NCBI GenBank assembly: GCA_963422205.2
Contig: CAXMWX010000001.1
Span: 512,001-576,000 of the forward strand
Length of the DNA: 64,000 nucleotides
Origin: Gammaproteobacteria bacterium
GTDB lineage: Bacteria > Pseudomonadota > Gammaproteobacteria > Eutrophobiales > Eutrophobiaceae
Reading direction: 5' to 3'
The position numbers and the translations under genes were made by a program. Shown here in pieces: positions 1-64,000 of this stretch. How positions within the stretch are numbered: position 1 is the stretch's first letter; each line of letters opens with the position of its first letter. The notes under the pieces were generated by a model. The model was not told where the DNA came from. It did no database searches and saw only the letters and a program-made list of their open reading frames with translations.

Positions 1-1
1 A

Positions 2-1459
2 CTCCAGAAACTCTTCGATATCCAGGTGCCAGGTTTCCAGATAAGCGCACACCGCTCCCTTGCGTTTACCGCCCTGATTGACCGCAACAGCGGTGTCATT
101 GGCGACTTTCAGAAACGGCACCACGCCCTGTGATTTCCCGTTGGTGCCCCTGATGTGCGCCCCCATGGATCTGACCCGGCTCCAGTCATTGCCCAGGCCA
201 CCGGCGAACTTCGATAGCAAGGCATCGTCTTTGATCGCGCTGAATATGCCGTCCAGATCATCAGGCACCGTGCTGAGGTAACAGCTCGATAGCTGCGGCC
301 TGCAAGTACCGGCATTAAACAGGGTGGGCGTTGAACTCATAAAATCAAACGAGGACAATAATTCATAGAAGGCGATCGCCCAGGTCTCCCGGTCGGTTTC
401 ATTGATGGCCAGCCCCATGGCGACACGCATGAAGAATATCTGTGGTAATTCAAAGCGGATGCCATCATCGGTATGGATGAAGTACCGATCGTATAAGGTC
501 TGTAAGCCGAGGTAGGTGAATTGCTCATCTCGCCTGGGCTGCAAGGCTGCTCCCAGGCGTTGCAGATCGTATTTCAGCAGCTCGCCATCGAGCAGCCCCA
601 GGGCAACGGCCTTCTCCAGGTAGAGGGGCAGGCTCAAGGGGTATTGCCTGTCCATCTCGGCCTGGGTGGCGTTTGTCTCTTGATCGTTGAGAAAACTCAG
701 CGCCTCATGGCGCAAGCCGTCCAGCAGCAGGCGCGCCGCGACATAGGTATAATCCGGTTCTTTTTCGATCAGGGTGCGGGCACTCATCACCAGCGCCGGG
801 TTGACATCGGCCTCTTTGACGCCATCGAACAGATTACGCAAGGCATCATCAATAATCAGGTGGCCGGCAACAGAGGGCAGTTGATCGCAGGCCTCATGCA
901 CGATGGCGATCAGGCGGTGCATATCCAGCGGTTTCAGGTGGCCATCTTTGGTCATCACGTTGATGACCCGGCCGGTGCCGCTCAACTCAAGCTCTTTTGC
1001 CAGGGTCTGTTTTTGGGCCTGTTTCTGTCGCTCCCGTGTGCGCTCCTCCCGGTAGATGACATAGGCGCGGGCAATTTTCTGCTCGCCAGCACGCATCAGG
1101 GCGAGTTCCACTTGATCCTGGATGTCCTCTATGTGGACAGTGCCGCCACTCGGCATACGGCGGGTGACGGCCTGGATAGTCTGTTCGGTGAGTTCGGCGA
1201 CTTTTTCATGTACCCGTCTGGAGGCCGCCGCGGTGCTGCCCTCAACCTCCAAAAACGCCTTGGTCACGGCCACGCTGATCTTGCTGCCATCAAAGGTGGT
1301 CACCTTGCCATTGCGGCGAATCACCCGGTACTCGCCTGGTTGATGCACCATCAATTCGCTGGCCGGTTTCTCCGGCACAGCTTGTGCGTTCTCAACAACA
1401 CATACATCGTCAGAATGCGTCTCTACGACAGACTCAACAACTGCTTTTTCACGCTGCAT
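2..1459 (-). CDS. nrdA: Ribonucleoside-diphosphate reductase alpha subunit (class I), N-terminal half; runs off the left window edge
   Basis: Manual minus-strand translation from ATG 1459 (AGGAGG RBS just upstream): MQREKAVV...VIRRNGKVTTFDGSKI (ATP-cone)...LQTLYDRYF...SSTPTLFNAG..PQLSSCYL...GGLGNDW...VNQGGKRKGAVCAYLETWHLDIEEFL. Not in the ORF track because the stop lies outside the window. Confidence 0.96.
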   Translation of the reverse strand, partial: MQREKAVVESVVETHSDDVCVVENAQAVPEKPASELMVHQPGEYRVIRRNGKVTTFDGSKISVAVTKAFLEVEGSTAAASRRVHEKVAELTEQTIQAVTRRMPSGGTVHIEDIQDQVELALMRAGEQKIARAYVIYREERTRERQKQAQKQTLAKELELSGTGRVINVMTKDGHLKPLDMHRLIAIVHEACDQLPSVAGHLIIDDALRNLFDGVKEADVNPALVMSARTLIEKEPDYTYVAARLLLDGLRHEALSFLNDQETNATQAEMDRQYPLSLPLYLEKAVALGLLDGELLKYDLQRLGAALQPRRDEQFTYLGLQTLYDRYFIHTDDGIRFELPQIFFMRVAMGLAINETDRETWAIAFYELLSSFDFMSSTPTLFNAGTCRPQLSSCYLSTVPDDLDGIFSAIKDDALLSKFAGGLGNDWSRVRSMGAHIRGTNGKSQGVVPFLKVANDTAVAVNQGGKRKGAVCAYLETWHLDIEEFLE

Positions 1460-1599
1460 GAACCCCTCCTGTGGCCGTTTTTTCTCTTGCAGTTTGTCCT
1501 CTTGCCCCCAAGCGGTTTATGCCCATGCCGCCATGCGAGAACGGCAGGGTAAAACCTTAATAAACGGGATGAGGTTTGTTAGCTAAGACGTTTATAACA

Positions 1600-1647
1600 C
1601 CACTACAAAATGTGGTCAAGCACTATTTAAGCTACTATATCTTGTGG
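1600..1647. promoter_or_regulatory. Tandem NrdR boxes upstream of nrdA
   Basis: CCACTACAAAATGTGG (1600-1615) and CTACTATATCTTGTGG (1632-1647) match the NrdR consensus acaCwAtATaTwGtg, 32 bp apart, upstream of nrdA. Confidence 0.85.
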
Positions 1648-2001
1648 ACTGAAGGGTGATTTCCGGTTGGGTTTCCTGTGGATATCCTGCGGAAAAACCG
1701 GTACAGGCGAGCTGTTGCAAGGCATCAATTACCTGTATTTGAGCAGTTATACGGGCTGATATTTAAGGGCAAAAGCGGGCGGGCTGTGCAAGGTACTTTA
1801 ACATCTGCCATCGTATCCGTCTTCGAGTCTCAGGCCATCTGGCCGCGGCGGCCACAGAGCACCTGATGCTGTTTTTGCACTTGTATTTTTTCGATCATTT
1901 TTATCGGGTAGCGGGGCGGATGTTTGTTACTATTTTAATGCGGTTGGAAGCGGGCTGCCAAAGGCAGCGAAAATACCAGGCAACATGACGAGGAGCGTAC
2001 C

Positions 2002-3753
2002 ATGTCGATAGAGATCAGACTGCCGAATATCGGTGATTTTACCGAAGTAGCGATCGTTGACTTACACGTTAAGGCAGGGGACAGGCTACAGCGTGATGCG
2101 CCGATAGTGACCCTGGAGAGCGACAAGGCCAGCATGGAGATCCCGGCAGAACAGGCCGGTACGATCCGCCGGGTGCTGGTGGCGGTGGGCGATACAGTCT
2201 CGGCAGGGGCGCTGTTGCTGGAGTTGGAAGAGGCACCCGATGCACCGGGTACGGATCAGCCGGCAACCGATGAACCCGTCGCTGATCAACTGGCGAGAGA
2301 GGCGCCGAGACAGAGCAAGGGGGATGTTGCCAGCGATATGTACGCCGAAGTCGTGGTGCTGGGGTCTGGTCCGGGTGGGTACACGGCGGCCTTCCGGGCG
2401 GCTGATCTGGGCAAGAAAACCGTATTGATAGAGCGCTATCCCTCATTGGGCGGGGTCTGCCTGAATGTCGGCTGCATCCCGTCCAAGGCGCTGCTGCATG
2501 CGGCCAGGGTCATCAGCGAAAGCCGGGAAGCGGCGGCGTTTGGGATTGAGTTCGGCGCACCTGTCATCGACAAAGACAGGCTCAGGCAATGGAAAGACAA
2601 GGTTCTGCGGCAGCTGACCGGTGGTTTGACCGGCCTTGCACGGCAGCGGGGCGTGACCGTTATCCAGGGCACGGGCAGTTTCAGCGCCAGTCACCAGCTA
2701 CGCGTTGAGACCCCGGTGGGCGTTAAAACCATCGGCTTTGAGCAGGCGATCATCGCCGCTGGCTCACAGACGGCCATGCTGCCCGGCCTGCCTGATGACC
2801 CTCGCATCATGGACTCGACCTCGGCGCTGGCATTGCAAGACATCCCGGAGCGGCTGCTGGTCATCGGCGGCGGCATTATCGGGCTGGAAATGGCCACGGT
2901 GTACCATGAGCTAGGCAGCCAGGTGACGGTGGTGGAGATGCTGGACCGATTGCTCGCCGGGGCCGATGCCGATATCGTTAAGCCATTGCACAAGCGAATA
3001 CAACAGCACTATGCACATATCTATCTCAGCACGGCGGTCACCGGGGTGGTGGCGGAGCAGCCGGGCCTGCGCGTTGCCTTCAAGGGCGATGCGGCGCCGG
3101 CGGAAGCGGTTTTTGATCGCATCCTGGTGGCGGTCGGGCGGCGGCCGAATGGTCATCAGATCAACGCCGAGGCGGCGGGCGTGACGGTGAATGAGTCCGG
3201 CTTTATTCCGGTCGATGAGCAACAACGCACCGATGTGCCCCATATCTTTGCCATCGGCGATGTAACAGGCCAGCCCATGCTGGCGCACAAGGCGGTGCAT
3301 GAGGGCCGGGTGGCGGCGGAAGTCGTTGCTGGGCTAAAGCGTGCGTTTGATGCGAGGGTCATCCCCTCCGTTGCCTATACTGATCCGGAAGTTGCCTGGG
3401 CCGGGCTGACCGAGGCCGAGGCGAAGGCACAGGGGATAAACTATGGCAAAGGCGTATTCCCCTGGGCGGCCAATGGCCGCTCCTTGAGCCAGGGCCGCCA
3501 TGAAGGGCTGACCAAGCTGCTGTTTGATGCAGCCACTGACCGCCTTATCGGTGCCGGCATTGTTGGCCCCAGTGCCGGCGATCTGATTGCTGAGGCTGCC
3601 CTGGCCATCGAGATGGGCTGTGATGCCAGTGATATCAGCCTGACCATCCATGCACACCCCACGCTGTCTGAAACGCTGGCCATGTCAGCCGAGATGTTTG
3701 AAGGGACAATCACGGATCTGTATGTACCGAAAAAACAATCGCCACGGAAATAG
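2002..3753 (+). CDS. lpdA: Dihydrolipoamide dehydrogenase with N-terminal lipoyl domain
   Basis: Lipoyl motif LESDKASME, FAD motif GSGPGG, redox GGVCLNVGCIPSK, C-terminal HAHPTLSE. Confidence 0.96.
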   Translation: MSIEIRLPNIGDFTEVAIVDLHVKAGDRLQRDAPIVTLESDKASMEIPAEQAGTIRRVLVAVGDTVSAGALLLELEEAPDAPGTDQPATDEPVADQLAREAPRQSKGDVASDMYAEVVVLGSGPGGYTAAFRAADLGKKTVLIERYPSLGGVCLNVGCIPSKALLHAARVISESREAAAFGIEFGAPVIDKDRLRQWKDKVLRQLTGGLTGLARQRGVTVIQGTGSFSASHQLRVETPVGVKTIGFEQAIIAAGSQTAMLPGLPDDPRIMDSTSALALQDIPERLLVIGGGIIGLEMATVYHELGSQVTVVEMLDRLLAGADADIVKPLHKRIQQHYAHIYLSTAVTGVVAEQPGLRVAFKGDAAPAEAVFDRILVAVGRRPNGHQINAEAAGVTVNESGFIPVDEQQRTDVPHIFAIGDVTGQPMLAHKAVHEGRVAAEVVAGLKRAFDARVIPSVAYTDPEVAWAGLTEAEAKAQGINYGKGVFPWAANGRSLSQGRHEGLTKLLFDAATDRLIGAGIVGPSAGDLIAEAALAIEMGCDASDISLTIHAHPTLSETLAMSAEMFEGTITDLYVPKKQSPRK

Positions 3754-3886
3754 CCGCCGAGCCAGGCCCGCACCGCCCCTGATAAAGCGGCCGCAGGATG
3801 TGGCATGAGCGATGATGTGGGGGGTGTCCACTCATGCGGGCAGGGAAGCCGGATGGATAGATAGCCAGAGCGTGCAGCGTATCGCC

Positions 3887-4807
3887 TTATTTCTGTGTCA
3901 GCCTGTCATATCGCCGATCGAACACGAACCTGTCCGTTGCGCGTCTGACGGGCGGCTTTATCTTTGGTCGGCCTTTATGCAGCTTGCCCAGCGCATAGCC
4001 CTGGACCTGGGCGGCACGGGTGATGAGGGTATGTTTCATCAGCCAGCCGCCGAGCAGCACCAGCAGGCTGGCAACCAGGCCCAGGGGTTTCGTGTAGGCC
4101 GGGAACAGGGCGATGAATAACAGCAACAACAGCGGTATCAGATTAGCGCTGATCACATACGGGCGACTGATGTCCTCAAGCGCATTGATTGCCTTTATCG
4201 GTGCTTTGCCAGCGGCCAGTCTGTGCCGGTATTTGAACCAGTTGATCAGGCGCAGGATCGACAGCGAGATCAGGGCATAAAGTAGCCCGTTGTTTTCCTG
4301 GTCAGTGAAGATCAGCAGGATCAGCAACAGCGCGGCACCTTCCGCCAGGCCGGTCAAGACGATCAGCGGCACAACCATCGGCTCACGCCAGGCCACAATC
4401 CCCCGACTGGCACGCAGGATGAACCCCTGACAACACAAAAACACCAGGCCCAGGACGCCAGCAACGGCGATGGCGGCGGGCAGTTGCCAGATAAGGCCCG
4501 GTATGGCGATTGCAAACAGGACGACTGCCACGCTGGCCTCACGGGTCATCCAGGAGGTTTGCGGATGAAAAAATACGTGCAGGAAACGCCAGGGGCGGCC
4601 TATCTCCAGCCAGACGCACAGCAAACCGACACCGAGCAGCGCAAGCGCCAGCAGACCAGCGGGTCTGAGGGGCACCGCTTGCAACGAGGTGATGGCCAGC
4701 ATCAGCATCAGCGCCGCCCCACTGCCAGCGAACATGAAGTTAGCGGCAGCGCGCCCGTCCCATTGGCTTTGCTGGACGTTGCCGAAGCTGTTTGTGAACT
4801 TACTCAT
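3887..4807 (-). CDS. padD: DmsC/NrfD-type membrane anchor, PadD-like
   Basis: Multi-TM protein with WDGRAAANF and EIGRPWRFLHVFFHPQTSWMTRE; third gene of a Mo-enzyme/FeS/anchor operon. Confidence 0.75.
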   Translation of the reverse strand: MSKFTNSFGNVQQSQWDGRAAANFMFAGSGAALMLMLAITSLQAVPLRPAGLLALALLGVGLLCVWLEIGRPWRFLHVFFHPQTSWMTREASVAVVLFAIAIPGLIWQLPAAIAVAGVLGLVFLCCQGFILRASRGIVAWREPMVVPLIVLTGLAEGAALLLILLIFTDQENNGLLYALISLSILRLINWFKYRHRLAAGKAPIKAINALEDISRPYVISANLIPLLLLLFIALFPAYTKPLGLVASLLVLLGGWLMKHTLITRAAQVQGYALGKLHKGRPKIKPPVRRATDRFVFDRRYDRLTQK

Positions 4808-5471
4808 TTACCTGCCCCTCGGGCGGCTCCTGATCCCAGAGATAATAAAACCCCGGCTCAGTGCCCAGCTCGGCGTGCATCTGAAACCAACTGTTCTCGG
4901 CCAGCAACTCAGAGACATTGCTGTTCTCATCTTCAATATCGCCAAAGCTCAAGGCATCGGCGATACAGGCATTCACACAGGCGGGCGTTGCCTCCGGGTC
5001 AATGCCGGGCGTTAAGCCCTGTTCCACGCCAGCATCCACCCGGTCAGAACAGAAGGTGCATTTTTGCGCCACGCCCAGGCGCCCCTCATCAAAGCGCCTG
5101 GCCTCGGCTTCGGTGGGTTCAGCACCGTAGGCGAATGCCGGTTTGTCTACCTTATAGCGTGCCTGGTACGGGCAGGCGACTGTGCAGTAGCTGCAACCAA
5201 TACACAGATCGTAATCAATGGTGACGATGCCATCCTCACGCTGGCCGGTGGCCGTGCTCGGACAGACGTGCATGCAGGGCGGATCAGCACAATGCTGGCA
5301 GCCGACCGGGATAAACAAGCGCTCTACATCCGGGTACTCGCCCCATTCCACATCCAGCACCTTGCGCCATTGCACACCGGGCGCCGTGGCATTGGTGTGT
5401 TTGCAGGCCGCCGTGCAGGTCTGACACCCCACACAGCGGTTCAGATCGGCAATCATGACATAGCGCGTCAT
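4800..5471 (-). CDS. padC: 4Fe-4S dicluster (DmsB-type) subunit, PadC-like
   Basis: CVGCQTCTAAC, CQHCADPPCMHVCP, CIGCSYCTVACP, KCTFC...PACVNAC; overlaps both neighbouring genes. Confidence 0.8.
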   Translation of the reverse strand: MTRYVMIADLNRCVGCQTCTAACKHTNATAPGVQWRKVLDVEWGEYPDVERLFIPVGCQHCADPPCMHVCPSTATGQREDGIVTIDYDLCIGCSYCTVACPYQARYKVDKPAFAYGAEPTEAEARRFDEGRLGVAQKCTFCSDRVDAGVEQGLTPGIDPEATPACVNACIADALSFGDIEDENSNVSELLAENSWFQMHAELGTEPGFYYLWDQEPPEGQVNE

Positions 5472-8215
5472 TGCCCGGCCCCGATGCGGGTGACATAGAC
5501 CTTGGTGCCATCAATGCTGGCACCGCCGCCATCCAGATAGTCCAGCCCCATCGGCACCAGGGCGTTCAAGCCGGGGCGTTTTAAGTCCCTGGCGAATGGC
5601 ATCTTCCACTGGCCGAACTGGGCCAGCATGACCACCACATCCGGGCGCACGCCCTGACGCAGCCGGGCATGGCCACGGGTTGAATTAACCGGCGAGGTGA
5701 CGGCGATCAGATCGCCATCGGCAATGCCCATGGTCTCGGCGACATGGGCATTCATCACGATGCCATCATGGCCGAAGACATTATCGGCCACCTCTTGGAT
5801 CATCTGAATGCCGACATTCGACCCCCAGGCGTACTGCATGGAGCGCCCGGTCAGCAGCCAGAAAGGAAAATCCGATGCCTTGACGCCATGGTTGCGTTCG
5901 ATCAACGTATCCCAGAGGGCATTCAGATCGGTAAAATGCGGCAGCGGCTGGTATTCGGCCAGTTGCTTGTCCCACCAGGTGACGCCAGTCTCATGCAGGC
6001 GATTGGTCAGTTGTTTTCCCATGCGGTAGTAACGTTCCTGATAGGGTAACTCAAACCGCAAGCCCATATCCTCCAGTTTGTGGTACAGATACCAGTTCAG
6101 GCGTGAGTAGGGCCGGGTCTTAAAACCGTGCTTTCTGAACCAGTCCAGATCAAGGATCTCCTCGCCGCCCGTGAGATCATGGCTGGCGGCCTTGCTGACG
6201 GCATTCCAGATCGCCTCCTGGCTATGTTCCACATCACCGGCCAGGGAAAAATCATAAGAATCGCTCTTTAACGGGATCCCGCACCCCCCATCATTGATGA
6301 CCGCATTATACGCCGCCAGCAGGTCGGTGCGCCGGGCCAGTTCATTGGCAATCCAGCTAAAGTCCTTGGCCTCATGCAGGGGCGGGATCACGGCCTGACG
6401 CAGGGCCCAGCCCTCGGACTCCCAGTGGTTTTCAAAATAATGCCCACCGCCAATGCGATGCAGCTGATCGCTTTCCAGATCGGTCGCCTCGGGCAGGATG
6501 ATATCGGCATAGTGATTGGTCTCATCCAGGGTATAGGCAAAAGCAGCAATGAAGGGGAACTCGGCCATCGCCACACCCAGGCTGTCCGTCTCGGAATGTG
6601 AGATAGCCGGGTTGCATTTGTAGATAAACCAGACATCAGGCGGATGAGGCCGCGGCCAGGAATCAGCCGCCCGGCCTTGCAGCCGTAGCCAGGCGAGTGT
6701 GGTTGAGCCGAATAGCTGTGCGCCCATTTTATCCCCGCCCATGGGCGTTAAGGCATCATGGGCATGACGGGTGAAGGGGTTGGCATTCCAGCCGGCCTTA
6801 TCCGTGGCGGTAAAGGTGTGCATCATAAAGCCATCCTCACCGGCGGCCACGGTCAGCGAGCGCTCCCAGTCGGTATCGCCGGCGATGTGGGTGGTGCTGC
6901 CCAGCATACCGCCAGGCACTTCCAGCGCACCGACCAGCACCTGCATCAGGGTGTGCGCCCAGACGCATTCATAAGCGCCCCAGCCGTTGTTGACCGACTT
7001 GCCCAGCACGGTGGCGACCGGTCGCAATGGCAACGTGCGGCCATCGACGATCTCGGTCTCGCCAATGTGTGCATGGGCGATAAAGTCCTTGACGATGCGC
7101 CTGATGGTAGCGGCGGGGACTTCCGAGAGCCGCTCGGCAAACTCCGGCGTTGTCCTGGCAACCTGCTGCCGCGCCTTCTCAAGGCCGGTCTCGCCCAGTG
7201 CGGTGTGGTGTTGCCAAGTCTGCTCATCAGCGCCGATTTCCAGGCAGTCGGTCACGGTGAAGCTGCCCAGCAGGGCCGGGTCTGTATCGGCGGTATCGTA
7301 AGGAACAGCCATGCGGGTGTTGTTATCCCACAGCAGCGGCTTGTTGCTTTGTGCATCACGTAAATAAAATCCGTGCGGCCCGACCAGATAGGGGGCGGCG
7401 GTCATGTTTTTCAGAAAGGCAACATCCAGTTGCACAATCGGAGTCTCATGCAGCATGACGTGCAGCATGGCGAACAACACGGCGTTGTCGGTCTTGGTTT
7501 TGATGGGGATCCATTCGGTGGCATTGGCGCCGGTGACGCTAAGGTGAGGTTCAAACTGAATCCGTTGCATACCGCGCTTGCGCGCATCGGCATGACGGCG
7601 CACACCCGTCACGCCACCGGAAGCGTCAATATTGCTGCCGAATGAGATCAGGTAGTCACAGCGCGGCGTGTCGGGCAGGACGGTGAAGGCGCGATGCCAG
7701 AGCTCGCCGAACATGTGTTCGGTGTGATAACACTTCACCGTGCCGCCGGCGCCCAGGCTTTGATCAAACGGCCCCCAGGCAAACAGCAGGCAGGGGAAAG
7801 AGCCCATGTACTTGAACGGGGTGGCCGCCCCGCCCGTGGTGAAGGCCAGCCTGGGGTTACCGTGCTCATCCAGCAGCCCCCTGGCCCTGGCGGCGTTCAG
7901 CTTTGAGGCCACGATATCCAGCGCCTCATCCCAGGTGATCTCTACCCAGCCGGGGTCCTCATCACGGCCCTTCTTCGGGTTGCTGCGCTTCATCGGGCGT
8001 TTGATGCGGTGCGGGTTATACAGCTTCTGCACCAGGCCGAAGGGTTTGACACAGACCTTGCCGTCCGCCGGGTGCTCGCCTTTAAGGTCGAAGTTCGGCC
8101 CGATCTGGGTGGCGATGCCATCGATTACCTCTACAGTGAGCAGATCCGGGCCGTTGACGCACTGATAGCAATAGGTGGAGAGTCTTTTTGTATGCTCTTT
8201 GATGACTGCTGACAT
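5468..8215 (-). CDS. padB: DMSO-reductase-family molybdopterin oxidoreductase, PadB-like (phenylacetyl-CoA:acceptor oxidoreductase large subunit)
   Basis: TYCYQCVNGPDLL...HPADGKVCVK..LVQKLYNPHRI..PMKRSNPKKGRDEDPG and KCYHTEHMFGELWHRAF resemble PadB as recalled; no Tat signal. Confidence 0.75.
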   Translation of the reverse strand: MSAVIKEHTKRLSTYCYQCVNGPDLLTVEVIDGIATQIGPNFDLKGEHPADGKVCVKPFGLVQKLYNPHRIKRPMKRSNPKKGRDEDPGWVEITWDEALDIVASKLNAARARGLLDEHGNPRLAFTTGGAATPFKYMGSFPCLLFAWGPFDQSLGAGGTVKCYHTEHMFGELWHRAFTVLPDTPRCDYLISFGSNIDASGGVTGVRRHADARKRGMQRIQFEPHLSVTGANATEWIPIKTKTDNAVLFAMLHVMLHETPIVQLDVAFLKNMTAAPYLVGPHGFYLRDAQSNKPLLWDNNTRMAVPYDTADTDPALLGSFTVTDCLEIGADEQTWQHHTALGETGLEKARQQVARTTPEFAERLSEVPAATIRRIVKDFIAHAHIGETEIVDGRTLPLRPVATVLGKSVNNGWGAYECVWAHTLMQVLVGALEVPGGMLGSTTHIAGDTDWERSLTVAAGEDGFMMHTFTATDKAGWNANPFTRHAHDALTPMGGDKMGAQLFGSTTLAWLRLQGRAADSWPRPHPPDVWFIYKCNPAISHSETDSLGVAMAEFPFIAAFAYTLDETNHYADIILPEATDLESDQLHRIGGGHYFENHWESEGWALRQAVIPPLHEAKDFSWIANELARRTDLLAAYNAVINDGGCGIPLKSDSYDFSLAGDVEHSQEAIWNAVSKAASHDLTGGEEILDLDWFRKHGFKTRPYSRLNWYLYHKLEDMGLRFELPYQERYYRMGKQLTNRLHETGVTWWDKQLAEYQPLPHFTDLNALWDTLIERNHGVKASDFPFWLLTGRSMQYAWGSNVGIQMIQEVADNVFGHDGIVMNAHVAETMGIADGDLIAVTSPVNSTRGHARLRQGVRPDVVVMLAQFGQWKMPFARDLKRPGLNALVPMGLDYLDGGGASIDGTKVYVTRIGAGQ

Positions 8216-8697
8216 AACATCTGCCCCTCAATCGTTTATTTTGCCATTTATTTTTCCTTGCGCTCGCCTGCAACCGGCAAAACGCCTGCTGCATCCATCG
8301 TCAATCGTGATAATGCCCCTGTGGTGCTGTCATAAAACCGGCCATTCCAATATCCACAAAGGAGGCTGGAATTGTAGCACCTTTGGCATGGTGCAGCACG
8401 GCTTGCAGGCGAGATTAAAAAGCCAGTATTGACCCCGATGACAGGCAACCAGGCGATGAGGGTGGTATAGATGGCAACGCCCATGTTGAGCAAAAAACCG
8501 AGGCCCTGTGCATCACCTCATTCAGGCCATGACTGCAAAACTTCATGCCTGTGATGAACGATTGCTATTCACAGCAATGACTTTACTACCAGCGCATGAT
8601 AGTATTTTCCAATGCGGGACAAGGCGAGAGATTCAGGGTGATGAATAGCAAACAGCAGCAGACCAGGACGCCCGACAAAACTCAGAATAAATAACAC

Positions 8698-9705
8698 ATG
8701 CCCCATCACATTGAATCTATCGCCATCTGCATCCCCACCTTCCGGCGACCGCAGCCGTTAGGCCAGTGCCTGGCCTCCATCGGGCAGTTGCAGTTGCCCG
8801 AACAGATCAAGGTAATCGTGATTGTGGTGGACAATGATGTCGAACAATCCGGGCGCGATGCCTTTGATGCGGCCGCTGCCCGGCTACCGGTCGCCGCCCA
8901 TTATCATGTCCAACCAGAGCGCGGCCTGGCCGCCGTCAGAAATGCCCTGCTGGAACACGCCCTGGCACAGCAGGTGAGTCATATTGCCTTTATTGATGAT
9001 GATGAACAGGTGCATCCAGCCTGGCTGCTGAAGATGATCGATGCCCTGCATCGTTATCAGACCGATATCATTACCGGGCCGGTCATCCAGATGTCAGCAT
9101 ATTCTCCTGCCCCCAATCCCCCCCTCCCGAATGCGTCCAGCAACAAAGTCACGCATCAATCAATAGGGATAACTCTCCTTAACTATTTGCTTATCTGCCC
9201 GAATGCGTCCAGCATCAACATCACGTATCAATCAGGCGATACCCCCAGACGCATTGGCACGAACAACGTCTTGTTCAGCATGCGGCTGGTCTCTGAATTG
9301 GGATTGCGCTTTGATCCCCGCTTTAACTTTACTGGCGCTGAGGATATGGATTTCTTCGAGCGTACCAGAGCACAGGGCGCCACCGCGGCATGGCTGGCCG
9401 AACACCTGGTCTTTGAGAGAGCCGTGCCAGCCAGAGAAACGCACCGCTACCTGATCTATAAAAGCTTCGCCATTGGCGTGGGTGGCGCGCGGTTCTACAG
9501 GCGGCATTATGGCATCGTGCGGGTCTTTCTGTATTTCACGCTGCTGGCCATGGTAAGATCCATTCAGGCGATGCGGCATCTCTTGCTGGCGATCATCACC
9601 TCCCCCGCCCGCCATGCGAATGAAGCTGCGTGTCAACTGGCGCGCATCGCCGGGCTTTTTTGCGGCCTGGCAGGCATCACCACCGAGCCTTACCGCTATG
9701 ATTAA
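8698..9705 (+). CDS. Family 2 glycosyltransferase (ExoM-like)
   Basis: ICIPTFRRP, VVDND, RGLAAVRN, AFIDDDE, FDPRFNFTGAEDMDFF motifs; carries a 24-aa internal insertion. Confidence 0.88.
   Translation: MPHHIESIAICIPTFRRPQPLGQCLASIGQLQLPEQIKVIVIVVDNDVEQSGRDAFDAAAARLPVAAHYHVQPERGLAAVRNALLEHALAQQVSHIAFIDDDEQVHPAWLLKMIDALHRYQTDIITGPVIQMSAYSPAPNPPLPNASSNKVTHQSIGITLLNYLLICPNASSINITYQSGDTPRRIGTNNVLFSMRLVSELGLRFDPRFNFTGAEDMDFFERTRAQGATAAWLAEHLVFERAVPARETHRYLIYKSFAIGVGGARFYRRHYGIVRVFLYFTLLAMVRSIQAMRHLLLAIITSPARHANEAACQLARIAGLFCGLAGITTEPYRYD
9126..9234 (+). repeat. 37-bp direct repeat flanking a 35-bp AT-rich insert (72-bp period, in frame)
   Basis: Copies at 9126-9162 and 9198-9234 match at 33/37 positions; insert at 9163-9197. 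Confidence 0.85.
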
Positions 9706-9791
9706 GCGCCGTTATGTACGATAAGAACACGCATCACACGGGCATGTAGAGGCGGCGGCCATTGACCTCAAATAAGTGAATGCCATCAGTG

Positions 9792-10772
9792 CTACTCTGA
9801 CCATCGCTGCCGCAGCCGCTCCGCATCTTCTTTGGTGTAGAAATGGCGAAAGAACTTAGAGCCCAGCATCTTGTCCAGATGCCACCCGGGCAGCTTGACC
9901 TCGTTTTTGAACAATGCGTAAGAATCGGCGATTGCCCTGGTCTTCTCGGCGGTGACTTTTCGATAGCCCATCTCGAAGGCATCCAGACCGAGAAAATCCT
10001 GCACCCGCTGCGCCTTGGTTGCATTGGGCAGGCTGGATTCCAGGATCATCATATCGGCCTGGTTGAGGCAATAGTAAGCCACTTTCTCATCGGGGAAGGG
10101 TTGCTCGTAGACATCCAGGGACAGGTATTTTTTTACACAGTTATCGAACCAGTCTATAGCGAAGAATTGTGCATCGTAACGTTGAAGAAACATCTGCCGC
10201 AGTTGTGGCGGGTCAAGGTTCTGGATCTGCTTGATATGCTCATCTTTATACAGCCAGCCATCCTGCGGGATCACCAGCCTCCTGTGCAACCTGGAATCCG
10301 CCGGCAGTGCGGCGATGCCTCGCTTGATGCGGTCTTTGACCAGAATCGGCAGTCTGCTTGCCAAGGCGTGTTTCAGCGGGTTACTTTTCAATGGACGCGC
10401 ACCAAGAATACGTTGCAACCTTGTTTCATAGAAAGCCGCGACATTGCGGCCAATCGGCTCACGGATGGGGGTGATGATCTTCAGCCGGTTGTCATCCGTA
10501 TCCGCAGCTGCGGCGGCGGGGAGCGTCCCGTGTACATAACGGGCCAGCAGGTAATCACAGAAGTCAGCCTTGTAATGCCCATGCAGATGGGGAAGCCTGA
10601 TATTTACAGGCTTTTTTTCGGGCGGCAATTTTTCCATTCTGATGGTCAACCCGGGGTACTGGTCAAGCAGCGCACGGTACAGAGACGTGGAGCCAACTTT
10701 GCCGGCGCTGAGTATTAGCACCGGCGGTTTGCGGCAAAAGTCGGCGAATATTTTTGTCCTGGATCTAAACAT
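9792..10772 (-). CDS. Sulfotransferase-fold putative capsular polysaccharide synthesis protein
   Basis: GKVGSTSL (5'-PSB-like) and KIITPIREPIGRNVAAF (3'-PB-like) motifs, plus WFD...LSLDVYEQPF. Confidence 0.65.
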   Translation of the reverse strand: MFRSRTKIFADFCRKPPVLILSAGKVGSTSLYRALLDQYPGLTIRMEKLPPEKKPVNIRLPHLHGHYKADFCDYLLARYVHGTLPAAAAADTDDNRLKIITPIREPIGRNVAAFYETRLQRILGARPLKSNPLKHALASRLPILVKDRIKRGIAALPADSRLHRRLVIPQDGWLYKDEHIKQIQNLDPPQLRQMFLQRYDAQFFAIDWFDNCVKKYLSLDVYEQPFPDEKVAYYCLNQADMMILESSLPNATKAQRVQDFLGLDAFEMGYRKVTAEKTRAIADSYALFKNEVKLPGWHLDKMLGSKFFRHFYTKEDAERLRQRWSE

Positions 10773-10943
10773 GGATTTTTATTCCCGAGTTCATCGTTTA
10801 CAGCAGGCGATTACTATTGCCTCAAATCTTGCACTTTAACATGGATACCGATACCATGTAAGGAGTTTTGTAACCATTGTTACGCGTCCATTACAGAATT
10901 AGCCCCAGGCAGTGAATACATCCCTTGATAAGGAGTTGCACAG

Positions 10944-13514
10944 ATGAAGATCGGAAACATGAACCCACCTGCAAACACCCGATGTCTCGTCACTGCCTGT
11001 CTGTGTATCAGTCTGCTCAGTCTGTCTGTCCAGGGTTTTGCTCGGGGTTTTGCCCAGGGTGGCGTGGGCAGTGTGCTGGAGGAGGTGGTGGTCACGGCAC
11101 AAAAGCGCGAGCAGAACGTCCAGGACGTGGGCATTGCCATCACTGCCTTTAACGGTGAGCAGATGCGCGCCCTGGGGGTGGAGGAGAGCTTTGATGTCGC
11201 CGCTTTCTCGCCCGGTGTGCATATCAGCGGCAATCTTGCCGGGCAAAACACGCAGTTCTCCATCCGCGGCGTCACACAAAATGATTTCAACGATGTGATC
11301 GAGGCGCCCAATGCAGTGTATCTGGATGAGGGCTACATCGCCATCGCCCAGGCGCAGACCTTCGCCCTGTTCGATATAGAGCGGGTGGAGATCCTCAAAG
11401 GCCCGCAAGGCACGCTGTTCGGACGCAACGCCACGGGCGGCCTGGTGCAGTATGTGAGCAACAAGCCTGACTTTGACAGCACCCGGGGCTATGTCGATGT
11501 GACCTATGGCCGGTTTGACTCCCCGGCCGATGCCGATCAGTTCCGGGTGGAAGCGGCTGTGGGCGGTCCTCTGTCCGAGACGCTCGCCGGGCGCGTGGCC
11601 TTGCTCTATAACCAGCATGATGGCTATCTGGATAACCTGTACCCGCAGTCTGCCGCGGGCGCAGCGCCCGGGCCGGGGGCGGGTGCTGATCTGGGGGATG
11701 ACGATACCTTTGCCCTGCGAACGACCGCCTTGTTCAAACCACAGGAAAACCTGCGCTTTACCGTATCGGCCAATTATGCACGTACTGAGGTGGCCACCGG
11801 GCCGTATCAGTCCAAGCCGACCACTGGCGTCTACAATGCCGGTGGTGAATTGATCAATGTCATTGATACGCCAGCGGGCGATACCCGGCGCAGCATTGCC
11901 GCCGATGGCTCTGATTTTGGCTCGGATCAGAACGATGATGGCAGGCAGGATGATTTCGTTGACAATGCCACGGGGGTATTGGGGTCGGGCGGCTTTACGC
12001 CGAGCGGCACGCCCATAGGCGATGGCATCGTCGATGTGGGTCGGCCTGCCGGCACGGACTTCTTCGGTTATCTGGACCCCGATGGCGAGGACTTCAGCTT
12101 CTCCGGTGATTTCGCCTTCGCCGATTCCGGCGAGACCGAGACCTGGGGAATCAATGGCCGGGCAGAATGGGAGTTGGACAACGGCATGTTGTTCACCAGC
12201 CTCACCGATTACAAGCAATATGACAAGCTCCTGTTTATTGATGTGGACTCGGCGCCGGTCAATCAACTGGCCAATTATGCCGCGGTTGATGCCAGCAGCT
12301 TCACCCAAGAGCTGCGCCTTACCGGCGAGGGTGAGAATAACCGCTGGCTGCTGGGCTTTTATTATCTGAACATTGACACCGATTCGGACAACGGGCTGAA
12401 GATCTCCGCTGGCGGGGTGGCCGGTGCGCCGGCGGATGTCGGTACGGATGCGGATTTACAGACTCATTCCTACTCGCTGTTCGGCCAGTTGGAATGGGAT
12501 GTGGCTGAACGCATCACCGTGATCAGCGGCCTGCGGCTTATTCAGGAAGAGAAGGACTTCATCATGGATGCGGGGCTGTATCTTAACAGCGACAATCCGC
12601 GCACCATACATGTGGGGGCGAAGACTTCGGGCGTGGCGGCCCTGGCCGTGGATGGCGTTACCCTGCCGGGGCCGACTGCGATTGATACCAGCTCATCGGA
12701 TACCTTATGGGCGGGCAAGCTGCAACTGAATTATCAGGCAAATGATGATCTGCTGCTCTATGCGGGGGTCAATCGTGGCGTGAAGGCCGGCAGTTTTAAT
12801 GCACCTTTACTCGGCTCGTATGTCTCCCTGCAATTTGCCAGAAATGGTCAGGGTAATGATGCCATCCCGTACAAGGAGGAAGTGTTGCTCAGTTACGAGG
12901 GCGGTTTCAAGCAGACGCTTCTCGGTGGGCATACCCGACTGAATGGATCGCTGTTCTATTATGATTATACCGACTATCAAGCCTTTCTGTTTACCGGCGT
13001 GGGTGGCGTGGTGATCAACGCCGATGCGAGAACCTATGGCGTGGAGTTGGAATTGCAGACATCTCCCGTTGAGGGGTTTGATGCCATCTTGAGCGCAAGC
13101 TGGTTTGATGCCACGGTCGAAGATGTGCCGCTGCGTATTGGCTCGGCCATCAGCCGTGATGTAGACCCCACCTATGCCCCGGAATTTCAGTTTACTGCCA
13201 TCGCCCGTTATGAGTGGCCGGTAGCGGCCCTTGGCGGTCGGCTGCATATTGCCGGTGATCTGAGTTACTCCGATCAGTATTTCTATAATCTGCGTAATTT
13301 TGATGCGGATAAATTTGACAGCTATGTCATGGTCAACCTGGGTGCGGGGTGGGCGAGTGAGGATGGCCGCTGGCAGGCCAGGTTCAAGGTGAACAACCTC
13401 ACCGATGCGCGCGCCGGGATTCAGGGCTTTGATATCGCCACCGCCTGCGGTTGCAATGAGATCGCCTTCCGGGCACCGCGCTGGTATGGCGTGAATGTCA
13501 AATATGCTTTTTGA
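10944..13514 (+). CDS. TonB-dependent receptor
   Basis: Signal peptide, LEEVVVTAQKRE TonB-box region, DIERVEILKGPQGTLFGRNATGG plug motif, C-terminal ...VKYAF. Confidence 0.95.
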   Translation: MKIGNMNPPANTRCLVTACLCISLLSLSVQGFARGFAQGGVGSVLEEVVVTAQKREQNVQDVGIAITAFNGEQMRALGVEESFDVAAFSPGVHISGNLAGQNTQFSIRGVTQNDFNDVIEAPNAVYLDEGYIAIAQAQTFALFDIERVEILKGPQGTLFGRNATGGLVQYVSNKPDFDSTRGYVDVTYGRFDSPADADQFRVEAAVGGPLSETLAGRVALLYNQHDGYLDNLYPQSAAGAAPGPGAGADLGDDDTFALRTTALFKPQENLRFTVSANYARTEVATGPYQSKPTTGVYNAGGELINVIDTPAGDTRRSIAADGSDFGSDQNDDGRQDDFVDNATGVLGSGGFTPSGTPIGDGIVDVGRPAGTDFFGYLDPDGEDFSFSGDFAFADSGETETWGINGRAEWELDNGMLFTSLTDYKQYDKLLFIDVDSAPVNQLANYAAVDASSFTQELRLTGEGENNRWLLGFYYLNIDTDSDNGLKISAGGVAGAPADVGTDADLQTHSYSLFGQLEWDVAERITVISGLRLIQEEKDFIMDAGLYLNSDNPRTIHVGAKTSGVAALAVDGVTLPGPTAIDTSSSDTLWAGKLQLNYQANDDLLLYAGVNRGVKAGSFNAPLLGSYVSLQFARNGQGNDAIPYKEEVLLSYEGGFKQTLLGGHTRLNGSLFYYDYTDYQAFLFTGVGGVVINADARTYGVELELQTSPVEGFDAILSASWFDATVEDVPLRIGSAISRDVDPTYAPEFQFTAIARYEWPVAALGGRLHIAGDLSYSDQYFYNLRNFDADKFDSYVMVNLGAGWASEDGRWQARFKVNNLTDARAGIQGFDIATACGCNEIAFRAPRWYGVNVKYAF

Positions 13515-13549
13515 TCTTTACCTGCCTGTCTTGATGCCGTACTGCTATC

Positions 13550-13753
13550 GCCTTAACAGACGGCGGGCGGGTGCAGATTCACAAGACGCCGCACCATGAC
13601 CGGGCGTTGTTTTAGTCCGGCAGAAGCGCCGGTACCTTAACAGCCCTTATACGCTTGACCACCGATACGCCGGTAACGGTTTATCTCTGCTGCCCATGCG
13701 GTTTGGCATGATACAGGCACAGGGCAATCTGCCCGTCAACACTCTGTTAAGGC
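13550..13753. repeat. 11-bp inverted repeats bracketing about 200 bp of intergenic DNA; possible degenerate MITE
   Basis: GCCTTAACAGA (13550-13560) and TCTGTTAAGGC (13743-13753), with a third CCTTAACAG near 13635. Confidence 0.3.
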
Positions 13754-13848
13754 TGCCTTGCTTATAACACAGGGGCGATAGCCGCTCATCATGATTGTTA
13801 TATATACTGTGTGCCATGTATCTCAATCAGGTTTACCATCATCCGATC

Positions 13849-15858
13849 ATGATCCAGCCCACCCGCGAGCTACCCAAATGGGTTGGCATCATCGGGGCGG
13901 GGGCTGTTGGGTCAGGGATCGGTTACTACCTTAAAAGCACCATCCCGGATCTCAAGCTGGTGCTGATTGACAGTCAGCAGCAGGCCCTGGACAGGGCGGT
14001 TGAGCGCATTAATGCGTATGCCGATAACGAAGTTAAACGGGGTCGGTTGCTGCCTGAGCAAGCCGATGAGATCAGGCAGCACATTCTGGCCTCAACAGAA
14101 TATGAGGTGCTGGCCTATTGTGACTGGGTGATTGAGGCGGTCACGGAGCATATTCACATCAAACAGCAGGTGTTCAGCCAGGTTGAGGCGATAGTGGATG
14201 AGCGTTGTCTCATCACATCAAACACCCGAACGATTCCGGCGGCCTGGCTGTTTTCCCATCTGGCACACCCGGAGCGCACCACAGTCACACATTTCCTTGC
14301 GCCCGCTTTGCCGAACTCTGTCGTGGAGGTAATCGAGTGGGAAAAATCGGCGCCCCTGCTTATCCAGTATCTGCGCTGGCTGTGCTATGTGACGGGCAAG
14401 GTGCCGCTGCTGATCAAAGATATGGTGTGTTTCATGCTGCATCGTGTGTTTGACAACTGGTGTAACGAGGCCGCCCTGCTGCTGGCTGAGGCCACGCCCG
14501 CACAAATCGATACGGTGGCTGCCGAGTACGCCCATGCCGGGCCGTTTTATCTGTTGAACCGGGCAAATGGCAACGCGGCCCTGATCAGGACGCTTCGTTT
14601 GCTGGCCGAGATAGAGGGCGATCACTATGCACCAGCAGCGGCCTTTGAGCGGGATGCGCCCGATGAGGATATGGCCTGGGAGACGATTAAGCCGGGCGAG
14701 CATGCGGATGTCAGCGTGGCACTCCAGCAGGCAATCGCCGAGCGCTTGCTGGGGGTTTTGTTTTCACAGGCCGTGGATATTCTGGATAGAGGTATTGGCA
14801 CGGCAGAGGATTTGGATCTGGGCTGTCGGCTGGCCTTTGGCTTTAAGACCGGCCCTCTGGAATTGATGCACCGGCTGGGTGCAGATGAGGTGAGGCGGAT
14901 AACAGGCAGGTTTGCCCGGCAGCGGCCGGGTCTGCCCGTTGCAAGCTGTACGCCAAGCCATTATGTCAACTGCCACTGTTACCTTTTGCTGGATGAGCTG
15001 GATGGGGTGAAGATCATCACGCTGCGTCGGCCTGATGCCGTAAATGCCTTACATGATGCCATGATCGATGAGGTAATCGCGCTGCTGCAAAACTGTGAAG
15101 ATGATGATGGCATAACCGGTGTTGTGATCACCGGTTATGGTATGCAGGCGTTTTGTGCGGGTGCCGACATTGATCGTCTGCCATCCGTGCTGGGCGATAA
15201 GGCGGCCCTGGTTGCGTATGCACAGGCCAGCGCCCGGTTAGTGATTCGGCTGGATCAGTGCAGCAAGCCGGTGGTTGCCGCGCTGAACGGGGCAGCACGG
15301 GGAGCAGGGCTGGAATTAGCGATGCGCTGTCATGGTATCGTCTCCAGTGCGGATGCGTATTTGCAGTTCCCCGAGATCACCCTGGGGTTAGTGCCGGGCA
15401 CGGGTGCGCTGGTGGTGCCGTATCGCCGCTGGCCGGGGGCGGCGACAACCTTTCATCAAATGTTGCTAAAAGCCGATAAGCTCAATGCGGCCAGGGCAAC
15501 AGCGCTGGGGATCATCAATACCCTGGTGGACAAGCCGATCAACTTGGTGCCGGCGGCGGTGTGGCTGGCTAAAGAGCTGGCTCAAGAATCGCACCAGATA
15601 ACCGATGCGCCGGTGAATATTGCGCCGGTTATTGCCGAGATTAAACAACCTCGAAGTGCAGAAGGACAGCGGTTAAGCGCCAGCGTGGTGAGTATTATGC
15701 ACAAGGCGATACACACAGCAGCGGCCGCCGGCACGTTTGCCGAGGCGCTTGAAATCGGTTATCAAGCCTTTGCCGAGAGTGCCTGTACGGCGGCGGCCAG
15801 AGAGGGGATAAGGGCTTTTACTGAGCGCCGGCGGCCGGATTTTGAAGCAACGGGGTAA
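13849..15858 (+). CDS. 3-hydroxyacyl-CoA dehydrogenase / enoyl-CoA hydratase fusion
   Basis: N-terminal GIIGAGAVGSGIG, WVIEAVTE, TSNT, THF; C-terminal crotonase motifs FCAGADI, GAGLELA, FPEITLGLVPG. Start is uncertain (13795 or 13849). Confidence 0.88.
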   Translation: MIQPTRELPKWVGIIGAGAVGSGIGYYLKSTIPDLKLVLIDSQQQALDRAVERINAYADNEVKRGRLLPEQADEIRQHILASTEYEVLAYCDWVIEAVTEHIHIKQQVFSQVEAIVDERCLITSNTRTIPAAWLFSHLAHPERTTVTHFLAPALPNSVVEVIEWEKSAPLLIQYLRWLCYVTGKVPLLIKDMVCFMLHRVFDNWCNEAALLLAEATPAQIDTVAAEYAHAGPFYLLNRANGNAALIRTLRLLAEIEGDHYAPAAAFERDAPDEDMAWETIKPGEHADVSVALQQAIAERLLGVLFSQAVDILDRGIGTAEDLDLGCRLAFGFKTGPLELMHRLGADEVRRITGRFARQRPGLPVASCTPSHYVNCHCYLLLDELDGVKIITLRRPDAVNALHDAMIDEVIALLQNCEDDDGITGVVITGYGMQAFCAGADIDRLPSVLGDKAALVAYAQASARLVIRLDQCSKPVVAALNGAARGAGLELAMRCHGIVSSADAYLQFPEITLGLVPGTGALVVPYRRWPGAATTFHQMLLKADKLNAARATALGIINTLVDKPINLVPAAVWLAKELAQESHQITDAPVNIAPVIAEIKQPRSAEGQRLSASVVSIMHKAIHTAAAAGTFAEALEIGYQAFAESACTAAAREGIRAFTERRRPDFEATG

Positions 15859-15897
15859 GGCGTTGTGATGAACGGCAGGCGGTTCGCCAGCGTGATG

Positions 15898-16344
15898 CTA
15901 TGCAGAGGGTTGCAGCCGTATTAACGCTTGCCGTAAATCTTCGGGTATGTTCACCGGCTGGCGCGTTTCTCTGTCCACATACACATGCACAAAATGCCCC
16001 TGTGCCGAGGCGGTCTGCTCGCTGTCTTTAAATAGGCCGATCGCATAGCGCACACTGCTGTTGCCGATGTGTGCTACCCGCAAGCCGGCGGTTACTGAGT
16101 CTGGAAAGCGGATGGGTGAAAAATAATTGCATTGGGTTTCGACCACCAGGCCGATGACTGCACCAGCCACCGGATCGAGTACGCCTTCGGCCAGGAGATA
16201 ATGATTCACGGCGGTATCAAAGTACGCGTAATACACCACGTTGTTGACATGTGCGTAGATATCGTTATCCATCCAGCGAGTCGAGATGGCGATGCGGTAA
16301 GGATACTTGCCTAACGTTGTTTTTCTGATCTTGCCGGTCATCAT
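15898..16344 (-). CDS. Acyl-CoA thioesterase (4HBT/YbgC hot-dog fold)
   Basis: [22 protein letters not shown] motif. Confidence 0.9.
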
Positions 16345-17360
16345 CGGCGCTCATGCGCCAGCAGGTCGATGCCGAATTGACGAAACAGGTGGATCATGTC
16401 AACGAAGACCCAGTTCTCCATAAACAGATCGCCATCACGCTTCCACCAGTCCAGCCCGTTGAAGGCGATGGGGTTGCCTGTTGCCGCCACGCCTTTGTAC
16501 TCGCCAGCATGGGTGGCTTTGACATCGCCCCAGCCAGCGGCGGCGGTGTAGCAACCCTCAGCATACAGTGCATCAATATTGCCGCACAGACGATCAGGGA
16601 AGGCCGTCAGCCAAGGCTGCTGATGGCAGTGTTCAAATGCTTGCAGGCCATCGCAGGCGCCGATACCGCCGGGGCCATACCATTGTATCTCTGGATGGAA
16701 GAAGTCGGCCACGCCCATGCTGCTCAAAGCACGCTGGTCATAGTTGTTCAGGCCATCGAAAATAAAACGCCGGATGTGTTCCAGGCTGTATGCACTCGTG
16801 CTCGCATCTTGCGACTCATGCAACATACCATCGCCCGCATGCGGGGCGGGGTAGCGGCCATCTTTTCCCAGGGCAGGCGGGAGCACGTGAATACCAGCCT
16901 GCTGCATCAGATCAACCAGGTCCAGCAGGCAAAATATTTCTGTTATTTTATCTTGCTGGATTTTGCAGAACTCGCCCCAGCGGATTTTCACCGCTTTGCC
17001 GGTTGCGGCGATGGTCAGATAGTCATGCCTGAAAGTGCCGGTGAATGTGCCAGTACCAGAGACCCAGGTATGCCCATCCCGGGACATATCGCCATCCACC
17101 CGGCCATTTGACTGGCCGCCCATGAAGATGAAGGTATCACGTTTGATATCGGGAAAAGCATGGACAAGCGGCTGCCAGAATTGACGGCTAACCGCCTCAG
17201 CACCTTGCAGCTCATTGATCGGCGCCGGCCCGTGCCAGATAAGATCAGCATCACAAAAGCGGCTGATGGTTTGTTGATACTGCCCGGCATCGGCGGATTC
17301 CAGCCCCTGCCAGAAATCCCGGACTCGTTGTTTGTTCTGTTGGTTCAATGCCGTTGTCAT
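16341..17360 (-). CDS. Double SnoaL/ester-cyclase (NTF2-like) protein #1
   Basis: [34 protein letters not shown]; paralogous to 29304-31386. Start placed at MTTALNQ (GAGGGG RBS). Confidence 0.85.
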
Positions 17361-17568
17361 CGCCGCCCCTCGGAATTTAGCTTTGCAGTAAATATTTACG
17401 CTACGTCTGTAATTAACGATAGCCACAGTCGCCATGTGCATGGCTTTTTGCCTTGCTGTCCATTGCTGATTAAGGAATGCGCCCAAGGAATGCACCCAGG
17501 GTATTCCCCTGGCGTGGTCAGGAAAGAATAGGGGGTGCACTCAAAGCGGTTGCCCGTATCGTTGATGT

Positions 17569-17919
17569 GTGATGAGCGAGCAGCAGCAAAACAACGCAGA
17601 TATAAACGTGATCTCTCTATTTCCGCCCAAAAGCGATGTCAAGACAGACGAAGCCGACCAGCGCCAATTCGCCCGACAACTGCTTATCGGCTTTTGGCTT
17701 ATCGGCCTGGCGATTATCTGCATTGACATCTTCATAGCCTGCGGCTGGTATCCACACAACGCCGCGCCGGTCGCCATGTTTACGCTTGCCAGGACAGGTG
17801 CCCTGCCGCTTGTTACCTTAGGTTATCTCCCTAGTATTTTCTCAACGCCAACCCAGTGGTCTGCCAATCAGCTGGGGCAAGCTGTAGCGCCAAGGCAGAG
17901 TGGCGCACCCAAAAGCTGA
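17569..17919 (+). CDS. Hypothetical small membrane protein
   Basis: One hydrophobic segment (LLIGFWLIGLAIICIDIFIAC); no recognisable family. Confidence 0.3.
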   Translation: MMSEQQQNNADINVISLFPPKSDVKTDEADQRQFARQLLIGFWLIGLAIICIDIFIACGWYPHNAAPVAMFTLARTGALPLVTLGYLPSIFSTPTQWSANQLGQAVAPRQSGAPKS

Positions 17920-17995
17920 CCGGGCAGCAGATGTCAGCCGTGAATAAAAGCGGAAGGGATGAGAACATCCCCTCCGCCACCATCACCGCTGCCAA

Positions 17996-20509
17996 TCAAT
18001 CCCAACTGGCCGCAAAGCGCACGCCAAAGTTGCGCGGATACAGATAACCGGTCTGGACATTATCATCACTGCCGTTATTACCACGCGACAGCACCGCCTC
18101 ATCCTCAATGTTCTCAACAAAGCCTTCCAGCGAGTAGCGCTGGCTGGGCGAGCGCCAGATCAGGCGCAGGTCTGTCTTGGTGAAGCTGCTCTGCTCATGG
18201 CTGGGGTCAATTGCCAACAGGTTGCTTGTGTTATAGCCATCGCTATAGTAGAACTGCACATACGGCGTTAAGGTGCCGTTATCTCCGCCCAGGGCGACCT
18301 CATAAGCAGCACTTAACGTGACCGTGAACTCAGGCGACCAGCCTGGTGTCTCGCCTTCCACATTGATAAAGCTGTCTGTATCGCCACCAAATAGCTGGTA
18401 GGGATTGGTCTGACCGAAGGTGCCGAACTCGGCATTGAGATAGGCGGCTGAGGCCGTCAGAGTCATGTTCTCTGTCGGGTTGTAGATGGTGTCCAGCTCT
18501 ATGCCCCAGGCATCGATCTCGCCGCCATTGCGGCTGTTGGTGATCACATTCCCGGTTTCGACGTTAAGTACCTGGAACTGCGCTAACAGGTTGGTGTACT
18601 CGGTATAGTGGGCGCTGATGTTAAAGCGCATGCTGCCATCGAGCAAGGTGCTTTTAAGGCCGATCTCATAGAGTTGCGATTCCTGCTCGTCTGTGAATGT
18701 GCCGTTGTTGTTGACGGCGCCCGATAAAAACCCGGTTGAGGCCGTGAAATAGATCAGCGCATCGTAATCGGGCAGATCATATTCCAGCCCGGCCTTCCAG
18801 CTGACGTTATTAAACGAGGGGCTCACCGAATTAGCACCTGTGGCAGAGCGGTTATAAGCGAACACATCGCGGGAGAATGCCGGCACCACCAGCGGCGAAT
18901 CACCATTGCTAAACAGCGTGGTGACCGGGCCGTTGGCGGTAAAATTGCTGCCGCCGCCGGTCAGTTTCTTTTTCTCATAGTTATAGCGCGCACCGCCGAT
19001 AAGGCGCAGGTTCTCAAGCACGCTAAACTCCCCTTGCAGGTACAGGCCGAAGGTATCAATCTCGATCCACTGGCTATCGGCGAAGGCGCCGTTCAGGCTG
19101 GTCGCCGCAGAGACTATCGGTGTGCCGTTTTGCAGTGTGAACATCATCCCGTCAGGCCCTGTGACCATGGGGCGAGTGTTATTTTCCTGGGTCTGGTTAA
19201 AAATGGTGAAGCTGAAAAACGTCTTGTCCTGCGAGTAGTAGGCGCCGGATGTCCACTGAAAGGGACTGTCATAATCTGAGGTGAACTGTAATTCCTGCGT
19301 GAAGGACTCGGCGGTCTCATCAAAGCCGCCGACATTGAAAGGCGTTTGACTGTAGTCAAAATCAAAGCCGATGAGGTTTTTAAAATCCGTGTATGAGGTG
19401 ATGGATTTCACCAGCACAGGCCCGGCATCCCAGTTGATCTCCAGGGTGATGTTATCATCATCCAGATCAACCGGCGGGACATAATCCTGGGCCACATCCC
19501 AGGGGCCTGTATCGCCCCGTGGCAATCCATTGGAGCCATTTTGCGGGTTCTGGCAATCTATGACAGAGCCAAGCGGGTCGGTGATGCCATCTGCCCGTGT
19601 GCGCCGGCAGATGTTTCGGTAGCCGAATAGCCCCGCTGAGGTGCCGGACTCCCGAATGCGGGTGTAGCGCAACAGTGCCTCCAGTTCGTCCGATGGTTGG
19701 TATAACACGCTCAACCGTACGCCCTGATCATCCGGTGCGCCCACATCCGGGCCAGCACTGTTTTTCACGAAGCCATCGCCGTTCTCAACGAAGCCGGCCA
19801 GCCGCACGGCGAGTTGATCATTCACGGGCAGGTTCACAAAGCCTTCAAACTGCGTGGTGTTAAAGCGCTCATACCCCACCTCAATGCGGCCAGCGATACC
19901 ATCTAAATCCGGCCGATTTGTATGGAGATTTAATGCACCGGCGAAGGTGTTACGCCCATACAGCGTACCCTGCGGCCCCTTGAGAAATTCAATGCGCTCG
20001 ACATCGAAAAAGGCGCGTGACTGCTGTGAGGCGCGCGGTTTGTATACGCCGTCAACATAGGCGCCAACAATCGAGCCGTTATCATTGAAGGTGTTGGTTG
20101 AATTGGCCCCGCGCACATTGAACTTGGCATCGTTACCGGTATAGGCGAAGTTGACACCCGGCACCAGCAGCTCAATCCGGCTGACATCATCCAGGCCGCC
20201 CCGCTGCATTGCATCCTCACCGAAGGCCGAGATAGACAAGCCGACATCCTGCACATCCTCAGCGCGCTTCTCGGCCGTCACGGTTATCTCCTCCAGCACG
20301 ATAGCCGCGCGGGAGGGGGTCGTGATGGCAAGGCAGAGCAGCAGGATACATGGATAGGGCAGCCGTGCCGCCAGGCTTCGGGGGGGGGGGGGGTGATGAT
20401 ACGCTCGTGCGCCCGGGTTAATCGGCCGCATCAACAGGCGGTGTAGTAATCTGGCCGGGCGTGCCAATGCAGGCAGGTCTGCCCCGGCGGTTTGCAGGTA
20501 GTCAGTCAT
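17996..20509 (-). CDS. TonB-dependent receptor with a C14 tract in the signal-peptide region
   Basis: LEEITVTAEKR, DVERIEFLKGPQGTLYGRNTFAG, C-terminal GVRFAASWD; start placed at MTDYLQ (AAGGGAG RBS). Confidence 0.93.
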   Translation of the reverse strand: MTDYLQTAGADLPALARPARLLHRLLMRPINPGARAYHHPPPPRSLAARLPYPCILLLCLAITTPSRAAIVLEEITVTAEKRAEDVQDVGLSISAFGEDAMQRGGLDDVSRIELLVPGVNFAYTGNDAKFNVRGANSTNTFNDNGSIVGAYVDGVYKPRASQQSRAFFDVERIEFLKGPQGTLYGRNTFAGALNLHTNRPDLDGIAGRIEVGYERFNTTQFEGFVNLPVNDQLAVRLAGFVENGDGFVKNSAGPDVGAPDDQGVRLSVLYQPSDELEALLRYTRIRESGTSAGLFGYRNICRRTRADGITDPLGSVIDCQNPQNGSNGLPRGDTGPWDVAQDYVPPVDLDDDNITLEINWDAGPVLVKSITSYTDFKNLIGFDFDYSQTPFNVGGFDETAESFTQELQFTSDYDSPFQWTSGAYYSQDKTFFSFTIFNQTQENNTRPMVTGPDGMMFTLQNGTPIVSAATSLNGAFADSQWIEIDTFGLYLQGEFSVLENLRLIGGARYNYEKKKLTGGGSNFTANGPVTTLFSNGDSPLVVPAFSRDVFAYNRSATGANSVSPSFNNVSWKAGLEYDLPDYDALIYFTASTGFLSGAVNNNGTFTDEQESQLYEIGLKSTLLDGSMRFNISAHYTEYTNLLAQFQVLNVETGNVITNSRNGGEIDAWGIELDTIYNPTENMTLTASAAYLNAEFGTFGQTNPYQLFGGDTDSFINVEGETPGWSPEFTVTLSAAYEVALGGDNGTLTPYVQFYYSDGYNTSNLLAIDPSHEQSSFTKTDLRLIWRSPSQRYSLEGFVENIEDEAVLSRGNNGSDDNVQTGYLYPRNFGVRFAASWD
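20380..20393 (-). repeat. G14/C14 homopolymer tract inside a CDS
   Basis: 14 consecutive G on the plus strand, encoding HHPPPPR. Confidence 0.95.
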
Positions 20510-20600
20510 TGATGATGCTCCCTTAGTGTTGGGTTTTATTCGGAAAATGTGTGTCAGGTCACTACATGACCCATGACCAGGGCGCATCTTGGTATAAGAT

Positions 20601-20614
20601 GACTTCGAATGCAA
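20601..20614 (-). promoter_or_regulatory. Putative LacI operator, site 1 (TTGCATTCGAAGTC)
   Basis: Core TGCATTCGAAGT found four times upstream of island genes. Confidence 0.75.
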
Positions 20615-21081
20615 ACAATTTATGCACTAAAAATACAAAATAGTTACAGAAGTTGCCAATATACAACAGTTGAGGGCGGTCAACGGCGACCACGGGAAGC
20701 GGCGCAGCGCTAACGGGGCTTGCCGTGTCGGGCTTGTTGGCCGGGCTCGCCTGGCGACCTCCCTTACAACAAACTGTATCGCCACCGGCGTTACGTTCTC
20801 CCGGGGAACGGGCAGGAGGTGACCGACAACATGATAGCGCCTGACTGAACCGTGGTTGCACCCAACAGCGCCATGATGACCTGGGCACTGATGCGCCTGT
20901 CTGACGGCATGCTCTCCTCATGCCCAGAGTGACCCGGTCAGCAGCGATGAGCAATCATATGATACCAGGCACGTACTTGTTGGCCGTTATGAACAGGGGG
21001 ATGATTTTCTCTACAATATGCTTGCGTAGTTTGAGTTCTCATCGTTCAACTATGCAGGAAGCAGCCGCACGTTTGTCAAGG

Positions 21082-21327
21082 TCAACTGTCATTTTGAGCT
21101 TTCGCCAGTTGTACTTCCAGATGGTTATTACGCTGATCGATGATCCTGAGTATATGGTCATCGTCCGCATTCCCGGCAGCGATGTCCGCCAGGGCCAGCG
21201 CTTTACGCAGAACAGCGGCATTGCTGTTTACGCCGAACCCGGCCTGCAATTTCTCAAACATTGCAGCCGCCCCCGGGCCGACCACAAAGCCGATTTCCTG
21301 CTTTGCAGTTTCTGCCTCGCCTGCCAT
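21082..21327 (-). CDS. Small hypothetical protein, possibly a ribbon-helix-helix DNA-binding protein
   Basis: GGAG RBS; beta-alpha-alpha pattern (EIGFVV...AMFEKLQAGFGVNSNAAVLRKALAL). Confidence 0.5.
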   Translation of the reverse strand: MAGEAETAKQEIGFVVGPGAAAMFEKLQAGFGVNSNAAVLRKALALADIAAGNADDDHILRIIDQRNNHLEVQLAKAQNDS

Positions 21328-21481
21328 TGTCTTGATCTCCCAGGGCCAAGAACCTGGCGTATTAGTAAGTAGCGATGCTGATTACGGCAATATTTCACCG
21401 CTACTATCTGCGTCAAACTTCTCTGATTTTAAGGCCACGGGGATAAGGTGTTATTGGCAATTTATGGGCGATTGCCCGGCA

Positions 21482-22228
21482 CTACTGCGCCGTCCAGCCG
21501 CCATCCACCTTGAGGCTGTCACCGGTGATCATCTTTGATCGGGGCGAGGCCAGGAATAAGACGGCCTCGGCCACATCCTCTACCTGGCCGACTTTTCCCA
21601 ACGGGATCCGGCTTAACACAAACGTTTCAAATTCCGGGTTGTCAAACATCGGTCTGGTCATGGGCGTGTCGATAAACGTCGGTGCGATGGCGTTGACACG
21701 AATCCCGGCAGGGGCCAGCTCGACAGCCATCGCCCTGGTCAGGCCTTCGATGGCATGTTTGGTCATGCAATACACCGTGCGACCGGGCGAGCCGACATGT
21801 CCCATCTGGGATGACATATTGATGATAGTGCCCGGGCGCTGGTCTCTCAGCATGACCCTGGCCGCCGATTGTGCGGTGCGAAAAGCGGCCTCCACATTGA
21901 GCGTGATCATCGTTTGCAATCTCTCCGGTGTGACCTCAACAAATGGCTCCGGCTGGTTGGTGCCCGCATTGTTGACCAGGATATCGAGCTGCATCAGCGC
22001 TTCCAGCCGGTTGTAGAAGCTGGCTGTCCGTACATCCATCGGCCAGGTCTCAATGCGGTCGGGCGCATGCGCTTTGACTGCCGCCAATTCATCGCCGCTG
22101 CGGGCGACAGCGATAATGCAGGCCCCGGCATCCGCCAGATGCTCCACACAGGCCCGGCCGATACCTCGGCCTGCCCCTGTCACCAGCGCCACTTTACCCT
22201 CAAGGTCTGCTCTGTGTTTGTCTGTCAA
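21482..22228 (-). CDS. Short-chain dehydrogenase/reductase (HpsO-like context)
   Basis: TGAGRGIG, NNAG, YCMTK catalytic motif; divergent from the HpsN-like gene. Confidence 0.92.
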   Translation of the reverse strand: MTDKHRADLEGKVALVTGAGRGIGRACVEHLADAGACIIAVARSGDELAAVKAHAPDRIETWPMDVRTASFYNRLEALMQLDILVNNAGTNQPEPFVEVTPERLQTMITLNVEAAFRTAQSAARVMLRDQRPGTIINMSSQMGHVGSPGRTVYCMTKHAIEGLTRAMAVELAPAGIRVNAIAPTFIDTPMTRPMFDNPEFETFVLSRIPLGKVGQVEDVAEAVLFLASPRSKMITGDSLKVDGGWTAQ

Positions 22229-22263
22229 GTCGCCCCCGCCTGTCCGTCTGCTGCATGATCAAA

Positions 22264-22277
22264 TTGCATTCGAAGTA
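22264..22277 (+). promoter_or_regulatory. Putative LacI operator, site 2 (TTGCATTCGAAGTA)
   Basis: In the SDR/hpsN divergent gap; TTGCAT also resembles a -35 element. Confidence 0.78.
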
Positions 22278-22324
22278 TAATATCGCTTAGGATACATGGC
22301 TACACAAGCATGAGAGAAACAGGC

Positions 22325-23605
22325 ATGGCAATCTATCTGAAAAATGGCAAATCCGGCGTTGAGGTGGCGAGTCAGGATGCGGGCGTGAGAAAAACGGTTG
22401 AAGCGATTCTGGATGACATCAGCGGGCGGGGCGATGCGGCATTACATGAATACTCGGCCAGGTTTGATAACTGGTCGCCTGAGAGGTTTCGTTTGAGCGC
22501 CGAGGAGATCAGCGCCTGTTACGATGAGGTGCCGCAACAGGTCATAGCGGATATTGAGTTCGCACAAACGCAGATTCGCAATTTTGCCCAGCACCAGCGT
22601 GCGGCGCTGCAGGATGTGGAGGTAGAGACGCTGCCCGGTGTCATCCTGGGGCATAAGAATATTCCGGTGAACAGCGTCGGCTGTTATGTGCCGGGCGGCA
22701 GGTATCCGATGGTGGCATCGGCACACATGAGTGTGGTGACGGCCAAGGTCGCCGGCGTTAAGCGCATCATCGCCACCGCCCCGCCCAATCAGGGCAAGCC
22801 CCATCCGGCCATCGTGGTGGCCATGGATAAGGGGGGGGCGGATGAGATTTACTGTATTGGCGGGGTGCAGGCGGTTGGCGGCATGGCGTTGGGTACGGAA
22901 TCCATCGCGCCCGTGGATATGCTGGTGGGGCCGGGTAATGCGTATGTGGCGGAGGCCAAGCGCCAGCTTTTTGGTCGGGTCGGTATCGATCTCTTTGCCG
23001 GGCCGACAGAGACCCTGGTGATTGCTGATGAGATAGTGGATGCGGAGTTGTGTGCCGCCGATCTGCTTGGGCAGGCCGAACATGGACCGAATTCCCCGGC
23101 GATCCTGCTGACTGACTCAGAAAAGCTGGCCAGAGAGACCCTGGCCGAGATAGAGCGGCAACTACAGATATTGCCAACCGGTGATATTGCCGGGCAGGCC
23201 TGGGCAGATTATGGTCAGGTCATTGTCTGTGATACGTGCGAGGACATGCTTGCGGTGGCGAACGATATCGCTTCAGAGCATGTGCAGGTGATGACAAAAG
23301 ACCCGGACTATTTTCTTCAGAACATGACCAATTACGGTGCCTTGTTTCTGGGCGCCGAGACCAATGTTTCCTATGGCGATAAAGTCATCGGCACCAATCA
23401 TACGCTTCCCACCCGAAAGGCTGCTCGTTATACTGGCGGCTTGTGGGTGGGTAAATTTATCAAAACCTGCACCTACCAGAAGATAACAAAAGAGGCGGCC
23501 GTGGTGGTGGGCGAGTATTGTTCTCGTCTGTGCGAACTGGAGGGTTTTATGGGACACAAAGAGCAGGCGGATATACGCCTGCGCCGATTTGCCGGCCAGT
23601 ATTGA
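22325..23605 (+). CDS. hpsN: Histidinol-dehydrogenase paralogue, HpsN-like (sulfopropanediol 3-dehydrogenase family)
   Basis: [45 protein letters not shown]; GDKVIG instead of the HisD GDYxxG; no his operon nearby; adjacent LacI and SDR. Confidence 0.72.
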
Positions 23606-23607
23606 CA

Positions 23608-24642
23608 TTGGCAGAGGACAATCAATGCGCCGCCGGTAGGAAAACTCAGAAAGTGACATCCTATGATGTGGCTGACTACGCTGGTGTGTCACAATCCGCC
23701 GTATCGCGTTGCTTTAAGCCGGGCGCCAGTGTCTCTAAAAAAATGCGCGCCCGCGTGATGAAGGCGGCGAATGAGTTGGGCTATCAGCCCAACGCGATTG
23801 CCAGAAGCCTGATTACCCGTCGCTCCAATCTGGTCGGTGTCATCCTGTCCGATTTTACCAACCTGCATTACCCGGAAGTGTTGTATGAGCTAAACCAGGG
23901 CTTTTCCAATCATGGCGTCCACGTGCTGTTGTTTACCCTGCATCGGGAGCGTGATATTGACGAGATCATCGGGCAGGTGTTTCAGTATCAAGTGGATGGT
24001 GTCGTGGTTGCCACAACATTATCGCCTGAGCAGATTGACAGATTCGAAAAAAGAAACCTGCCGCTGGTGTTCTTTAATCGCACGATACAGGACCGCATGG
24101 TGAACACGGTGTGCTGTGATCAGGAAGCGGGCGAGAGAATACTGGTCAATGCGCTGGCGAATGCCGGGCATAAATCATTTGGCCTGATAAGCGGCCCGGA
24201 AGATTCTCTGGTCGGGGTGCAGCGCGCTGCCGGGGCCAGTAGCTGCCTGGCGGCGCTGGGGTTTCATGGGGTGCCCACAGTGCCGGGCGATTATACCTAT
24301 GAGAGCGGGCAGGACGGCACCCGGGCCCTGATGCAGCAGCTTGATGGCCGGCCGGATGCGATCATTTGTGCCAATGATGTGATGGCGATAGGCTGCATAG
24401 ATACATTACGCGGAGAATTTTCATTGCGGATCCCGAATGATGTATCGGTGGTCGGTTTTGATGGCATCGCACCGGCGATATGGTCGGGCTATAATCTGAC
24501 CACCATTCGCCAGCCGGTGGCGCACATGTCGGAGGCGGCTGTTGATATGGTACTGGGGCGGGTGGATGATCCGGACAAGGCGCCGGAGATGCGCGTGTTC
24601 TCAGGCGAGATGCTGCCGGGTGGATCAGCACGCTCAGCGTGA
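23608..24642 (+). CDS. LacI-family transcriptional regulator (HpsR-like)
   Basis: HTH VTSYDVADYAGVSQSAVSR, LGYQPNAIARSL, VSVVGFDG, LTTIRQP; TTG start proposed just after the hpsN stop. Confidence 0.93.
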   Translation: MAEDNQCAAGRKTQKVTSYDVADYAGVSQSAVSRCFKPGASVSKKMRARVMKAANELGYQPNAIARSLITRRSNLVGVILSDFTNLHYPEVLYELNQGFSNHGVHVLLFTLHRERDIDEIIGQVFQYQVDGVVVATTLSPEQIDRFEKRNLPLVFFNRTIQDRMVNTVCCDQEAGERILVNALANAGHKSFGLISGPEDSLVGVQRAAGASSCLAALGFHGVPTVPGDYTYESGQDGTRALMQQLDGRPDAIICANDVMAIGCIDTLRGEFSLRIPNDVSVVGFDGIAPAIWSGYNLTTIRQPVAHMSEAAVDMVLGRVDDPDKAPEMRVFSGEMLPGGSARSA

Positions 24643-24687
24643 ACCGAAAAAGCGGCGTTACGTTGTTTCGAATACGGCCAGAGAACC

Positions 24688-25398
24688 GTGCCAGCCAGGC
24701 CACATCTGATTCTTATCCCCGGCATGATGTGTGATGCCCGTCTGTGGGCGCCTCAGCGTGACTGCCTGCAAGCCTGTTGCAGCTCAGTGACTGTGGCCGA
24801 CACCACACGGCATGATTCTATTGCCGCGATTGCCCGACACATTCTGGCAGAGGCACCGGACAGATTCGCCGTTGCCGGTTTGTCCATGGGAGGGTTTGTC
24901 GTGTTTGAATTATGGCGGCAGGCGGCGGCGCGGATTACGCATCTTGCGCTGCTAGATACCAACGATCATGCCGACATGACCGAGCGTGCAGAGCAACGCC
25001 AGCAACTGCTGGCCCAGGCCATCGCTGGCGGGCTTCAGGCGGTTGTTGCCGAGGCGCTGAAGCCGGTTTATCTGGCCGCCGGTCATCAGCATGAAAAAGC
25101 GGTTTTGCATACCATCATGGATATGGCCTTGAGCCTGGGGGTGGAGGTCTTCGAGAGGCAGTGTAAAGCGATAAGAAACCGTCGGGAAAGCCGCTCTTTG
25201 CTGGCAGAGATTACCGTGCCAGCGCTGGTGTTGTGTGGCGTGGAAGATAAGCTGTGTCCGCCTGATGTTCATAAGGCAATGGCCGCACATATCGCCAACA
25301 GCCAGCTGGTGCTGGTAGAGCGCTGTGGTCATTTGTCGAGCCTGGAACAGCCAGAAATCGTCAATGCCGCCATGCAGGCGTGGCTGAACTTGGCTTAA
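24688..25398 (+). CDS. Alpha/beta hydrolase
   Basis: GLSMGG nucleophile elbow, D (EDKL) and H (CGHLS) triad. Confidence 0.9.
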   Translation: MPARPHLILIPGMMCDARLWAPQRDCLQACCSSVTVADTTRHDSIAAIARHILAEAPDRFAVAGLSMGGFVVFELWRQAAARITHLALLDTNDHADMTERAEQRQQLLAQAIAGGLQAVVAEALKPVYLAAGHQHEKAVLHTIMDMALSLGVEVFERQCKAIRNRRESRSLLAEITVPALVLCGVEDKLCPPDVHKAMAAHIANSQLVLVERCGHLSSLEQPEIVNAAMQAWLNLA

Positions 25399-25415
25399 CC
25401 CGTAAGGAGCACGCA

Positions 25416-26567
25416 ATGATAACAAGCAACGATCGCATACTGACGACCCATGTGGGCAGCCTGCCACGTTCAAAGGCCGTCACAGATGGCGTGTTTGCGA
25501 AAGAAAATGGCACCTTATCCGATGAGGACGATCTGGAACAAACCATAGCAGCGGCTGTGACAGAGGTTGTGGTGCGTCAGGTGAATGCGGGCATAGACAT
25601 CGTCAGCGATGGTGAGATGAGCAAGATAAGCTATGCCACCTACATTAAGGATCGCTTGAGCGGTTTTGCTGGCGATAGCCCGCGTATACCCCCGCAGGAC
25701 CTGGAGGACTATCCCGGCTTTCTGCAACGCCAGGCGAGGTCCGGAGGCACACCGACCTACAAGCGACCGGTCTGTGTGGCCGAGATAAAACCTAAAGATA
25801 CAGAGCCGCTGGATAAGGATCTGGCCAACCTCACCCGTGTGACTCAGCAGGCAAGGCCAGTGCAGGCGTTTATGAATGCCGCCTCGCCCGGTGTTATCGC
25901 CTTATTCCAGCCTAACCGGTATTACCCGGATCATAGAAGTTACCTTGAAGCCCTGGCCGAGGCCATGCAGCATGAATATGAAGCCATAGTCAATGCGGGT
26001 TTTCTGTTGCAGTTGGACAGCCCTGATTTGGGGCTGGGCCGACACATGATGTTTAAAGATAAATCCGATCAGGCGTATAGTGATCTGGCCAATCTGCATG
26101 TGGATATGTTAAACCATGCCGTGCGTAATATCCCGGCTGAAAAAATGCGTCTGCATGTGTGCTGGGGGAATTATGAAGGCCCGCATCATTGTGATGTTCC
26201 GATGGCCACGGTGTTGCCGATTGCCCTGCGTGCAAAGCCAGCCGCCCTGTTATTTGAATCGGCCAATCCTCGACATGCCCATGAATGGGAGGTGTTTGCA
26301 CAAACGGCGATAGCGGATGAGAAGATTCTTGTGCCGGGCGTGATCGATTCCACGACCAATTTTATTGAACATCCGAGGCTGGTTGCACAACGGATTTGTC
26401 GGTTCGCTGATATCGTCGGTCGTGAACGTGTCATCGCTGGCACGGATTGTGGCTTTTCCACCTTTGCCGGTTTTGGTGCCGTTGATGAGGCGATTGTGTA
26501 TGCCAAGCTGGCGAGTCTGGTTGAAGGTGCCAGGCTGGCCAGTGAACACTTATGGAACATACGTTGA
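25416..26567 (+). CDS. Cobalamin-independent methionine synthase II family Zn enzyme (single barrel)
   Basis: TTHVGSLPR, SDGE, LHVCWGN (HxC), TDCGF; AAGGAG RBS before 25416. Confidence 0.9.
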   Translation: MITSNDRILTTHVGSLPRSKAVTDGVFAKENGTLSDEDDLEQTIAAAVTEVVVRQVNAGIDIVSDGEMSKISYATYIKDRLSGFAGDSPRIPPQDLEDYPGFLQRQARSGGTPTYKRPVCVAEIKPKDTEPLDKDLANLTRVTQQARPVQAFMNAASPGVIALFQPNRYYPDHRSYLEALAEAMQHEYEAIVNAGFLLQLDSPDLGLGRHMMFKDKSDQAYSDLANLHVDMLNHAVRNIPAEKMRLHVCWGNYEGPHHCDVPMATVLPIALRAKPAALLFESANPRHAHEWEVFAQTAIADEKILVPGVIDSTTNFIEHPRLVAQRICRFADIVGRERVIAGTDCGFSTFAGFGAVDEAIVYAKLASLVEGARLASEHLWNIR

Positions 26568-27334
26568 TGTTGGCATCACTCGCCGCCACATTCCGCCAGC
26601 GCCTGCTGGCAAAAGAGGTACTGGTCGGTACCTTTGTTAAAACGCCATCACCGATCATCACCGAAGTCCTGGCGTTGACGGCGCTCGATGCCGTCTGTCT
26701 GGATGCAGAGCATGCCCCGTTTGGTCGGGTGGAGTTAGATGCCTGTATCCAGACCTTGCGTGCGGCCGGGATGCCGGCCTTGGTGCGGGTAGCGGCGAAT
26801 GCGCCGGAGTACATCATGCAGGCCCTCGATTGTGGTGCAACCGGTATCATCGTACCGCATATCACCACCGCCGAACAGGCCGAGGCAGTGGCGAGGGCGG
26901 CGCACTTTGGCGAGGGCGGCCGAGGATATGCCGGTTCCACCCGTGCGGCTGGTTATACCCAAAAGCCGCTGCGGGATCATGTTAAGGACAGCGCACAACA
27001 GACTGCCGTCATCGTGCAGATTGAAGATCCGAGCGCTGTTACTGCCATTGAAGAGATCTGCACGGTGACCGGGGTGGATTGTCTGTTCATCGGGCGTATC
27101 GATCTGACAGTCGCCTTGCAGGCACACTCACCGAATGATGAGGTGGTGATTGCTGCCGTTGAGGCAATCTGTACAGCGGCCACAGCGGCAAACAAAACGA
27201 TAGGCATGTTTGTCTCTGATCCGAATGAAGCACAGTTATGGCAAGCACAGGGGGCTTCGTTATTTTTGCTGGGTTCGGATCATGGCTTTATTCTCAGCGG
27301 TGCAAACAATCTGCACCGGCTGATCGCCGGATGA
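26552..27334 (+). CDS. HpcH/HpaI class II aldolase
   Basis: LDAEHAP, ALDCGATGIIVPH, VQIED, FIGRIDL. Confidence 0.9.
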   Translation: MEHTLMLASLAATFRQRLLAKEVLVGTFVKTPSPIITEVLALTALDAVCLDAEHAPFGRVELDACIQTLRAAGMPALVRVAANAPEYIMQALDCGATGIIVPHITTAEQAEAVARAAHFGEGGRGYAGSTRAAGYTQKPLRDHVKDSAQQTAVIVQIEDPSAVTAIEEICTVTGVDCLFIGRIDLTVALQAHSPNDEVVIAAVEAICTAATAANKTIGMFVSDPNEAQLWQAQGASLFLLGSDHGFILSGANNLHRLIAG

Positions 27335-27365
27335 ATCGGGCAACCGGCTGCCGGTTATGACAACA

Positions 27366-28277
27366 TCATAAGTTCAACGCATAAAACTGATTCGCTGTGC
27401 CGAAGAACAGGGCCTGTTGTTCATCTGCACTGAATGCACGGCTGATGTCAAGGTAAGCCTGCCAGAGCGTCTGATAATCCCGATGCAGCTTGTCAACCGG
27501 GAAGTTTGATCCAAACATGCAGCGTTCTGGTGTAAAGATATCGATCACGCTTTCAATAACAGGCCGTATGCTGTTGGTTGTCCAGTGATGATCGAACATA
27601 CCAAAACCTGAGAGCTTGCAGAAGATGTTGGGTAATTGTGCCAGCCTCGCCAGCTCGGTGCGCCAGAAATCCAGCGCCTGCCTGCTTTGATCAAACGGCG
27701 AGCCACAATGACAAAGGGCAATTTTCGTATCGGCCACGGAGCGCAGGACATCATAGGTCGGGGAGATGTATTCCGGGATGAGTTGCAGATCAAATGACAG
27801 GCCGTGCTGTGCCAGTTTACCCAGATTGTCTGCCCAGGCGGTGCTGGTCAGTAAGCCATAGCTGTTGGTTAAGCGATCCTCGGCGGGTGCTCGTCCGATG
27901 ATCTGCCGGATCCCTCGAAGGTTGGTAAATACTTTTTGCTGTTCCAGCTGTGCTATCGCATCGGCTGTCGACAGATCACAAAAGGCGACTATCGCATGCG
28001 GAAACCCCCTGCCAGTTGCCGATTCGGCCACAGATTGCAACCAGCACGTCTCCGCCACTGCCTGATCTTCCTGCGTGCCTGCTTGTATGTGTACCGAGCC
28101 AGCAATGGGCAGGTCTGCCATATCGGCAAAGAAATCTTTAATGAGGTAATTTTTTTGTATCGGTGTGGGGTCGCCGAAGAATCGCCTTACACCTTTGGCC
28201 ATCAGCCAGGGATAATGACAGGCTTGCAGATCCCAGAGATGATGATGGGCATCGATGATCTTCGTGATGGTATGCAC
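27366..28277 (-). CDS. Amidohydrolase_2 (lactonase-like)
   Basis: IDAHHHLWD, GIRQ, CHCGSP, KLSG, FGSNFPVD. Confidence 0.88.
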   Translation of the reverse strand: MHTITKIIDAHHHLWDLQACHYPWLMAKGVRRFFGDPTPIQKNYLIKDFFADMADLPIAGSVHIQAGTQEDQAVAETCWLQSVAESATGRGFPHAIVAFCDLSTADAIAQLEQQKVFTNLRGIRQIIGRAPAEDRLTNSYGLLTSTAWADNLGKLAQHGLSFDLQLIPEYISPTYDVLRSVADTKIALCHCGSPFDQSRQALDFWRTELARLAQLPNIFCKLSGFGMFDHHWTTNSIRPVIESVIDIFTPERCMFGSNFPVDKLHRDYQTLWQAYLDISRAFSADEQQALFFGTANQFYALNL

Positions 28278-28289
28278 GATGCCGGGGTA

Positions 28290-29285
28290 TCACGGCGTGT
28301 AGATCTGTCTTAACACGGCCAGCTCATCGAATACCGTCCACTCTTCTGTAACACTGCCCTGATACAGACGCCAGTGTGTGCCGACAAGGAACATGAGCCG
28401 CCTGCCAGAGGCCGCACCGTAGATGCCTGCCTGATCATGTTTGCCTGTCAACACCCAGCGTATGGCAACCTCTGTGGTATCATCATCGATACCAACCGAG
28501 CAGATATGATCAACGCTCGCCTGTGTGCCTGACAAGGTGGCATGCAGTTCACTTATCCCCGCCTTGATCGGTGCATGTCCTGTCATTTCCCGACCAGCCG
28601 GCCCGTGCAGGCAGGCATCGGGTGTGTACACCTTCTCAACTGTATCAATATCCCGTCTGTGCCATAGACTGGCAAAGACCTGCCGGATAAATGTGTTGAG
28701 ATCAGTTTTTGCATCGGCCAGGCTGGCGGTTGTCGGTAAGGGCGGCTGGCTGGCTACCCGCTCGATCTCACGTGCCAGCCAGTCATGCACTGCCTGTTCA
28801 TGCTGGTTTTCCATGGCCAGCCGATGTGCAACGGCGTGCGGGTCAAGCCCCAGTTGCTGCACCAGCCCCATGTTGTCGCGCATCAGCCATTCTTCATGGA
28901 TGTGATTCTCCCTCGCCGCACAGTCAGCGATGGTACGCACCGTGGCCTGTCTGCCGGTTGGCGGGCCGAACTCGCTGTGTCCCAGGTTAGTCATGGCCGG
29001 GCTGATGATGCGATGCGAAGAGTAATGGCCGGCGGTATCATCACCCGTACAGATCACGGCCTCGGTATCGAGTCGTCTGTCTGGAAATGCCGCCAGGGTT
29101 TTGATGGTGTTGTTAATGACGGCCTCGCTGCCATAGACCGGGCCGCCCAGGGTATGTATGACGGCATCTTCTGCATAGTAGCGTGCGATGGCGCCGATAT
29201 TTCTCTCCTTCCATATCCGATCGGTAATGCGCTTTATATAATCCGCATAATCCGTAAACTCTGCATCAAAACCTTTCATAGCCAC
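28290..29285 (-). CDS. Double SnoaL/ester-cyclase protein #2 (divergent type)
   Basis: ITDRIWKER, TLAAFPDR, SSHRI, EEWLMRDN, EEWTVFDELA. Confidence 0.85.
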   Translation of the reverse strand: MAMKGFDAEFTDYADYIKRITDRIWKERNIGAIARYYAEDAVIHTLGGPVYGSEAVINNTIKTLAAFPDRRLDTEAVICTGDDTAGHYSSHRIISPAMTNLGHSEFGPPTGRQATVRTIADCAARENHIHEEWLMRDNMGLVQQLGLDPHAVAHRLAMENQHEQAVHDWLAREIERVASQPPLPTTASLADAKTDLNTFIRQVFASLWHRRDIDTVEKVYTPDACLHGPAGREMTGHAPIKAGISELHATLSGTQASVDHICSVGIDDDTTEVAIRWVLTGKHDQAGIYGAASGRRLMFLVGTHWRLYQGSVTEEWTVFDELAVLRQIYTP

Positions 29286-29303
29286 TCTTCTCCCACTGAC
29301 AGA

Positions 29304-30278
29304 TTATCTGCCGGCATAGCCGTTGTGCATGTGTTGAAAGACATCGTGCCCCATTTGTTTTAACAGGTGAATCAGATCGATACTGACCCAGTTCTCCTGC
29401 AGCAACTCGCCCTCACGCCGCCAGAAGTCCATGACCCGCATGGTCACTTGCCGGTTAGAAGCAGGCCGGCCCAGCCAGCCATCACCGGTATGGGTGGCGG
29501 ACATGTGCGGCCAGCCGCCCGTTGCTGCATAATTGCCCTCGGCCACATAGTTCAGGTAGTTGTCCACGGTGCGGTCGGGAAAGCCTTGCAGGAAGGGGGC
29601 CTGATGCTGTTCACGAAAACCGCTTAAACCACGGGTGGTGCCGATCCCGGCCGGCCCGTACCACATAAAATCCGGGTGCCAGTAGTTTTCCTGATCCATG
29701 CTGAGTAATGATTTGCCATCATACTGCGCCAGCCCGGCGTGCATGGCCTTGACCAGCCGTAGGCTCTTGTCACTTTGCCCGGTGCTGGCATTGTCAGGGG
29801 TCAGCCCGTCCATGCTGGAAGGCGGCATGACCAGGCCATAATGACGATGCCCAGGCCGAAGCGGGTTGACATTCGCCTGATACATGGCATCGATAAAATC
29901 AGGAATAACATAACCGGCACTTATCCTGTTATTTTCAATCAGCAGCATCTCCGCATAGCGTAGATAAAGCACATCGCCTGTCGGTGTTATATCAAACAAC
30001 GGTTGCGTGAATGTGCCGATGAAATAACCGGTTGTATTCACCCAGTGCTGCCCGGCATATTCACCGGCAAGCATGATAAACGGCTTGTATTCAATGTCCG
30101 GCAAGGCCAGCTTCAACGGCTGCCAGTAGTGCGTCAGAAACTGCCGAGGCCCCTGCAACTCATTGACCGGATGGGCAGCACACCATGTCAGCTCATCACT
30201 GAGATGGCGTAATGCGGTAGCCGTATCATCCCCCGTGAGCGCTTGATAAAACGCCGTCACTACAGTTTTATTGTGCAT
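29304..30278 (-). CDS. Double SnoaL/ester-cyclase protein #3
   Basis: HPVNELQG, WQPL, WYGPAGIG, GFPDR, MRVMDFWRR, ENWVSID. Confidence 0.85.
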   Translation of the reverse strand: MHNKTVVTAFYQALTGDDTATALRHLSDELTWCAAHPVNELQGPRQFLTHYWQPLKLALPDIEYKPFIMLAGEYAGQHWVNTTGYFIGTFTQPLFDITPTGDVLYLRYAEMLLIENNRISAGYVIPDFIDAMYQANVNPLRPGHRHYGLVMPPSSMDGLTPDNASTGQSDKSLRLVKAMHAGLAQYDGKSLLSMDQENYWHPDFMWYGPAGIGTTRGLSGFREQHQAPFLQGFPDRTVDNYLNYVAEGNYAATGGWPHMSATHTGDGWLGRPASNRQVTMRVMDFWRREGELLQENWVSIDLIHLLKQMGHDVFQHMHNGYAGR

Positions 30279-30312
30279 ATTTTCCTGTCAGTCATGGTCA
30301 AAAGCAGCCGGG

Positions 30313-31386
30313 CTAACATTGCTGCTGCACGTTCGCCATAATATCCACATCCATCTGCAACAGGATGTCGATGATATCGATCGGCACCCAGTTCTCGCGT
30401 ATCAGGCCGGCATCACAGAGATAAAAATCCATCACGCGCATGTTGATATGACGGCTGGTAGGGCCTGTTCCAAGCCAGTTGCCACCGGTATGTTTTGCCA
30501 CCACACTGGGCCAGCCGGAGGTCGCCGTATATTTACCATCACCAATCTGCACATAATGATTACTGCCACCGCTACTGCGTTTTGGAAAAGCGATACGAAA
30601 AGGCCGTTGATGACAATCCACAAACCCCGCTAACCCGCGGGCGGTACCGATGCCACAGGGCCCATACCACATCATTTTTGGATGCCAGTAATTGACCTGC
30701 GACATGGTGAGTAAGGCATGGCGTTCGATGATCGTGTTGTCCAGTGATTTCTGCATAGCCAGCGTGAGTGCCAGATTGCTGGCGGATTCTGCGGCCTCTT
30801 GTTCTGTAAGCACAATGCCATCTGTCGTCACAGGGCCCGGCCACATCTCCTCAGCGCCCAAAGAGGGCGGCAAGGGCCAGAAGCCGGCCTGGCGAATCAC
30901 ATCCAGCACATCAAGCAGCACGGTACTCATGATGATCTTCTCATCACGTAACTGATGAAACTCGCCATAGCGGATATAGATCACACCACCGCTTGCCGGA
31001 ATGCCCAGCCAGTCCTGTTCAAATCTGCCAACGTAATGACCCACAGCGCCGACATAATCATGCGCCTTGTACGTGCCGCCGATAAGGATAGTGTCACGCC
31101 GTTCCAAATCCGGAAAAGCACACAATAAAGGCGCCCATACGACCTGCTCTATGGCATCAATACCATCTATCTCATTCATGGGATGAGAGCCGCGCCAGTG
31201 AGCATCCTGGTGATATGCGGCATGCAGGCATTGCTGTAACGTGTCCTTTGATGCACTGGCGATATTATCCAGCAGGTGTTTAACCCGCTTTTTATTTTTT
31301 AATGTCAGTGATTCATCAGGCATTAACTTGGCAGGTGTTTTAATAATGCGTGCATGTTCTACAGACTTTGCTGATCTTGATGGCAC
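30313..31386 (-). CDS. Double SnoaL/ester-cyclase protein #4
   Basis: HPMNEIDG, AFPDLERR, WYGPCGIG, MRVMDFY, ENWVPID. Confidence 0.85.
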   Translation of the reverse strand: MPSRSAKSVEHARIIKTPAKLMPDESLTLKNKKRVKHLLDNIASASKDTLQQCLHAAYHQDAHWRGSHPMNEIDGIDAIEQVVWAPLLCAFPDLERRDTILIGGTYKAHDYVGAVGHYVGRFEQDWLGIPASGGVIYIRYGEFHQLRDEKIIMSTVLLDVLDVIRQAGFWPLPPSLGAEEMWPGPVTTDGIVLTEQEAAESASNLALTLAMQKSLDNTIIERHALLTMSQVNYWHPKMMWYGPCGIGTARGLAGFVDCHQRPFRIAFPKRSSGGSNHYVQIGDGKYTATSGWPSVVAKHTGGNWLGTGPTSRHINMRVMDFYLCDAGLIRENWVPIDIIDILLQMDVDIMANVQQQC

Positions 31387-31402
31387 AGATATTGGTCGCT
31401 CA

Positions 31403-33010
31403 TCATATCAGTCTCTCAAAGCAAAACAGGAAGGCAACGATCAGCACAAAAAACACCAGCAGAAGATAACTGCTGTTATCTACTCTGCCGGGAACCAGGT
31501 ACCAGCCGTTTTCTTTTTCGGCGATATTTTCCTGTTTAAATTTTGCTATCTGCCCGACCACGGTATAAGGCGAGTAATTTTTTTGTCTGCCATCTATCAG
31601 CAAGCTGCTGCTGATGGTTACAATCACGCTGACAATCAAACCGATCGCACAATACCACGGCCAGGCAACATCGGTATAAGCCGCCACTAACGCAACAGCA
31701 ATAAAAGCCGCCGCCGTGCCGACCAGCAGACCTTTCTCGGTGGCTTGTTTGGAGAGAAACCCCAACACGTACATGCCGAGTTGTGCGCCGATAAAAAAAG
31801 AGCCGACTTTACTTAAAATCTCCAGCACTGAGCCTTCGCTGCGGGTATACAGCAGGGCAGGGATAATAATCAATACCGCAAATATCCCCGTCAGGCCGCG
31901 CGTGACCTTCAGGTAATGTTCGGGTGTGGCATCCGCTTTGATATATTTCTGATAGAAGTCGATGGTGGCGACAGTGGATAGTGAATTGAAGGCCGAATCC
32001 AGGCTCGACATGGAGGCCGCCATGACCGCAGCAGCGATAATACCCATCAGGCCGGGCAAACCATAATCGGTGACAAATTGCAGGATGATGGTGTTACCGT
32101 TGGCAAATTCCCGGCCACCATAGTAACTGTAAAACAGGATCCCTAACAGGATATACAGCAAATAAATAAAGAAGGCCAGATACCCCATCAGCAGGTAAGA
32201 TTTTTTGGCATCACCGATATCCCTGGCAGCCAGTGTTCTTTGCACCATCATCTGATTGGTGCCATAGACAGTAATATGGAACACGGTCATGGCGATCACC
32301 CCCGACCAGATCGTGGTTACCTGGCTGAGATCAAATGAAAAATTCAGGGGATTGGTTTTTCCCTGTGCCTTTAGCTCCAGCAGGGTTTCATGCAGCGGCA
32401 AGCTCATCTGGCTGAACAGGGCATAGACGATGATGATCGTGCCAACGAACAAGACCCCCGCCTGTATCACGTCAGTCCATATCACGGCCGTGATACCACC
32501 AAGCGCAGTATAAACAAGTGCAATGATGGTGACGATAAAGATGGCATGTACGACATCAAGGCCGGTGATGAAGGCCAGCACCAGCGAGGTTGCATACAAT
32601 ACGGCCCCCGAGCTGAGTGTTTGTGACAGCATCCAGATACAGGAAATAACCCCCCTGGCTTTGCTGCCAAATCGTTTTTCGATGTACTCATAAATTGATG
32701 CCACACCGCTGTTATAGAAAAAGGGAAAAAACAGGCTGATGACAACAAAAATGACGATGGGATAATTGAGATGAATGGCGATAACCGACAGACCTTCCGT
32801 GTAAGACCAGGCGGGCGCACCCAGAAAAGTGAGGGCGCTGACATAGGTGGCGATCACCGAAATGCCGATTGCCCACCAGGGCGTGGTCTTTTTCCCTAAG
32901 TAGAAATCCTGTGCCGTATTGATTTTTTTGCCGAGAAAATATCCCAACAGCAGATTGGCAATAATGTAGACGATGAGAATTGCCCAGTTAAGTGTGCCAA
33001 ATTCAGCCAT
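31403..33010 (-). CDS. Sodium:solute symporter (SSS family)
   Basis: Multi-TM; SALTFLGAP, GGITAVIWTDVIQ, QMMVQR, AASMSSLDS. Confidence 0.93.
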   Translation of the reverse strand: MAEFGTLNWAILIVYIIANLLLGYFLGKKINTAQDFYLGKKTTPWWAIGISVIATYVSALTFLGAPAWSYTEGLSVIAIHLNYPIVIFVVISLFFPFFYNSGVASIYEYIEKRFGSKARGVISCIWMLSQTLSSGAVLYATSLVLAFITGLDVVHAIFIVTIIALVYTALGGITAVIWTDVIQAGVLFVGTIIIVYALFSQMSLPLHETLLELKAQGKTNPLNFSFDLSQVTTIWSGVIAMTVFHITVYGTNQMMVQRTLAARDIGDAKKSYLLMGYLAFFIYLLYILLGILFYSYYGGREFANGNTIILQFVTDYGLPGLMGIIAAAVMAASMSSLDSAFNSLSTVATIDFYQKYIKADATPEHYLKVTRGLTGIFAVLIIIPALLYTRSEGSVLEILSKVGSFFIGAQLGMYVLGFLSKQATEKGLLVGTAAAFIAVALVAAYTDVAWPWYCAIGLIVSVIVTISSSLLIDGRQKNYSPYTVVGQIAKFKQENIAEKENGWYLVPGRVDNSSYLLLVFFVLIVAFLFCFERLI

Positions 33011-33156
33011 GTCTGCAACGCATACCGGATTCTCTAGTCGTTTGTTTCATATCGTTATTTTTATATTGCATTGCTCTTGACAGCGATTGGCATGGCGCAA
33101 ATCTCGCCGCATTGTTACTGTCCGCTAGAGCTTCATTCATGACTGGGGTATAGTTG

Positions 33157-33170
33157 TACTTCGAATGCAG
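33157..33170 (-). promoter_or_regulatory. Putative LacI operator, site 3 (CTGCATTCGAAGTA)
   Basis: Upstream of the SSS-SnoaL operon; same 12-bp core. Confidence 0.75.
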
Positions 33171-33346
33171 AATCTATTCAAGTAAAAATTGCGATATCAG
33201 CAGGATACAATTCTCACAGTAACAAGAAACGACTTGCATGCAAAAGCAGATAAAAATGAGCATTAATCAAGCGCATATCAGCCCCTCTTATCGCCCAGGA
33301 ATGCCAATCTTTTACGTGATACCCCGTGTATGTTGGTAGAATAGTA

Positions 33347-33360
33347 TTGCATTCGAAGTA
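33347..33360 (+). promoter_or_regulatory. Putative LacI operator, site 4 (TTGCATTCGAAGTA)
   Basis: Upstream of the cupin gene; identical to site 2. Confidence 0.78.
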
Positions 33361-33409
33361 AATTATCTCTGATCATGTATTTTTTTACGGAAGCAGGTGT
33401 AATATCACG

Positions 33410-34429
33410 ATGAGTAACAGGCACAATCAGGCGGACCTGGCGCAGCGGCTCGTTCGCTACCGGGATTTGATCCCCTGCACCACGGCATTCATTGATACCA
33501 GGACACCGGGTAACCAGAAAGAAAACTTCACCATCATCGGCCCCGGGGTAGCGGAGAGCCCGGAGCAATACGTACACATTAATATACCGCATGGTTTTAA
33601 CATAGGCGGCGTCAGGCAGCAGCCCCATTGTGTCAATTCCCAGCACAGCCACGAGACGGCGGAGGTGTTCATTATCCAGAACAGCGAATGGGCGTTTCGC
33701 TGGGGGGTAGATGCTGATGAGGGTGAAATTGTGCTTGGCCCGGGCGATGTGATCTCCATACCGACACAGGTCTTCCGCGGTTTTGAAAATGTGGGCAAGG
33801 GGACCGGTTATATGTGCTCGGTGCTGGGTGGGGATGATCCGGGGCGGGTTACCTGGGCGCCCGTGGTCTTTGAAATGGCAGCGGCACATGGCCTGATCCT
33901 GCTGGAAAACGGCCAGCTTGTCGATACCACCAAAGGCGAGACTGTCCCTGAAGGTCTGTCGGCCATGCCAGTGACTTCTGAGGCAGAGATTAACCGCATG
34001 CGTCATCTTACGATGCAGGAGATGGCGGGCTGTGTGTATGTTATGAGCCATGCCAGAGCGAAGGCCAAGACAGTGCTGACCGAGCATAATGCCTGTGAAG
34101 AGGTACCGGTGATCGGCCCTGCCAACCCGGCTGAAAAGATTGCCGCCGGCAAAATGAACTGGCAGCATGGTTTTCATCTGCGTTGCCTGATCATGCCGCC
34201 CGCTGGCGAGATCGCCGCCCATGCACGATTGGAAGAAGAGGTGATTTACGTCTACCAGGGTGAATTGGCTATTGCATGGGAGCAGGGACAATTGAGCTTG
34301 AAGCGCGGCGATGTGATCACCCTGCCGAAAAATTTATCTCGCCGTCTTATCAATGCGAGCGGCAAGACAACCACAGCTTACATCGTTCGCGGGGGTGACC
34401 GGCCAGCAGCACCACAGTGGGGCGATTGA
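33410..34429 (+). CDS. Bicupin-domain protein
   Basis: QHSHETAEVF (HxHxxxE), LGPGDVISIP; second cupin HARLEEEV...RGDVITLP. Confidence 0.85.
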   Translation: MSNRHNQADLAQRLVRYRDLIPCTTAFIDTRTPGNQKENFTIIGPGVAESPEQYVHINIPHGFNIGGVRQQPHCVNSQHSHETAEVFIIQNSEWAFRWGVDADEGEIVLGPGDVISIPTQVFRGFENVGKGTGYMCSVLGGDDPGRVTWAPVVFEMAAAHGLILLENGQLVDTTKGETVPEGLSAMPVTSEAEINRMRHLTMQEMAGCVYVMSHARAKAKTVLTEHNACEEVPVIGPANPAEKIAAGKMNWQHGFHLRCLIMPPAGEIAAHARLEEEVIYVYQGELAIAWEQGQLSLKRGDVITLPKNLSRRLINASGKTTTAYIVRGGDRPAAPQWGD

Positions 34430-34534
34430 TCTCATCTTGCCCCTCCCTGGTGGCAAACCTGTCTCACAGGCGAGCGGCATCCGTGCTATAGTCGTTTGCA
34501 AGTCAAACGATGATGATCTGATCTTGCCGGATTT

Positions 34535-35623
34535 ATGAGTAACAGTGCGCGAGTGGCGGTGATTGGCACCAGTTATTATGCTGATGTCATGCACCTGGCG
34601 GCATTGCAGAGTCACCCTGATGCTGACATAGCGGCTATTTGTGGGCGCAACCAACAACGTGCCCAGCGATTGGCTGAGAAATATCATATTCCTGTGATGT
34701 ATACCGATTATCAGGATGTGTTCAGCGATAACAGTCTGGATGCGGTCATTATTGCTGTGCCGGATGATCTGCATTATCCGCTTACCTTGGCAGCCGTTGA
34801 TGCCGGCCTGCATGTGATCTGTGAAAAACCGCTGGCACAAAACCTGGAACAGGCACGCAGGATGTGTGACCGGGCTGCTCGGTCAGATGTGATCACGATG
34901 ACTTATTTTACCTGGCGCTGGCTGCCGCATTGTGAATACATCAAGCGCCTGATCGATAGCGGTTATATCGGCCATTGTTTTCATGCAGAACTTGGTTATC
35001 TGAGTGATTATGGGCTGAGTCGGGCGTATGCCTGGCGCTGGGATGCCACCCGTGCCCTGGGTGTATTGGGTGATCTGGGTTCGCATATCATTCATCTGCT
35101 GCAATGGTATCTGGGCGATATCACCTCTGTGTCAGCACAGATAAAAACCTGCGTGGAGAAAACCGGCATGGATGGAAATACGATGCCAACAGCAAATGAC
35201 TTTGCCCGGCTCAATCTGCAATGCCAGCAGGGTACAGAGGTGGCGATCACGGTGAGTGCGGTGGCCGATATCGGTGATCATGGACAGCAGCAGCGCCTTG
35301 AGTTTTATGGGGATGCGGGCATATTACAAGCCCGATTCGATCTGAAAAATGGCTATCATCTGTATGGCAAGCGCCATACCGATGCGGCGATAAAGGAACT
35401 GCCTGTGCCGGAGGATATTTTGCAGGGGATCCCGCAGGACATGCTGTTTACAGCACAGCGCCGCCGGGTATTTACTGAAAAAAATGTCGGCACCCGTTTG
35501 TTTATAGACGCTGTTTCCAGGGGCAAGCCGGTGCAGCCGGATTTACACAGCGGCTATCAGGTGCAGCGTGTGATTGATGCCGCTGTACGCGCCCATGCCG
35601 AAGGTGAGCCGATGTACCTGTAA
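34535..35623 (+). CDS. Gfo/Idh/MocA oxidoreductase
   Basis: VAVIGT, HVICEKPLA, GDLGSHIIHL. Confidence 0.92.
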   Translation: MSNSARVAVIGTSYYADVMHLAALQSHPDADIAAICGRNQQRAQRLAEKYHIPVMYTDYQDVFSDNSLDAVIIAVPDDLHYPLTLAAVDAGLHVICEKPLAQNLEQARRMCDRAARSDVITMTYFTWRWLPHCEYIKRLIDSGYIGHCFHAELGYLSDYGLSRAYAWRWDATRALGVLGDLGSHIIHLLQWYLGDITSVSAQIKTCVEKTGMDGNTMPTANDFARLNLQCQQGTEVAITVSAVADIGDHGQQQRLEFYGDAGILQARFDLKNGYHLYGKRHTDAAIKELPVPEDILQGIPQDMLFTAQRRRVFTEKNVGTRLFIDAVSRGKPVQPDLHSGYQVQRVIDAAVRAHAEGEPMYL

Positions 35624-35775
35624 TGCAGGCATACGGGGTATCAGATATCCTGATAAGATAAAGCCAAGCAGTCCCCTGGATAAGCTGACGCCATTTGCCT
35701 GATTGCAGCCCGCCTCGATGGAAGCGGCCGTGCTGCCTGGCGGTTCTGGACAGCATGTGATTTGCGTACGGCGCC

Positions 35776-35922
35776 CGGATTGCGGCCATGGTCTTCATCG
35801 AAGTTAAATTGCGTTATCTGATCGACCATGAATGGGCAAGTTGTGCCGATGTTCTCTTGTGGATGAGAACCAGGCCGGGTATGATTCTCATCCGGCATGA
35901 GAGTGATACCCTGAAGGCATGA
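35776..35922 (+). pseudogene. glpD: Frameshifted C-terminal remnant of aerobic glycerol-3-phosphate dehydrogenase
   Basis: DCGHG then, after a frameshift, EVKLRYLIDHEWASCADVLLWMRTRPGM, matching the GlpD tail DFGH..YEAELKYLVDHEW...DALWRRTKQGM as recalled. Confidence 0.65.
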
Positions 35923-35995
35923 GGCGTGTCAAATAAACAGGCGATCCTGGTTTGATGATATATTTGCCGGATGAGTAAGCCCGATGAGTTAAGTA

Positions 35996-36889
35996 TTGAT
36001 GTCAAGTTTTCAAGATACGGATTATAAAAAATACCTGTTACCCAGGCGCCTGATCTTTTTTGATTTGGACGGGACGATCATTCCGTCAACGGCAGCCACG
36101 GGCCGGCGTATTGCTATTGCCATGTCGTGTTACGATACAGTGAAGGCATTCATGGCGAATAATTTTGCTATCGCCGATACGCTGCCGATGGATGAGTCAC
36201 AATGCAGCAGCTGGTATAAAAAATACGGCGGACCGGAAGGTCTGATAAGATACCTGCTGGCGGAGGTGAAGGCCACGGATGAGGTGAAGGATTGCATCAG
36301 TTTTTACTACCACGGATTGTTCAGTCGTCGTTTAACACAATATGATGAGACCGATCTGCAATATGACAGCGTGCCTCAGGAACATATTGATTTTCTGTAC
36401 CGGATAAATGAACAGGCATCTATTTTATTGATCTCCTACCGCTACCAGACCCAATTCGATTTTTTATCTTCGTTGGAAAAAATAAAACTGACACACAAGG
36501 GCTTGTTCGGTCCGCACAATGCCTTCGCTGTTGGCGGGCCGGGGACTTCGGCAGATGGTTCCAAGTCCCGTTTTGTTGGCAGTATGTGGCGTAAGGAAAT
36601 CCGAGCACAGCGCCGGTTGACCTCTGCCATAGGCAAACGCTTCTCGCCCATTGTTATCGGCGACTCAACACGTGATGTGCATTTTGCTGTCGATATTGGC
36701 AGCATATTCTTTGGCGTATCGGCAACCGGCGAGTCATCACATGAGGCCCTGGTGCAGGAGATAAAAAAACAGGCAGATAATCTCAGCTCACGTTCCCGGG
36801 TTTTTCCTTCGCTGGCTGATGAGCAGTTACAAAAACGCGTATTTGAAGAGTGCAGCAGTTATCAGGACACGGTGCGATCACTCGCTTGA
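35996..36889 (+). CDS. HAD-superfamily hydrolase (divergent)
   Basis: FFDLDGT (motif I), LISYR (II), GSK (III), IGDSTRD (IV). Confidence 0.8.
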   Translation: MMSSFQDTDYKKYLLPRRLIFFDLDGTIIPSTAATGRRIAIAMSCYDTVKAFMANNFAIADTLPMDESQCSSWYKKYGGPEGLIRYLLAEVKATDEVKDCISFYYHGLFSRRLTQYDETDLQYDSVPQEHIDFLYRINEQASILLISYRYQTQFDFLSSLEKIKLTHKGLFGPHNAFAVGGPGTSADGSKSRFVGSMWRKEIRAQRRLTSAIGKRFSPIVIGDSTRDVHFAVDIGSIFFGVSATGESSHEALVQEIKKQADNLSSRSRVFPSLADEQLQKRVFEECSSYQDTVRSLA

Positions 36890-36898
36890 TATCGCTGG

Positions 36899-37447
36899 TT
36901 ACAGTGTTAATACAAATTTTTGTCCGGCACTTGCAAGCACATAGTCATTCGTGTTCTCTCCCGGGCCTAACAGTGCAGCCAGTTCGATAAATGTGCTGCG
37001 ATTAAATCTTGCGGTCAGCCCGTGCCGAATATGCACATAGGGAATACGCACGGCTGGCTGGATATGGTGTAATGTGCTGCTGTCAATCGGGTGTTGTGAA
37101 TCCACGGTGATCTGATCACCGAGGTTGGTACGCACTTTGATGATCTGTGCCGTTGTGTTTGGCTGCATGGCCGTCAGTTCGACGACGATAAAGGGCAGAT
37201 CGTCAACCTGAATGCGCCATTTTTCCACCGGCGTGACCAGATAATAATCGCCCTGTTCATATCGCAGCACGGAGGCAAACAGGGCGACCAGCCGCCGGTT
37301 GTTCACTGCCGCCCCATCAATAAACCAGGCCCCATCCGGCTTGATAACACAATCCATGTCGCCAGATAACGGCGGGTCCCAGTGTTGTAGCGGGCGCTGT
37401 GTTATGCCTGGCCCGCCCAGTTGTGTGTAAAATGCCCTGGCATCCAT
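36899..37447 (-). CDS. DUF1285 family protein
   Basis: WDPPLSGDMD..IKPDGAW, LFASVLR, YYLVTPVEK..IQVDDLPF, RTNLGD. Confidence 0.88.
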   Translation of the reverse strand: MDARAFYTQLGGPGITQRPLQHWDPPLSGDMDCVIKPDGAWFIDGAAVNNRRLVALFASVLRYEQGDYYLVTPVEKWRIQVDDLPFIVVELTAMQPNTTAQIIKVRTNLGDQITVDSQHPIDSSTLHHIQPAVRIPYVHIRHGLTARFNRSTFIELAALLGPGENTNDYVLASAGQKFVLTL

Positions 37448-37642
37448 GATGAGTGAGCGAATTATCAGTCGGCGGACTCTGCGCCGGACAGCATGTGTCT
37501 CATCGCTTTCGATGCTTTATCGGCCAGATAATTTTGTCTGGATTGACGGTTGCGGGTACTCACGGGCAGGCATCATATCATCAACCTGATCAATCATGCG
37601 CTCGCCATTCCCCATCGTCAGTAAACCCGCTAAACTGCGCCG

Positions 37643-38581
37643 ATGAACGGGCATGAGAACAGGCTGTTGGTGGCGGCATTTTACAAGTTTATCCCCCTTG
37701 AGGATTATTGGACATTAAGGCCGCCGTTGCTGCGTTGTTGTCATGACAATGCGCTTCATGGCACTATCCTGCTGGCTGCCGAGGGGATTAATGGCACGGT
37801 TGTCGGCACGGAAGCCGGGATCAGATCGCTGTTTACGTATCTGCACCAGGACCCCCGATTGACTGATCTTGTATACCAGCGATCTTATGTCGCCTCGCCA
37901 CCATTTCATCGGCTGAAGGTCAAGCTGAAAAAGGAAATTGTGACCATGGGCAAGGCGGATGTGGCACCGGCAAAGCGCACCGGGATCGCGGTCGAGCCCG
38001 CCGACTGGAATCACCTGATTTGTGCAGATGAGGTGTTGGTGTTGGATACCCGTAACCACTACGAATATGCAGTTGGCACTTTCGTCAATGCCATCTCGCC
38101 CAACACCACAAACTTTCGCGAATTTCCCGGTTTTGTTGAGCAACAGCTTGATCCAACCGCCACAGTGGCCATGTTCTGCACCGGGGGTGTTCGTTGTGAA
38201 AAAGCCAGCGCCTGGTTGCTGCATAAGGGGTTTAAACGTATCTACCAGCTTGCGGGCGGGATCCTGAATTACCTGAAGCACGTGCCATCCGGGGAGAGTC
38301 TGTGGCGGGGTGAGTGTTTTGTGTTTGATAACCGAGTGACGGTTGATCATGAACTGGAGGCGGGCAGTTGCCTACAATGTTATGCCTGTCGGCGACCGCT
38401 GTGTGCTGAGGATAGCCAGTCAGTACATTATCAGGCCGGCATCTCCTGTCCTTATTGTTATGATAAATCCAGCGAGGTGCAGAAGTCCGGCTTTGCAGAG
38501 CGCCGGAGGCAGGTCAGGCTTGCTGGACAGCGGCGGATTAAGCACATCGGTGCGAAAATGCCGATGAGCAAACAGAGATAA
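37643..38581 (+). CDS. trhO: tRNA U34 hydroxylase TrhO (rhodanese-related)
   Basis: AFYKF, EGINGT, KLKKEIVTMG, DTRNHYE, FCTGGVRCEK, GGILNY, GECFVFDNR; next to cmoB. Confidence 0.9.
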   Translation: MNGHENRLLVAAFYKFIPLEDYWTLRPPLLRCCHDNALHGTILLAAEGINGTVVGTEAGIRSLFTYLHQDPRLTDLVYQRSYVASPPFHRLKVKLKKEIVTMGKADVAPAKRTGIAVEPADWNHLICADEVLVLDTRNHYEYAVGTFVNAISPNTTNFREFPGFVEQQLDPTATVAMFCTGGVRCEKASAWLLHKGFKRIYQLAGGILNYLKHVPSGESLWRGECFVFDNRVTVDHELEAGSCLQCYACRRPLCAEDSQSVHYQAGISCPYCYDKSSEVQKSGFAERRRQVRLAGQRRIKHIGAKMPMSKQR

Positions 38582-38600
38582 ATCTGCCGCCATTATTTAT

Positions 38601-39572
38601 ATGGCAGCGAACCTTCTGCAACAGCGTCTCACCCGTCATGGCATGGGGCGCTGGGCGGTGCAGTTTGTGTGTCGGTTACATCGTTATTATGCACAGTTAC
38701 GATGCCACGGTGATTATCCGGCATGGCAGCAGGCGATAGCCGGGTTGGCTGAGATCACGCCCAGCCAGGTTGTGCTGGATGCCGACTGGATTCGGATTGG
38801 ATCAGCCGATGATTGCCCGGCGAATGTGCAGCGTGAACTGGAACAGGTCATAGCGGTATTAAGGCCGTGGCGCAAAGGGCCTTACACGTTGTTCGGTATA
38901 GATTTGGATGCCGAATGGCGCTCTGATTACAAGTGGCGCCGTTTGCAGGGCAGGATCAGTTCATTGCAGGGGCGTTGTGTGCTGGATGTGGGCTGTGGCA
39001 ATGGGTATTTTGGCTGGCGTATGCTGGCGGCAGGTGCTGATCTGGTCATCGGCCTTGATCCGGTGCTGCGCTATGTCATGCAATATCACCTCATACAAAA
39101 ATACCTTCGGCAATATGCTTTTACGTTACTGCCGTGTCGTCTTGAGGATGTACTGGATGAGCATTTGCAGTTTGATACGGTGTTCTCCATGGGCGTGCTG
39201 TATCACCATCCGGCACCTGAAACGCATCTCCGGCATGTATTTGACGTGCTGCGGCCTGGCGGGGAATTAATTCTTGAAACCTTAATTGTTGATGACAGTT
39301 ATGCCGAAAAATTAAGGCCGACCACACGTTATGCACGCATGAAGAATATCTCCATTATTCCCAGTATCCAGACACTCACATCCTGGCTGACATGCTGTGG
39401 TTATCGGCAAGCGATGTTGGCCGATGTGTCGAGAACAACACCGGCTGAACAAAGGGTGACACGCTGGTCAGGGACGCAATCCTTGATAAACTTTCTTGAT
39501 AAAAACGATAACCATCTGACGATAGAAGGGTATCCTGCACCGCAACGAGCGATACTGATTGCACAGAAGTAA
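38601..39572 (+). CDS. cmoB: tRNA 5-carboxymethoxyuridine synthase CmoB
   Basis: PWRKGP, DAEWRSDYKW, LDVGCGNGY, FSMGVLYH, TIEGYPAP. Confidence 0.95.
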   Translation: MAANLLQQRLTRHGMGRWAVQFVCRLHRYYAQLRCHGDYPAWQQAIAGLAEITPSQVVLDADWIRIGSADDCPANVQRELEQVIAVLRPWRKGPYTLFGIDLDAEWRSDYKWRRLQGRISSLQGRCVLDVGCGNGYFGWRMLAAGADLVIGLDPVLRYVMQYHLIQKYLRQYAFTLLPCRLEDVLDEHLQFDTVFSMGVLYHHPAPETHLRHVFDVLRPGGELILETLIVDDSYAEKLRPTTRYARMKNISIIPSIQTLTSWLTCCGYRQAMLADVSRTTPAEQRVTRWSGTQSLINFLDKNDNHLTIEGYPAPQRAILIAQK

Positions 39573-39677
39573 CCTGATATGTATGTGCATATATCACCTG
39601 ATTGACGAGGCGATGAGCCGTCTGGGAGATGCCGTTCATTCCCCGGCGGCGTCAGTGCAGATGATACTGTCTGTTAT

Positions 39678-42600
39678 ATCCTGATGAGGCCGAAGCGTCA
39701 TGCTTCGGAATACTTATTATCTATATGGCAGGGGTGGGTTATTCGTGTAGCTTCAATGAGGCCGAAGCGTAATGCTTCGGAATACACTTGGCGAGCTAAC
39801 TTCTCTGTTGGATCAATGGCTAGCTTCAATGAGGCCGAAGCGTAATGCTTCGGAATACAAATAGGAGATGATTATGTCGATGAATAACAATGGTGCTTCA
39901 ATGAGGCCGAAGCGTAATGCTTCGGAATACCTGCGCTCAATCGCGGCAAGCATCTTGCGAAAACCCAGCTTCAATGAGGCCGAAGCGTAATGCTTCGGAA
40001 TACGTAAGGTTGTACAAGCGATCAACAGTGGTGTTGCAATGCTTCAATGAGGCCGAAGCGTAATGCTTCGGAATACGTAAGGTTGTACAAGCGATCAACA
40101 GTGGTGTTGCAATGCTTCAATGAGGCCGAAGCGTAATGCTTCGGAATACTTCAAAAAAGTGTGGCTACCACAAGAGGGTGGGCAAAGCTTCAATGAGGCC
40201 GAAGCGTAATGCTTCGGAATACAGCATAAGTCATACCTAGAACCTCACTTCGATGCTCCGCTTCAATGAGGCCGAAGCGTAATGCTTCGGAATACGTTCA
40301 AGGCCTGGTCTAGCGGACGTATGCGGGTATTGCTTCAATGAGGCCGAAGCGTAATGCTTCGGAATACATAGCTAGTTATTCCGTGCCGATGCCTGCGCTA
40401 ATGCTTCAATGAGGCCGAAGCGTAATGCTTCGGAATACCAGTGAACGCCCGCATCCATGCGGGCTTGGATACGTCCTTCAATGAGGCCGAAGCGTAATGC
40501 TTCGGAATACAAACTCGAACGCGGAACCGAAACTGTAGGAACCTTCGCCTTCAATGAGGCCGAAGCGTAATGCTTCGGAATACAAAAAAGTCTATAGCTT
40601 TCGAAGTAGCCTCTGTAGCACCTTCAATGAGGCCGAAGCGTAATGCTTCGGAATACTCCAGTAACACGGATCAGATACCAGAAAATAAATTATCCCTTCA
40701 ATGAGGCCGAAGCGTAATGCTTCGGAATACAGGGCATGGTGTTTTTAACTCGCGCAGGCTTCGACGCCCTTCAATGAGGCCGAAGCGTAATGCTTCGGAA
40801 TACCATGTCTTCACCTTGTTCATTGTCATAGCCCCCCGTCCTTCAATGAGGCCGAAGCGTAATGCTTCGGAATACGCAGGCCAGTGGCCAGCACATCAAC
40901 CCCGGCATGGTACCTTCAATGAGGCCGAAGCGTAATGCTTCGGAATACAGCGATGCGAGTGGCTGAAATCCTAGAGATCGACCCAGCCTTCAATGAGGCC
41001 GAAGCGTAATGCTTCGGAATACACAATTTACCTTCGCGAGCCTTCTCGGTCTTAATCTCCTTCAATGAGGCCGAAGCGTAATGCTTCGGAATACATGCTT
41101 AACGAAATGCTTAACGCTGGTCACTGGCACTTCCTTCAATGAGGCCGAAGCGTAATGCTTCGGAATACGCTACGGCGCCCGGAATAACCGGCCACCACGA
41201 CGAAACCTTCAATGAGGCCGAAGCGTAATGCTTCGGAATACCAGACGATGTAGCACGTGTGCAGCGAGGATTAGATCCTTCAATGAGGCCGAAGCGTAAT
41301 GCTTCGGAATACGCGTTATATCTTGATCTCTTAGCGCTCGAATATCCAGCCTTCAATGAGGCCGAAGCGTAATGCTTCGGAATACCCGGTGATCATAATG
41401 GGGGTTGATTTCGGCAAGGTCTCCCTTCAATGAGGCCGAAGCGTAATGCTTCGGAATACTTTTCGTTTGCGTTATCTTTTGCCGCCGCCCCCCAACCTTC
41501 AATGAGGCCGAAGCGTAATGCTTCGGAATACATAACCGGCCACCACGACGAAAAAATTCGTCCCGCTCCTTCAATGAGGCCGAAGCGTAATGCTTCGGAA
41601 TACCTTAGTCGGTTTTACCTCGCTTGCCCCCGCCGTTGCGCCTTCAATGAGGCCGAAGCGTAATGCTTCGGAATACTTGCTGAACCAGACGATAAAACAA
41701 AATTATCACGGGCCTTCAATGAGGCCGAAGCGTAATGCTTCGGAATACCACGATCGCTACGTGTCAGCGTAGGCACCGTACGCAGCCTTCAATGAGGCCG
41801 AAGCGTAATGCTTCGGAATACAAACGTGCAGGGTTAAAACCGGTGTTGCTGACAGTGCCTTCAATGAGGCCGAAGCGTAATGCTTCGGAATACTTTGTTT
41901 AGTGTGGTTTTTAATTTTTTCAGAGGCTTACCTTCAATGAGGCCGAAGCGTAATGCTTCGGAATACTCCAGCACCTTCTCGATCATCGCCAAAGCCCGTG
42001 TCCCTTCAATGAGGCCGAAGCGTAATGCTTCGGAATACACTACGGCGAAATTAAATTGTTAGCTGGCTACACAGCCTTCAATGAGGCCGAAGCGTAATGC
42101 TTCGGAATACACTACGGCGAAATTAAATTGTTAGCTGGCTACACAGCCTTCAATGAGGCCGAAGCGTAATGCTTCGGAATACAGTTAGTTTTGATTTTTT
42201 TAGTCGCTTAAACTCGATCCTTCAATGAGGCCGAAGCGTAATGCTTCGGAATACCCAGGAGTAGATGGTAGAGGCTTGTTCTTGATCGCCACCCTTCAAT
42301 GAGGCCGAAGCGTAATGCTTCGGAATACAGCAGATTCTAAGATGGTCTGGTTAGCAAGACGTATGGCCTTCAATGAGGCCGAAGCGTAATGCTTCGGAAT
42401 ACCTGATGGATGTTGATCTGGTCGAGGCCGCCGCCAAGCCTTCAATGAGGCCGAAGCGTAATGCTTCGGAATACGCTATATACAAGTTGCAACAACCGCG
42501 TCAAATCAACGTCCTTCAATGAGGCCGAAGCGTAATGCTTCGGAATACGAGCGGGAGCTGGCCGAGGAAATCGGCAAACGTGTACCTTCAATGAGGCCGA

Positions 42601-45600
42601 AGCGTAATGCTTCGGAATACCGATCAAGTATCTATCGTACGCGTCACGTTAGACGCCCTTCAATGAGGCCGAAGCGTAATGCTTCGGAATACGATGATCC
42701 GAATATCTGCCCAAGGAACCTATTATTATCTTCAATGAGGCCGAAGCGTAATGCTTCGGAATACGTACGCCGGGCGGCGTATGGTTCCGCGACGTCAGAT
42801 TCTTCAATGAGGCCGAAGCGTAATGCTTCGGAATACGCGGCGCTACCCTGGATCAAATAATTCAGCAACTTATCTTCAATGAGGCCGAAGCGTAATGCTT
42901 CGGAATACAACAACCTACTTGTTGCGCCTGATGATTTTACCGTCTCTTCAATGAGGCCGAAGCGTAATGCTTCGGAATACCTGCGACTCGCCCAGCTACA
43001 AGCGCAACAGTGTCTGTCTTCAATGAGGCCGAAGCGTAATGCTTCGGAATACGCAGTCTTTTAATTCGCGTTGCCACTTACGCAGCTATCTTCAATGAGG
43101 CCGAAGCGTAATGCTTCGGAATACAACGCAGTCATACGCAAATTGAAAGTATCACCAGGCATCTTCAATGAGGCCGAAGCGTAATGCTTCGGAATACTAC
43201 CATAGAGGCGATGGGTTATTTTCGTTTTTTCGACTCTTCAATGAGGCCGAAGCGTAATGCTTCGGAATACCTGCGACTCGCCCAGCTACAAGCGCAACAG
43301 TGTCTGTCTTCAATGAGGCCGAAGCGTAATGCTTCGGAATACGCAGTCTTTTAATTCGCGTTGCCACTTACGCAGCTATCTTCAATGAGGCCGAAGCGTA
43401 ATGCTTCGGAATACTAGCAGCATAACCTACTCGCCCACCTGCTCACCTGCTCTTCAATGAGGCCGAAGCGTAATGCTTCGGAATACACCACGATTACCAT
43501 GCAACAACACTTCCGGGTATGGGCTTCAATGAGGCCGAAGCGTAATGCTTCGGAATACGATTTAAAAAGCGGAACCTAGGTCCAAGCATAGGCTAGCTTC
43601 AATGAGGCCGAAGCGTAATGCTTCGGAATACATTTGCCTAGTTATGCTTTTATTTTTCCTCGCGGTAGCTTCAATGAGGCCGAAGCGTAATGCTTCGGAA
43701 TACGAGGACAGGGCGTATATCATGCCATCCGAATTTCATGCTTCAATGAGGCCGAAGCGTAATGCTTCGGAATACAATTATCGTGATTATTAATAATATC
43801 TTGATGGGGGTGCTTCAATGAGGCCGAAGCGTAATGCTTCGGAATACGTCGCAGCAGCCGATCCCCCTAGCATGTTGCCGCGGCTTCAATGAGGCCGAAG
43901 CGTAATGCTTCGGAATACCGGGAACTGTATAGCGAACGTGACGGCGCCTATGAACGCTTCAATGAGGCCGAAGCGTAATGCTTCGGAATACGTACAGAGC
44001 TACTGTTGCTAATTCTGTCGGCGTGTAGCTTCAATGAGGCCGAAGCGTAATGCTTCGGAATACTGTTTTACCCTAGGCCTTACCCTAGGTGACCTCATTT
44101 GCTTCAATGAGGCCGAAGCGTAATGCTTCGGAATACCGTTTTAGCCCTGTTTTACCCTAGGCGCCCTCATTTGCTTCAATGAGGCCGAAGCGTAATGCTT
44201 CGGAATACGACGACATCAAGACGGGCAAGGTATACGCTGATCATGCTTCAATGAGGCCGAAGCGTAATGCTTCGGAATACTGCCCATCATCTAGCGACAC
44301 GACGATCTTGACGCGGGTGCTTCAATGAGGCCGAAGCGTAATGCTTCGGAATACATATTTTTTCGAGTTGCTGATCTAATTATTTTCAGCAGCTTCAATG
44401 AGGCCGAAGCGTAATGCTTCGGAATACCTCATCCTCACGTAGTACCGCCGCAGAATTGTTGCGGCTTCAATGAGGCCGAAGCGTAATGCTTCGGAATACG
44501 GAGAAAAAAATGCCAAGATCAAAAAAACAAATACAGCTTCAATGAGGCCGAAGCGTAATGCTTCGGAATACATCTGCCTAGTTATGCTTTTATTTTTCCT
44601 CGCGGTAGCTTCAATGAGGCCGAAGCGTAATGCTTCGGAATACCGGGAATACCAAGATGCTTCTCGGCCACTTCCAGATCGCTTCAATGAGGCCGAAGCG
44701 TAATGCTTCGGAATACAAACTATCACCAACTGACTAATCACTTAGGTATACGCTTCAATGAGGCCGAAGCGTAATGCTTCGGAATACTTAATCTTCATAA
44801 TTAATGTAGTCCTCCACTAATTGCTTCAATGAGGCCGAAGCGTAATGCTTCGGAATACTTCCGCTGTTGGTAGCGTCCACGATTACTGTATCAAGCTTCA
44901 ATGAGGCCGAAGCGTAATGCTTCGGAATACGTTTTACCCTAGGCCTTACCTTAGGTCACCTTACTGCTTCAATGAGGCCGAAGCGTAATGCTTCGGAATA
45001 CTTCAAGATCACCGTTGCAAGGGCGGGGGGTGCTAATGCTTCAATGAGGCCGAAGCGTAATGCTTCGGAATACATCATTTCCGCCAAAAACAAATGACAA
45101 GCGCCCCTTGCTTCAATGAGGCCGAAGCGTAATGCTTCGGAATACTAAACGGCGCTGATCGTAACGACATCATTGCCGACAGGCTTCAATGAGGCCGAAG
45201 CGTAATGCTTCGGAATACTTAAATCTGCTGCTGATAGATATCTCCACATACCGCCGGCTTCAATGAGGCCGAAGCGTAATGCTTCGGAATACGCGAATAT
45301 CAGCAGCTCGTTAGCGCAGGCATCCGCAAGGCTTCAATGAGGCCGAAGCGTAATGCTTCGGAATACACGCATCCATGCGTGCTTGAATACGTCAAAATAT
45401 GGCTTCAATGAGGCCGAAGCGTAATGCTTCGGAATACAAAGCCGGGAGAGATCCAGACTCAGAAATTGCCTTCGCTTCAATGAGGCCGAAGCGTAATGCT
45501 TCGGAATACTTCACTTTGCGGTCTTATAGCTCGTCAACATTCGACAGCTTCAATGAGGCCGAAGCGTAATGCTTCGGAATACCAAAATTATCTCGGGTAA

Positions 45601-48600
45601 GTCCCGGCGCAGCTTGCAGCTTCAATGAGGCCGAAGCGTAATGCTTCGGAATACGGCGGTAAACCAAGCGCAAAAAGAAGTGACGGTGAACGCTTCAATG
45701 AGGCCGAAGCGTAATGCTTCGGAATACTGCGTCACTTTTCTTCGAATGCCACGTCGTCCTCACAGCTTCAATGAGGCCGAAGCGTAATGCTTCGGAATAC
45801 CAAGCCGGGAATCAACCAAAGGTACATAGAATACGGAGCTTCAATGAGGCCGAAGCGTAATGCTTCGGAATACTTTTTAGTGGTTATGGGAAACGAAAAT
45901 AACATGAATTGCTTCAATGAGGCCGAAGCGTAATGCTTCGGAATACGGGCCCGCTACCAGGGAATAGAATCCCTCCAACAGTAGCTTCAATGAGGCCGAA
46001 GCGTAATGCTTCGGAATACCAACAGGTGTTCCCAACACCACGTCACGATCAATGGCGCTTCAATGAGGCCGAAGCGTAATGCTTCGGAATACAGGTTATC
46101 TAAGCAGACGCCAATAACTATAGACGTAGCTTCAATGAGGCCGAAGCGTAATGCTTCGGAATACGAAGTGATCCAGACTCGGAAATTGCCCGCAAAGTGT
46201 GCTTCAATGAGGCCGAAGCGTAATGCTTCGGAATACCGTGACATAGCGATCGGTATCGTCGAGCGAGAAATGCTTCAATGAGGCCGAAGCGTAATGCTTC
46301 GGAATACCACTACTAGCGGGAGCAACAGCCAAAAAATCGGCACGGCTTCAATGAGGCCGAAGCGTAATGCTTCGGAATACAGGGTCGCCAGCAACGCTGT
46401 CTGTACGCACCAGCCGGCTTCAATGAGGCCGAAGCGTAATGCTTCGGAATACTCCCTAGCTAGTTGCGCCGATGAGCTGTACGCCTTGGCTTCAATGAGG
46501 CCGAAGCGTAATGCTTCGGAATACGCAGTAACACGTGATCGCCCTTCAGGATCATACGCATGCTTCAATGAGGCCGAAGCGTAATGCTTCGGAATACTCC
46601 CTAGCTAGTTGCGCCGATGAGCTGTACGCCTTGGCTTCAATGAGGCCGAAGCGTAATGCTTCGGAATACGCAGTAACACGTGATCGCCCTTCAGGATCAT
46701 ACGCATGCTTCAATGAGGCCGAAGCGTAATGCTTCGGAATACCCCAGATGTCGTAATACATTTCCTTTGCTTTGTCGAGCTTCAATGAGGCCGAAGCGTA
46801 ATGCTTCGGAATACTCTACCTGCAATTGCATTGCCAGGATTCGCATTACCGCTTCAATGAGGCCGAAGCGTAATGCTTCGGAATACGCCCATCATCTAGC
46901 GACACGACGATCCTGATCCGGACGCTTCAATGAGGCCGAAGCGTAATGCTTCGGAATACGGCAGAAGCGAGTAACACTGATGCAATACCAGCAAGGCTTC
47001 AATGAGGCCGAAGCGTAATGCTTCGGAATACCGGATCAGATTGATCGGGCGGGTGGCGTCGACAAAAGGCTTCAATGAGGCCGAAGCGTAATGCTTCGGA
47101 ATACGGCTAGGCCGACTAACCGATCACATAATTCAATCAAGCTTCAATGAGGCCGAAGCGTAATGCTTCGGAATACAGCGGAACCCCGTCCAGCAAAAAA
47201 GAAATACGTCCCCGCTTCAATGAGGCCGAAGCGTAATGCTTCGGAATACCACAACTGCCCCCGGTAGAATGGGAATAACTCAGTGGCTTCAATGAGGCCG
47301 AAGCGTAATGCTTCGGAATACGATGATACCTAGTTGCTTCGCATACAGCGATCCAGCGCTTCAATGAGGCCGAAGCGTAATGCTTCGGAATACGTACAGA
47401 GCTACTGTTGCTAATTCTGTCGGCGCGCAGCTTCAATGAGGCCGAAGCGTAATGCTTCGGAATACTGAGTATACTACTGGTGGAGATGGGAAAACTAAAA
47501 GCTTCAATGAGGCCGAAGCGTAATGCTTCGGAATACTTGGGCGCTTGGGGCTAATGCCGATCCGATACCAGGCTTCAATGAGGCCGAAGCGTAATGCTTC
47601 GGAATACGGCGTTGGGTTTTCGCAAGGCGCTCTTGCGACCCGCGCTTCAATGAGGCCGAAGCGTAATGCTTCGGAATACATCAGATTGATCGGGCGGGCG
47701 GCATCGGCAAAAGTGAGCTTCAATGAGGCCGAAGCGTAATGCTTCGGAATACCGCCGCGGAAAAGGTACATAGATCAATGCCGCTTCGTGCTTCAATGAG
47801 GCCGAAGCGTAATGCTTCGGAATACCGCCACACTAACTGTCTCGCCACGTGACACCCGTGGCTTCAATGAGGCCGAAGCGTAATGCTTCGGAATACGTGA
47901 TGAAGCGGTGCAGATATTAGATCAACTAGGATGCTTCAATGAGGCCGAAGCGTAATGCTTCGGAATACATACGCGTAGACGCCCGGTCGTGTAGTTCCAC
48001 AAAAGCTTCAATGAGGCCGAAGCGTAATGCTTCGGAATACCATTTTTTTCTTGCGGTCTTTCTCGATCACAACAACGCTTCAATGAGGCCGAAGCGTAAT
48101 GCTTCGGAATACTACACTGGCCGCAAGGAACATCGATTGGCATATCGGAGCTTCAATGAGGCCGAAGCGTAATGCTTCGGAATACGCTTAAACTCGATAA
48201 AAAAAATTTCGCCGGAAGACGCTTCAATGAGGCCGAAGCGTAATGCTTCGGAATACGGCCATGTTTGCTTTTTTCCTCGTGGTAGCTAATTAATGCTTCA
48301 ATGAGGCCGAAGCGTAATGCTTCGGAATACGGCCGTGACTGCATACCCATCACCGGATCGAAAGACGCGCTTCAATGAGGCCGAAGCGTAATGCTTCGGA
48401 ATACGACCCTAGATCAAGAAATTGAAAAGATTGAAAACGAGCTTCAATGAGGCCGAAGCGTAATGCTTCGGAATACAAGTTTTCCCTCGCGAGCCTTTTC
48501 GCTCTTTATCTGGCTTCAATGAGGCCGAAGCGTAATGCTTCGGAATACGAAGTTTTCCCTCTCGAGCCTTTTCGCTCCGCACCTGGCTTCAATGAGGCCG

Positions 48601-51450
48601 AAGCGTAATGCTTCGGAATACTCATCATGTATTGTTCTTGTCGTTTCTTTCTGCCTAGCTTCAATGAGGCCGAAGCGTAATGCTTCGGAATACCAAGCCC
48701 TACGTATCTGGTGCTATTACCTTCCATCGTGCTTCAATGAGGCCGAAGCGTAATGCTTCGGAATACTACTGCAAAAAAAATTAAGTGAATCAGGGATCAA
48801 ACGCTTCAATGAGGCCGAAGCGTAATGCTTCGGAATACCAGGGTATTATTGTAACTGGTGTAATTTTTCAAAATCGCTTCAATGAGGCCGAAGCGTAATG
48901 CTTCGGAATACCAGCTACGGGGTCGATCTTTTTTCCGATCTTCGCCGCTTCAATGAGGCCGAAGCGTAATGCTTCGGAATACCCGATGATATTACGGGCC
49001 ACAGTAATAGGGAGTTAGCGCTTCAATGAGGCCGAAGCGTAATGCTTCGGAATACAGAGTGTCGATAATATCTCTGCGATTAGACCAAACCGCTTCAATG
49101 AGGCCGAAGCGTAATGCTTCGGAATACTTTTGTTCTGTGGTTTGGTCGCCGTCTAACTATGTCGCTTCAATGAGGCCGAAGCGTAATGCTTCGGAATACC
49201 TCGCATTTGTTCCTGTCTTAATATTTGCCCGCCAAGCTTCAATGAGGCCGAAGCGTAATGCTTCGGAATACTCGGCATATTCACCAGGTCGCTGGTGGTG
49301 AGGCTCCAGCTTCAATGAGGCCGAAGCGTAATGCTTCGGAATACAAACCAGTTCACTCCAGAGACTCTTGGTCGTAGATCGCTTCAATGAGGCCGAAGCG
49401 TAATGCTTCGGAATACTCCAGTTTTTAGCTGCTCTGCGTTTATGCGACGCAGGCTTCAATGAGGCCGAAGCGTAATGCTTCGGAATACACACCATGCGTT
49501 AGGTGTGGAGGTGCCGGAACTAGCGCTTCAATGAGGCCGAAGCGTAATGCTTCGGAATACAGCTCTCCCGCCTATACCACCCGATGTTGCTGGCGGGGCT
49601 TCAATGAGGCCGAAGCGTAATGCTTCGGAATACCCGCCAAGCGTTCATCGATGACGGTTTCGTAGATCCGGCTTCAATGAGGCCGAAGCGTAATGCTTCG
49701 GAATACACGGCGAGCTGGCGCTGAACGGCAATCCGATTAATGGGCTTCAATGAGGCCGAAGCGTAATGCTTCGGAATACTGCCGGTATCGCATCGCTGTT
49801 ACCACTACGCGCCCAAGCTTCAATGAGGCCGAAGCGTAATGCTTCGGAATACTCCCGCAGACTGATATAGAGTCACCAGTAGAGGCAGAGCGCTTCAATG
49901 AGGCCGAAGCGTAATGCTTCGGAATACGAAAATAATTAGATCAGCAACTCGAAAAAATATAGGTGCTTCAATGAGGCCGAAGCGTAATGCTTCGGAATAC
50001 AAACGTTACGGGAGAGGAAGAAGAAAATGAGTATGAAGCTTCAATGAGGCCGAAGCGTAATGCTTCGGAATACTTCGCTGCCGCCGCAAACACTCGATCA
50101 AACGGGTGATTTGCTTCAATGAGGCCGAAGCGTAATGCTTCGGAATACTGGAGACCCTACAGTTTATTTTGTACGCTATAGCGGGCTTCAATGAGGCCGA
50201 AGCGTAATGCTTCGGAATACCGAATCGTAGTGTAGTGGATATGCTTACCTCGCAGGCTTCAATGAGGCCGAAGCGTAATGCTTCGGAATACCTGACTTTG
50301 GGCGCAACCAACAATTTGAGGTCGACGGTGCTTCAATGAGGCCGAAGCGTAATGCTTCGGAATACAAAAAAACAAATACAGAATTGGGATGAGGAACTAG
50401 CGCTTCAATGAGGCCGAAGCGTAATGCTTCGGAATACCTTCGTAAAACCATGGTTAGAAAAATTTAATGTTCCGCTTCAATGAGGCCGAAGCGTAATGCT
50501 TCGGAATACGCTGCTGAGATAGGGCAAGCGATCAACGGCACGCAAGCTTCAATGAGGCCGAAGCGTAATGCTTCGGAATACTATTCCCCCCGCCCTATAC
50601 TGTGTTTGTCGGATCGAGCTTCAATGAGGCCGAAGCGTAATGCTTCGGAATACCAGTCGGCGATGTTGCTACAGTAGCGACACAAACAAGCTTCAATGAG
50701 GCCGAAGCGTAATGCTTCGGAATACAGGATGATCCAGACCAGGGCGGGGATGGTGATGCTGGCTTCAATGAGGCCGAAGCGTAATGCTTCGGAATACACA
50801 GTGCAGATGAGGTTGTGTATACTATTTTTTCGGGCTTCAATGAGGCCGAAGCGTAATGCTTCGGAATACCCTAGGAGTCAATTCGTAGGGGCGCTGATAG
50901 GCCTCAAGCTTCAATGAGGCCGAAGCGTAATGCTTCGGAATACGCATCGCAGGGCGTTGCCAGGGGTTGCCTTGCTCGAGGCTTCAATGAGGCCGAAGCG
51001 TAATGCTTCGGAATACATCCTCGAGTCTGTAGATTTCAGCAACGGAGTGCTCGCTTCAATGAGGCCGAAGCGTAATGCTTCGGAATACAATTGGAGTAAG
51101 TTTTACTCTTATGTCTCTCGCCAGGCTTCAATGAGGCCGAAGCGTAATGCTTCGGAATACCGGAAGGTAAAACAAACATTCTATCCGGCCACGATCTAGC
51201 TTCAATGAGGCCGAAGCGTAATGCTTCGGAATACAGCGATCGACAACACCGCCTCTTGGGCGCGTAGTGGGCTTCAATGAGGCCGAAGCGTAATGCTTCG
51301 GAATACACAAACCACCGCCGAGAACAGCCGCAGTTCCAGGATGCTTCAATGAGGCCGAAGCGTAATGCTTCGGAATACGCAAGCGATCAACGGCGTGCAA
51401 CAAAAATATTCGTAGCTTCAATGAGGCCGAAGCGTAATGCTTCGGAATAC
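39678..51450 (-). CRISPR. Type I-G CRISPR array, about 163 repeats and 162 spacers (35-39 bp)
   Basis: 36-bp repeat, GTATTCCGAAGCATTACGCTTCGGCCTCATTGAAGC on the minus strand (hairpin CCGAAGC...GCTTCGG, ATTGAAG 3' end). Degenerate trailer repeat at 39678-39713; leader lies next to cas2. Manual count. Confidence 0.99.
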
Positions 51451-51656
51451 AGCCTTGCCGTATCACCTGCTATGGCAGGGTCTAAAAACTCCCAGTGCGA
51501 GCGCTGATCAGCCAAGACCGAAATACGCATCCACAATTTATGTTGTGCATACATAACAACAGCATAACCCCTTGTTTGTTAAAGAGCAACACCAATGCGA
51601 GCGCTCCCCGGTGATAGCATCATCACCGCCGCACTCGCTAACGTCAGGCAAGTTCA
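51451..51656 (-). promoter_or_regulatory. CRISPR leader
   Basis: Between the first repeat and cas2; TGCGAGCGCT twice (51496-51505, 51596-51605), inverted GCACTCGC near 51631, AT-rich IHF-like segment TAACCCCTTGTTTGTTAAAG. Confidence 0.85.
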
Positions 51657-51947
51657 TCATACGATGATCGGTTCCCGAACAACAGCGTTAAATTCCTTGC
51701 CGAGGCTGGTCACTCTCGGCGCCACCGCATCGGCAGGCCCCAGATCCAGTATCAAGATATGATCCTCTCGATGGTGGATCAGCTCATCCAGCATGGCGAT
51801 GAGCTCCGCATGGCGCCTGGCGGACAAACGGCACTGGAAGACAGATAATTGCAACCATTCGCCATAGCCACGCAGCAGCGTGAATATGGCGCGCCCGCGC
51901 CTGGCATCGCCGATGTCGTATGCGATCACATAAAGATGCTCATTCAT
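51657..51947 (-). CDS. cas2: Cas2
   Basis: YVIAYDI, GEWLQLSVF; 96 aa; follows cas1. Confidence 0.96.
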   Translation of the reverse strand: MNEHLYVIAYDIGDARRGRAIFTLLRGYGEWLQLSVFQCRLSARRHAELIAMLDELIHHREDHILILDLGPADAVAPRVTSLGKEFNAVVREPIIV

Positions 51948-51953
51948 GTCGCC

Positions 51954-53699
51954 TCATCTGGTTATCAGTTGTGGAAAGGCGATCATATCGCCTAACAGAA
52001 ATCTGGAGAGCAACCTGGCCTGCAATTCAAGCAGGCGCCGATAACTCAGCCGGTAGCCAAACAGCGGGTGCGTTATCTCCTGGCTTAGGCGTCTTTCATA
52101 GGCGGCGATAAAACGCTTGCGCCCATCGGCGGTTAAATTAACACTGCCAGCGGCGGCGACAAAGTCGCTTGGCCTGAGCTCGCCATTGTTAATCACGGTA
52201 AGCACGGTGGAGTCCGCTATGAGTGGTCGGAACGGCTCCATCATGTCCAACGCCAGGGCCGGTCGGCCATAGCGGGGCTGATGATAAAACCCGCGGTAAG
52301 CATCAAAGCCGACTGCCGTTAAGGTCACCGTCCAGGTCTTCACCAGCAAGGCATAGGCGTATGAGAGCATGGCATTGACCGCATCGGCGGGCGGGCGGCG
52401 GTTGCGGCTGGCAAAATCAAAGGTGATGTTCTGGTGTGCTTCCTGGTGTTTAATGAGATAGTCAAATGCGCCGAAATAGTTCGCTGCCGCGTTGCCCTCC
52501 ACCCCCAGCAGCTGCTGGATGGATGAGGCCCGGCCAGCCTGGTCGGCATCGCGCCGCAGGGTCTTTATCAGTGGCTTGCTGCTGTGTTCTGCCTTCCAGT
52601 TACGGCGCAACAAGGTACGGCAATTCAAAATCTTCGCACGCACCAGGCCCCTGGCTAACGTCAAACACACCTGCTCATCAAAACTCGCCTTGTATTGGGC
52701 GGTGCGTATTTCAACATTCTTATGACCCACGCCAATGCTGTGTCCTAAAAACCAGCCGCCGTAAGAGTGCCAGCTCACCGGTATTTCCCGCCGCATCAAC
52801 TCATGCAGGGTCGGCGTTGTCAGATAAATATTGCCCATCAATATCACCTGCGAGACATCCACCAGACGGGCGTGGGTCACCGGCTCATCGCCAATGGAAA
52901 TCTCCAGCCGCTCGCCGCGCTTGCGAACAGCCGCCTTATGCGCCTGAACATACAGCGGCAGGGCGGTATCATGGCCGATGGTCAGCAGCCTTGGCGGGGT
53001 ATCGGTTCTGTGAAAAAAATTCACCTCATCCGGCAGGCAAATACCCACCAGCGAACAGCGCGGACACTTAGGGCTGTCTTCGAGCGGGGGCGGCATCTGG
53101 CCGCCCGCGGCGATCAACCGCATCCCATTGATCGCGGACAATGTCGCATTATGCAGTTCCTCATCAAATCGTACCGCTACCTTCTCTTTCGAGCCGGCAA
53201 AATACAGAAAACCCGAATCGCACTCATAGCCATGCTCTTGCAGCAACATGCCTTGCAGGCACAGTTGCACGCGCTCCGGCGCATAAGCGCCCTTGGCAAC
53301 GTGCGGTCGTTTGCCTTTTTTATAATCCACCGGTATCACCTTGCCCGCCTCCGCCTCCACCAGGTCCAGCTTGGCAATGACGCCGAGGCGCTCTGATGAC
53401 AGCGTGACGGAGCGTGAATGAAAAGCATCATCCTGGTTCAGCTCGGTCGCTGCCGGTAATTTGTTATCCGGCGTATCAACGCGCCGATGCTGATAACGGC
53501 CGGCCACGGTATCGGCGGATTCAGCCCATTCGCCCTGCACCCATTCAAGGTAGGCAAGGCGCGGACAATACTGGTATTCATTCACCATCCGTGCAGGCAA
53601 CAGCGGCAGCGCTGCTGAGAGTTCCGGTGCAGGCAAGGGCAATGTTATCTGGGTATCCGTCATGTCAGAACATTGGTTTATTTTTCCGACCGCTATCAT
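51954..53699 (-). CDS. cas4/cas1: Cas4-Cas1 fusion (type I-G)
   Basis: Cas4 YCPR...DYKKG...CPRCSLVGIC; Cas1 LLGVEG, RNRRPPADAVNAMLSYAY, LALDMMEPFR. Start may be 53663. Confidence 0.96.
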   Translation of the reverse strand: MIAVGKINQCSDMTDTQITLPLPAPELSAALPLLPARMVNEYQYCPRLAYLEWVQGEWAESADTVAGRYQHRRVDTPDNKLPAATELNQDDAFHSRSVTLSSERLGVIAKLDLVEAEAGKVIPVDYKKGKRPHVAKGAYAPERVQLCLQGMLLQEHGYECDSGFLYFAGSKEKVAVRFDEELHNATLSAINGMRLIAAGGQMPPPLEDSPKCPRCSLVGICLPDEVNFFHRTDTPPRLLTIGHDTALPLYVQAHKAAVRKRGERLEISIGDEPVTHARLVDVSQVILMGNIYLTTPTLHELMRREIPVSWHSYGGWFLGHSIGVGHKNVEIRTAQYKASFDEQVCLTLARGLVRAKILNCRTLLRRNWKAEHSSKPLIKTLRRDADQAGRASSIQQLLGVEGNAAANYFGAFDYLIKHQEAHQNITFDFASRNRRPPADAVNAMLSYAYALLVKTWTVTLTAVGFDAYRGFYHQPRYGRPALALDMMEPFRPLIADSTVLTVINNGELRPSDFVAAAGSVNLTADGRKRFIAAYERRLSQEITHPLFGYRLSYRRLLELQARLLSRFLLGDMIAFPQLITR

Positions 53700-53863
53700 A
53701 GCAGTAATGCTGGGCAGGCTTTAGCGAAGATGCGGTGGATGACGCTAAGGCAGCATCGTGTTTACAGGCAAGTGAAATAAGGCAGCGGTATGTATGCCAT
53801 ACGCCCTGGCTTTAATTACTTGTACTTCATAACTCGCTGCCGCCCGGTGTTACCTCTCATCCG

Positions 53864-54808
53864 TTATGTTGCTGGCTCAACGGGGACAGCAGCCGTGAAG
53901 TTACGGTATTTGCCAACAGTAATGCGCTGAGAGCGGTATATTTCACCAATACCACGCGCTTGAAGTGCATCAAAGTCTTGGTGTGTAAAGACAGGTTTTT
54001 GCAGTACTTTTATTGTTAAAAGAGAACGTACAGTATCCAAACCCACAGGAAAGCGCCACATCGGCCAGGCCCAGAAGGTATCTTTACTGCCTTTCCCCCG
54101 AAAACCTATGGTGTGCAATTGCTGGCCTACCGGGGCAGTTGACATAAGCGGAAGTCCTTCAATCGCCAATCTGTTTGCTCCCCGAACCGTCATGATGGTA
54201 TCTCCACTCGGATCCCTCCATCTAAGTGCGTAACGCCGGTCATCTACAGGGTCCCAACGGAGACTTGGTTTTTCATCAGCGTATGTCCACTGATGAAACA
54301 GGGCGCTTTTCAGATCGGTTTTTTTCGTTTCCTCTCTTATCTTTCGCATGGACTTCAAAAAATGCTGGTGTCCTGCACCACTCATGGTTCTCAAGGCAGT
54401 ATCCACAATCATACCTTTATCGTCTGTAACTGCCTCAGAGCCAAGGGCCGCCAAAAATCTTACATATTCTTGCTCGTCAAACCTTGCTCGTTCCAAGGCA
54501 TCAGCAGCAATTTTACGGAAGCAGTCAGGAGAGAATTTTATGTTATCGCTCAGTTCAAATGCTTCACTACCGGGGGATTTTTCTAAGAACAGGGCTAATT
54601 GTTCAAGCAGCTCATCTTGCGTTATGGCGATGCCAAATTTCAATGCCGGATTCCACACCGCCCGGGCACACCAGTAAAGTTTGGGATCCCATGCAGGCTT
54701 GCATAATGAACAGGAACGCAAAGTGCCCAAGGCCGCCAAAAAACCCAATGGGTTGGCACCGTTAATTCCGACCAGGATATGCTCGTTCTGTTTTTTCTGC
54801 TGATTCAT
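53864..54808 (-). CDS. cas8g: Type I-G large subunit, short Cas8g (Csb3-like)
   Basis: GANPLGFLAALG, SLRWDP, GANRLAIEGLP; coupled to the cas3 stop. Confidence 0.8.
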   Translation of the reverse strand: MNQQKKQNEHILVGINGANPLGFLAALGTLRSCSLCKPAWDPKLYWCARAVWNPALKFGIAITQDELLEQLALFLEKSPGSEAFELSDNIKFSPDCFRKIAADALERARFDEQEYVRFLAALGSEAVTDDKGMIVDTALRTMSGAGHQHFLKSMRKIREETKKTDLKSALFHQWTYADEKPSLRWDPVDDRRYALRWRDPSGDTIMTVRGANRLAIEGLPLMSTAPVGQQLHTIGFRGKGSKDTFWAWPMWRFPVGLDTVRSLLTIKVLQKPVFTHQDFDALQARGIGEIYRSQRITVGKYRNFTAAVPVEPAT

Positions 54809-57717
54809 CAGGCAACCTGCCGTTCAATTTGCTGGTGCTTTTGCTCTTCTTCACTGCTTCTCCAATCCGCCAGGCGCATCAAAGTCTCCAGCCATGCCAA
54901 CCCCCACCAGCCATAACGGCGCACCAGCAGCCAGAAGCGCTCACTGATGCCGCTATCTATACGTTCAAGCCCTGTATTAGTATCGGCACTGAGTTCATGA
55001 CTATCAAAAGTCATTGTCACTTTTTGCGGTGCTTGATCGTGAATGACCGGTGCAAATGGACGGCAACGACCATGATGGCTGGCGATAAGGTGCAATACCA
55101 AGTCCGAGTCATGCGCCTGGCGCAGTAATACCGGTGCGCTTTCCGCCAGGCGCACGGAGAGCAGTTCATGCCGACCGCCTTTGGGGTAGCGGCTGCTTTT
55201 ACGGGCGGCGCGACGCTGCCTTGGGCTTGCCGATATTCGTCCGGACTTGGCAAGTAACTTTCCTGATGCTTTTGCCAGCCAGGGATTACCCTGATGCAGC
55301 AATGCCTGAAAGCGAGGATCGATCTTGCCCAAATCGTGTAGCCGTGCCGCCAGGATGATATCCTCACGCAGTTTCACATCCAAACCCTCAGTAAAACATC
55401 TCGCCCAGCGTCCCACGCCTTCCAGGTGTTCTGTCAATTCCACCGGCACAGTGGCCGAGGATAAATCATCTTCATCGCTGAAGGATGAATGCTCTTCATC
55501 ACTCGGCAGGTTTTTACTACCCTGCAATATCCAGCCGCCACAGGGATGCGGCAAACAGCGCAGTTTTTTATCGCTTGCAAGCGCCGAAGCGATTTCTTTC
55601 AGCCAGTCCGGCTCCGCCGTCTTGCTGAGTGTATCCAGTGGCTGACGTAACACCTGATACGCATCGTCTGCTGGAATATCGGTCTGCTCAACAAACTGCA
55701 TAAAGAAATCACGCATCTCCCCCGTCGGCCAGCGCACCAACAATGCCGGATGAATGCGTAATACAGGGCGTCTTTTCATTTTGAATACGGCCTGCTCGGC
55801 GCAATCTTCCCAAGCACCTTGCGGAATATGCCCCAGGTCATCCCAGCCTTTTTGCGTTGCTGGTAATACCACCACATCACCGGGACGCAGGTCGGCAGGT
55901 TCTTGGTAAATCCGGCTTTGCTCATCTTCCGGGCCGAACCAGCGAATGAATCGCCTCTCCTGATTGCTCTTGCTCTGCACATCGTCAGCCAACCTCTGCC
56001 CGTCAACATCACTGAGTTGATCAGTGACATCGCTGCCCTGTAACCATGAACGCATCACCGCCAGAGGCACCGGCATACACTCCATCGCCAGCGGCATGCA
56101 CAGCCCCAGCGCTTCTATGCAGGATGACTCATCCTTTATTATCAAATCAGCACGCCAGCACACCAGCACATCCGCCGGGCCACGCTTTGGACCGTGCAGA
56201 AAAACGGCAACATCGGGATCGGGTGCCGGTTTGGGCGAGGTTTGCACCAATAAATCCAGATGGGAAGGCAACAGCACCGGCGCATTTTGGGCAGGCGTGG
56301 AGAGTGGTTGTAATAATTCCCGACAAGCATCTTCCTCAGCAGGCAGTAACTGCTGAAATTGCTTGATGCCGAAATCAATCTGTTCTCGTCCATCTTTGGT
56401 TAGCCATTGCCAGGTGTTGGCCAGAGCCTCGCCGTACACCGGATCGGGCGACTCTGTTTTAATTTGATCCTGCCGCACCATGATCACGCCACGGGCATCA
56501 ATCTGACAGCCACCGCGATTCAAGCGCCCGAACCGTTGCCGCAAGGCATCCAGCCCGGCACACTCAGTAACCAGCACATCAAAATCCAGATTGGCACCCA
56601 CTTCCAGGGTCTGCGTGGCCACCACCACGACCGGTCGTTCGAGGCTACGCTCAGCATCACCGCTACGCACCGCCAGTTTATGTATCCATTCACCAACGAT
56701 GGCATCCTTGTCCACAGTACGCATACGACCGGTGAGCAACACACTGTCAATATCACCCCGGGCCTGCAAATCCTGGTAAATCAGACATGCGGTTTTCACC
56801 CGGTTGACGATCACACCTATTGCCTGCACACCGCTTTCAAGGAAGATCTCTATCTCGCCGTTCATCGCCTTGGCCAATTCGGGTAGCGCCGCCTTGTCTT
56901 TGGCTTTTTTCGCCTCCTTTAACTCAACCGGCTTGGATGCCATGATTCTCGGCCCCAGCACCTCATGGCTTTTATCATCATCGTCAATCCTGAATATCTC
57001 ATCCTCGCTCACCTCATCCGGCGGTGTTGCCGACAGCATGGTATGGACGAAGGGGGCGGCCAGCTTTTCGCTTTCCGCCCATCGGCGGTATTTGCCAATC
57101 GCCTGCAAGGTTTGTCGGAACGGATTGGCACAATGTGCCTCATCAAGGATAATCAGAGCATCGTTGGCCGCCATTGCCGCGTGTATGGGCACCGTATAAT
57201 CAGAGCGTAAGCCGTAACCCCGGTATAACAGCCTAGAGCCGATCTGATCGACCGTGCTGGCGATAACGCAGGGTTGCAACGGATTTCTTATCCATTGATC
57301 ATCGCGATAGATCCCGCCACGTAGCTGCACACAGGCCAACGGCAAGGGGCCGCTTGCCAGTGTACGCAAACGTTGGGCAACGGTGTGCAATATACCCACC
57401 TCGGCTTGCTCAAGTTTGGCGGCGATTCTCTGCGCCCGTTCATAAGCCTCATCAACGATGATCCGGCGATCAACCACAAAAAAGATCCGCCGGGGCGCTG
57501 CACACTGGGCTAACTGCTGCTCTGCCTGACTGGCCAGGGCGAACAAGGCGATATCCATGCAAGCGGTTTTACCAGCACCAGTGGGCACGGCAATACAGGG
57601 TGGCCACGGCTCGCCCTTCGCGATTCGCAAGGCCAGTTTTTTCTGCCAGGGGAAGGGAGCATAGCCATGCAGTGCCTGAAAAAAATCCGTAAACTGCTCT
57701 GCTTGCAAGGCTGGCAT
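54808..57717 (-). CDS. cas3: Type I-G Cas3 (helicase first, HD domain C-terminal)
   Basis: PFPWQ, VPTGAGKT, LDEAH, SATP, QRFGRLNR; C-terminal HL...LHDLGK...HE...HHG...LADW. Confidence 0.96.
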   Translation of the reverse strand: MPALQAEQFTDFFQALHGYAPFPWQKKLALRIAKGEPWPPCIAVPTGAGKTACMDIALFALASQAEQQLAQCAAPRRIFFVVDRRIIVDEAYERAQRIAAKLEQAEVGILHTVAQRLRTLASGPLPLACVQLRGGIYRDDQWIRNPLQPCVIASTVDQIGSRLLYRGYGLRSDYTVPIHAAMAANDALIILDEAHCANPFRQTLQAIGKYRRWAESEKLAAPFVHTMLSATPPDEVSEDEIFRIDDDDKSHEVLGPRIMASKPVELKEAKKAKDKAALPELAKAMNGEIEIFLESGVQAIGVIVNRVKTACLIYQDLQARGDIDSVLLTGRMRTVDKDAIVGEWIHKLAVRSGDAERSLERPVVVVATQTLEVGANLDFDVLVTECAGLDALRQRFGRLNRGGCQIDARGVIMVRQDQIKTESPDPVYGEALANTWQWLTKDGREQIDFGIKQFQQLLPAEEDACRELLQPLSTPAQNAPVLLPSHLDLLVQTSPKPAPDPDVAVFLHGPKRGPADVLVCWRADLIIKDESSCIEALGLCMPLAMECMPVPLAVMRSWLQGSDVTDQLSDVDGQRLADDVQSKSNQERRFIRWFGPEDEQSRIYQEPADLRPGDVVVLPATQKGWDDLGHIPQGAWEDCAEQAVFKMKRRPVLRIHPALLVRWPTGEMRDFFMQFVEQTDIPADDAYQVLRQPLDTLSKTAEPDWLKEIASALASDKKLRCLPHPCGGWILQGSKNLPSDEEHSSFSDEDDLSSATVPVELTEHLEGVGRWARCFTEGLDVKLREDIILAARLHDLGKIDPRFQALLHQGNPWLAKASGKLLAKSGRISASPRQRRAARKSSRYPKGGRHELLSVRLAESAPVLLRQAHDSDLVLHLIASHHGRCRPFAPVIHDQAPQKVTMTFDSHELSADTNTGLERIDSGISERFWLLVRRYGWWGLAWLETLMRLADWRSSEEEQKHQQIERQVA

Positions 57718-59297
57718 TACGAGCGTTCTTCACGCATGGGACGCAACAGGCCATAGCCACGAAAGCGCCCGGCACCCAGCAATATAGGCCCCTGTACCGG
57801 CTGGGAAAACTCCAATACTACATGACTATGGCGCATGGTACCGCCACCCTGCTTGCGTTGCATGGGGGGATAAACATGCTGAGGCGGTACGCCGATGATC
57901 GGGCTGATACCTGTAGCCAAAACATGCGCTGGTCGCGGCAGGCTGATACGCTCACAGGCCAAGGTGAGCATTCCGGCAATTTGTTTGTCTTTATCCTTAC
58001 CCTTGGGATGCCGATCAAACACCACGGGTGTGACCGAGGCCCAACAGGTAGCGGGGCGATTCCAGGTATCCGCCCTCAAGGCAAACGGCGGAAAATCAGC
58101 AAGTTCCAACTGCACTTGCCAATCAAACAAACGGCCATGATAAAGCCGAAGTGGCTGTTGATGACCGGCATCATCGAATTGCGTCAGCCAGCCGAAATAA
58201 TGATGCAAGGCATCTTGCGGTGCGGTTCTCGGCAGGGCGATGGCAACGCCAAGCAGGTGACCATCGGCATGTTCACGACCCACATGCGGCAGGGGAAACA
58301 TGGCGATATGGGGTTGGCGGGATGGCGCACCTTGGCGGCTGTGGCCGCTAATCCACTCAGGGATTGGCGGTTTGCAATTCTTCAACAGCGTATCTCGCAG
58401 CGTTTTCGTCAGTAGCAACGTGCTTTCAAGCCCTAGCGGTCTGCCGCTGATGCGCTTGATGATAATCAATCTGGGATCAAATAAACTGCCCAGTATTTCT
58501 CTGGCAGCACCGCTGTCTTTAATTCTTGCATAGCCCTGCGCTCTTCCCCGCTCAGGGCGCAGGCGCTTTGGTTCGCCGGCAGGAAATTCGTTGTTAATCT
58601 GTTCTTTTAATCTGCGTCTATCATTTCTTGTGGCGCTTTCATGTTCTGCCTTCAACCCATGGTATTCATCAATCGCCGCTTCGTTATAAAAGCGTTTAAG
58701 CGCATCTAACCGGCCAGGCCACGGAACACGGAGGCTGTAATCACGTCGGTCGTCACTCGGCACAAGACTTCCCCCGGGCGGATTCTGACAGAGCCAGACC
58801 TGCACCAGCGATGCCGAGTGTCCAAGCGAAGTCACATTGCGGCATAAATGAACCAGAGCGTTTTCCCATTCCAAAGGCTGGCTATCTGTCCAGATGAAGT
58901 ACACCCGGGGGTCATCGGGGATGGCAACGGGGAAATGCCTGGGTTGCCGTGAGCGCTTTTCCGGTAACAAGGAAAGACCGCTTTTTAACTGTTCTTTTGA
59001 GGGAGTTCCGTTTTCTCTTAATCTTGGCATCTGCACATCATTCACCGGTACATAGCTGGTCACTGTTTTTCGCGGTTTTGCCAGTGAGCAGTATAATGAT
59101 GGTGCGCCCTGATGCTCCAGCCATTGTAACGCCTGTTCGGCCTCGGTCCTCGGGACATCATCAGCCTGAAAACAAGCGGCGGTCAAGGCCATAAACAAAC
59201 GCTCTGGATGCGGCGGCCATTCGGCCTGCTGTTTCTTGGCCCCGTCCGCCGCCGCCATTGACCAGCCCATCAGGTAATGTACGCCGATGGTCAGCAT
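57717..59297 (-). CDS. csb2: Csb2 (Cas5-Cas6 fusion), intact
   Basis: EWPPHPERLFMAL, YVPVND, WASVTP, C-terminal G-loop LGAGRFRGYGL. Confidence 0.92.
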   Translation of the reverse strand: MLTIGVHYLMGWSMAAADGAKKQQAEWPPHPERLFMALTAACFQADDVPRTEAEQALQWLEHQGAPSLYCSLAKPRKTVTSYVPVNDVQMPRLRENGTPSKEQLKSGLSLLPEKRSRQPRHFPVAIPDDPRVYFIWTDSQPLEWENALVHLCRNVTSLGHSASLVQVWLCQNPPGGSLVPSDDRRDYSLRVPWPGRLDALKRFYNEAAIDEYHGLKAEHESATRNDRRRLKEQINNEFPAGEPKRLRPERGRAQGYARIKDSGAAREILGSLFDPRLIIIKRISGRPLGLESTLLLTKTLRDTLLKNCKPPIPEWISGHSRQGAPSRQPHIAMFPLPHVGREHADGHLLGVAIALPRTAPQDALHHYFGWLTQFDDAGHQQPLRLYHGRLFDWQVQLELADFPPFALRADTWNRPATCWASVTPVVFDRHPKGKDKDKQIAGMLTLACERISLPRPAHVLATGISPIIGVPPQHVYPPMQRKQGGGTMRHSHVVLEFSQPVQGPILLGAGRFRGYGLLRPMREERS

Positions 59298-59300
59298 TAC

Positions 59301-60527
59301 TTAATCTTCCGCACCTGTTTGGATTGCCGTCTGTTTCTGGCTGCGTCTGACTAAATCAACCAGTTGCGGAGAGGGTGAAAGTACCAGTTTTTGCTCCATC
59401 CATGGCAGGTTTCTCTCTCTCGCCTCATCCAGGGCCCGGTTAAATACGGCAATCGCCTGTTCGGCGTTGAGTGTAAAACGGGCCGGTGCTGTCTCGGGAT
59501 CATCCAGCAATTCCCACACAAATGAACTTTGTGGGAACAGCTGGCAGCGCGAGCGCAGATCCAGCCCTTTCTCTCGCATCAGGGTTGCCGCCAGCAAACC
59601 AAGCCCCGCCAATACCGTCCTTGCTGCCCGGTTGGTTTCCACATCAGAGCGCGTATCGCCAAACGGAAAACACAAACGGCGCAACGCTGGCAGGGAAAGC
59701 ACGGTAGTCTGCAAGGCTTTGTCCATGGTGATCCCGCCGCCTTCGCCTTCTTTGGAGATTGAAGGCACCACATTCCCATGATTTACTTCTGACGGCTTGC
59801 CGTCTTTACCGCACTGAACGGGCTTATCTTTTTCCCTTCTTGCGTCACTCTCATTAAGTGTCCAGCTACCATTTTGCGCTTGATACACGGGGCCTGCACT
59901 CTTTACTATCGCCGCCGGATCAATGCGGCTGCCGGTTTTCACACCTATCTTTGCATTGATGCCGATGATCTCCGATACCAGAGCGCGCGCAAACTTCGCT
60001 CCCAACCCACCACGCGGGCCAGCCGAATCCCACATCCCGAATACCAACGCTGTCGGGCATAATTCCAGTAAGGGCGTGGCATTTTTATTGCTGACATCAT
60101 CAAGCCTTCTGCCATGTTCGGTGCTGCGGAACAGAACACCGTTCCGTTGGCTATCCCGCAACAGGGCATCGGCGATACGGTGCGGTGCCTCCAGGCTGGT
60201 GATGTGCAGGTCTTTTGCCAATTCATGGCCCGCAAAATCCACAGTAATCACTGGCAGAGAGATGTGGCCATCATCCCAGGCTTCCAGCAAGGCGAGTTCC
60301 ATATGATTCGCTTCTGACTGTACCGAGTTTAGTAATACGCAAGGTACCGGCATATCATAACCTGGTAACACACGCTCTTCGATGGCATACTTGCCACCTT
60401 CATAGGTTGGCGGGAAAACTTTATCACCCGGCCCGCCCATCGGCTGATATTCCGTCACGCAACGAAAGGCCGCCGCTGTGCCTGCAACCGCACTCTTCAC
60501 CACATCAAATGTTAGTTCACCAGTCAT
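59301..60527 (-). CDS. csb1: Csb1 / Cas7g backbone, intact
   Basis: KVFPPTY, SVQSEANHME, PHRIADA, PTALVFGMWDS, LRSRCQL. Confidence 0.93.
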   Translation of the reverse strand: MTGELTFDVVKSAVAGTAAAFRCVTEYQPMGGPGDKVFPPTYEGGKYAIEERVLPGYDMPVPCVLLNSVQSEANHMELALLEAWDDGHISLPVITVDFAGHELAKDLHITSLEAPHRIADALLRDSQRNGVLFRSTEHGRRLDDVSNKNATPLLELCPTALVFGMWDSAGPRGGLGAKFARALVSEIIGINAKIGVKTGSRIDPAAIVKSAGPVYQAQNGSWTLNESDARREKDKPVQCGKDGKPSEVNHGNVVPSISKEGEGGGITMDKALQTTVLSLPALRRLCFPFGDTRSDVETNRAARTVLAGLGLLAATLMREKGLDLRSRCQLFPQSSFVWELLDDPETAPARFTLNAEQAIAVFNRALDEARERNLPWMEQKLVLSPSPQLVDLVRRSQKQTAIQTGAED

Positions 60528-60631
60528 GCCTATCTCCTCATCGGAAAGTGAAATACATTGAAAAATTAACGCATTATATTATATTTCGCCCCACTAGGCT
60601 CATAACACCTGTTCGAAATCCATATCATTCA

Positions 60632-60766
60632 TCACAGCATCACTGCCGTCTTTCCCATGCCAGTGGGTACGGCCAGCACGGTCGGCCAGGCCGCCTCGAC
60701 CAGACGGGATTGATACGCATAGGGTTCGTCCCCCGTCGCCTTCTTAAAGAATTGTGAATAATTCAT
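60632..60766 (-). pseudogene. cas3: N-terminal 44-aa relic of another Cas3
   Basis: Manual translation MNYSQFFKKATGDEPYAYQSRLVEAAWPTVLAVPTGMGKTAVML*: Q-motif plus Walker A, paralleling the N-terminus of the intact Cas3. Confidence 0.8.
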
Positions 60767-60769
60767 GAA

Positions 60770-61963
60770 TCAATACACCTTATAATGATGCAGCATACGC
60801 TGCTTCCTCTGCTTCGTTGCCTTGATGAGCATCCAGTTGATTTCACCGGTCGCGGTATCGATATCCTGCGGCATGGCAAAGGCCCAAGCAATATCACCCT
60901 CAATGAGCGGACATGCCGTCGGGATCTGCACCAGCAGGCGGCGGATAGCCCGGTCGGCATGTTGATGACCGATAGAGGGCAGGGGGATAATCTGTAGCCG
61001 CCTTGCCTTGTCGTCTTCGGTCGCATGACGGCACAGGCCAAACACCTGTTCAATAATACTGGTTTTATCGGGAAATTGTTTTTTCAGTTTTGCCGCCGCA
61101 TTATCCCGTACCGTTGTGACCAGGCGCACGCAGTCCTTAAGCGGCCAGCTAAAATAACTGTTCCCGTCGGCAGTCATGTTTCGCAACTCATATAACAAGC
61201 GCCCTGGCGGGCTGTTATAGCTGATTTGACGGAAATGTGGCCTTGGCGGTTGCGTAAAAACCTGGTCGGCGGGCTTTTTTCTGTTGGGGGCTTTCTTTGT
61301 CGGGGCGGGTTTCAGAATCGTGGTAATGCGATTTCTATTCTTCTCATAGCGTTTAATCAGGCTGCAAAGTGAACCGGAGGCCGGGCAGGCCAGCGTATAA
61401 GCGCTCTCGCTGCCTCCCGGACGATAGATCACGCCAGGATAATCAGCCAGGCGGTTGTTCGTTGCTTCCGTTGCCAGAACTTCAGCACTCGCCCAGGCCA
61501 TGTCGACGCCACGCCCGAATTGATAAAGTCGCTTCGCTATCTGGCCTATTCGCCTGGCATGGTTGTTATCGTCCTTACATTGCCAGATGTAGAAAAAGGG
61601 TATCTCCTGATTAAAAACTAGTGGCTGATGCCGCTTGGCTGCTCGGATTTTCGCAACCGCATTTTCGATTTTCCAATCATGTTCCTTTTTCGGCAACTCC
61701 ACATCAAGATCATTATTCGGCATGAAATTCTTAAAGTCTTGTCCTGTTGTCATCGCTGGCGCAGCGATGACCGGCGAATCAAGCCCTTCCAGCCATGTGA
61801 GTGCTTCTCTATCTTTCTCATCCAGCCGCGCCCCTTTTGCCGCACCAGCGACCAATGCCTGAAACAGGCGTGCCGGTGATGGCGGCCATTCGGGCCTGCC
61901 TTTTGTGTCGAAGCCGTGGTAGCGGCCATCAAGCAGATTAACGGTAAGCAGAAGACTCGGCAT
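60770..61963 (-). pseudogene. csb2: Csb2 of the second I-G module, C-terminally truncated
   Basis: GRYHG, EWPPSPARLFQAL, MPNNDLD, GRGVDMAWA, LPSIGHQHAD; ends without the Cas6 G-loop. Confidence 0.78.
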
Positions 61964-61971
61964 GACTAGCC

Positions 61972-63996
<2,025 letters not shown>

Positions 63997-64000
63997 TGGC

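Follow-up and report, generated by a model that had tools for sequence, protein, structure and literature searches.

Gene content and extent of the island

The island lies within a window of 64,000 nucleotides, the whole stretch of DNA that was analysed, in a 2.99 Mb genome that is 98% complete. Pfam and NCBIfam profile searches confirmed all gene types named in the original prediction at the positions listed in Table 1. Of the NCBIfam models matched by the island enzymes, only those for the HisD-family domain and the SSS superfamily reached their curated cut-offs. Two ORFs, 20920-21372 and the antisense ORF 33278-34291, had no family match in the Pfam search of the island and are probably not genes. 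The receptor ORF is over-extended at its 5' end; the true start lies further downstream, with the end of a signal-peptide-like stretch near residue 103.

Table 1. Predicted genes and regulatory features of the island, with positions in the window
Feature	Position	Strand	Evidence and remarks
4HBT/YbgC-like thioesterase	15898..16344	-	Pfam 4HBT_2, 70 bits; overlaps double-SnoaL A stop by 4 bases
Double-SnoaL (tandem NTF2-fold) A	16341..17540	-	Paralogue of C and D; two SnoaL stretches; likely start near 17363
Terminator-like hairpin after receptor gene	17949..17978	-	13 pairs, 8 G-C, T-rich tail
TonB-dependent outer-membrane receptor	17996..20614	-	Plug and beta-barrel domains
Operator-like site 1 (TTGCATTCGAAGTC)	20601..20614	-	1 mismatch; points towards receptor gene
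Short-chain dehydrogenase (SDR)	21482..22228	-	PF13561 (Pfam family of HpsO), 200.8 bits; divergent from HisD paralogue
Operator-like site 2 (TTGCATTCGAAGTA)	22264..22277	+	Exact; within 80-base SDR/HisD-paralogue divergent region
HisD/HpsN-family Zn, NAD-dependent four-electron alcohol-to-acid dehydrogenase (predicted; HisD paralogue)	22310..23605	+	Profiles, tree, motif alignment
LacI-family repressor	23518..24642	+	Pfam, NCBIfam; HTH at ORF residues 49-92; likely start near 23653
Alpha/beta-fold serine hydrolase	24688..25398	+	G-L-S-M-G-G nucleophile elbow
Single-domain MetE-like Zn enzyme	25380..26567	+	Pfam, NCBIfam; catalytic barrel only
HpcH/HpaI class II pyruvate aldolase	26552..27334	+	Pfam, 111.5 bits
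Amidohydro_2 enzyme, lactonase type	27366..28277	-	Pfam, 121.2 bits
Double-SnoaL B, distinct subtype	28290..29285	-	16-19% identical to A, C and D
Double-SnoaL C	29304..30278	-	Pfam SnoaL
Double-SnoaL D	30313..31386	-	Pfam SnoaL
Sodium:solute symporter (SSS)	31403..33010	-	Pfam, NCBIfam; first gene of SSS/SnoaL D-C-B/amidohydrolase operon
Operator-like site 3 (CTGCATTCGAAGTA)	33157..33170	-	1 mismatch; points towards symporter operon
Operator-like site 4 (TTGCATTCGAAGTA)	33347..33360	+	Exact; 50 bases upstream of bicupin gene
Bicupin	33410..34429	+	N-terminal cupin H79, H81, E85 invariant; C-terminal cupin poorly conserved
Gfo/Idh/MocA NAD(P) oxidoreductase, sugar or cyclitol dehydrogenase type	34535..35623	+	Pfam, NCBIfam

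Operator-like sites and a probable LacI regulon

A 14-base motif (TTGCATTCGAAGTA) precedes four of the island's transcription units, namely the receptor gene; the SDR gene diverging from HisD paralogue-LacI-hydrolase-MetE-like-aldolase; symporter-SnoaL D/C/B-lactonase, with gaps of 12-34 bases; and bicupin-Gfo. All four sites, counted at ≤1 mismatch, point towards the downstream operon (site 1 falls within the nominal 5' end of the receptor ORF), and no further sites at this threshold occurred elsewhere in the 2.99 Mb genome. At ≤2 mismatches, six sites were present in the window versus 0.24 expected. The position of the four sites at unit starts and their absence elsewhere indicate that a single LacI-type regulon covers most of the island, in support of the self-contained, co-regulated catabolic unit originally predicted. 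The motif is weakly palindromic and could in part be a shared promoter element. Of 80 related loci, 20 contain its 12-base core, which often lies a short way upstream of the bicupin gene (as in L005, L035, L038, L040 and L068); there were 13 exact matches versus ~0.2 expected over 1.46 Mb by our own arithmetic.

The left edge of the island is uncertain because a strong terminator-like hairpin lies 3' of the receptor gene and no operator was found upstream of the double-SnoaL A and thioesterase genes, even allowing three mismatches. Membership of the thioesterase in the regulon is doubtful; a relative (49-51% identity) was present in only 2 of the 80 related loci, and the protein is 29% identical to the product of a 4HBT gene beside the Vibrio locus.

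Occurrence in other genomes

In a sample of 400 other genomes of the class, the HisD paralogue was found in 11 and the double-SnoaL B type in 11, with both in nine; in five genomes the two genes were ≤7 kb apart. The predicted co-occurrence of the dehydrogenase with SnoaL proteins was thus borne out, and it was strong across 11 families of the class. Among 81 sources (the 80 related loci plus the window), the partners of the dehydrogenase were an SDR (58), LacI (41), bicupin (25), HpcH aldolase (19), double-SnoaL B (18), hydrolase (17) and MetE-like enzyme (17). Loci from Marinomonas and Devosia carried an RraA-like aldolase in place of HpcH, and Sphingomonas-type loci had the MetE-like and aldolase genes with no bicupin within 10 kb. 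Many orthologues of the dehydrogenase stood in minimal loci that had no aldolase, MetE-like, cupin or SnoaL gene, e.g. LacI-HisD paralogue-3HCDH-SDR-GntP-like in L022. Dehydrogenase, SDR and pyruvate aldolase are a recurring core, and accessory enzymes and transporters are interchangeable.

The transporters comprised TRAP, CUT1-type ABC, GntP-like and MFS systems as well as SSS plus receptor, a swapping that is expected if different lineages take up one substrate class; the TRAP and GntP-type carriers point to an anionic substrate. The closest solved entries to the TRAP binding protein of the Vibrio locus were 7bbr, 4p9k, 4pdh and 4pdd (about 150-176 bits), some of which were presumably solved with D-erythronate or pantoate. 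The island is a real repressor-controlled uptake and breakdown gene set, common to many marine and soil bacteria. A full-text literature search found no published pathway matching its gene set, in agreement with the original prediction.

The HisD paralogue

The true hisD gene is located elsewhere, on contig C7, and scored 515.9 bits versus 467.8 for the paralogue in a profile search of the genome. In the tree, the paralogue branched in a clade of its own next to HpsN (supports 0.82 and 0.99), apart from biosynthetic HisD as had been predicted, and its closest solved relatives were HpsN enzymes (396 and 384 bits versus 286 for HisD). The Gln/His/His/Asp zinc ligands, the Glu-His catalytic pair and the Lys after the zinc-binding Asp align with those of CpHpsN, the residue roles being those given in the accessible part of PMC11382572. 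Judged by these residues, the paralogue is an intact four-electron dehydrogenase.

The paralogue reads G-R-Y-P-M where HpsN has G-R-Y-A/S-H, and G-D-K is kept. According to the same part of PMC11382572, His126 in this motif binds the sulfonate and defines HpsN. The position is occupied by Met in the paralogue and by Leu or Met, never His, in 81 of 81 orthologues. The clade of the paralogue is distinct from the His-bearing (HpsN-motif) one, and its identity to His-bearing representatives is 41-47%. A more likely reaction would be the conversion of hydroxymethyl to carboxylate on a substrate or intermediate that is itself carboxylated.

Accessory enzymes

The alpha/beta hydrolase is closest to the 3-oxoadipate enol-lactonase PcaD (TIGR02427), at 105 bits far under the cut-off of 255.85. 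The top NCBIfam match of the Amidohydro_2 enzyme was L-fucono-1,5-lactonase (103 bits versus a cut-off of 400), and its best solved relative was entry 4dlf. The best solved relative of the HpcH aldolase was the 2-dehydro-3-deoxyglucarate aldolase 4tv5 (107.8 bits), and the Gfo/Idh/MocA enzyme is closest to levoglucosan and scyllo-inositol dehydrogenases. The content of lactonase, aldolase and cupin fits the ring or ester opening that had been proposed.

The zinc ligands of the MetE-like enzyme (H259, C261, E293, C357) were invariant in 17 of 17 orthologues, as were its G-S, D-G-E and L-D motifs, which we take to be the homocysteine-binding positions of MetE. We know of no MetE-family enzyme that performs O-demethylation. 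The bicupin folds most resemble those of oxalate decarboxylase, MncA and quercetin dioxygenases; among 25 orthologues, weak Pfam matches near noise were obtained to ARD (7, best E 0.002) and 3-HAO (5).

The whole genome gave nine SnoaL-domain matches; eight fell within the four island proteins, one of these eight just under the Pfam cut-off. Double-SnoaL A clusters with C and D, and no signal peptide was apparent at its N-terminus. For double-SnoaL B, the AlphaFold model (pLDDT 96.1) was compared by Foldseek. Its single domains superpose on the top matches at TM 0.7-0.83, and the whole chain at TM 0.31-0.34 with an rmsd of 16-17 Å, from which it follows that the domain arrangement differs.

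Proposed pathway and alternative substrates

We consider it probable that the island is one LacI-controlled catabolic regulon by which a small, polar, carboxylate-bearing metabolite is imported and degraded to pyruvate and a second acid. The substrate is best read as small, polar, carboxylated, methyl-bearing and probably cyclic. It would enter through the TonB-dependent receptor and the sodium symporter. In the core, oxidation by the HisD/HpsN-family enzyme would yield a 2-hydroxy acid from a -C(OH)-CH2OH group, the SDR would act on a neighbouring hydroxyl or oxo group, like HpsO beside HpsN, and the class II aldolase would split a 4-hydroxy-2-oxo acid, yielding pyruvate. Accessory steps that vary among genomes would supply the core with its substrate from related precursors: the MetE-like enzyme, through its Zn-thiolate site, may demethylate with homocysteine as acceptor, the bicupin, a metal-binding protein, may open or rearrange a ring, the two hydrolases may open lactones or esters, and the four cytoplasmic tandem-NTF2 proteins may process several substrate variants. 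The order of the steps and each accessory role are suggested by family membership.

The most specific candidate substrates, advanced tentatively and with a low probability, are the sunscreens of the mycosporine/gadusol family. Their core carries an O-methyl group and a C(OH)(CH2OH) centre between two CH2 groups. Demethylation would give an aci-reductone, which a cupin dioxygenase could cleave towards 4-carboxy-4-hydroxy-2-oxoadipate, which RraA/HpcH-type aldolases are known to cleave. Regulators of the LacI family and transporters of SGLT-like or CUT1 type go more typically with sugars than with mycosporines. Since many orthologues stand in minimal loci, the substrate of the dehydrogenase may be a simple hydroxy acid instead of a ring.

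An appreciable minority chance is left to small acids of the polyhydroxy or 2-keto-3-deoxy sugar type, which may be O-methylated or lactonised; examples are C4-C6 aldonates (erythronate, threonate) or Kdo, 5-O-methyl-Kdo and sialic-type acids. Here the Gfo enzyme would oxidize a ring hydroxyl, the lactonases would open lactones, the HisD paralogue would convert the terminal CH2OH to an aldaric-type acid, and the GarL-like aldolase would free pyruvate. The LacI-type repressor, the SGLT-like symporter, and the CUT1 ABC, TRAP and GntP-like carriers of relatives agree with such a route, as do the sugar-related closest matches of aldolase, amidohydrolase, Gfo enzyme and Vibrio TRAP binding protein, and minimal loci made up of dehydrogenases and a GntP-like permease only. 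However, all family matches are far under equivalog cut-offs, the Pfam search of the island revealed no sugar-acid dehydratase (enolase-superfamily or IlvD/Edd), kinase or glycosidase, and the four tandem-NTF2 proteins, the Zn-thiolate MetE-like enzyme and the bicupin would be left without a role.

It is very unlikely that the dehydrogenase acts on DHPS, a DHPS-like fragment or cysteinolic acid freed from a larger sulfonated substrate, even though HpsN enzymes are its closest solved relatives, the sulfonate-contacting Lys is retained, the adjacent SDR is in the Pfam family of HpsO, two orthologues are named sulfopropanediol 3-dehydrogenase by JGI, and a candidate sulfite dehydrogenase, a PhsA/Psr-like molybdoenzyme set, is encoded 8 kb upstream. 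Besides the loss of His126 and the separate clade, no HpsP-type Zn-ADH was found in the Pfam search of the island, and profile searches of the 98%-complete genome revealed no Xsc over the cut-off (best 337 versus 676 bits) and no SuyB domain. Met at the His126 position together with these absences makes the suggested feeding of a DHPS-like C3 product unlikely, and the small substrate of the island is probably other than the algal sulfonate DHPS. The original prediction therefore lost its DHPS/sulfonate link; the co-regulated catabolic unit, the HpsN kinship, the co-occurrence, the lack of a published match and the ring or ester opening stood.

It is hardly credible that unrelated operons merely lie side by side here by chance, or that the cluster is biosynthetic with the SnoaL proteins as polyketide cyclases. 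In favour of such readings, the closest folds (SnoaL, AknH, IdmH, Lsd19) are biosynthetic enzymes, the left-hand unit of SnoaL A and thioesterase has no operator and gene content varies widely among loci. Against them, four promoters share a genome-unique operator-like site, the island encodes a repressor and two uptake systems but no PKS, NRPS, ligase or exporter, and co-occurrence spans 11 families.

Comparison with known systems

The catabolic regulon proposed here shares with the lower protocatechuate 4,5-cleavage/gallate pathway (LigC, LigI, LigJ, LigK) three enzyme families in like roles (Gfo/Idh/MocA dehydrogenase, lactonase-type Amidohydro_2 enzyme, class II pyruvate aldolase), the aldolase being RraA-like in the Marinomonas and Devosia variants and HpcH in the island. 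LigI and L-fucono-1,5-lactonase presumably fall in one amidohydrolase subgroup. The likeness is at the family level only; a LigAB/GalA-type dioxygenase, OMA hydratase or tautomerase was not identified in the island, and neither LacI regulation nor transport of the sugar type, as found here, is a feature of aromatic pathways.

The MetE-like enzyme has the same His-x-Cys, Glu and Cys zinc ligands as core cobalamin-independent methionine synthases and the MetE barrel (PDB 1ypx, 2nq5, 3l7r), but its best NCBIfam match reached 107.8 bits versus a cut-off of 406, and it lacks the N-terminal folate-binding barrel of MetE. Unlike the genes of core methionine synthases, its gene is set among catabolic genes and translationally overlapped with them.

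The top Foldseek matches of double-SnoaL B were the polyether epoxide hydrolases/cyclases Lsd19 and MonBI-MonBII, which likewise have two NTF2-fold domains in one chain, and also single-domain SnoaL, AknH, IdmH and limonene epoxide hydrolase. Sequence identity is 12-18%, and the island context is catabolic and cytoplasmic.

The nearest clade to the island dehydrogenase is HpsN of DHPS catabolism in Cupriavidus pinatubonensis and roseobacters (PDB 8v35, 8wwe; accessible part of PMC11382572). HpsN systems combine HpsO/HpsP with SuyAB, Xsc or CuyA, whereas the island has no HpsP and no TRAP or MFS Hps transporter, and its MetE-like, bicupin, tandem-NTF2 and aldolase neighbours are outside the DHPS-cluster gene list in section 2.8 of PMC11382572. 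The two enzymes have in common the fold, the zinc and catalytic residues, including the Lys following the zinc-binding Asp, and an adjoining SDR of the HpsO Pfam family; the reaction type, a four-electron oxidation of CH2OH next to C-OH, is probably shared as well.

Gene content of the island and its flanks

All gene types named in the original prediction were found where it had placed them by Pfam and NCBIfam searches, and the genes of the island are compiled in the table. The LacI helix-turn-helix domain begins at residue 49 of the ORF, which places the true start of the repressor near 23653. The hydrolase, MetE-like and HpcH aldolase genes overlap one another by 16-19 bases, and the gaps in the minus-strand operon of the symporter, SnoaL D-C-B and amidohydrolase genes measure 12-34 bases. 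The ORFs at 20920-21372 and, antisense, at 33278-34291 had no family match in Pfam. Eight of the nine SnoaL-domain matches of the whole 2.99 Mb genome fall in the four double-SnoaL proteins of the island (A-D), and no signal peptide was recognized in any of the four N-termini when these were read. Three enzyme types of the cluster stand apart from those of assigned chemistry: the tandem-NTF2 proteins, the MetE-like Zn enzyme in its catabolic setting, and the bicupin with one site. The stretch is contained in two public DNA sequencing runs from one study, with no RNA run among them.

Predicted genes of the catabolic island
Feature	Coordinates	Strand	Basis and remarks
4HBT thioesterase	15898-16344	-	Pfam, NCBIfam
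Double-SnoaL protein A	16341-17540	-	Pfam, NCBIfam
TonB-dependent receptor	17996-20614	-	Pfam, NCBIfam
SDR (PF13561, HpsO-type)	21482-22228	-	Pfam, NCBIfam
HisD paralogue	22310-23605	+	PF00815, 481.5 bits
LacI repressor	23518-24642	+	LacI HTH and Peripla_BP domains (Pfam)
Alpha/beta hydrolase	24688-25398	+	Pfam, NCBIfam
MetE-like protein	25380-26567	+	PF01717, 51.2 bits
HpcH aldolase	26552-27334	+	Pfam, NCBIfam
Amidohydro_2 enzyme	28277-27366	-	Pfam, NCBIfam; in symporter operon
Double-SnoaL D, C, B	31386-28290	-	Pfam, NCBIfam; in symporter operon
Sodium:solute symporter	31403-33010	-	Pfam, NCBIfam; in second minus-strand operon
Bicupin	33410-34429	+	Pfam, NCBIfam
Gfo/Idh/MocA oxidoreductase	34535-35623	+	Pfam, NCBIfam

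To the right of the island, a very large CRISPR array (39751-51450), in which a 35-base repeat core recurs every 71-75 bases in 162 perfect copies, accounts for 12 kb devoid of long ORFs. Beside it, type I-G cas genes (51954-63996) encode a Cas4-Cas1 fusion, Cas3 with its extension protein, and Cas8g2; proteins of the GSU0053/GSU0054 families occur twice among them. Left of the island lie a second TonB-dependent receptor (10944-13514, +) and a fused 3-hydroxyacyl-CoA dehydrogenase/enoyl-CoA hydratase (13795-15858, +) with the dehydrogenase domain first. A leftward extension of the island via this fusion was rejected, as it shares only 27% identity with the 3HCDH-like gene of the minimal loci described below; the thioesterase was likewise rejected as a conserved member, with only 29% identity to the thioesterase beside the Vibrio locus. 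A three-gene set at 3887-8215 (-) encodes a 915-aa molybdopterin oxidoreductase (best match PhsA-like, far below the cut-off), a 4Fe-4S protein of 223 aa, and a 306-aa protein that matched no family. In size and order, the three resemble a cytoplasm-facing SoeABC-type sulfite dehydrogenase, and this PhsA/Psr-like molybdoenzyme set, 8 kb upstream, could have that function.

A shared operator-like site

Reading of the intergenic regions of the island revealed a repeated word, TTGCATTCGAAGTA, that occurs exactly at 22264-22277 (+) and 33347-33360 (+), and with one mismatch at 20601-20614 (-) and 33157-33170 (-). At up to two mismatches, six matches were observed in the window versus 0.24 expected from shuffles, and both two-mismatch matches sit inside CRISPR spacers. 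In the whole genome, the four island sites are the only matches at up to one mismatch. Each of them faces its downstream operon, i.e. the receptor gene, the paralogue operon, the symporter operon, and the bicupin-Gfo pair, and the 80-base divergent region with an operator-like site is common to the paralogue operon and the SDR gene. The 14-base motif is partially palindromic. The LacI repressor gene inside the locus and the genome-unique putative operator shared by the four promoters are good evidence for a single regulon under this repressor, with TTGCATTCGAAGTA as predicted operator. Allowing as many as three mismatches revealed no operator-like site ahead of the unit formed by double-SnoaL A and the thioesterase, and a strong terminator-like hairpin (17978-17949) follows the receptor gene. 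The only links of this left-hand unit to the island are therefore its adjacent position and the fact that SnoaL A is a paralogue of C and D. The 870-base stretch between the receptor and SDR genes (20615-21481), with the first operator site at its left end, holds only a 150-aa ORF without family match.

A 12-base core of the motif is present in 20 of 80 related loci around orthologues of the paralogue. These contain 36 matches at up to one mismatch and 13 exact ones, compared with approximately 6 and 0.2 expected by arithmetic for 1.46 Mb of uniform composition. The matches cluster where the gene set is most complete, frequently directly 5' of the bicupin gene (loci L005, L035, L038, L040, and L068).

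The HisD paralogue is distinct from HpsN and HisD

Among solved structures, the paralogue scored 396 and 384 bits with the DHPS-3-dehydrogenases 8v35 and 8wwe (DHPS, 2,3-dihydroxypropane-1-sulfonate) and at most 286 bits with histidinol dehydrogenases. As described in PMC11382572, the Zn ligands of the Cupriavidus pinatubonensis enzyme (CpHpsN) are Gln248, His251, Asp352, and His411', and Glu318/His319 are catalytic. In an alignment with CpHpsN (8v35), the paralogue has identical residues at the Zn ligands, at the catalytic Glu and His, and at the Lys that comes after the Zn-binding Asp. The retained Lys points to an anionic substrate, and from these alignments we conclude that the paralogue is a predicted active four-electron alcohol-to-acid dehydrogenase for such a compound.

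The same source defines HpsN by the motif G-R-Y-A/S-H, the final His of which (His126) binds the sulfonate, and gives G-S-A-P-L as the corresponding HisD motif (PMC11382572). The paralogue reads G-R-Y-P-M and thus differs from the HpsN-defining motif; G-[KR]-[YF]-P-[LM] was found in all 81 orthologous loci (80 other species plus the window) and a His in none. A FastTree phylogeny was calculated from 75 full-length 50%-identity representatives, four orthologues, the window protein, and the genome's own HisD; the other 75 of the 150 representatives returned were dropped as fragments or fusions outside 395-470 residues. The His-bearing HpsN clade (support 0.99) excludes the clade of the window protein (0.82). 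Both are neighbours within a G-D-K-sharing group (0.78), with a weak direct sister link (0.23), and the paralogue is 41-47% identical to the His-bearing representatives.

A role as biosynthetic HisD was rejected, in line with the tree and with the original prediction: the genome's own hisD on contig C7 scores higher (515.9 versus 467.8 bits), which makes the island copy the paralogue, the two share 34% identity, and G-D-K of the paralogue stands in place of G-D-Y in the genome's HisD. The suggested DHPS-like or sulfonated compound fared less well. An HpsO-type SDR (PF13561) is present beside the paralogue, and no HpsP-type Zn-ADH (PF00107/PF08240) was found in the island by Pfam. Of the sulfo-lyases SuyAB, Xsc, and CuyA, the 98%-complete genome was searched for Xsc and SuyB, and contained no Xsc above the cut-off (best 337 versus 676 bits) and no match to the SuyB domain (PF04295). 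These results, the missing motif His, and the position outside the HpsN clade argue against the sulfonate link, and the substrate of the paralogue is probably not a sulfonate.

Conservation and distribution

Alpha-, Beta-, and Gammaproteobacteria as well as an Acidobacteria MAG contain orthologues that share 65-85% identity with the paralogue. Carriers in culture include Marinomonas arenicola JCM 15737, M. phaeophyticola, Vibrio fortis, Zobellella maritima, Sphingomonas faeni, and Devosia oryzisoli. A word-based search of public data gave at least 8000 matches, the best 120 of which are 77-100% identical to the paralogue; their NCBI name is histidinol dehydrogenase, and two rows bear the JGI name sulfopropanediol 3-dehydrogenase instead. 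Both automated labels are probably wrong for this family, and metagenomic counts of DHPS markers derived from them may therefore be inflated.

For neighbourhood counts, all ORFs of the 80 loci and the window (81 sources) were clustered; as many contigs are short, the numbers are lower bounds. Relatives of the island genes were found in at least 58 (SDR), 41 (LacI), 25 (bicupin), 19 (HpcH), 18 (double-SnoaL B), 17 (hydrolase), 17 (MetE-like), 13 (receptor), 10 (SnoaL A/C/D type), 6 (amidohydrolase), and 5 sources (symporter). Other recurrent neighbours were GntP-like permeases (at least 11), CUT1-type ABC parts (at least 10-13), MFS carriers and amidases (at least 8 each), FAH hydrolases (at least 7 and 6), aldehyde dehydrogenases (at least 7), and RraA-like aldolases (at least 6).

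The layouts vary from TRAP-LacI-HpcH / paralogue-SDR-bicupin-hydrolase in Vibrio fortis and ABC-SnoaL x3-LacI-paralogue-SDR-bicupin-RraA aldolase in Marinomonas arenicola to receptor-paralogue-SDR-MetE-like-HpcH in Sphingomonas and LacI-paralogue-3HCDH-SDR-GntP-like permease in an Acetobacteraceae locus (L022:8769-14796). A Pseudomonas locus (L031:8803-17652) holds LacI, the paralogue, a 3HCDH-like gene, an SDR relative, and a 467-aa ORF without Pfam match. Aldolase, cupin, MetE-like, and SnoaL genes were found in neither of these two minimal loci, which may hint at the simplest compound on which the dehydrogenase acts.

In a sample of 400 other genomes drawn evenly from the class, the paralogue and the double-SnoaL B type each occurred in 11 and both together in 9, versus approximately 0.3 joint carriers expected by chance from our own arithmetic, although kinship among the genomes weakens a formal test. 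In five of the nine joint carriers, a single contig holds both genes at a distance of at most 7 kb. Within the window's own family, the paralogue is present in 3 of 24 genomes searched from other genera and was not found in the only genome of the same genus (92% complete). The island is thus a conserved accessory trait of patchy distribution. One relative of the same family (G014:C123:5792-7063) carries an orthologue (85% identity) with one in-frame TGA, which may reflect a pseudogene or an assembly error.

Predicted properties of the accessory enzymes

The MetE-like protein consists of a single catalytic barrel (Meth_synt_2, PF01717). In an alignment with 1ypx, the Zn ligands correspond to its His259, Cys261, Glu293, and Cys357, all four of which are conserved without exception in 17 of 17 orthologues. 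The G-S, D-G-E, and L-D motifs, which we take to be the homocysteine-binding positions of MetE, are invariant as well. It stayed below the cut-off of the curated methionine-synthase models (best NF003317, 107.8 versus 406 bits).

The bicupin had no relative in a sequence search of solved structures. Its N-terminal cupin has invariant His79, His81, and Glu85, and the C-terminal cupin is poorly conserved. In a fold search with the confident model (pLDDT 89.7), only generic bicupins turned up, among them oxalate decarboxylase, MncA, and quercetin dioxygenases at a TM of approximately 0.5, and no specific reaction was indicated; ESM Atlas gave 'cupin domain-containing protein' clusters only. Weak Pfam matches of the orthologues to ARD (7/25) and 3-HAO (5/25) were near noise. 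For double-SnoaL B (model pLDDT 96.1), the top two-domain Foldseek matches MonBI-MonBII and Lsd19 superposed poorly (whole-chain TM 0.31-0.34) and indicated no specific reaction either. Taken singly, its domains match IdmH, SnoaL2, AclR, and limonene epoxide hydrolase with TM values of 0.7-0.83.

NCBIfam places the amidohydrolase nearest to L-fucono-1,5-lactonase, and 4dlf is its best solved relative. The aldolase is nearest to 2-dehydro-3-deoxyglucarate aldolase, and the Gfo enzyme to dehydrogenases for levoglucosan and scyllo-inositol. A G-L-S-M-G-G elbow is present in the hydrolase, which resembles PcaD. For the TRAP binding protein in the Vibrio locus, solved relatives reached 150-176 bits only; this offers a lead at most.

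Discussion

The stretch contains a repressor-controlled catabolic island. The original prediction of a real and undescribed catabolic regulon has held up, including the joint occurrence of the dehydrogenase and double-SnoaL genes in other genomes, while its DHPS-like or sulfonate link has not. Full-text searches of the open literature turned up no description of the gene set and no bacterial genes for mycosporine catabolism; the accessible parts of a 2026 cyclitol review do not mention mycosporine catabolism either (PMC12904256). New are the genome-unique operator-like site linking four units, the separation of the dehydrogenase from HpsN by motif and tree, the co-occurrence count in the class sample, and a specific reaction scheme.

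The most conserved trio across the loci combines the paralogue with the SDR and a class II pyruvate aldolase (HpcH or RraA), and suggests a simple core chain to pyruvate. In this chain, a -C(OH)-CH2OH group would be oxidized to a 2-hydroxy acid, the SDR would adjust the adjacent hydroxyl or oxo group, and the aldolase would split a 4-hydroxy-2-oxo acid to yield pyruvate. Accessory genes and transporters are swapped freely between lineages, and the accessory enzymes may funnel related precursors into the core substrate: the MetE-like protein by demethylation onto homocysteine, the bicupin by metal-dependent ring cleavage or rearrangement, the two hydrolases by lactone or ester opening, and Gfo by oxidation of a ring hydroxyl, with the four NTF2 paralogues handling several substrate variants.

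In algae, cyanobacteria, fungi, and lichens, mycosporine-like amino acids and gadusol serve as abundant sunscreens. The enol ether of the gadusol core is O-methylated, and its C(OH)(CH2OH) carbon lies between two CH2 groups. We tentatively propose, while considering it rather unlikely, that the regulon is the missing bacterial pathway consuming these compounds, including O-demethylation, ring cleavage, and aldolase steps; this reading appears chemically coherent. The tandem-NTF2 paralogues and hydrolases would remove the various amino-acid substituents, and the MetE-like enzyme would O-demethylate the enol ether onto homocysteine, forming methionine, a reaction that would be unprecedented if it occurs. 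The HpsN-like dehydrogenase would convert the ring hydroxymethyl group to a carboxylate. The demethylated core would be an aci-reductone of the type cleaved by cupin dioxygenases, and its cleavage by the bicupin with O2 would give 4-carboxy-4-hydroxy-2-oxoadipate (or citrate with loss of C2); hydroxymethyl oxidation followed by ring cleavage of the gadusol core would lead to exactly the former compound. The aldolase would then split it into pyruvate and oxaloacetate.

A small sugar acid or keto-deoxy acid as substrate is about equally likely. Such a compound would agree better than a mycosporine with the LacI-type regulation, the transport systems, and the minimal loci, but leaves the NTF2, MetE-like, and cupin genes without a role. 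Ascorbate breakdown, considered for the oxalate-decarboxylase-like bicupin, the lactonases, and threonate, was dropped as no further support emerged, and homarine/picolinate, betaine-lipid head groups, methylated inositols, and lignin-derived dimers each leave several conserved genes without a role.

The paralogue-type dehydrogenase is very common in public data. The patchy distribution of the cluster, with 11/400 genomes in the class sample and loci in Acidobacteria besides Alpha-, Beta-, and Gammaproteobacteria, suggests that its substrate is widely available in marine and soil carbon flow but unrecognized. The predicted operator sequence and cultured carriers make the substrate question directly testable.

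No LigB-type domain was found in the island by Pfam, and the likeness to LigC/I/J/K is at the family level only (Amidohydro_2, Gfo/Idh/MocA, HpcH). At that level, the combination of a Gfo dehydrogenase, a lactonase-type amidohydrolase, and an RraA/HpcH aldolase parallels the lower protocatechuate 4,5-cleavage/gallate pathway, which ends with 4-carboxy-4-hydroxy-2-oxoadipate.

Follow-up and report, generated by a model that had tools for sequence, protein, structure and literature searches.

The locus analysed here is a type I-G CRISPR array that is read on the minus strand. It is very probable that changes of the last repeat base (position 36) start in the leader-proximal repeat and are then copied forward, whatever the identity of the base. 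In the window, which is the whole stretch of 64,000 nucleotides that was analysed, the new base of each block was propagated without exception, in 31, 11 and 110 copies. The whole chain, in which this copying is combined with short joining of an incoming spacer and with an origin of the new base in the target, has in our judgement about an even chance of being correct.

Array, leader and cas genes

By fuzzy search, the 35-nt core of the repeat was found in 163 copies at 39678-51450, 162 of them with 0 mismatches (Table 1). From low to high coordinate, the plus-strand base before the core is G in 10 repeats, C in 31, T in 11 and G in 110. There are no exceptions inside any block. The core search reproduced, exact to the base, the block counts and coordinates of the preliminary description (G10/C31/T11/G~110), and the invariance that it had stated for the other 35 nt holds in 162/162 perfect repeats. 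Chance cannot account for three perfectly contiguous blocks in a series of 162 repeats. Some spacer units in the array are duplicated (sp5 = sp6, sp33 = sp34, sp46-47 = sp50-51 and sp94-95 = sp96-97).

The leader and the Cas4/1-Cas2 genes lie at the high-coordinate end and a degenerate repeat lies at the low end, in agreement with the orientation from oldest to newest that had been proposed. The features of a type I-G locus are present: a Cas4/Cas1 fusion beside Cas2, and Cas3g with Csb1/Cas7g, Csb2 (a Cas5-Cas6 fusion) and Cas8g. Cas3g matched TIGR02621 with 761.8 bits, and TIGR02165 and TIGR02570 each had two matches in the locus. The cas8g2 gene is truncated at the window edge, and its TIGR04106 score of 123 bits is just below the cut-off of 125. 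The type I-G PAM, 5'-TTN, was found in 13 of the 21 protospacer flanks read; 2 self-targets and several diverged matches are among the 8 non-TTN flanks.

Table 1. Features of the CRISPR array and the cas locus in the window
Feature	Position	Strand	Remarks
Degenerate terminal (oldest) repeat	39678..39713	-	6 mismatches to core; A at variable position
Oldest block, 10 repeats + spacers, plus-strand G (crRNA-sense C)	39750..40438	-	Repeat coordinates 39750-40403
Switch spacer 1 (sp11), 36 nt	40439..40474	-	Adjoins first C-type (crRNA G) repeat
Block of 31 repeats + spacers, plus-strand C (crRNA-sense G)	40475..42692	-	Repeat coordinates 40475-42657
Switch spacer 2 (sp42), 36 nt	42693..42728	-	Adjoins first T-type (crRNA A) repeat
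Block of 11 repeats, plus-strand T (crRNA-sense A)	42729..43486	-	Repeat coordinates 42729-43451; contains duplicated unit pair sp46-47 = sp50-51
Switch spacer 3 (sp53), 36 nt	43487..43522	-	Adjoins first repeat of newest G-type (crRNA C) block
Newest block, 110 repeats, plus-strand G (crRNA-sense C), reaching leader	43523..51450	-	Repeat coordinates 43523-51415
Spacer sp79, related to sp11 target in shifted register	45367..45401	-	Flank C-A-A (plus) = TTG (crRNA sense)
Leader, 206 nt, cas2 stop to first repeat	51451..51656	-	
cas2	51657..51947	-	PF09827, TIGR01573
cas4g/cas1g fusion, integrase + PAM-end nuclease	51954..53699	-	NF049935, 826.8 bits vs cut-off 560
I-G interference genes: Cas3-extension, cas3g, csb2, csb1, second csb2-like, second csb1, cas8g2	53864..63996	-	

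An artefact of assembly or sequencing is next to impossible. Identical repeats over 12 kb make assembly difficult, but errors would not give clean blocks, and comparable blocks occur in independent assemblies. The stretch 40300-43700 is covered, without a single deviating letter, by unitigs of a public run (X1, possibly the source data), which reproduce all spacer-repeat junctions there. Since these unitigs match throughout, the C and T variants are present in the X1 reads.

Probable copying forward of the terminal repeat base

In the proposed mechanism, Cas4/1-Cas2 would duplicate the full 36-bp leader-proximal repeat in each acquisition. That the leader-distal (spacer-side) cut would be set by distance, whatever the last base is, is well supported. 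If the cut is blind to the last base, a base-36 change of the first repeat would therefore pass to all later repeats. The clean blocks in the window and in the arrays L024, L077 and L080 point to such ruler-type behaviour, as the preliminary description had suggested from the array record. Its ruler stood as a duplication blind to the terminal base; measurement from the leader, which it had favoured, and an anchor inside the repeat fit the sequence equally well.

We surveyed 57 I-G arrays with 1991 non-terminal repeats. Boundaries at terminal repeats (L042, L044, L045, L089 and also L020) were excluded from the switch count, since the 3' ends of such repeats are often degenerate. Blocks at position 36 are also present in other I-G arrays: L024 has 33 G repeats over 13 C repeats, L077 has 31 C repeats over 6 G repeats, and L080 has 65 C, then 2 G and then 4 C repeats. 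The 57 arrays have 8 switches at this position, which make 5 runs of at least 2 repeats and 1 singleton, whereas at positions 1-35 only 1 run was counted beside 24 singletons (Fisher p = 2e-4). Since position 36 alone favours blocks, the base change seems to arise in the leader-proximal repeat during acquisition.

It could also be supposed that an ordinary point mutation hit the first repeat at a neutral position, unrelated to integration, and was later copied. Copying forward is expected for any first-repeat mutation, block-type variants were also found at position 2 of L076 and position 13 of L149, and the handle base at -1 may be unconstrained, judging from the structural report on type I-G (PMC9638904). 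However, random mutation would hit the first repeat about once per array length, which disagrees with the ratio of runs to singletons at position 36. In addition, the window has 3 changes at one base and 0 at the other 35 x 162 positions. Transversions account for 7/8 of the position-36 switches (the transition/transversion contrast between position 36 and the other positions gave p = 0.098), and the unconstrained terminal repeats of L042, L045 and L089 have T at position 36. We therefore consider a point mutation of this kind quite improbable.

Recombination of segments from other arrays or conspecific strains with C, T or G repeats is very improbable. The duplicated units show that recombination occurs within the array, and other species have arrays of the G type (L020, L086). 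On the other hand, there is no second array with the same repeat in the genome, and the exact repeat was not found in any array of the 126 genomes of the order, where the loci inspected have other consensus repeats with C at the base. Recombination would need three different donors in strict order, and it merely shifts the origin of the variant to the donor.

Origin of the new base

According to the preferred reading, base 36 of the first repeat would have been replaced three times during acquisition: from C to G, then to A and then back to C in crRNA sense. The likeliest cause would be joining of the incoming spacer 1 nt short on its PAM-end strand, which would leave only 35 bp duplicated. 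Position 36 would then be filled by the spacer's PAM-proximal terminal base, as part of the evidence indicates. The captured base may be the N of the TTN PAM after a Cas4 slip, or the protospacer base +1. For the type I-G system of Methanosarcina barkeri in vitro, correct placement was reported for only 60-70% of joins, together with 1-nt slips of Cas4 (PMC10504553).

For two of the three switches in the window, a flank was readable. For switch 1, sp11 agrees with sp79 at 23/26 overlapping bases by eye (23/25 by BLAST), and sp79 continues with C-A-A. In crRNA sense, the flank derived from this spacer, which differs at 3/26 bases, is the new base G, and the PAM is TTG. For switch 3, sp53 has a 24-nt exact match in the metagenome locus L096 that is preceded by C, the new base; the remaining 12 nt are 5/12 identical, and the flank is TAC, not TTN. 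The 24-nt match sits within a giant dockerin-domain ORF. As L135 shows, a 22-nt island can be exact while its flanks are unrelated. Two matching flanks of two readable have a chance probability of 1/16, and both flanks are indirect.

The preliminary description had traced each new base to the next position in the target. Switch 1 agrees with this and switch 3 agrees weakly, by the partial match, but the boundary flank of L020 was mismatched. The G/C boundary spacer of L020 has a 35/36 protospacer with the PAM TTC, and capture predicts C at this boundary because of this PAM; the flank is C whereas the repeats have G. This boundary adjoins the terminal repeat. Boundary spacers need not be causal, because deletions across the boundary would erase the original switch spacer.

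We searched for protospacers in several collections. In a scan of IMG/VR with exact 22-mers from the PAM-proximal spacer ends, L020_9 was the sole boundary spacer matched, and sp42, sp53, sp11, L024_33, L077_31, L080_65 and L080_67 had no match. In metagenome contigs, sp42 had no match and sp53 had the one partial match. Thus, of the two protospacers that the preliminary description had singled out, the one for 42693-42728 was not found in IMG/VR or metagenomes, and for 43487-43522 only the partial 24-nt match was found, with C as the new base in crRNA sense. BLAST of the window array against phages gave a single match, of sp48 to gokushovirus VP1, and two gokushovirus genomes matched no further window spacer. 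The boundary spacers had no match when the L080, L024 and L077 arrays were compared with phages, and window positions 39714-47700 matched only other arrays among plasmids. When the whole array was compared with 40 relatives, with all 126 genomes of the order and with 400 of the class, the matches were arrays and no protospacers. In its own genome, the only match was a target shared with a second array. Contigs of run X1 contained no target and confirmed the junctions.

The three switch spacers are 36 nt each, as had been described, but this length is uninformative, being the mode of the window array (79/161 spacers); switch spacers were neither shorter nor longer than the others. There was no excess of +1 slips, in which the first base is shared with the next-older spacer (26.1% vs 25.2% in the control), and position +1 of the spacers showed no bias for any base. 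Counted by eye, 4/9 boundary spacers have the new base as their own first base, which is not significant.

All switches away from C go to G (3/3: the window array, L024 and L080), and G is the PAM N in only 2/13 TTN flanks. This unexplained preference for G argues against simple capture. It would suit an untemplated miswriting of base 36, linked to acquisition, at joining or gap repair (e.g., misincorporation or aberrant junction resolution), which is biased to G, the same base as at position 35, and then propagated by the ruler. A single G repeat adjoins the terminal repeat in L046, L020 and L086 have G throughout, and the L020 mismatch also suits such miswriting. The predominance of blocks at position 36 fits it as well as capture. 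However, a preferential change of C to G matches no known repair error, the window also has the changes G to A and A to C, and both readable switch flanks of the window equal the new base. Overall, we regard miswriting as unlikely.

Routine capture like that of type I-E, in which 35 bp would be duplicated every time and the PAM base of each spacer would become base 36, is hardly conceivable, even though it is the rule in Escherichia coli I-E (PMC3338789). The base differs from the flank in 7/9 in-block window spacers, so that agreement (2/9) is at chance level, and a mismatch was also found for L020_5 and L024_44. Blocks would not form under routine capture; for I-E, the report states explicitly that the SNP is not propagated (PMC3338789). 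The in-block flanks and the retention of deviant bases over 31 and 11 repeats refute it.

Comparison with known systems and the crRNA handle

In the E. coli I-E system (Swarts et al. 2012, PMC3338789), as proposed here, the last repeat base can stem from the PAM of the invader. However, 28 of the 29 bp are duplicated in each I-E acquisition and the deviant base is not propagated, whereas in the window array all 36 bp are normally duplicated and deviants were propagated over 11 to 110 acquisitions. Capture, if any, is rare in I-G, where about 8 switches are visible among 1991 repeats, compared with every acquisition in I-E. The I-B system of Haloarcula hispanica (Wang et al. 2016, PMC4872114) resembles the present array in a distal cut that is set by distance, independently of sequence, with accurate duplication of substituted ends, and the E. 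coli I-E ruler (Goren et al. 2016, PMC5039180) shares the distance-set leader-distal cut. These I-B and I-E results were obtained with engineered laboratory repeats, whereas the array described here is a natural I-G array.

The systems of Geobacter sulfurreducens (formerly I-U; Almendros 2019, PMC6547450) and M. barkeri (Dhingra and Sashital 2023, PMC10504553) have fused Cas4/Cas1 and a TTN PAM as here. They also share the modal 36-bp spacer, the repeat end AGC and PAM-end integration on the spacer side. Imprecise spacer-side joining and the 1-nt Cas4 slip in vitro are known from I-G adaptation (PMC6547450, PMC10504553), and the passages cited here from these two reports do not describe a propagated altered terminal repeat base. 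As a natural record of adaptation mechanics that are already known, the array is modestly novel. Ruler duplication and imprecise joining were previously shown with engineered repeats or in vitro, in subtypes other than I-G. The window and at least 3 other arrays add natural in-vivo evidence that Cas4/1-Cas2 copies the terminal base unread and that errors concentrate at a single terminal repeat base. They likewise indicate that spacer acquisition continued in arrays whose handle base at -1 is C, G or A. The base-36 blocks offer a practical marker for ordering or dating segments of long I-G arrays.

Because the array lies on the minus strand, the variable base is the last repeat base, which would be position -1 of the 8-nt 5' handle AUUGAAGN of the crRNA. 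The predicted fold of the 36-nt repeat has a hairpin at nt 6-12/18-24, followed by the 3' tag AUUGAAGC, and would give an 8-nt 5' handle with the cleavage site adopted from Thioalkalivibrio sulfidiphilus. In that I-G system, the cut by Csb2 lies 4 nt 3' of the hairpin, so that the handle is 8 nt long (PMC9638904). Base 36 is assigned to -1 because of the position of the hairpin and this cut; the placement in the preliminary description agrees with both. The last 13 repeat nt are identical to those of the T. sulfidiphilus array L049. In the T. sulfidiphilus structure, the handle is reported to contact Cas7.1 alone among the subunits (PMC9638904). Since it touches no other subunit, C, G and A at -1 may well be tolerated.

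A further reading, which we offer tentatively as possible but rather doubtful, is that the handle base at -1 is a heritable register mark: a rare event that couples a 1-nt Cas4 slip to a 35-bp duplication would write the PAM N of the invader into the first repeat, and the ruler would copy it into the later ones. If so, integration errors would be recorded and dated in long arrays. Among the surviving marks, C and G are common and A is rare, and U was seen only in terminal repeats, which are not used; this spectrum would then show the handle variants that are tolerated by the Cas5-less I-G effector or by the integrase.

The repeat array and its variable base

The array lies next to type I-G cas genes, and a 206-nt leader is located between cas2 and the first repeat, while a degenerate repeat is found at the array end far from the leader. 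From the strand of the genes, the place of the leader and this degenerate repeat, the array is read on the minus strand with the newest units at high coordinates. A search of the window found 163 copies of the 35-nt repeat core, 162 of which were perfect; the other one has 6 mismatches. In the perfect copies, taken from low to high coordinates, the plus-strand base preceding the core is G for the first 10, C for the next 31, T for the following 11 and G for the last 110, in blocks without interruption. These positions and counts reproduce exactly those of the preliminary description. In crRNA sense, the variable base reads C, G, A and C from oldest to newest. The region 40300-43700 is covered without any differing letter by unitigs of one public run, which is possibly the source data; since these unitigs agree, the C and T variants are not consensus errors.

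Spacers are 35-39 nt long (36 nt in 79 of 161). Exact duplications of repeat-spacer units show unequal recombination inside the array. A whole-genome search found no other array with this I-G repeat in the same genome.

Features of the I-G locus and of the second array (window coordinates except for contig C7)
Feature	Coordinates	Strand	Remark
cas2, cas4g/cas1g fusion, Cas3-extension protein, cas3g, csb2, csb1, second csb2-like, second csb1, cas8g2	51657 to 63996	minus	in this order
Two csb2-like and two csb1/cas7g genes	57717-63070		within the operon
35-nt repeat core copies	39678 to 51450		
Repeat copy with mismatches	39678-39713		
sp5 = sp6	40004-40113		exact copies
sp33 = sp34	42039-42146		exact copies
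sp46-47 = sp50-51	42981-43378		exact copies
sp94-95 = sp96-97	46453-46706		exact copies
sp11	40439-40474		spacer at switch 1
sp42	42693-42728		spacer at switch 2
sp53	43487-43522		spacer at switch 3
sp74	45002-45037		I-G spacer
sp79	45367-45401		overlaps the sp11 target
Second CRISPR array, contig C7	about 463036-463824		outside the window

In crRNA sense, the repeat reads GUAUUCCGAAGCAUUACGCUUCGGCCUCAUUGAAG-N and folds into a hairpin with nt 6-12/18-24 as its stem; the variable base, position 36, adjoins the PAM-proximal spacer end. In the T. sulfidiphilus I-G system, Csb2 cleaves 4 nt 3' of the hairpin to give an 8-nt handle, and Cas7.1 is the only subunit that this handle touches (PMC9638904). 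Because of this cut, the place of the hairpin and a 13-nt repeat end identical to that of the T. sulfidiphilus array, the variable base probably corresponds to handle position -1. Backbone and processing genes appear to be duplicated in the operon: the products of its two csb2-like genes are 526 and 397 aa long, and those of its two csb1/cas7g genes 408 and 300 aa. The profile match of the shorter csb2-like gene is restricted to positions 2-350 of 492.

Position 36 in other type I-G arrays

Eighty Cas4/1 loci from species genomes were taken among the matches listed, about 460 other I-G loci lying outside this sample, and arrays were found downstream of cas2 in 56 of them. With the window, the survey set comprises 57 arrays and 1991 non-terminal repeats; terminal repeats were left out of the switch counts because they are often degenerate. 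Eight switches of position 36 were found: three in the window, two in L080 and one each in L024, L077 and L046. Blocks like those of the window, for which a search of other I-G arrays had been proposed, therefore do occur elsewhere. The position-36 variants form five runs of at least two repeats and one singleton, whereas the 25 variant runs at positions 1-35 consist of 24 singletons and one run, at position 2 of L076 (Fisher's test, p=2e-4). Since blocks predominate at position 36 and random mutation rarely strikes the one leader-proximal repeat, the change arises in that repeat during acquisition.

In an even sample of the class, 10 further arrays all have C at position 36, and so do the arrays read from the window's own family, except for one T in the small degenerate array L099. 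In L076, position 2 turns from C to T in repeats 24-28 and then back, and L149, from the even class sample, carries T at position 13 across an old block of repeats (38-43). These two blocks are the rare cases that ordinary first-repeat mutation is expected to give.

The G and A variants were propagated faithfully, which upholds the idea that the switched base is copied into later repeats as if by a ruler and means that the distal cut does not read base 36. Engineered repeats show the same base-independent distal cut in H. hispanica I-B (PMC4872114) and in I-E (PMC5039180). Copying forward of the base and its link to acquisition are well supported. Neither the consulted text of the papers cited here nor a literature search gave a description of natural I-G arrays in which an altered terminal base is propagated in blocks. 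Repeat variants arranged in blocks are on record for CRISPR systems of other types.

All three switches away from C (window, L024 and L080) lead to G; a single G repeat lies beside the terminal repeat of L046, and the arrays L020 and L086 have G throughout. G is not favoured as the N of the PAM. The terminal (oldest) repeats, which are used by no spacer, often deviate at positions 34-36 (L042, L045, L089, L044, L021, L057, L073 and L087), and in the survey arrays T at position 36 occurs in the terminal repeats of L042, L045 and L089 only and never in a repeat that precedes a spacer. Selection on the handle or on the integration site may lie behind this pattern, as may a junction error that is not templated and favours G.

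Target flanks and the source of the new base

Some protospacer flanks were read from spacers overlapping one another in shifted register, and the gokushovirus match of sp48 gave another. TTN was found in 13 of 21 flanks in all arrays (TTC 6, TTT 3, TTA 2 and TTG 2), in agreement with the TTN PAM of G. sulfurreducens I-G (PMC6547450). Flank base and repeat base are identical for 2 of 9 non-boundary window spacers, which is chance level; thus normal acquisitions duplicate all 36 bp, and a routine target-derived base 36 at each acquisition was rejected. E. coli I-E differs from the window array: there, the PAM supplies the last repeat base at each acquisition, and a deviating base is not passed on to later repeats (PMC3338789).

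At switch 1, the site of sp11 is also covered by sp79 (23/26 bases), which then continues with plus-strand C-A-A. This gives a TTG flank, whose G is the new repeat base, as expected from the earlier claim that the new base is the next target base. At switch 3, where a protospacer preceded by the new base had been predicted, the PAM-proximal 24 nt of sp53 are exact in one metagenome contig, within a giant ORF with dockerin domains, and the C before them is the new base; however, the remaining 12 nt agree at 5 only and the flank is TAC. PAMs should be read with caution from such exact islands, because their flanks can be unrelated: an exact 22-nt stretch is found in two otherwise unrelated viral contigs (L135 1001-1022 and L134) with different flanks. 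For sp42, at switch 2, there was no match in IMG/VR (exact 22-mers) or metagenome contigs.

For the boundary spacer of L020, a viral contig contains a 35/36 protospacer whose PAM is TTC; nevertheless, repeats 1-9 have G. This boundary counts against capture of the base from the invader, though its standing is uncertain, since it adjoins a terminal repeat, the class left out of the switch counts. A second L020 protospacer has the PAM TTA. Capture is thus agreed with in two cases, both indirect, and disagreed with in one.

We propose the following event. As a rule, the repeat-spacer junction is where the incoming PAM-end strand is joined. In vitro, only 60-70% of such joins fall on the correct site in M. 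barkeri I-G, and Cas4 slips by one nucleotide (PMC10504553). A join one nucleotide short would duplicate 35 bp and place the terminal base of the spacer at position 36. If the next acquisition cuts by distance, this spacer-derived base would be copied on. We infer both the 35-bp event and this source of the new base.

Targets shared among arrays

Window spacer sp48 (43125-43161) matches gokushovirus VP1. The gokushovirus (Microviridae) major capsid gene is thus targeted by the window array and also matched by L080 spacers (13399-13434 and 15561-15596), whose array is unrelated to the window's. Small ssDNA phages appear to be I-G targets in different hosts. In crRNA sense, the 37-nt window spacer is flanked by GTT, possibly through a slip of the register.

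The leader-proximal L024 spacers 12388-12424 and 12461-12497 have perfect matches elsewhere in their own genome (G142, contigs C94 and C36). These self-targets are flanked by TGG and TGC instead of TTN, a possible reason for their being tolerated.

The second array in the genome of the window has 13 perfect 36-nt repeats and spacers of about 25-28 nt, and its repeat has an end like that of Cas12a (type V-A) repeats. The target site of one spacer in this array is that of sp74 with a one-base offset, as would be expected where the T-rich PAMs TTTV and TTN overlap.
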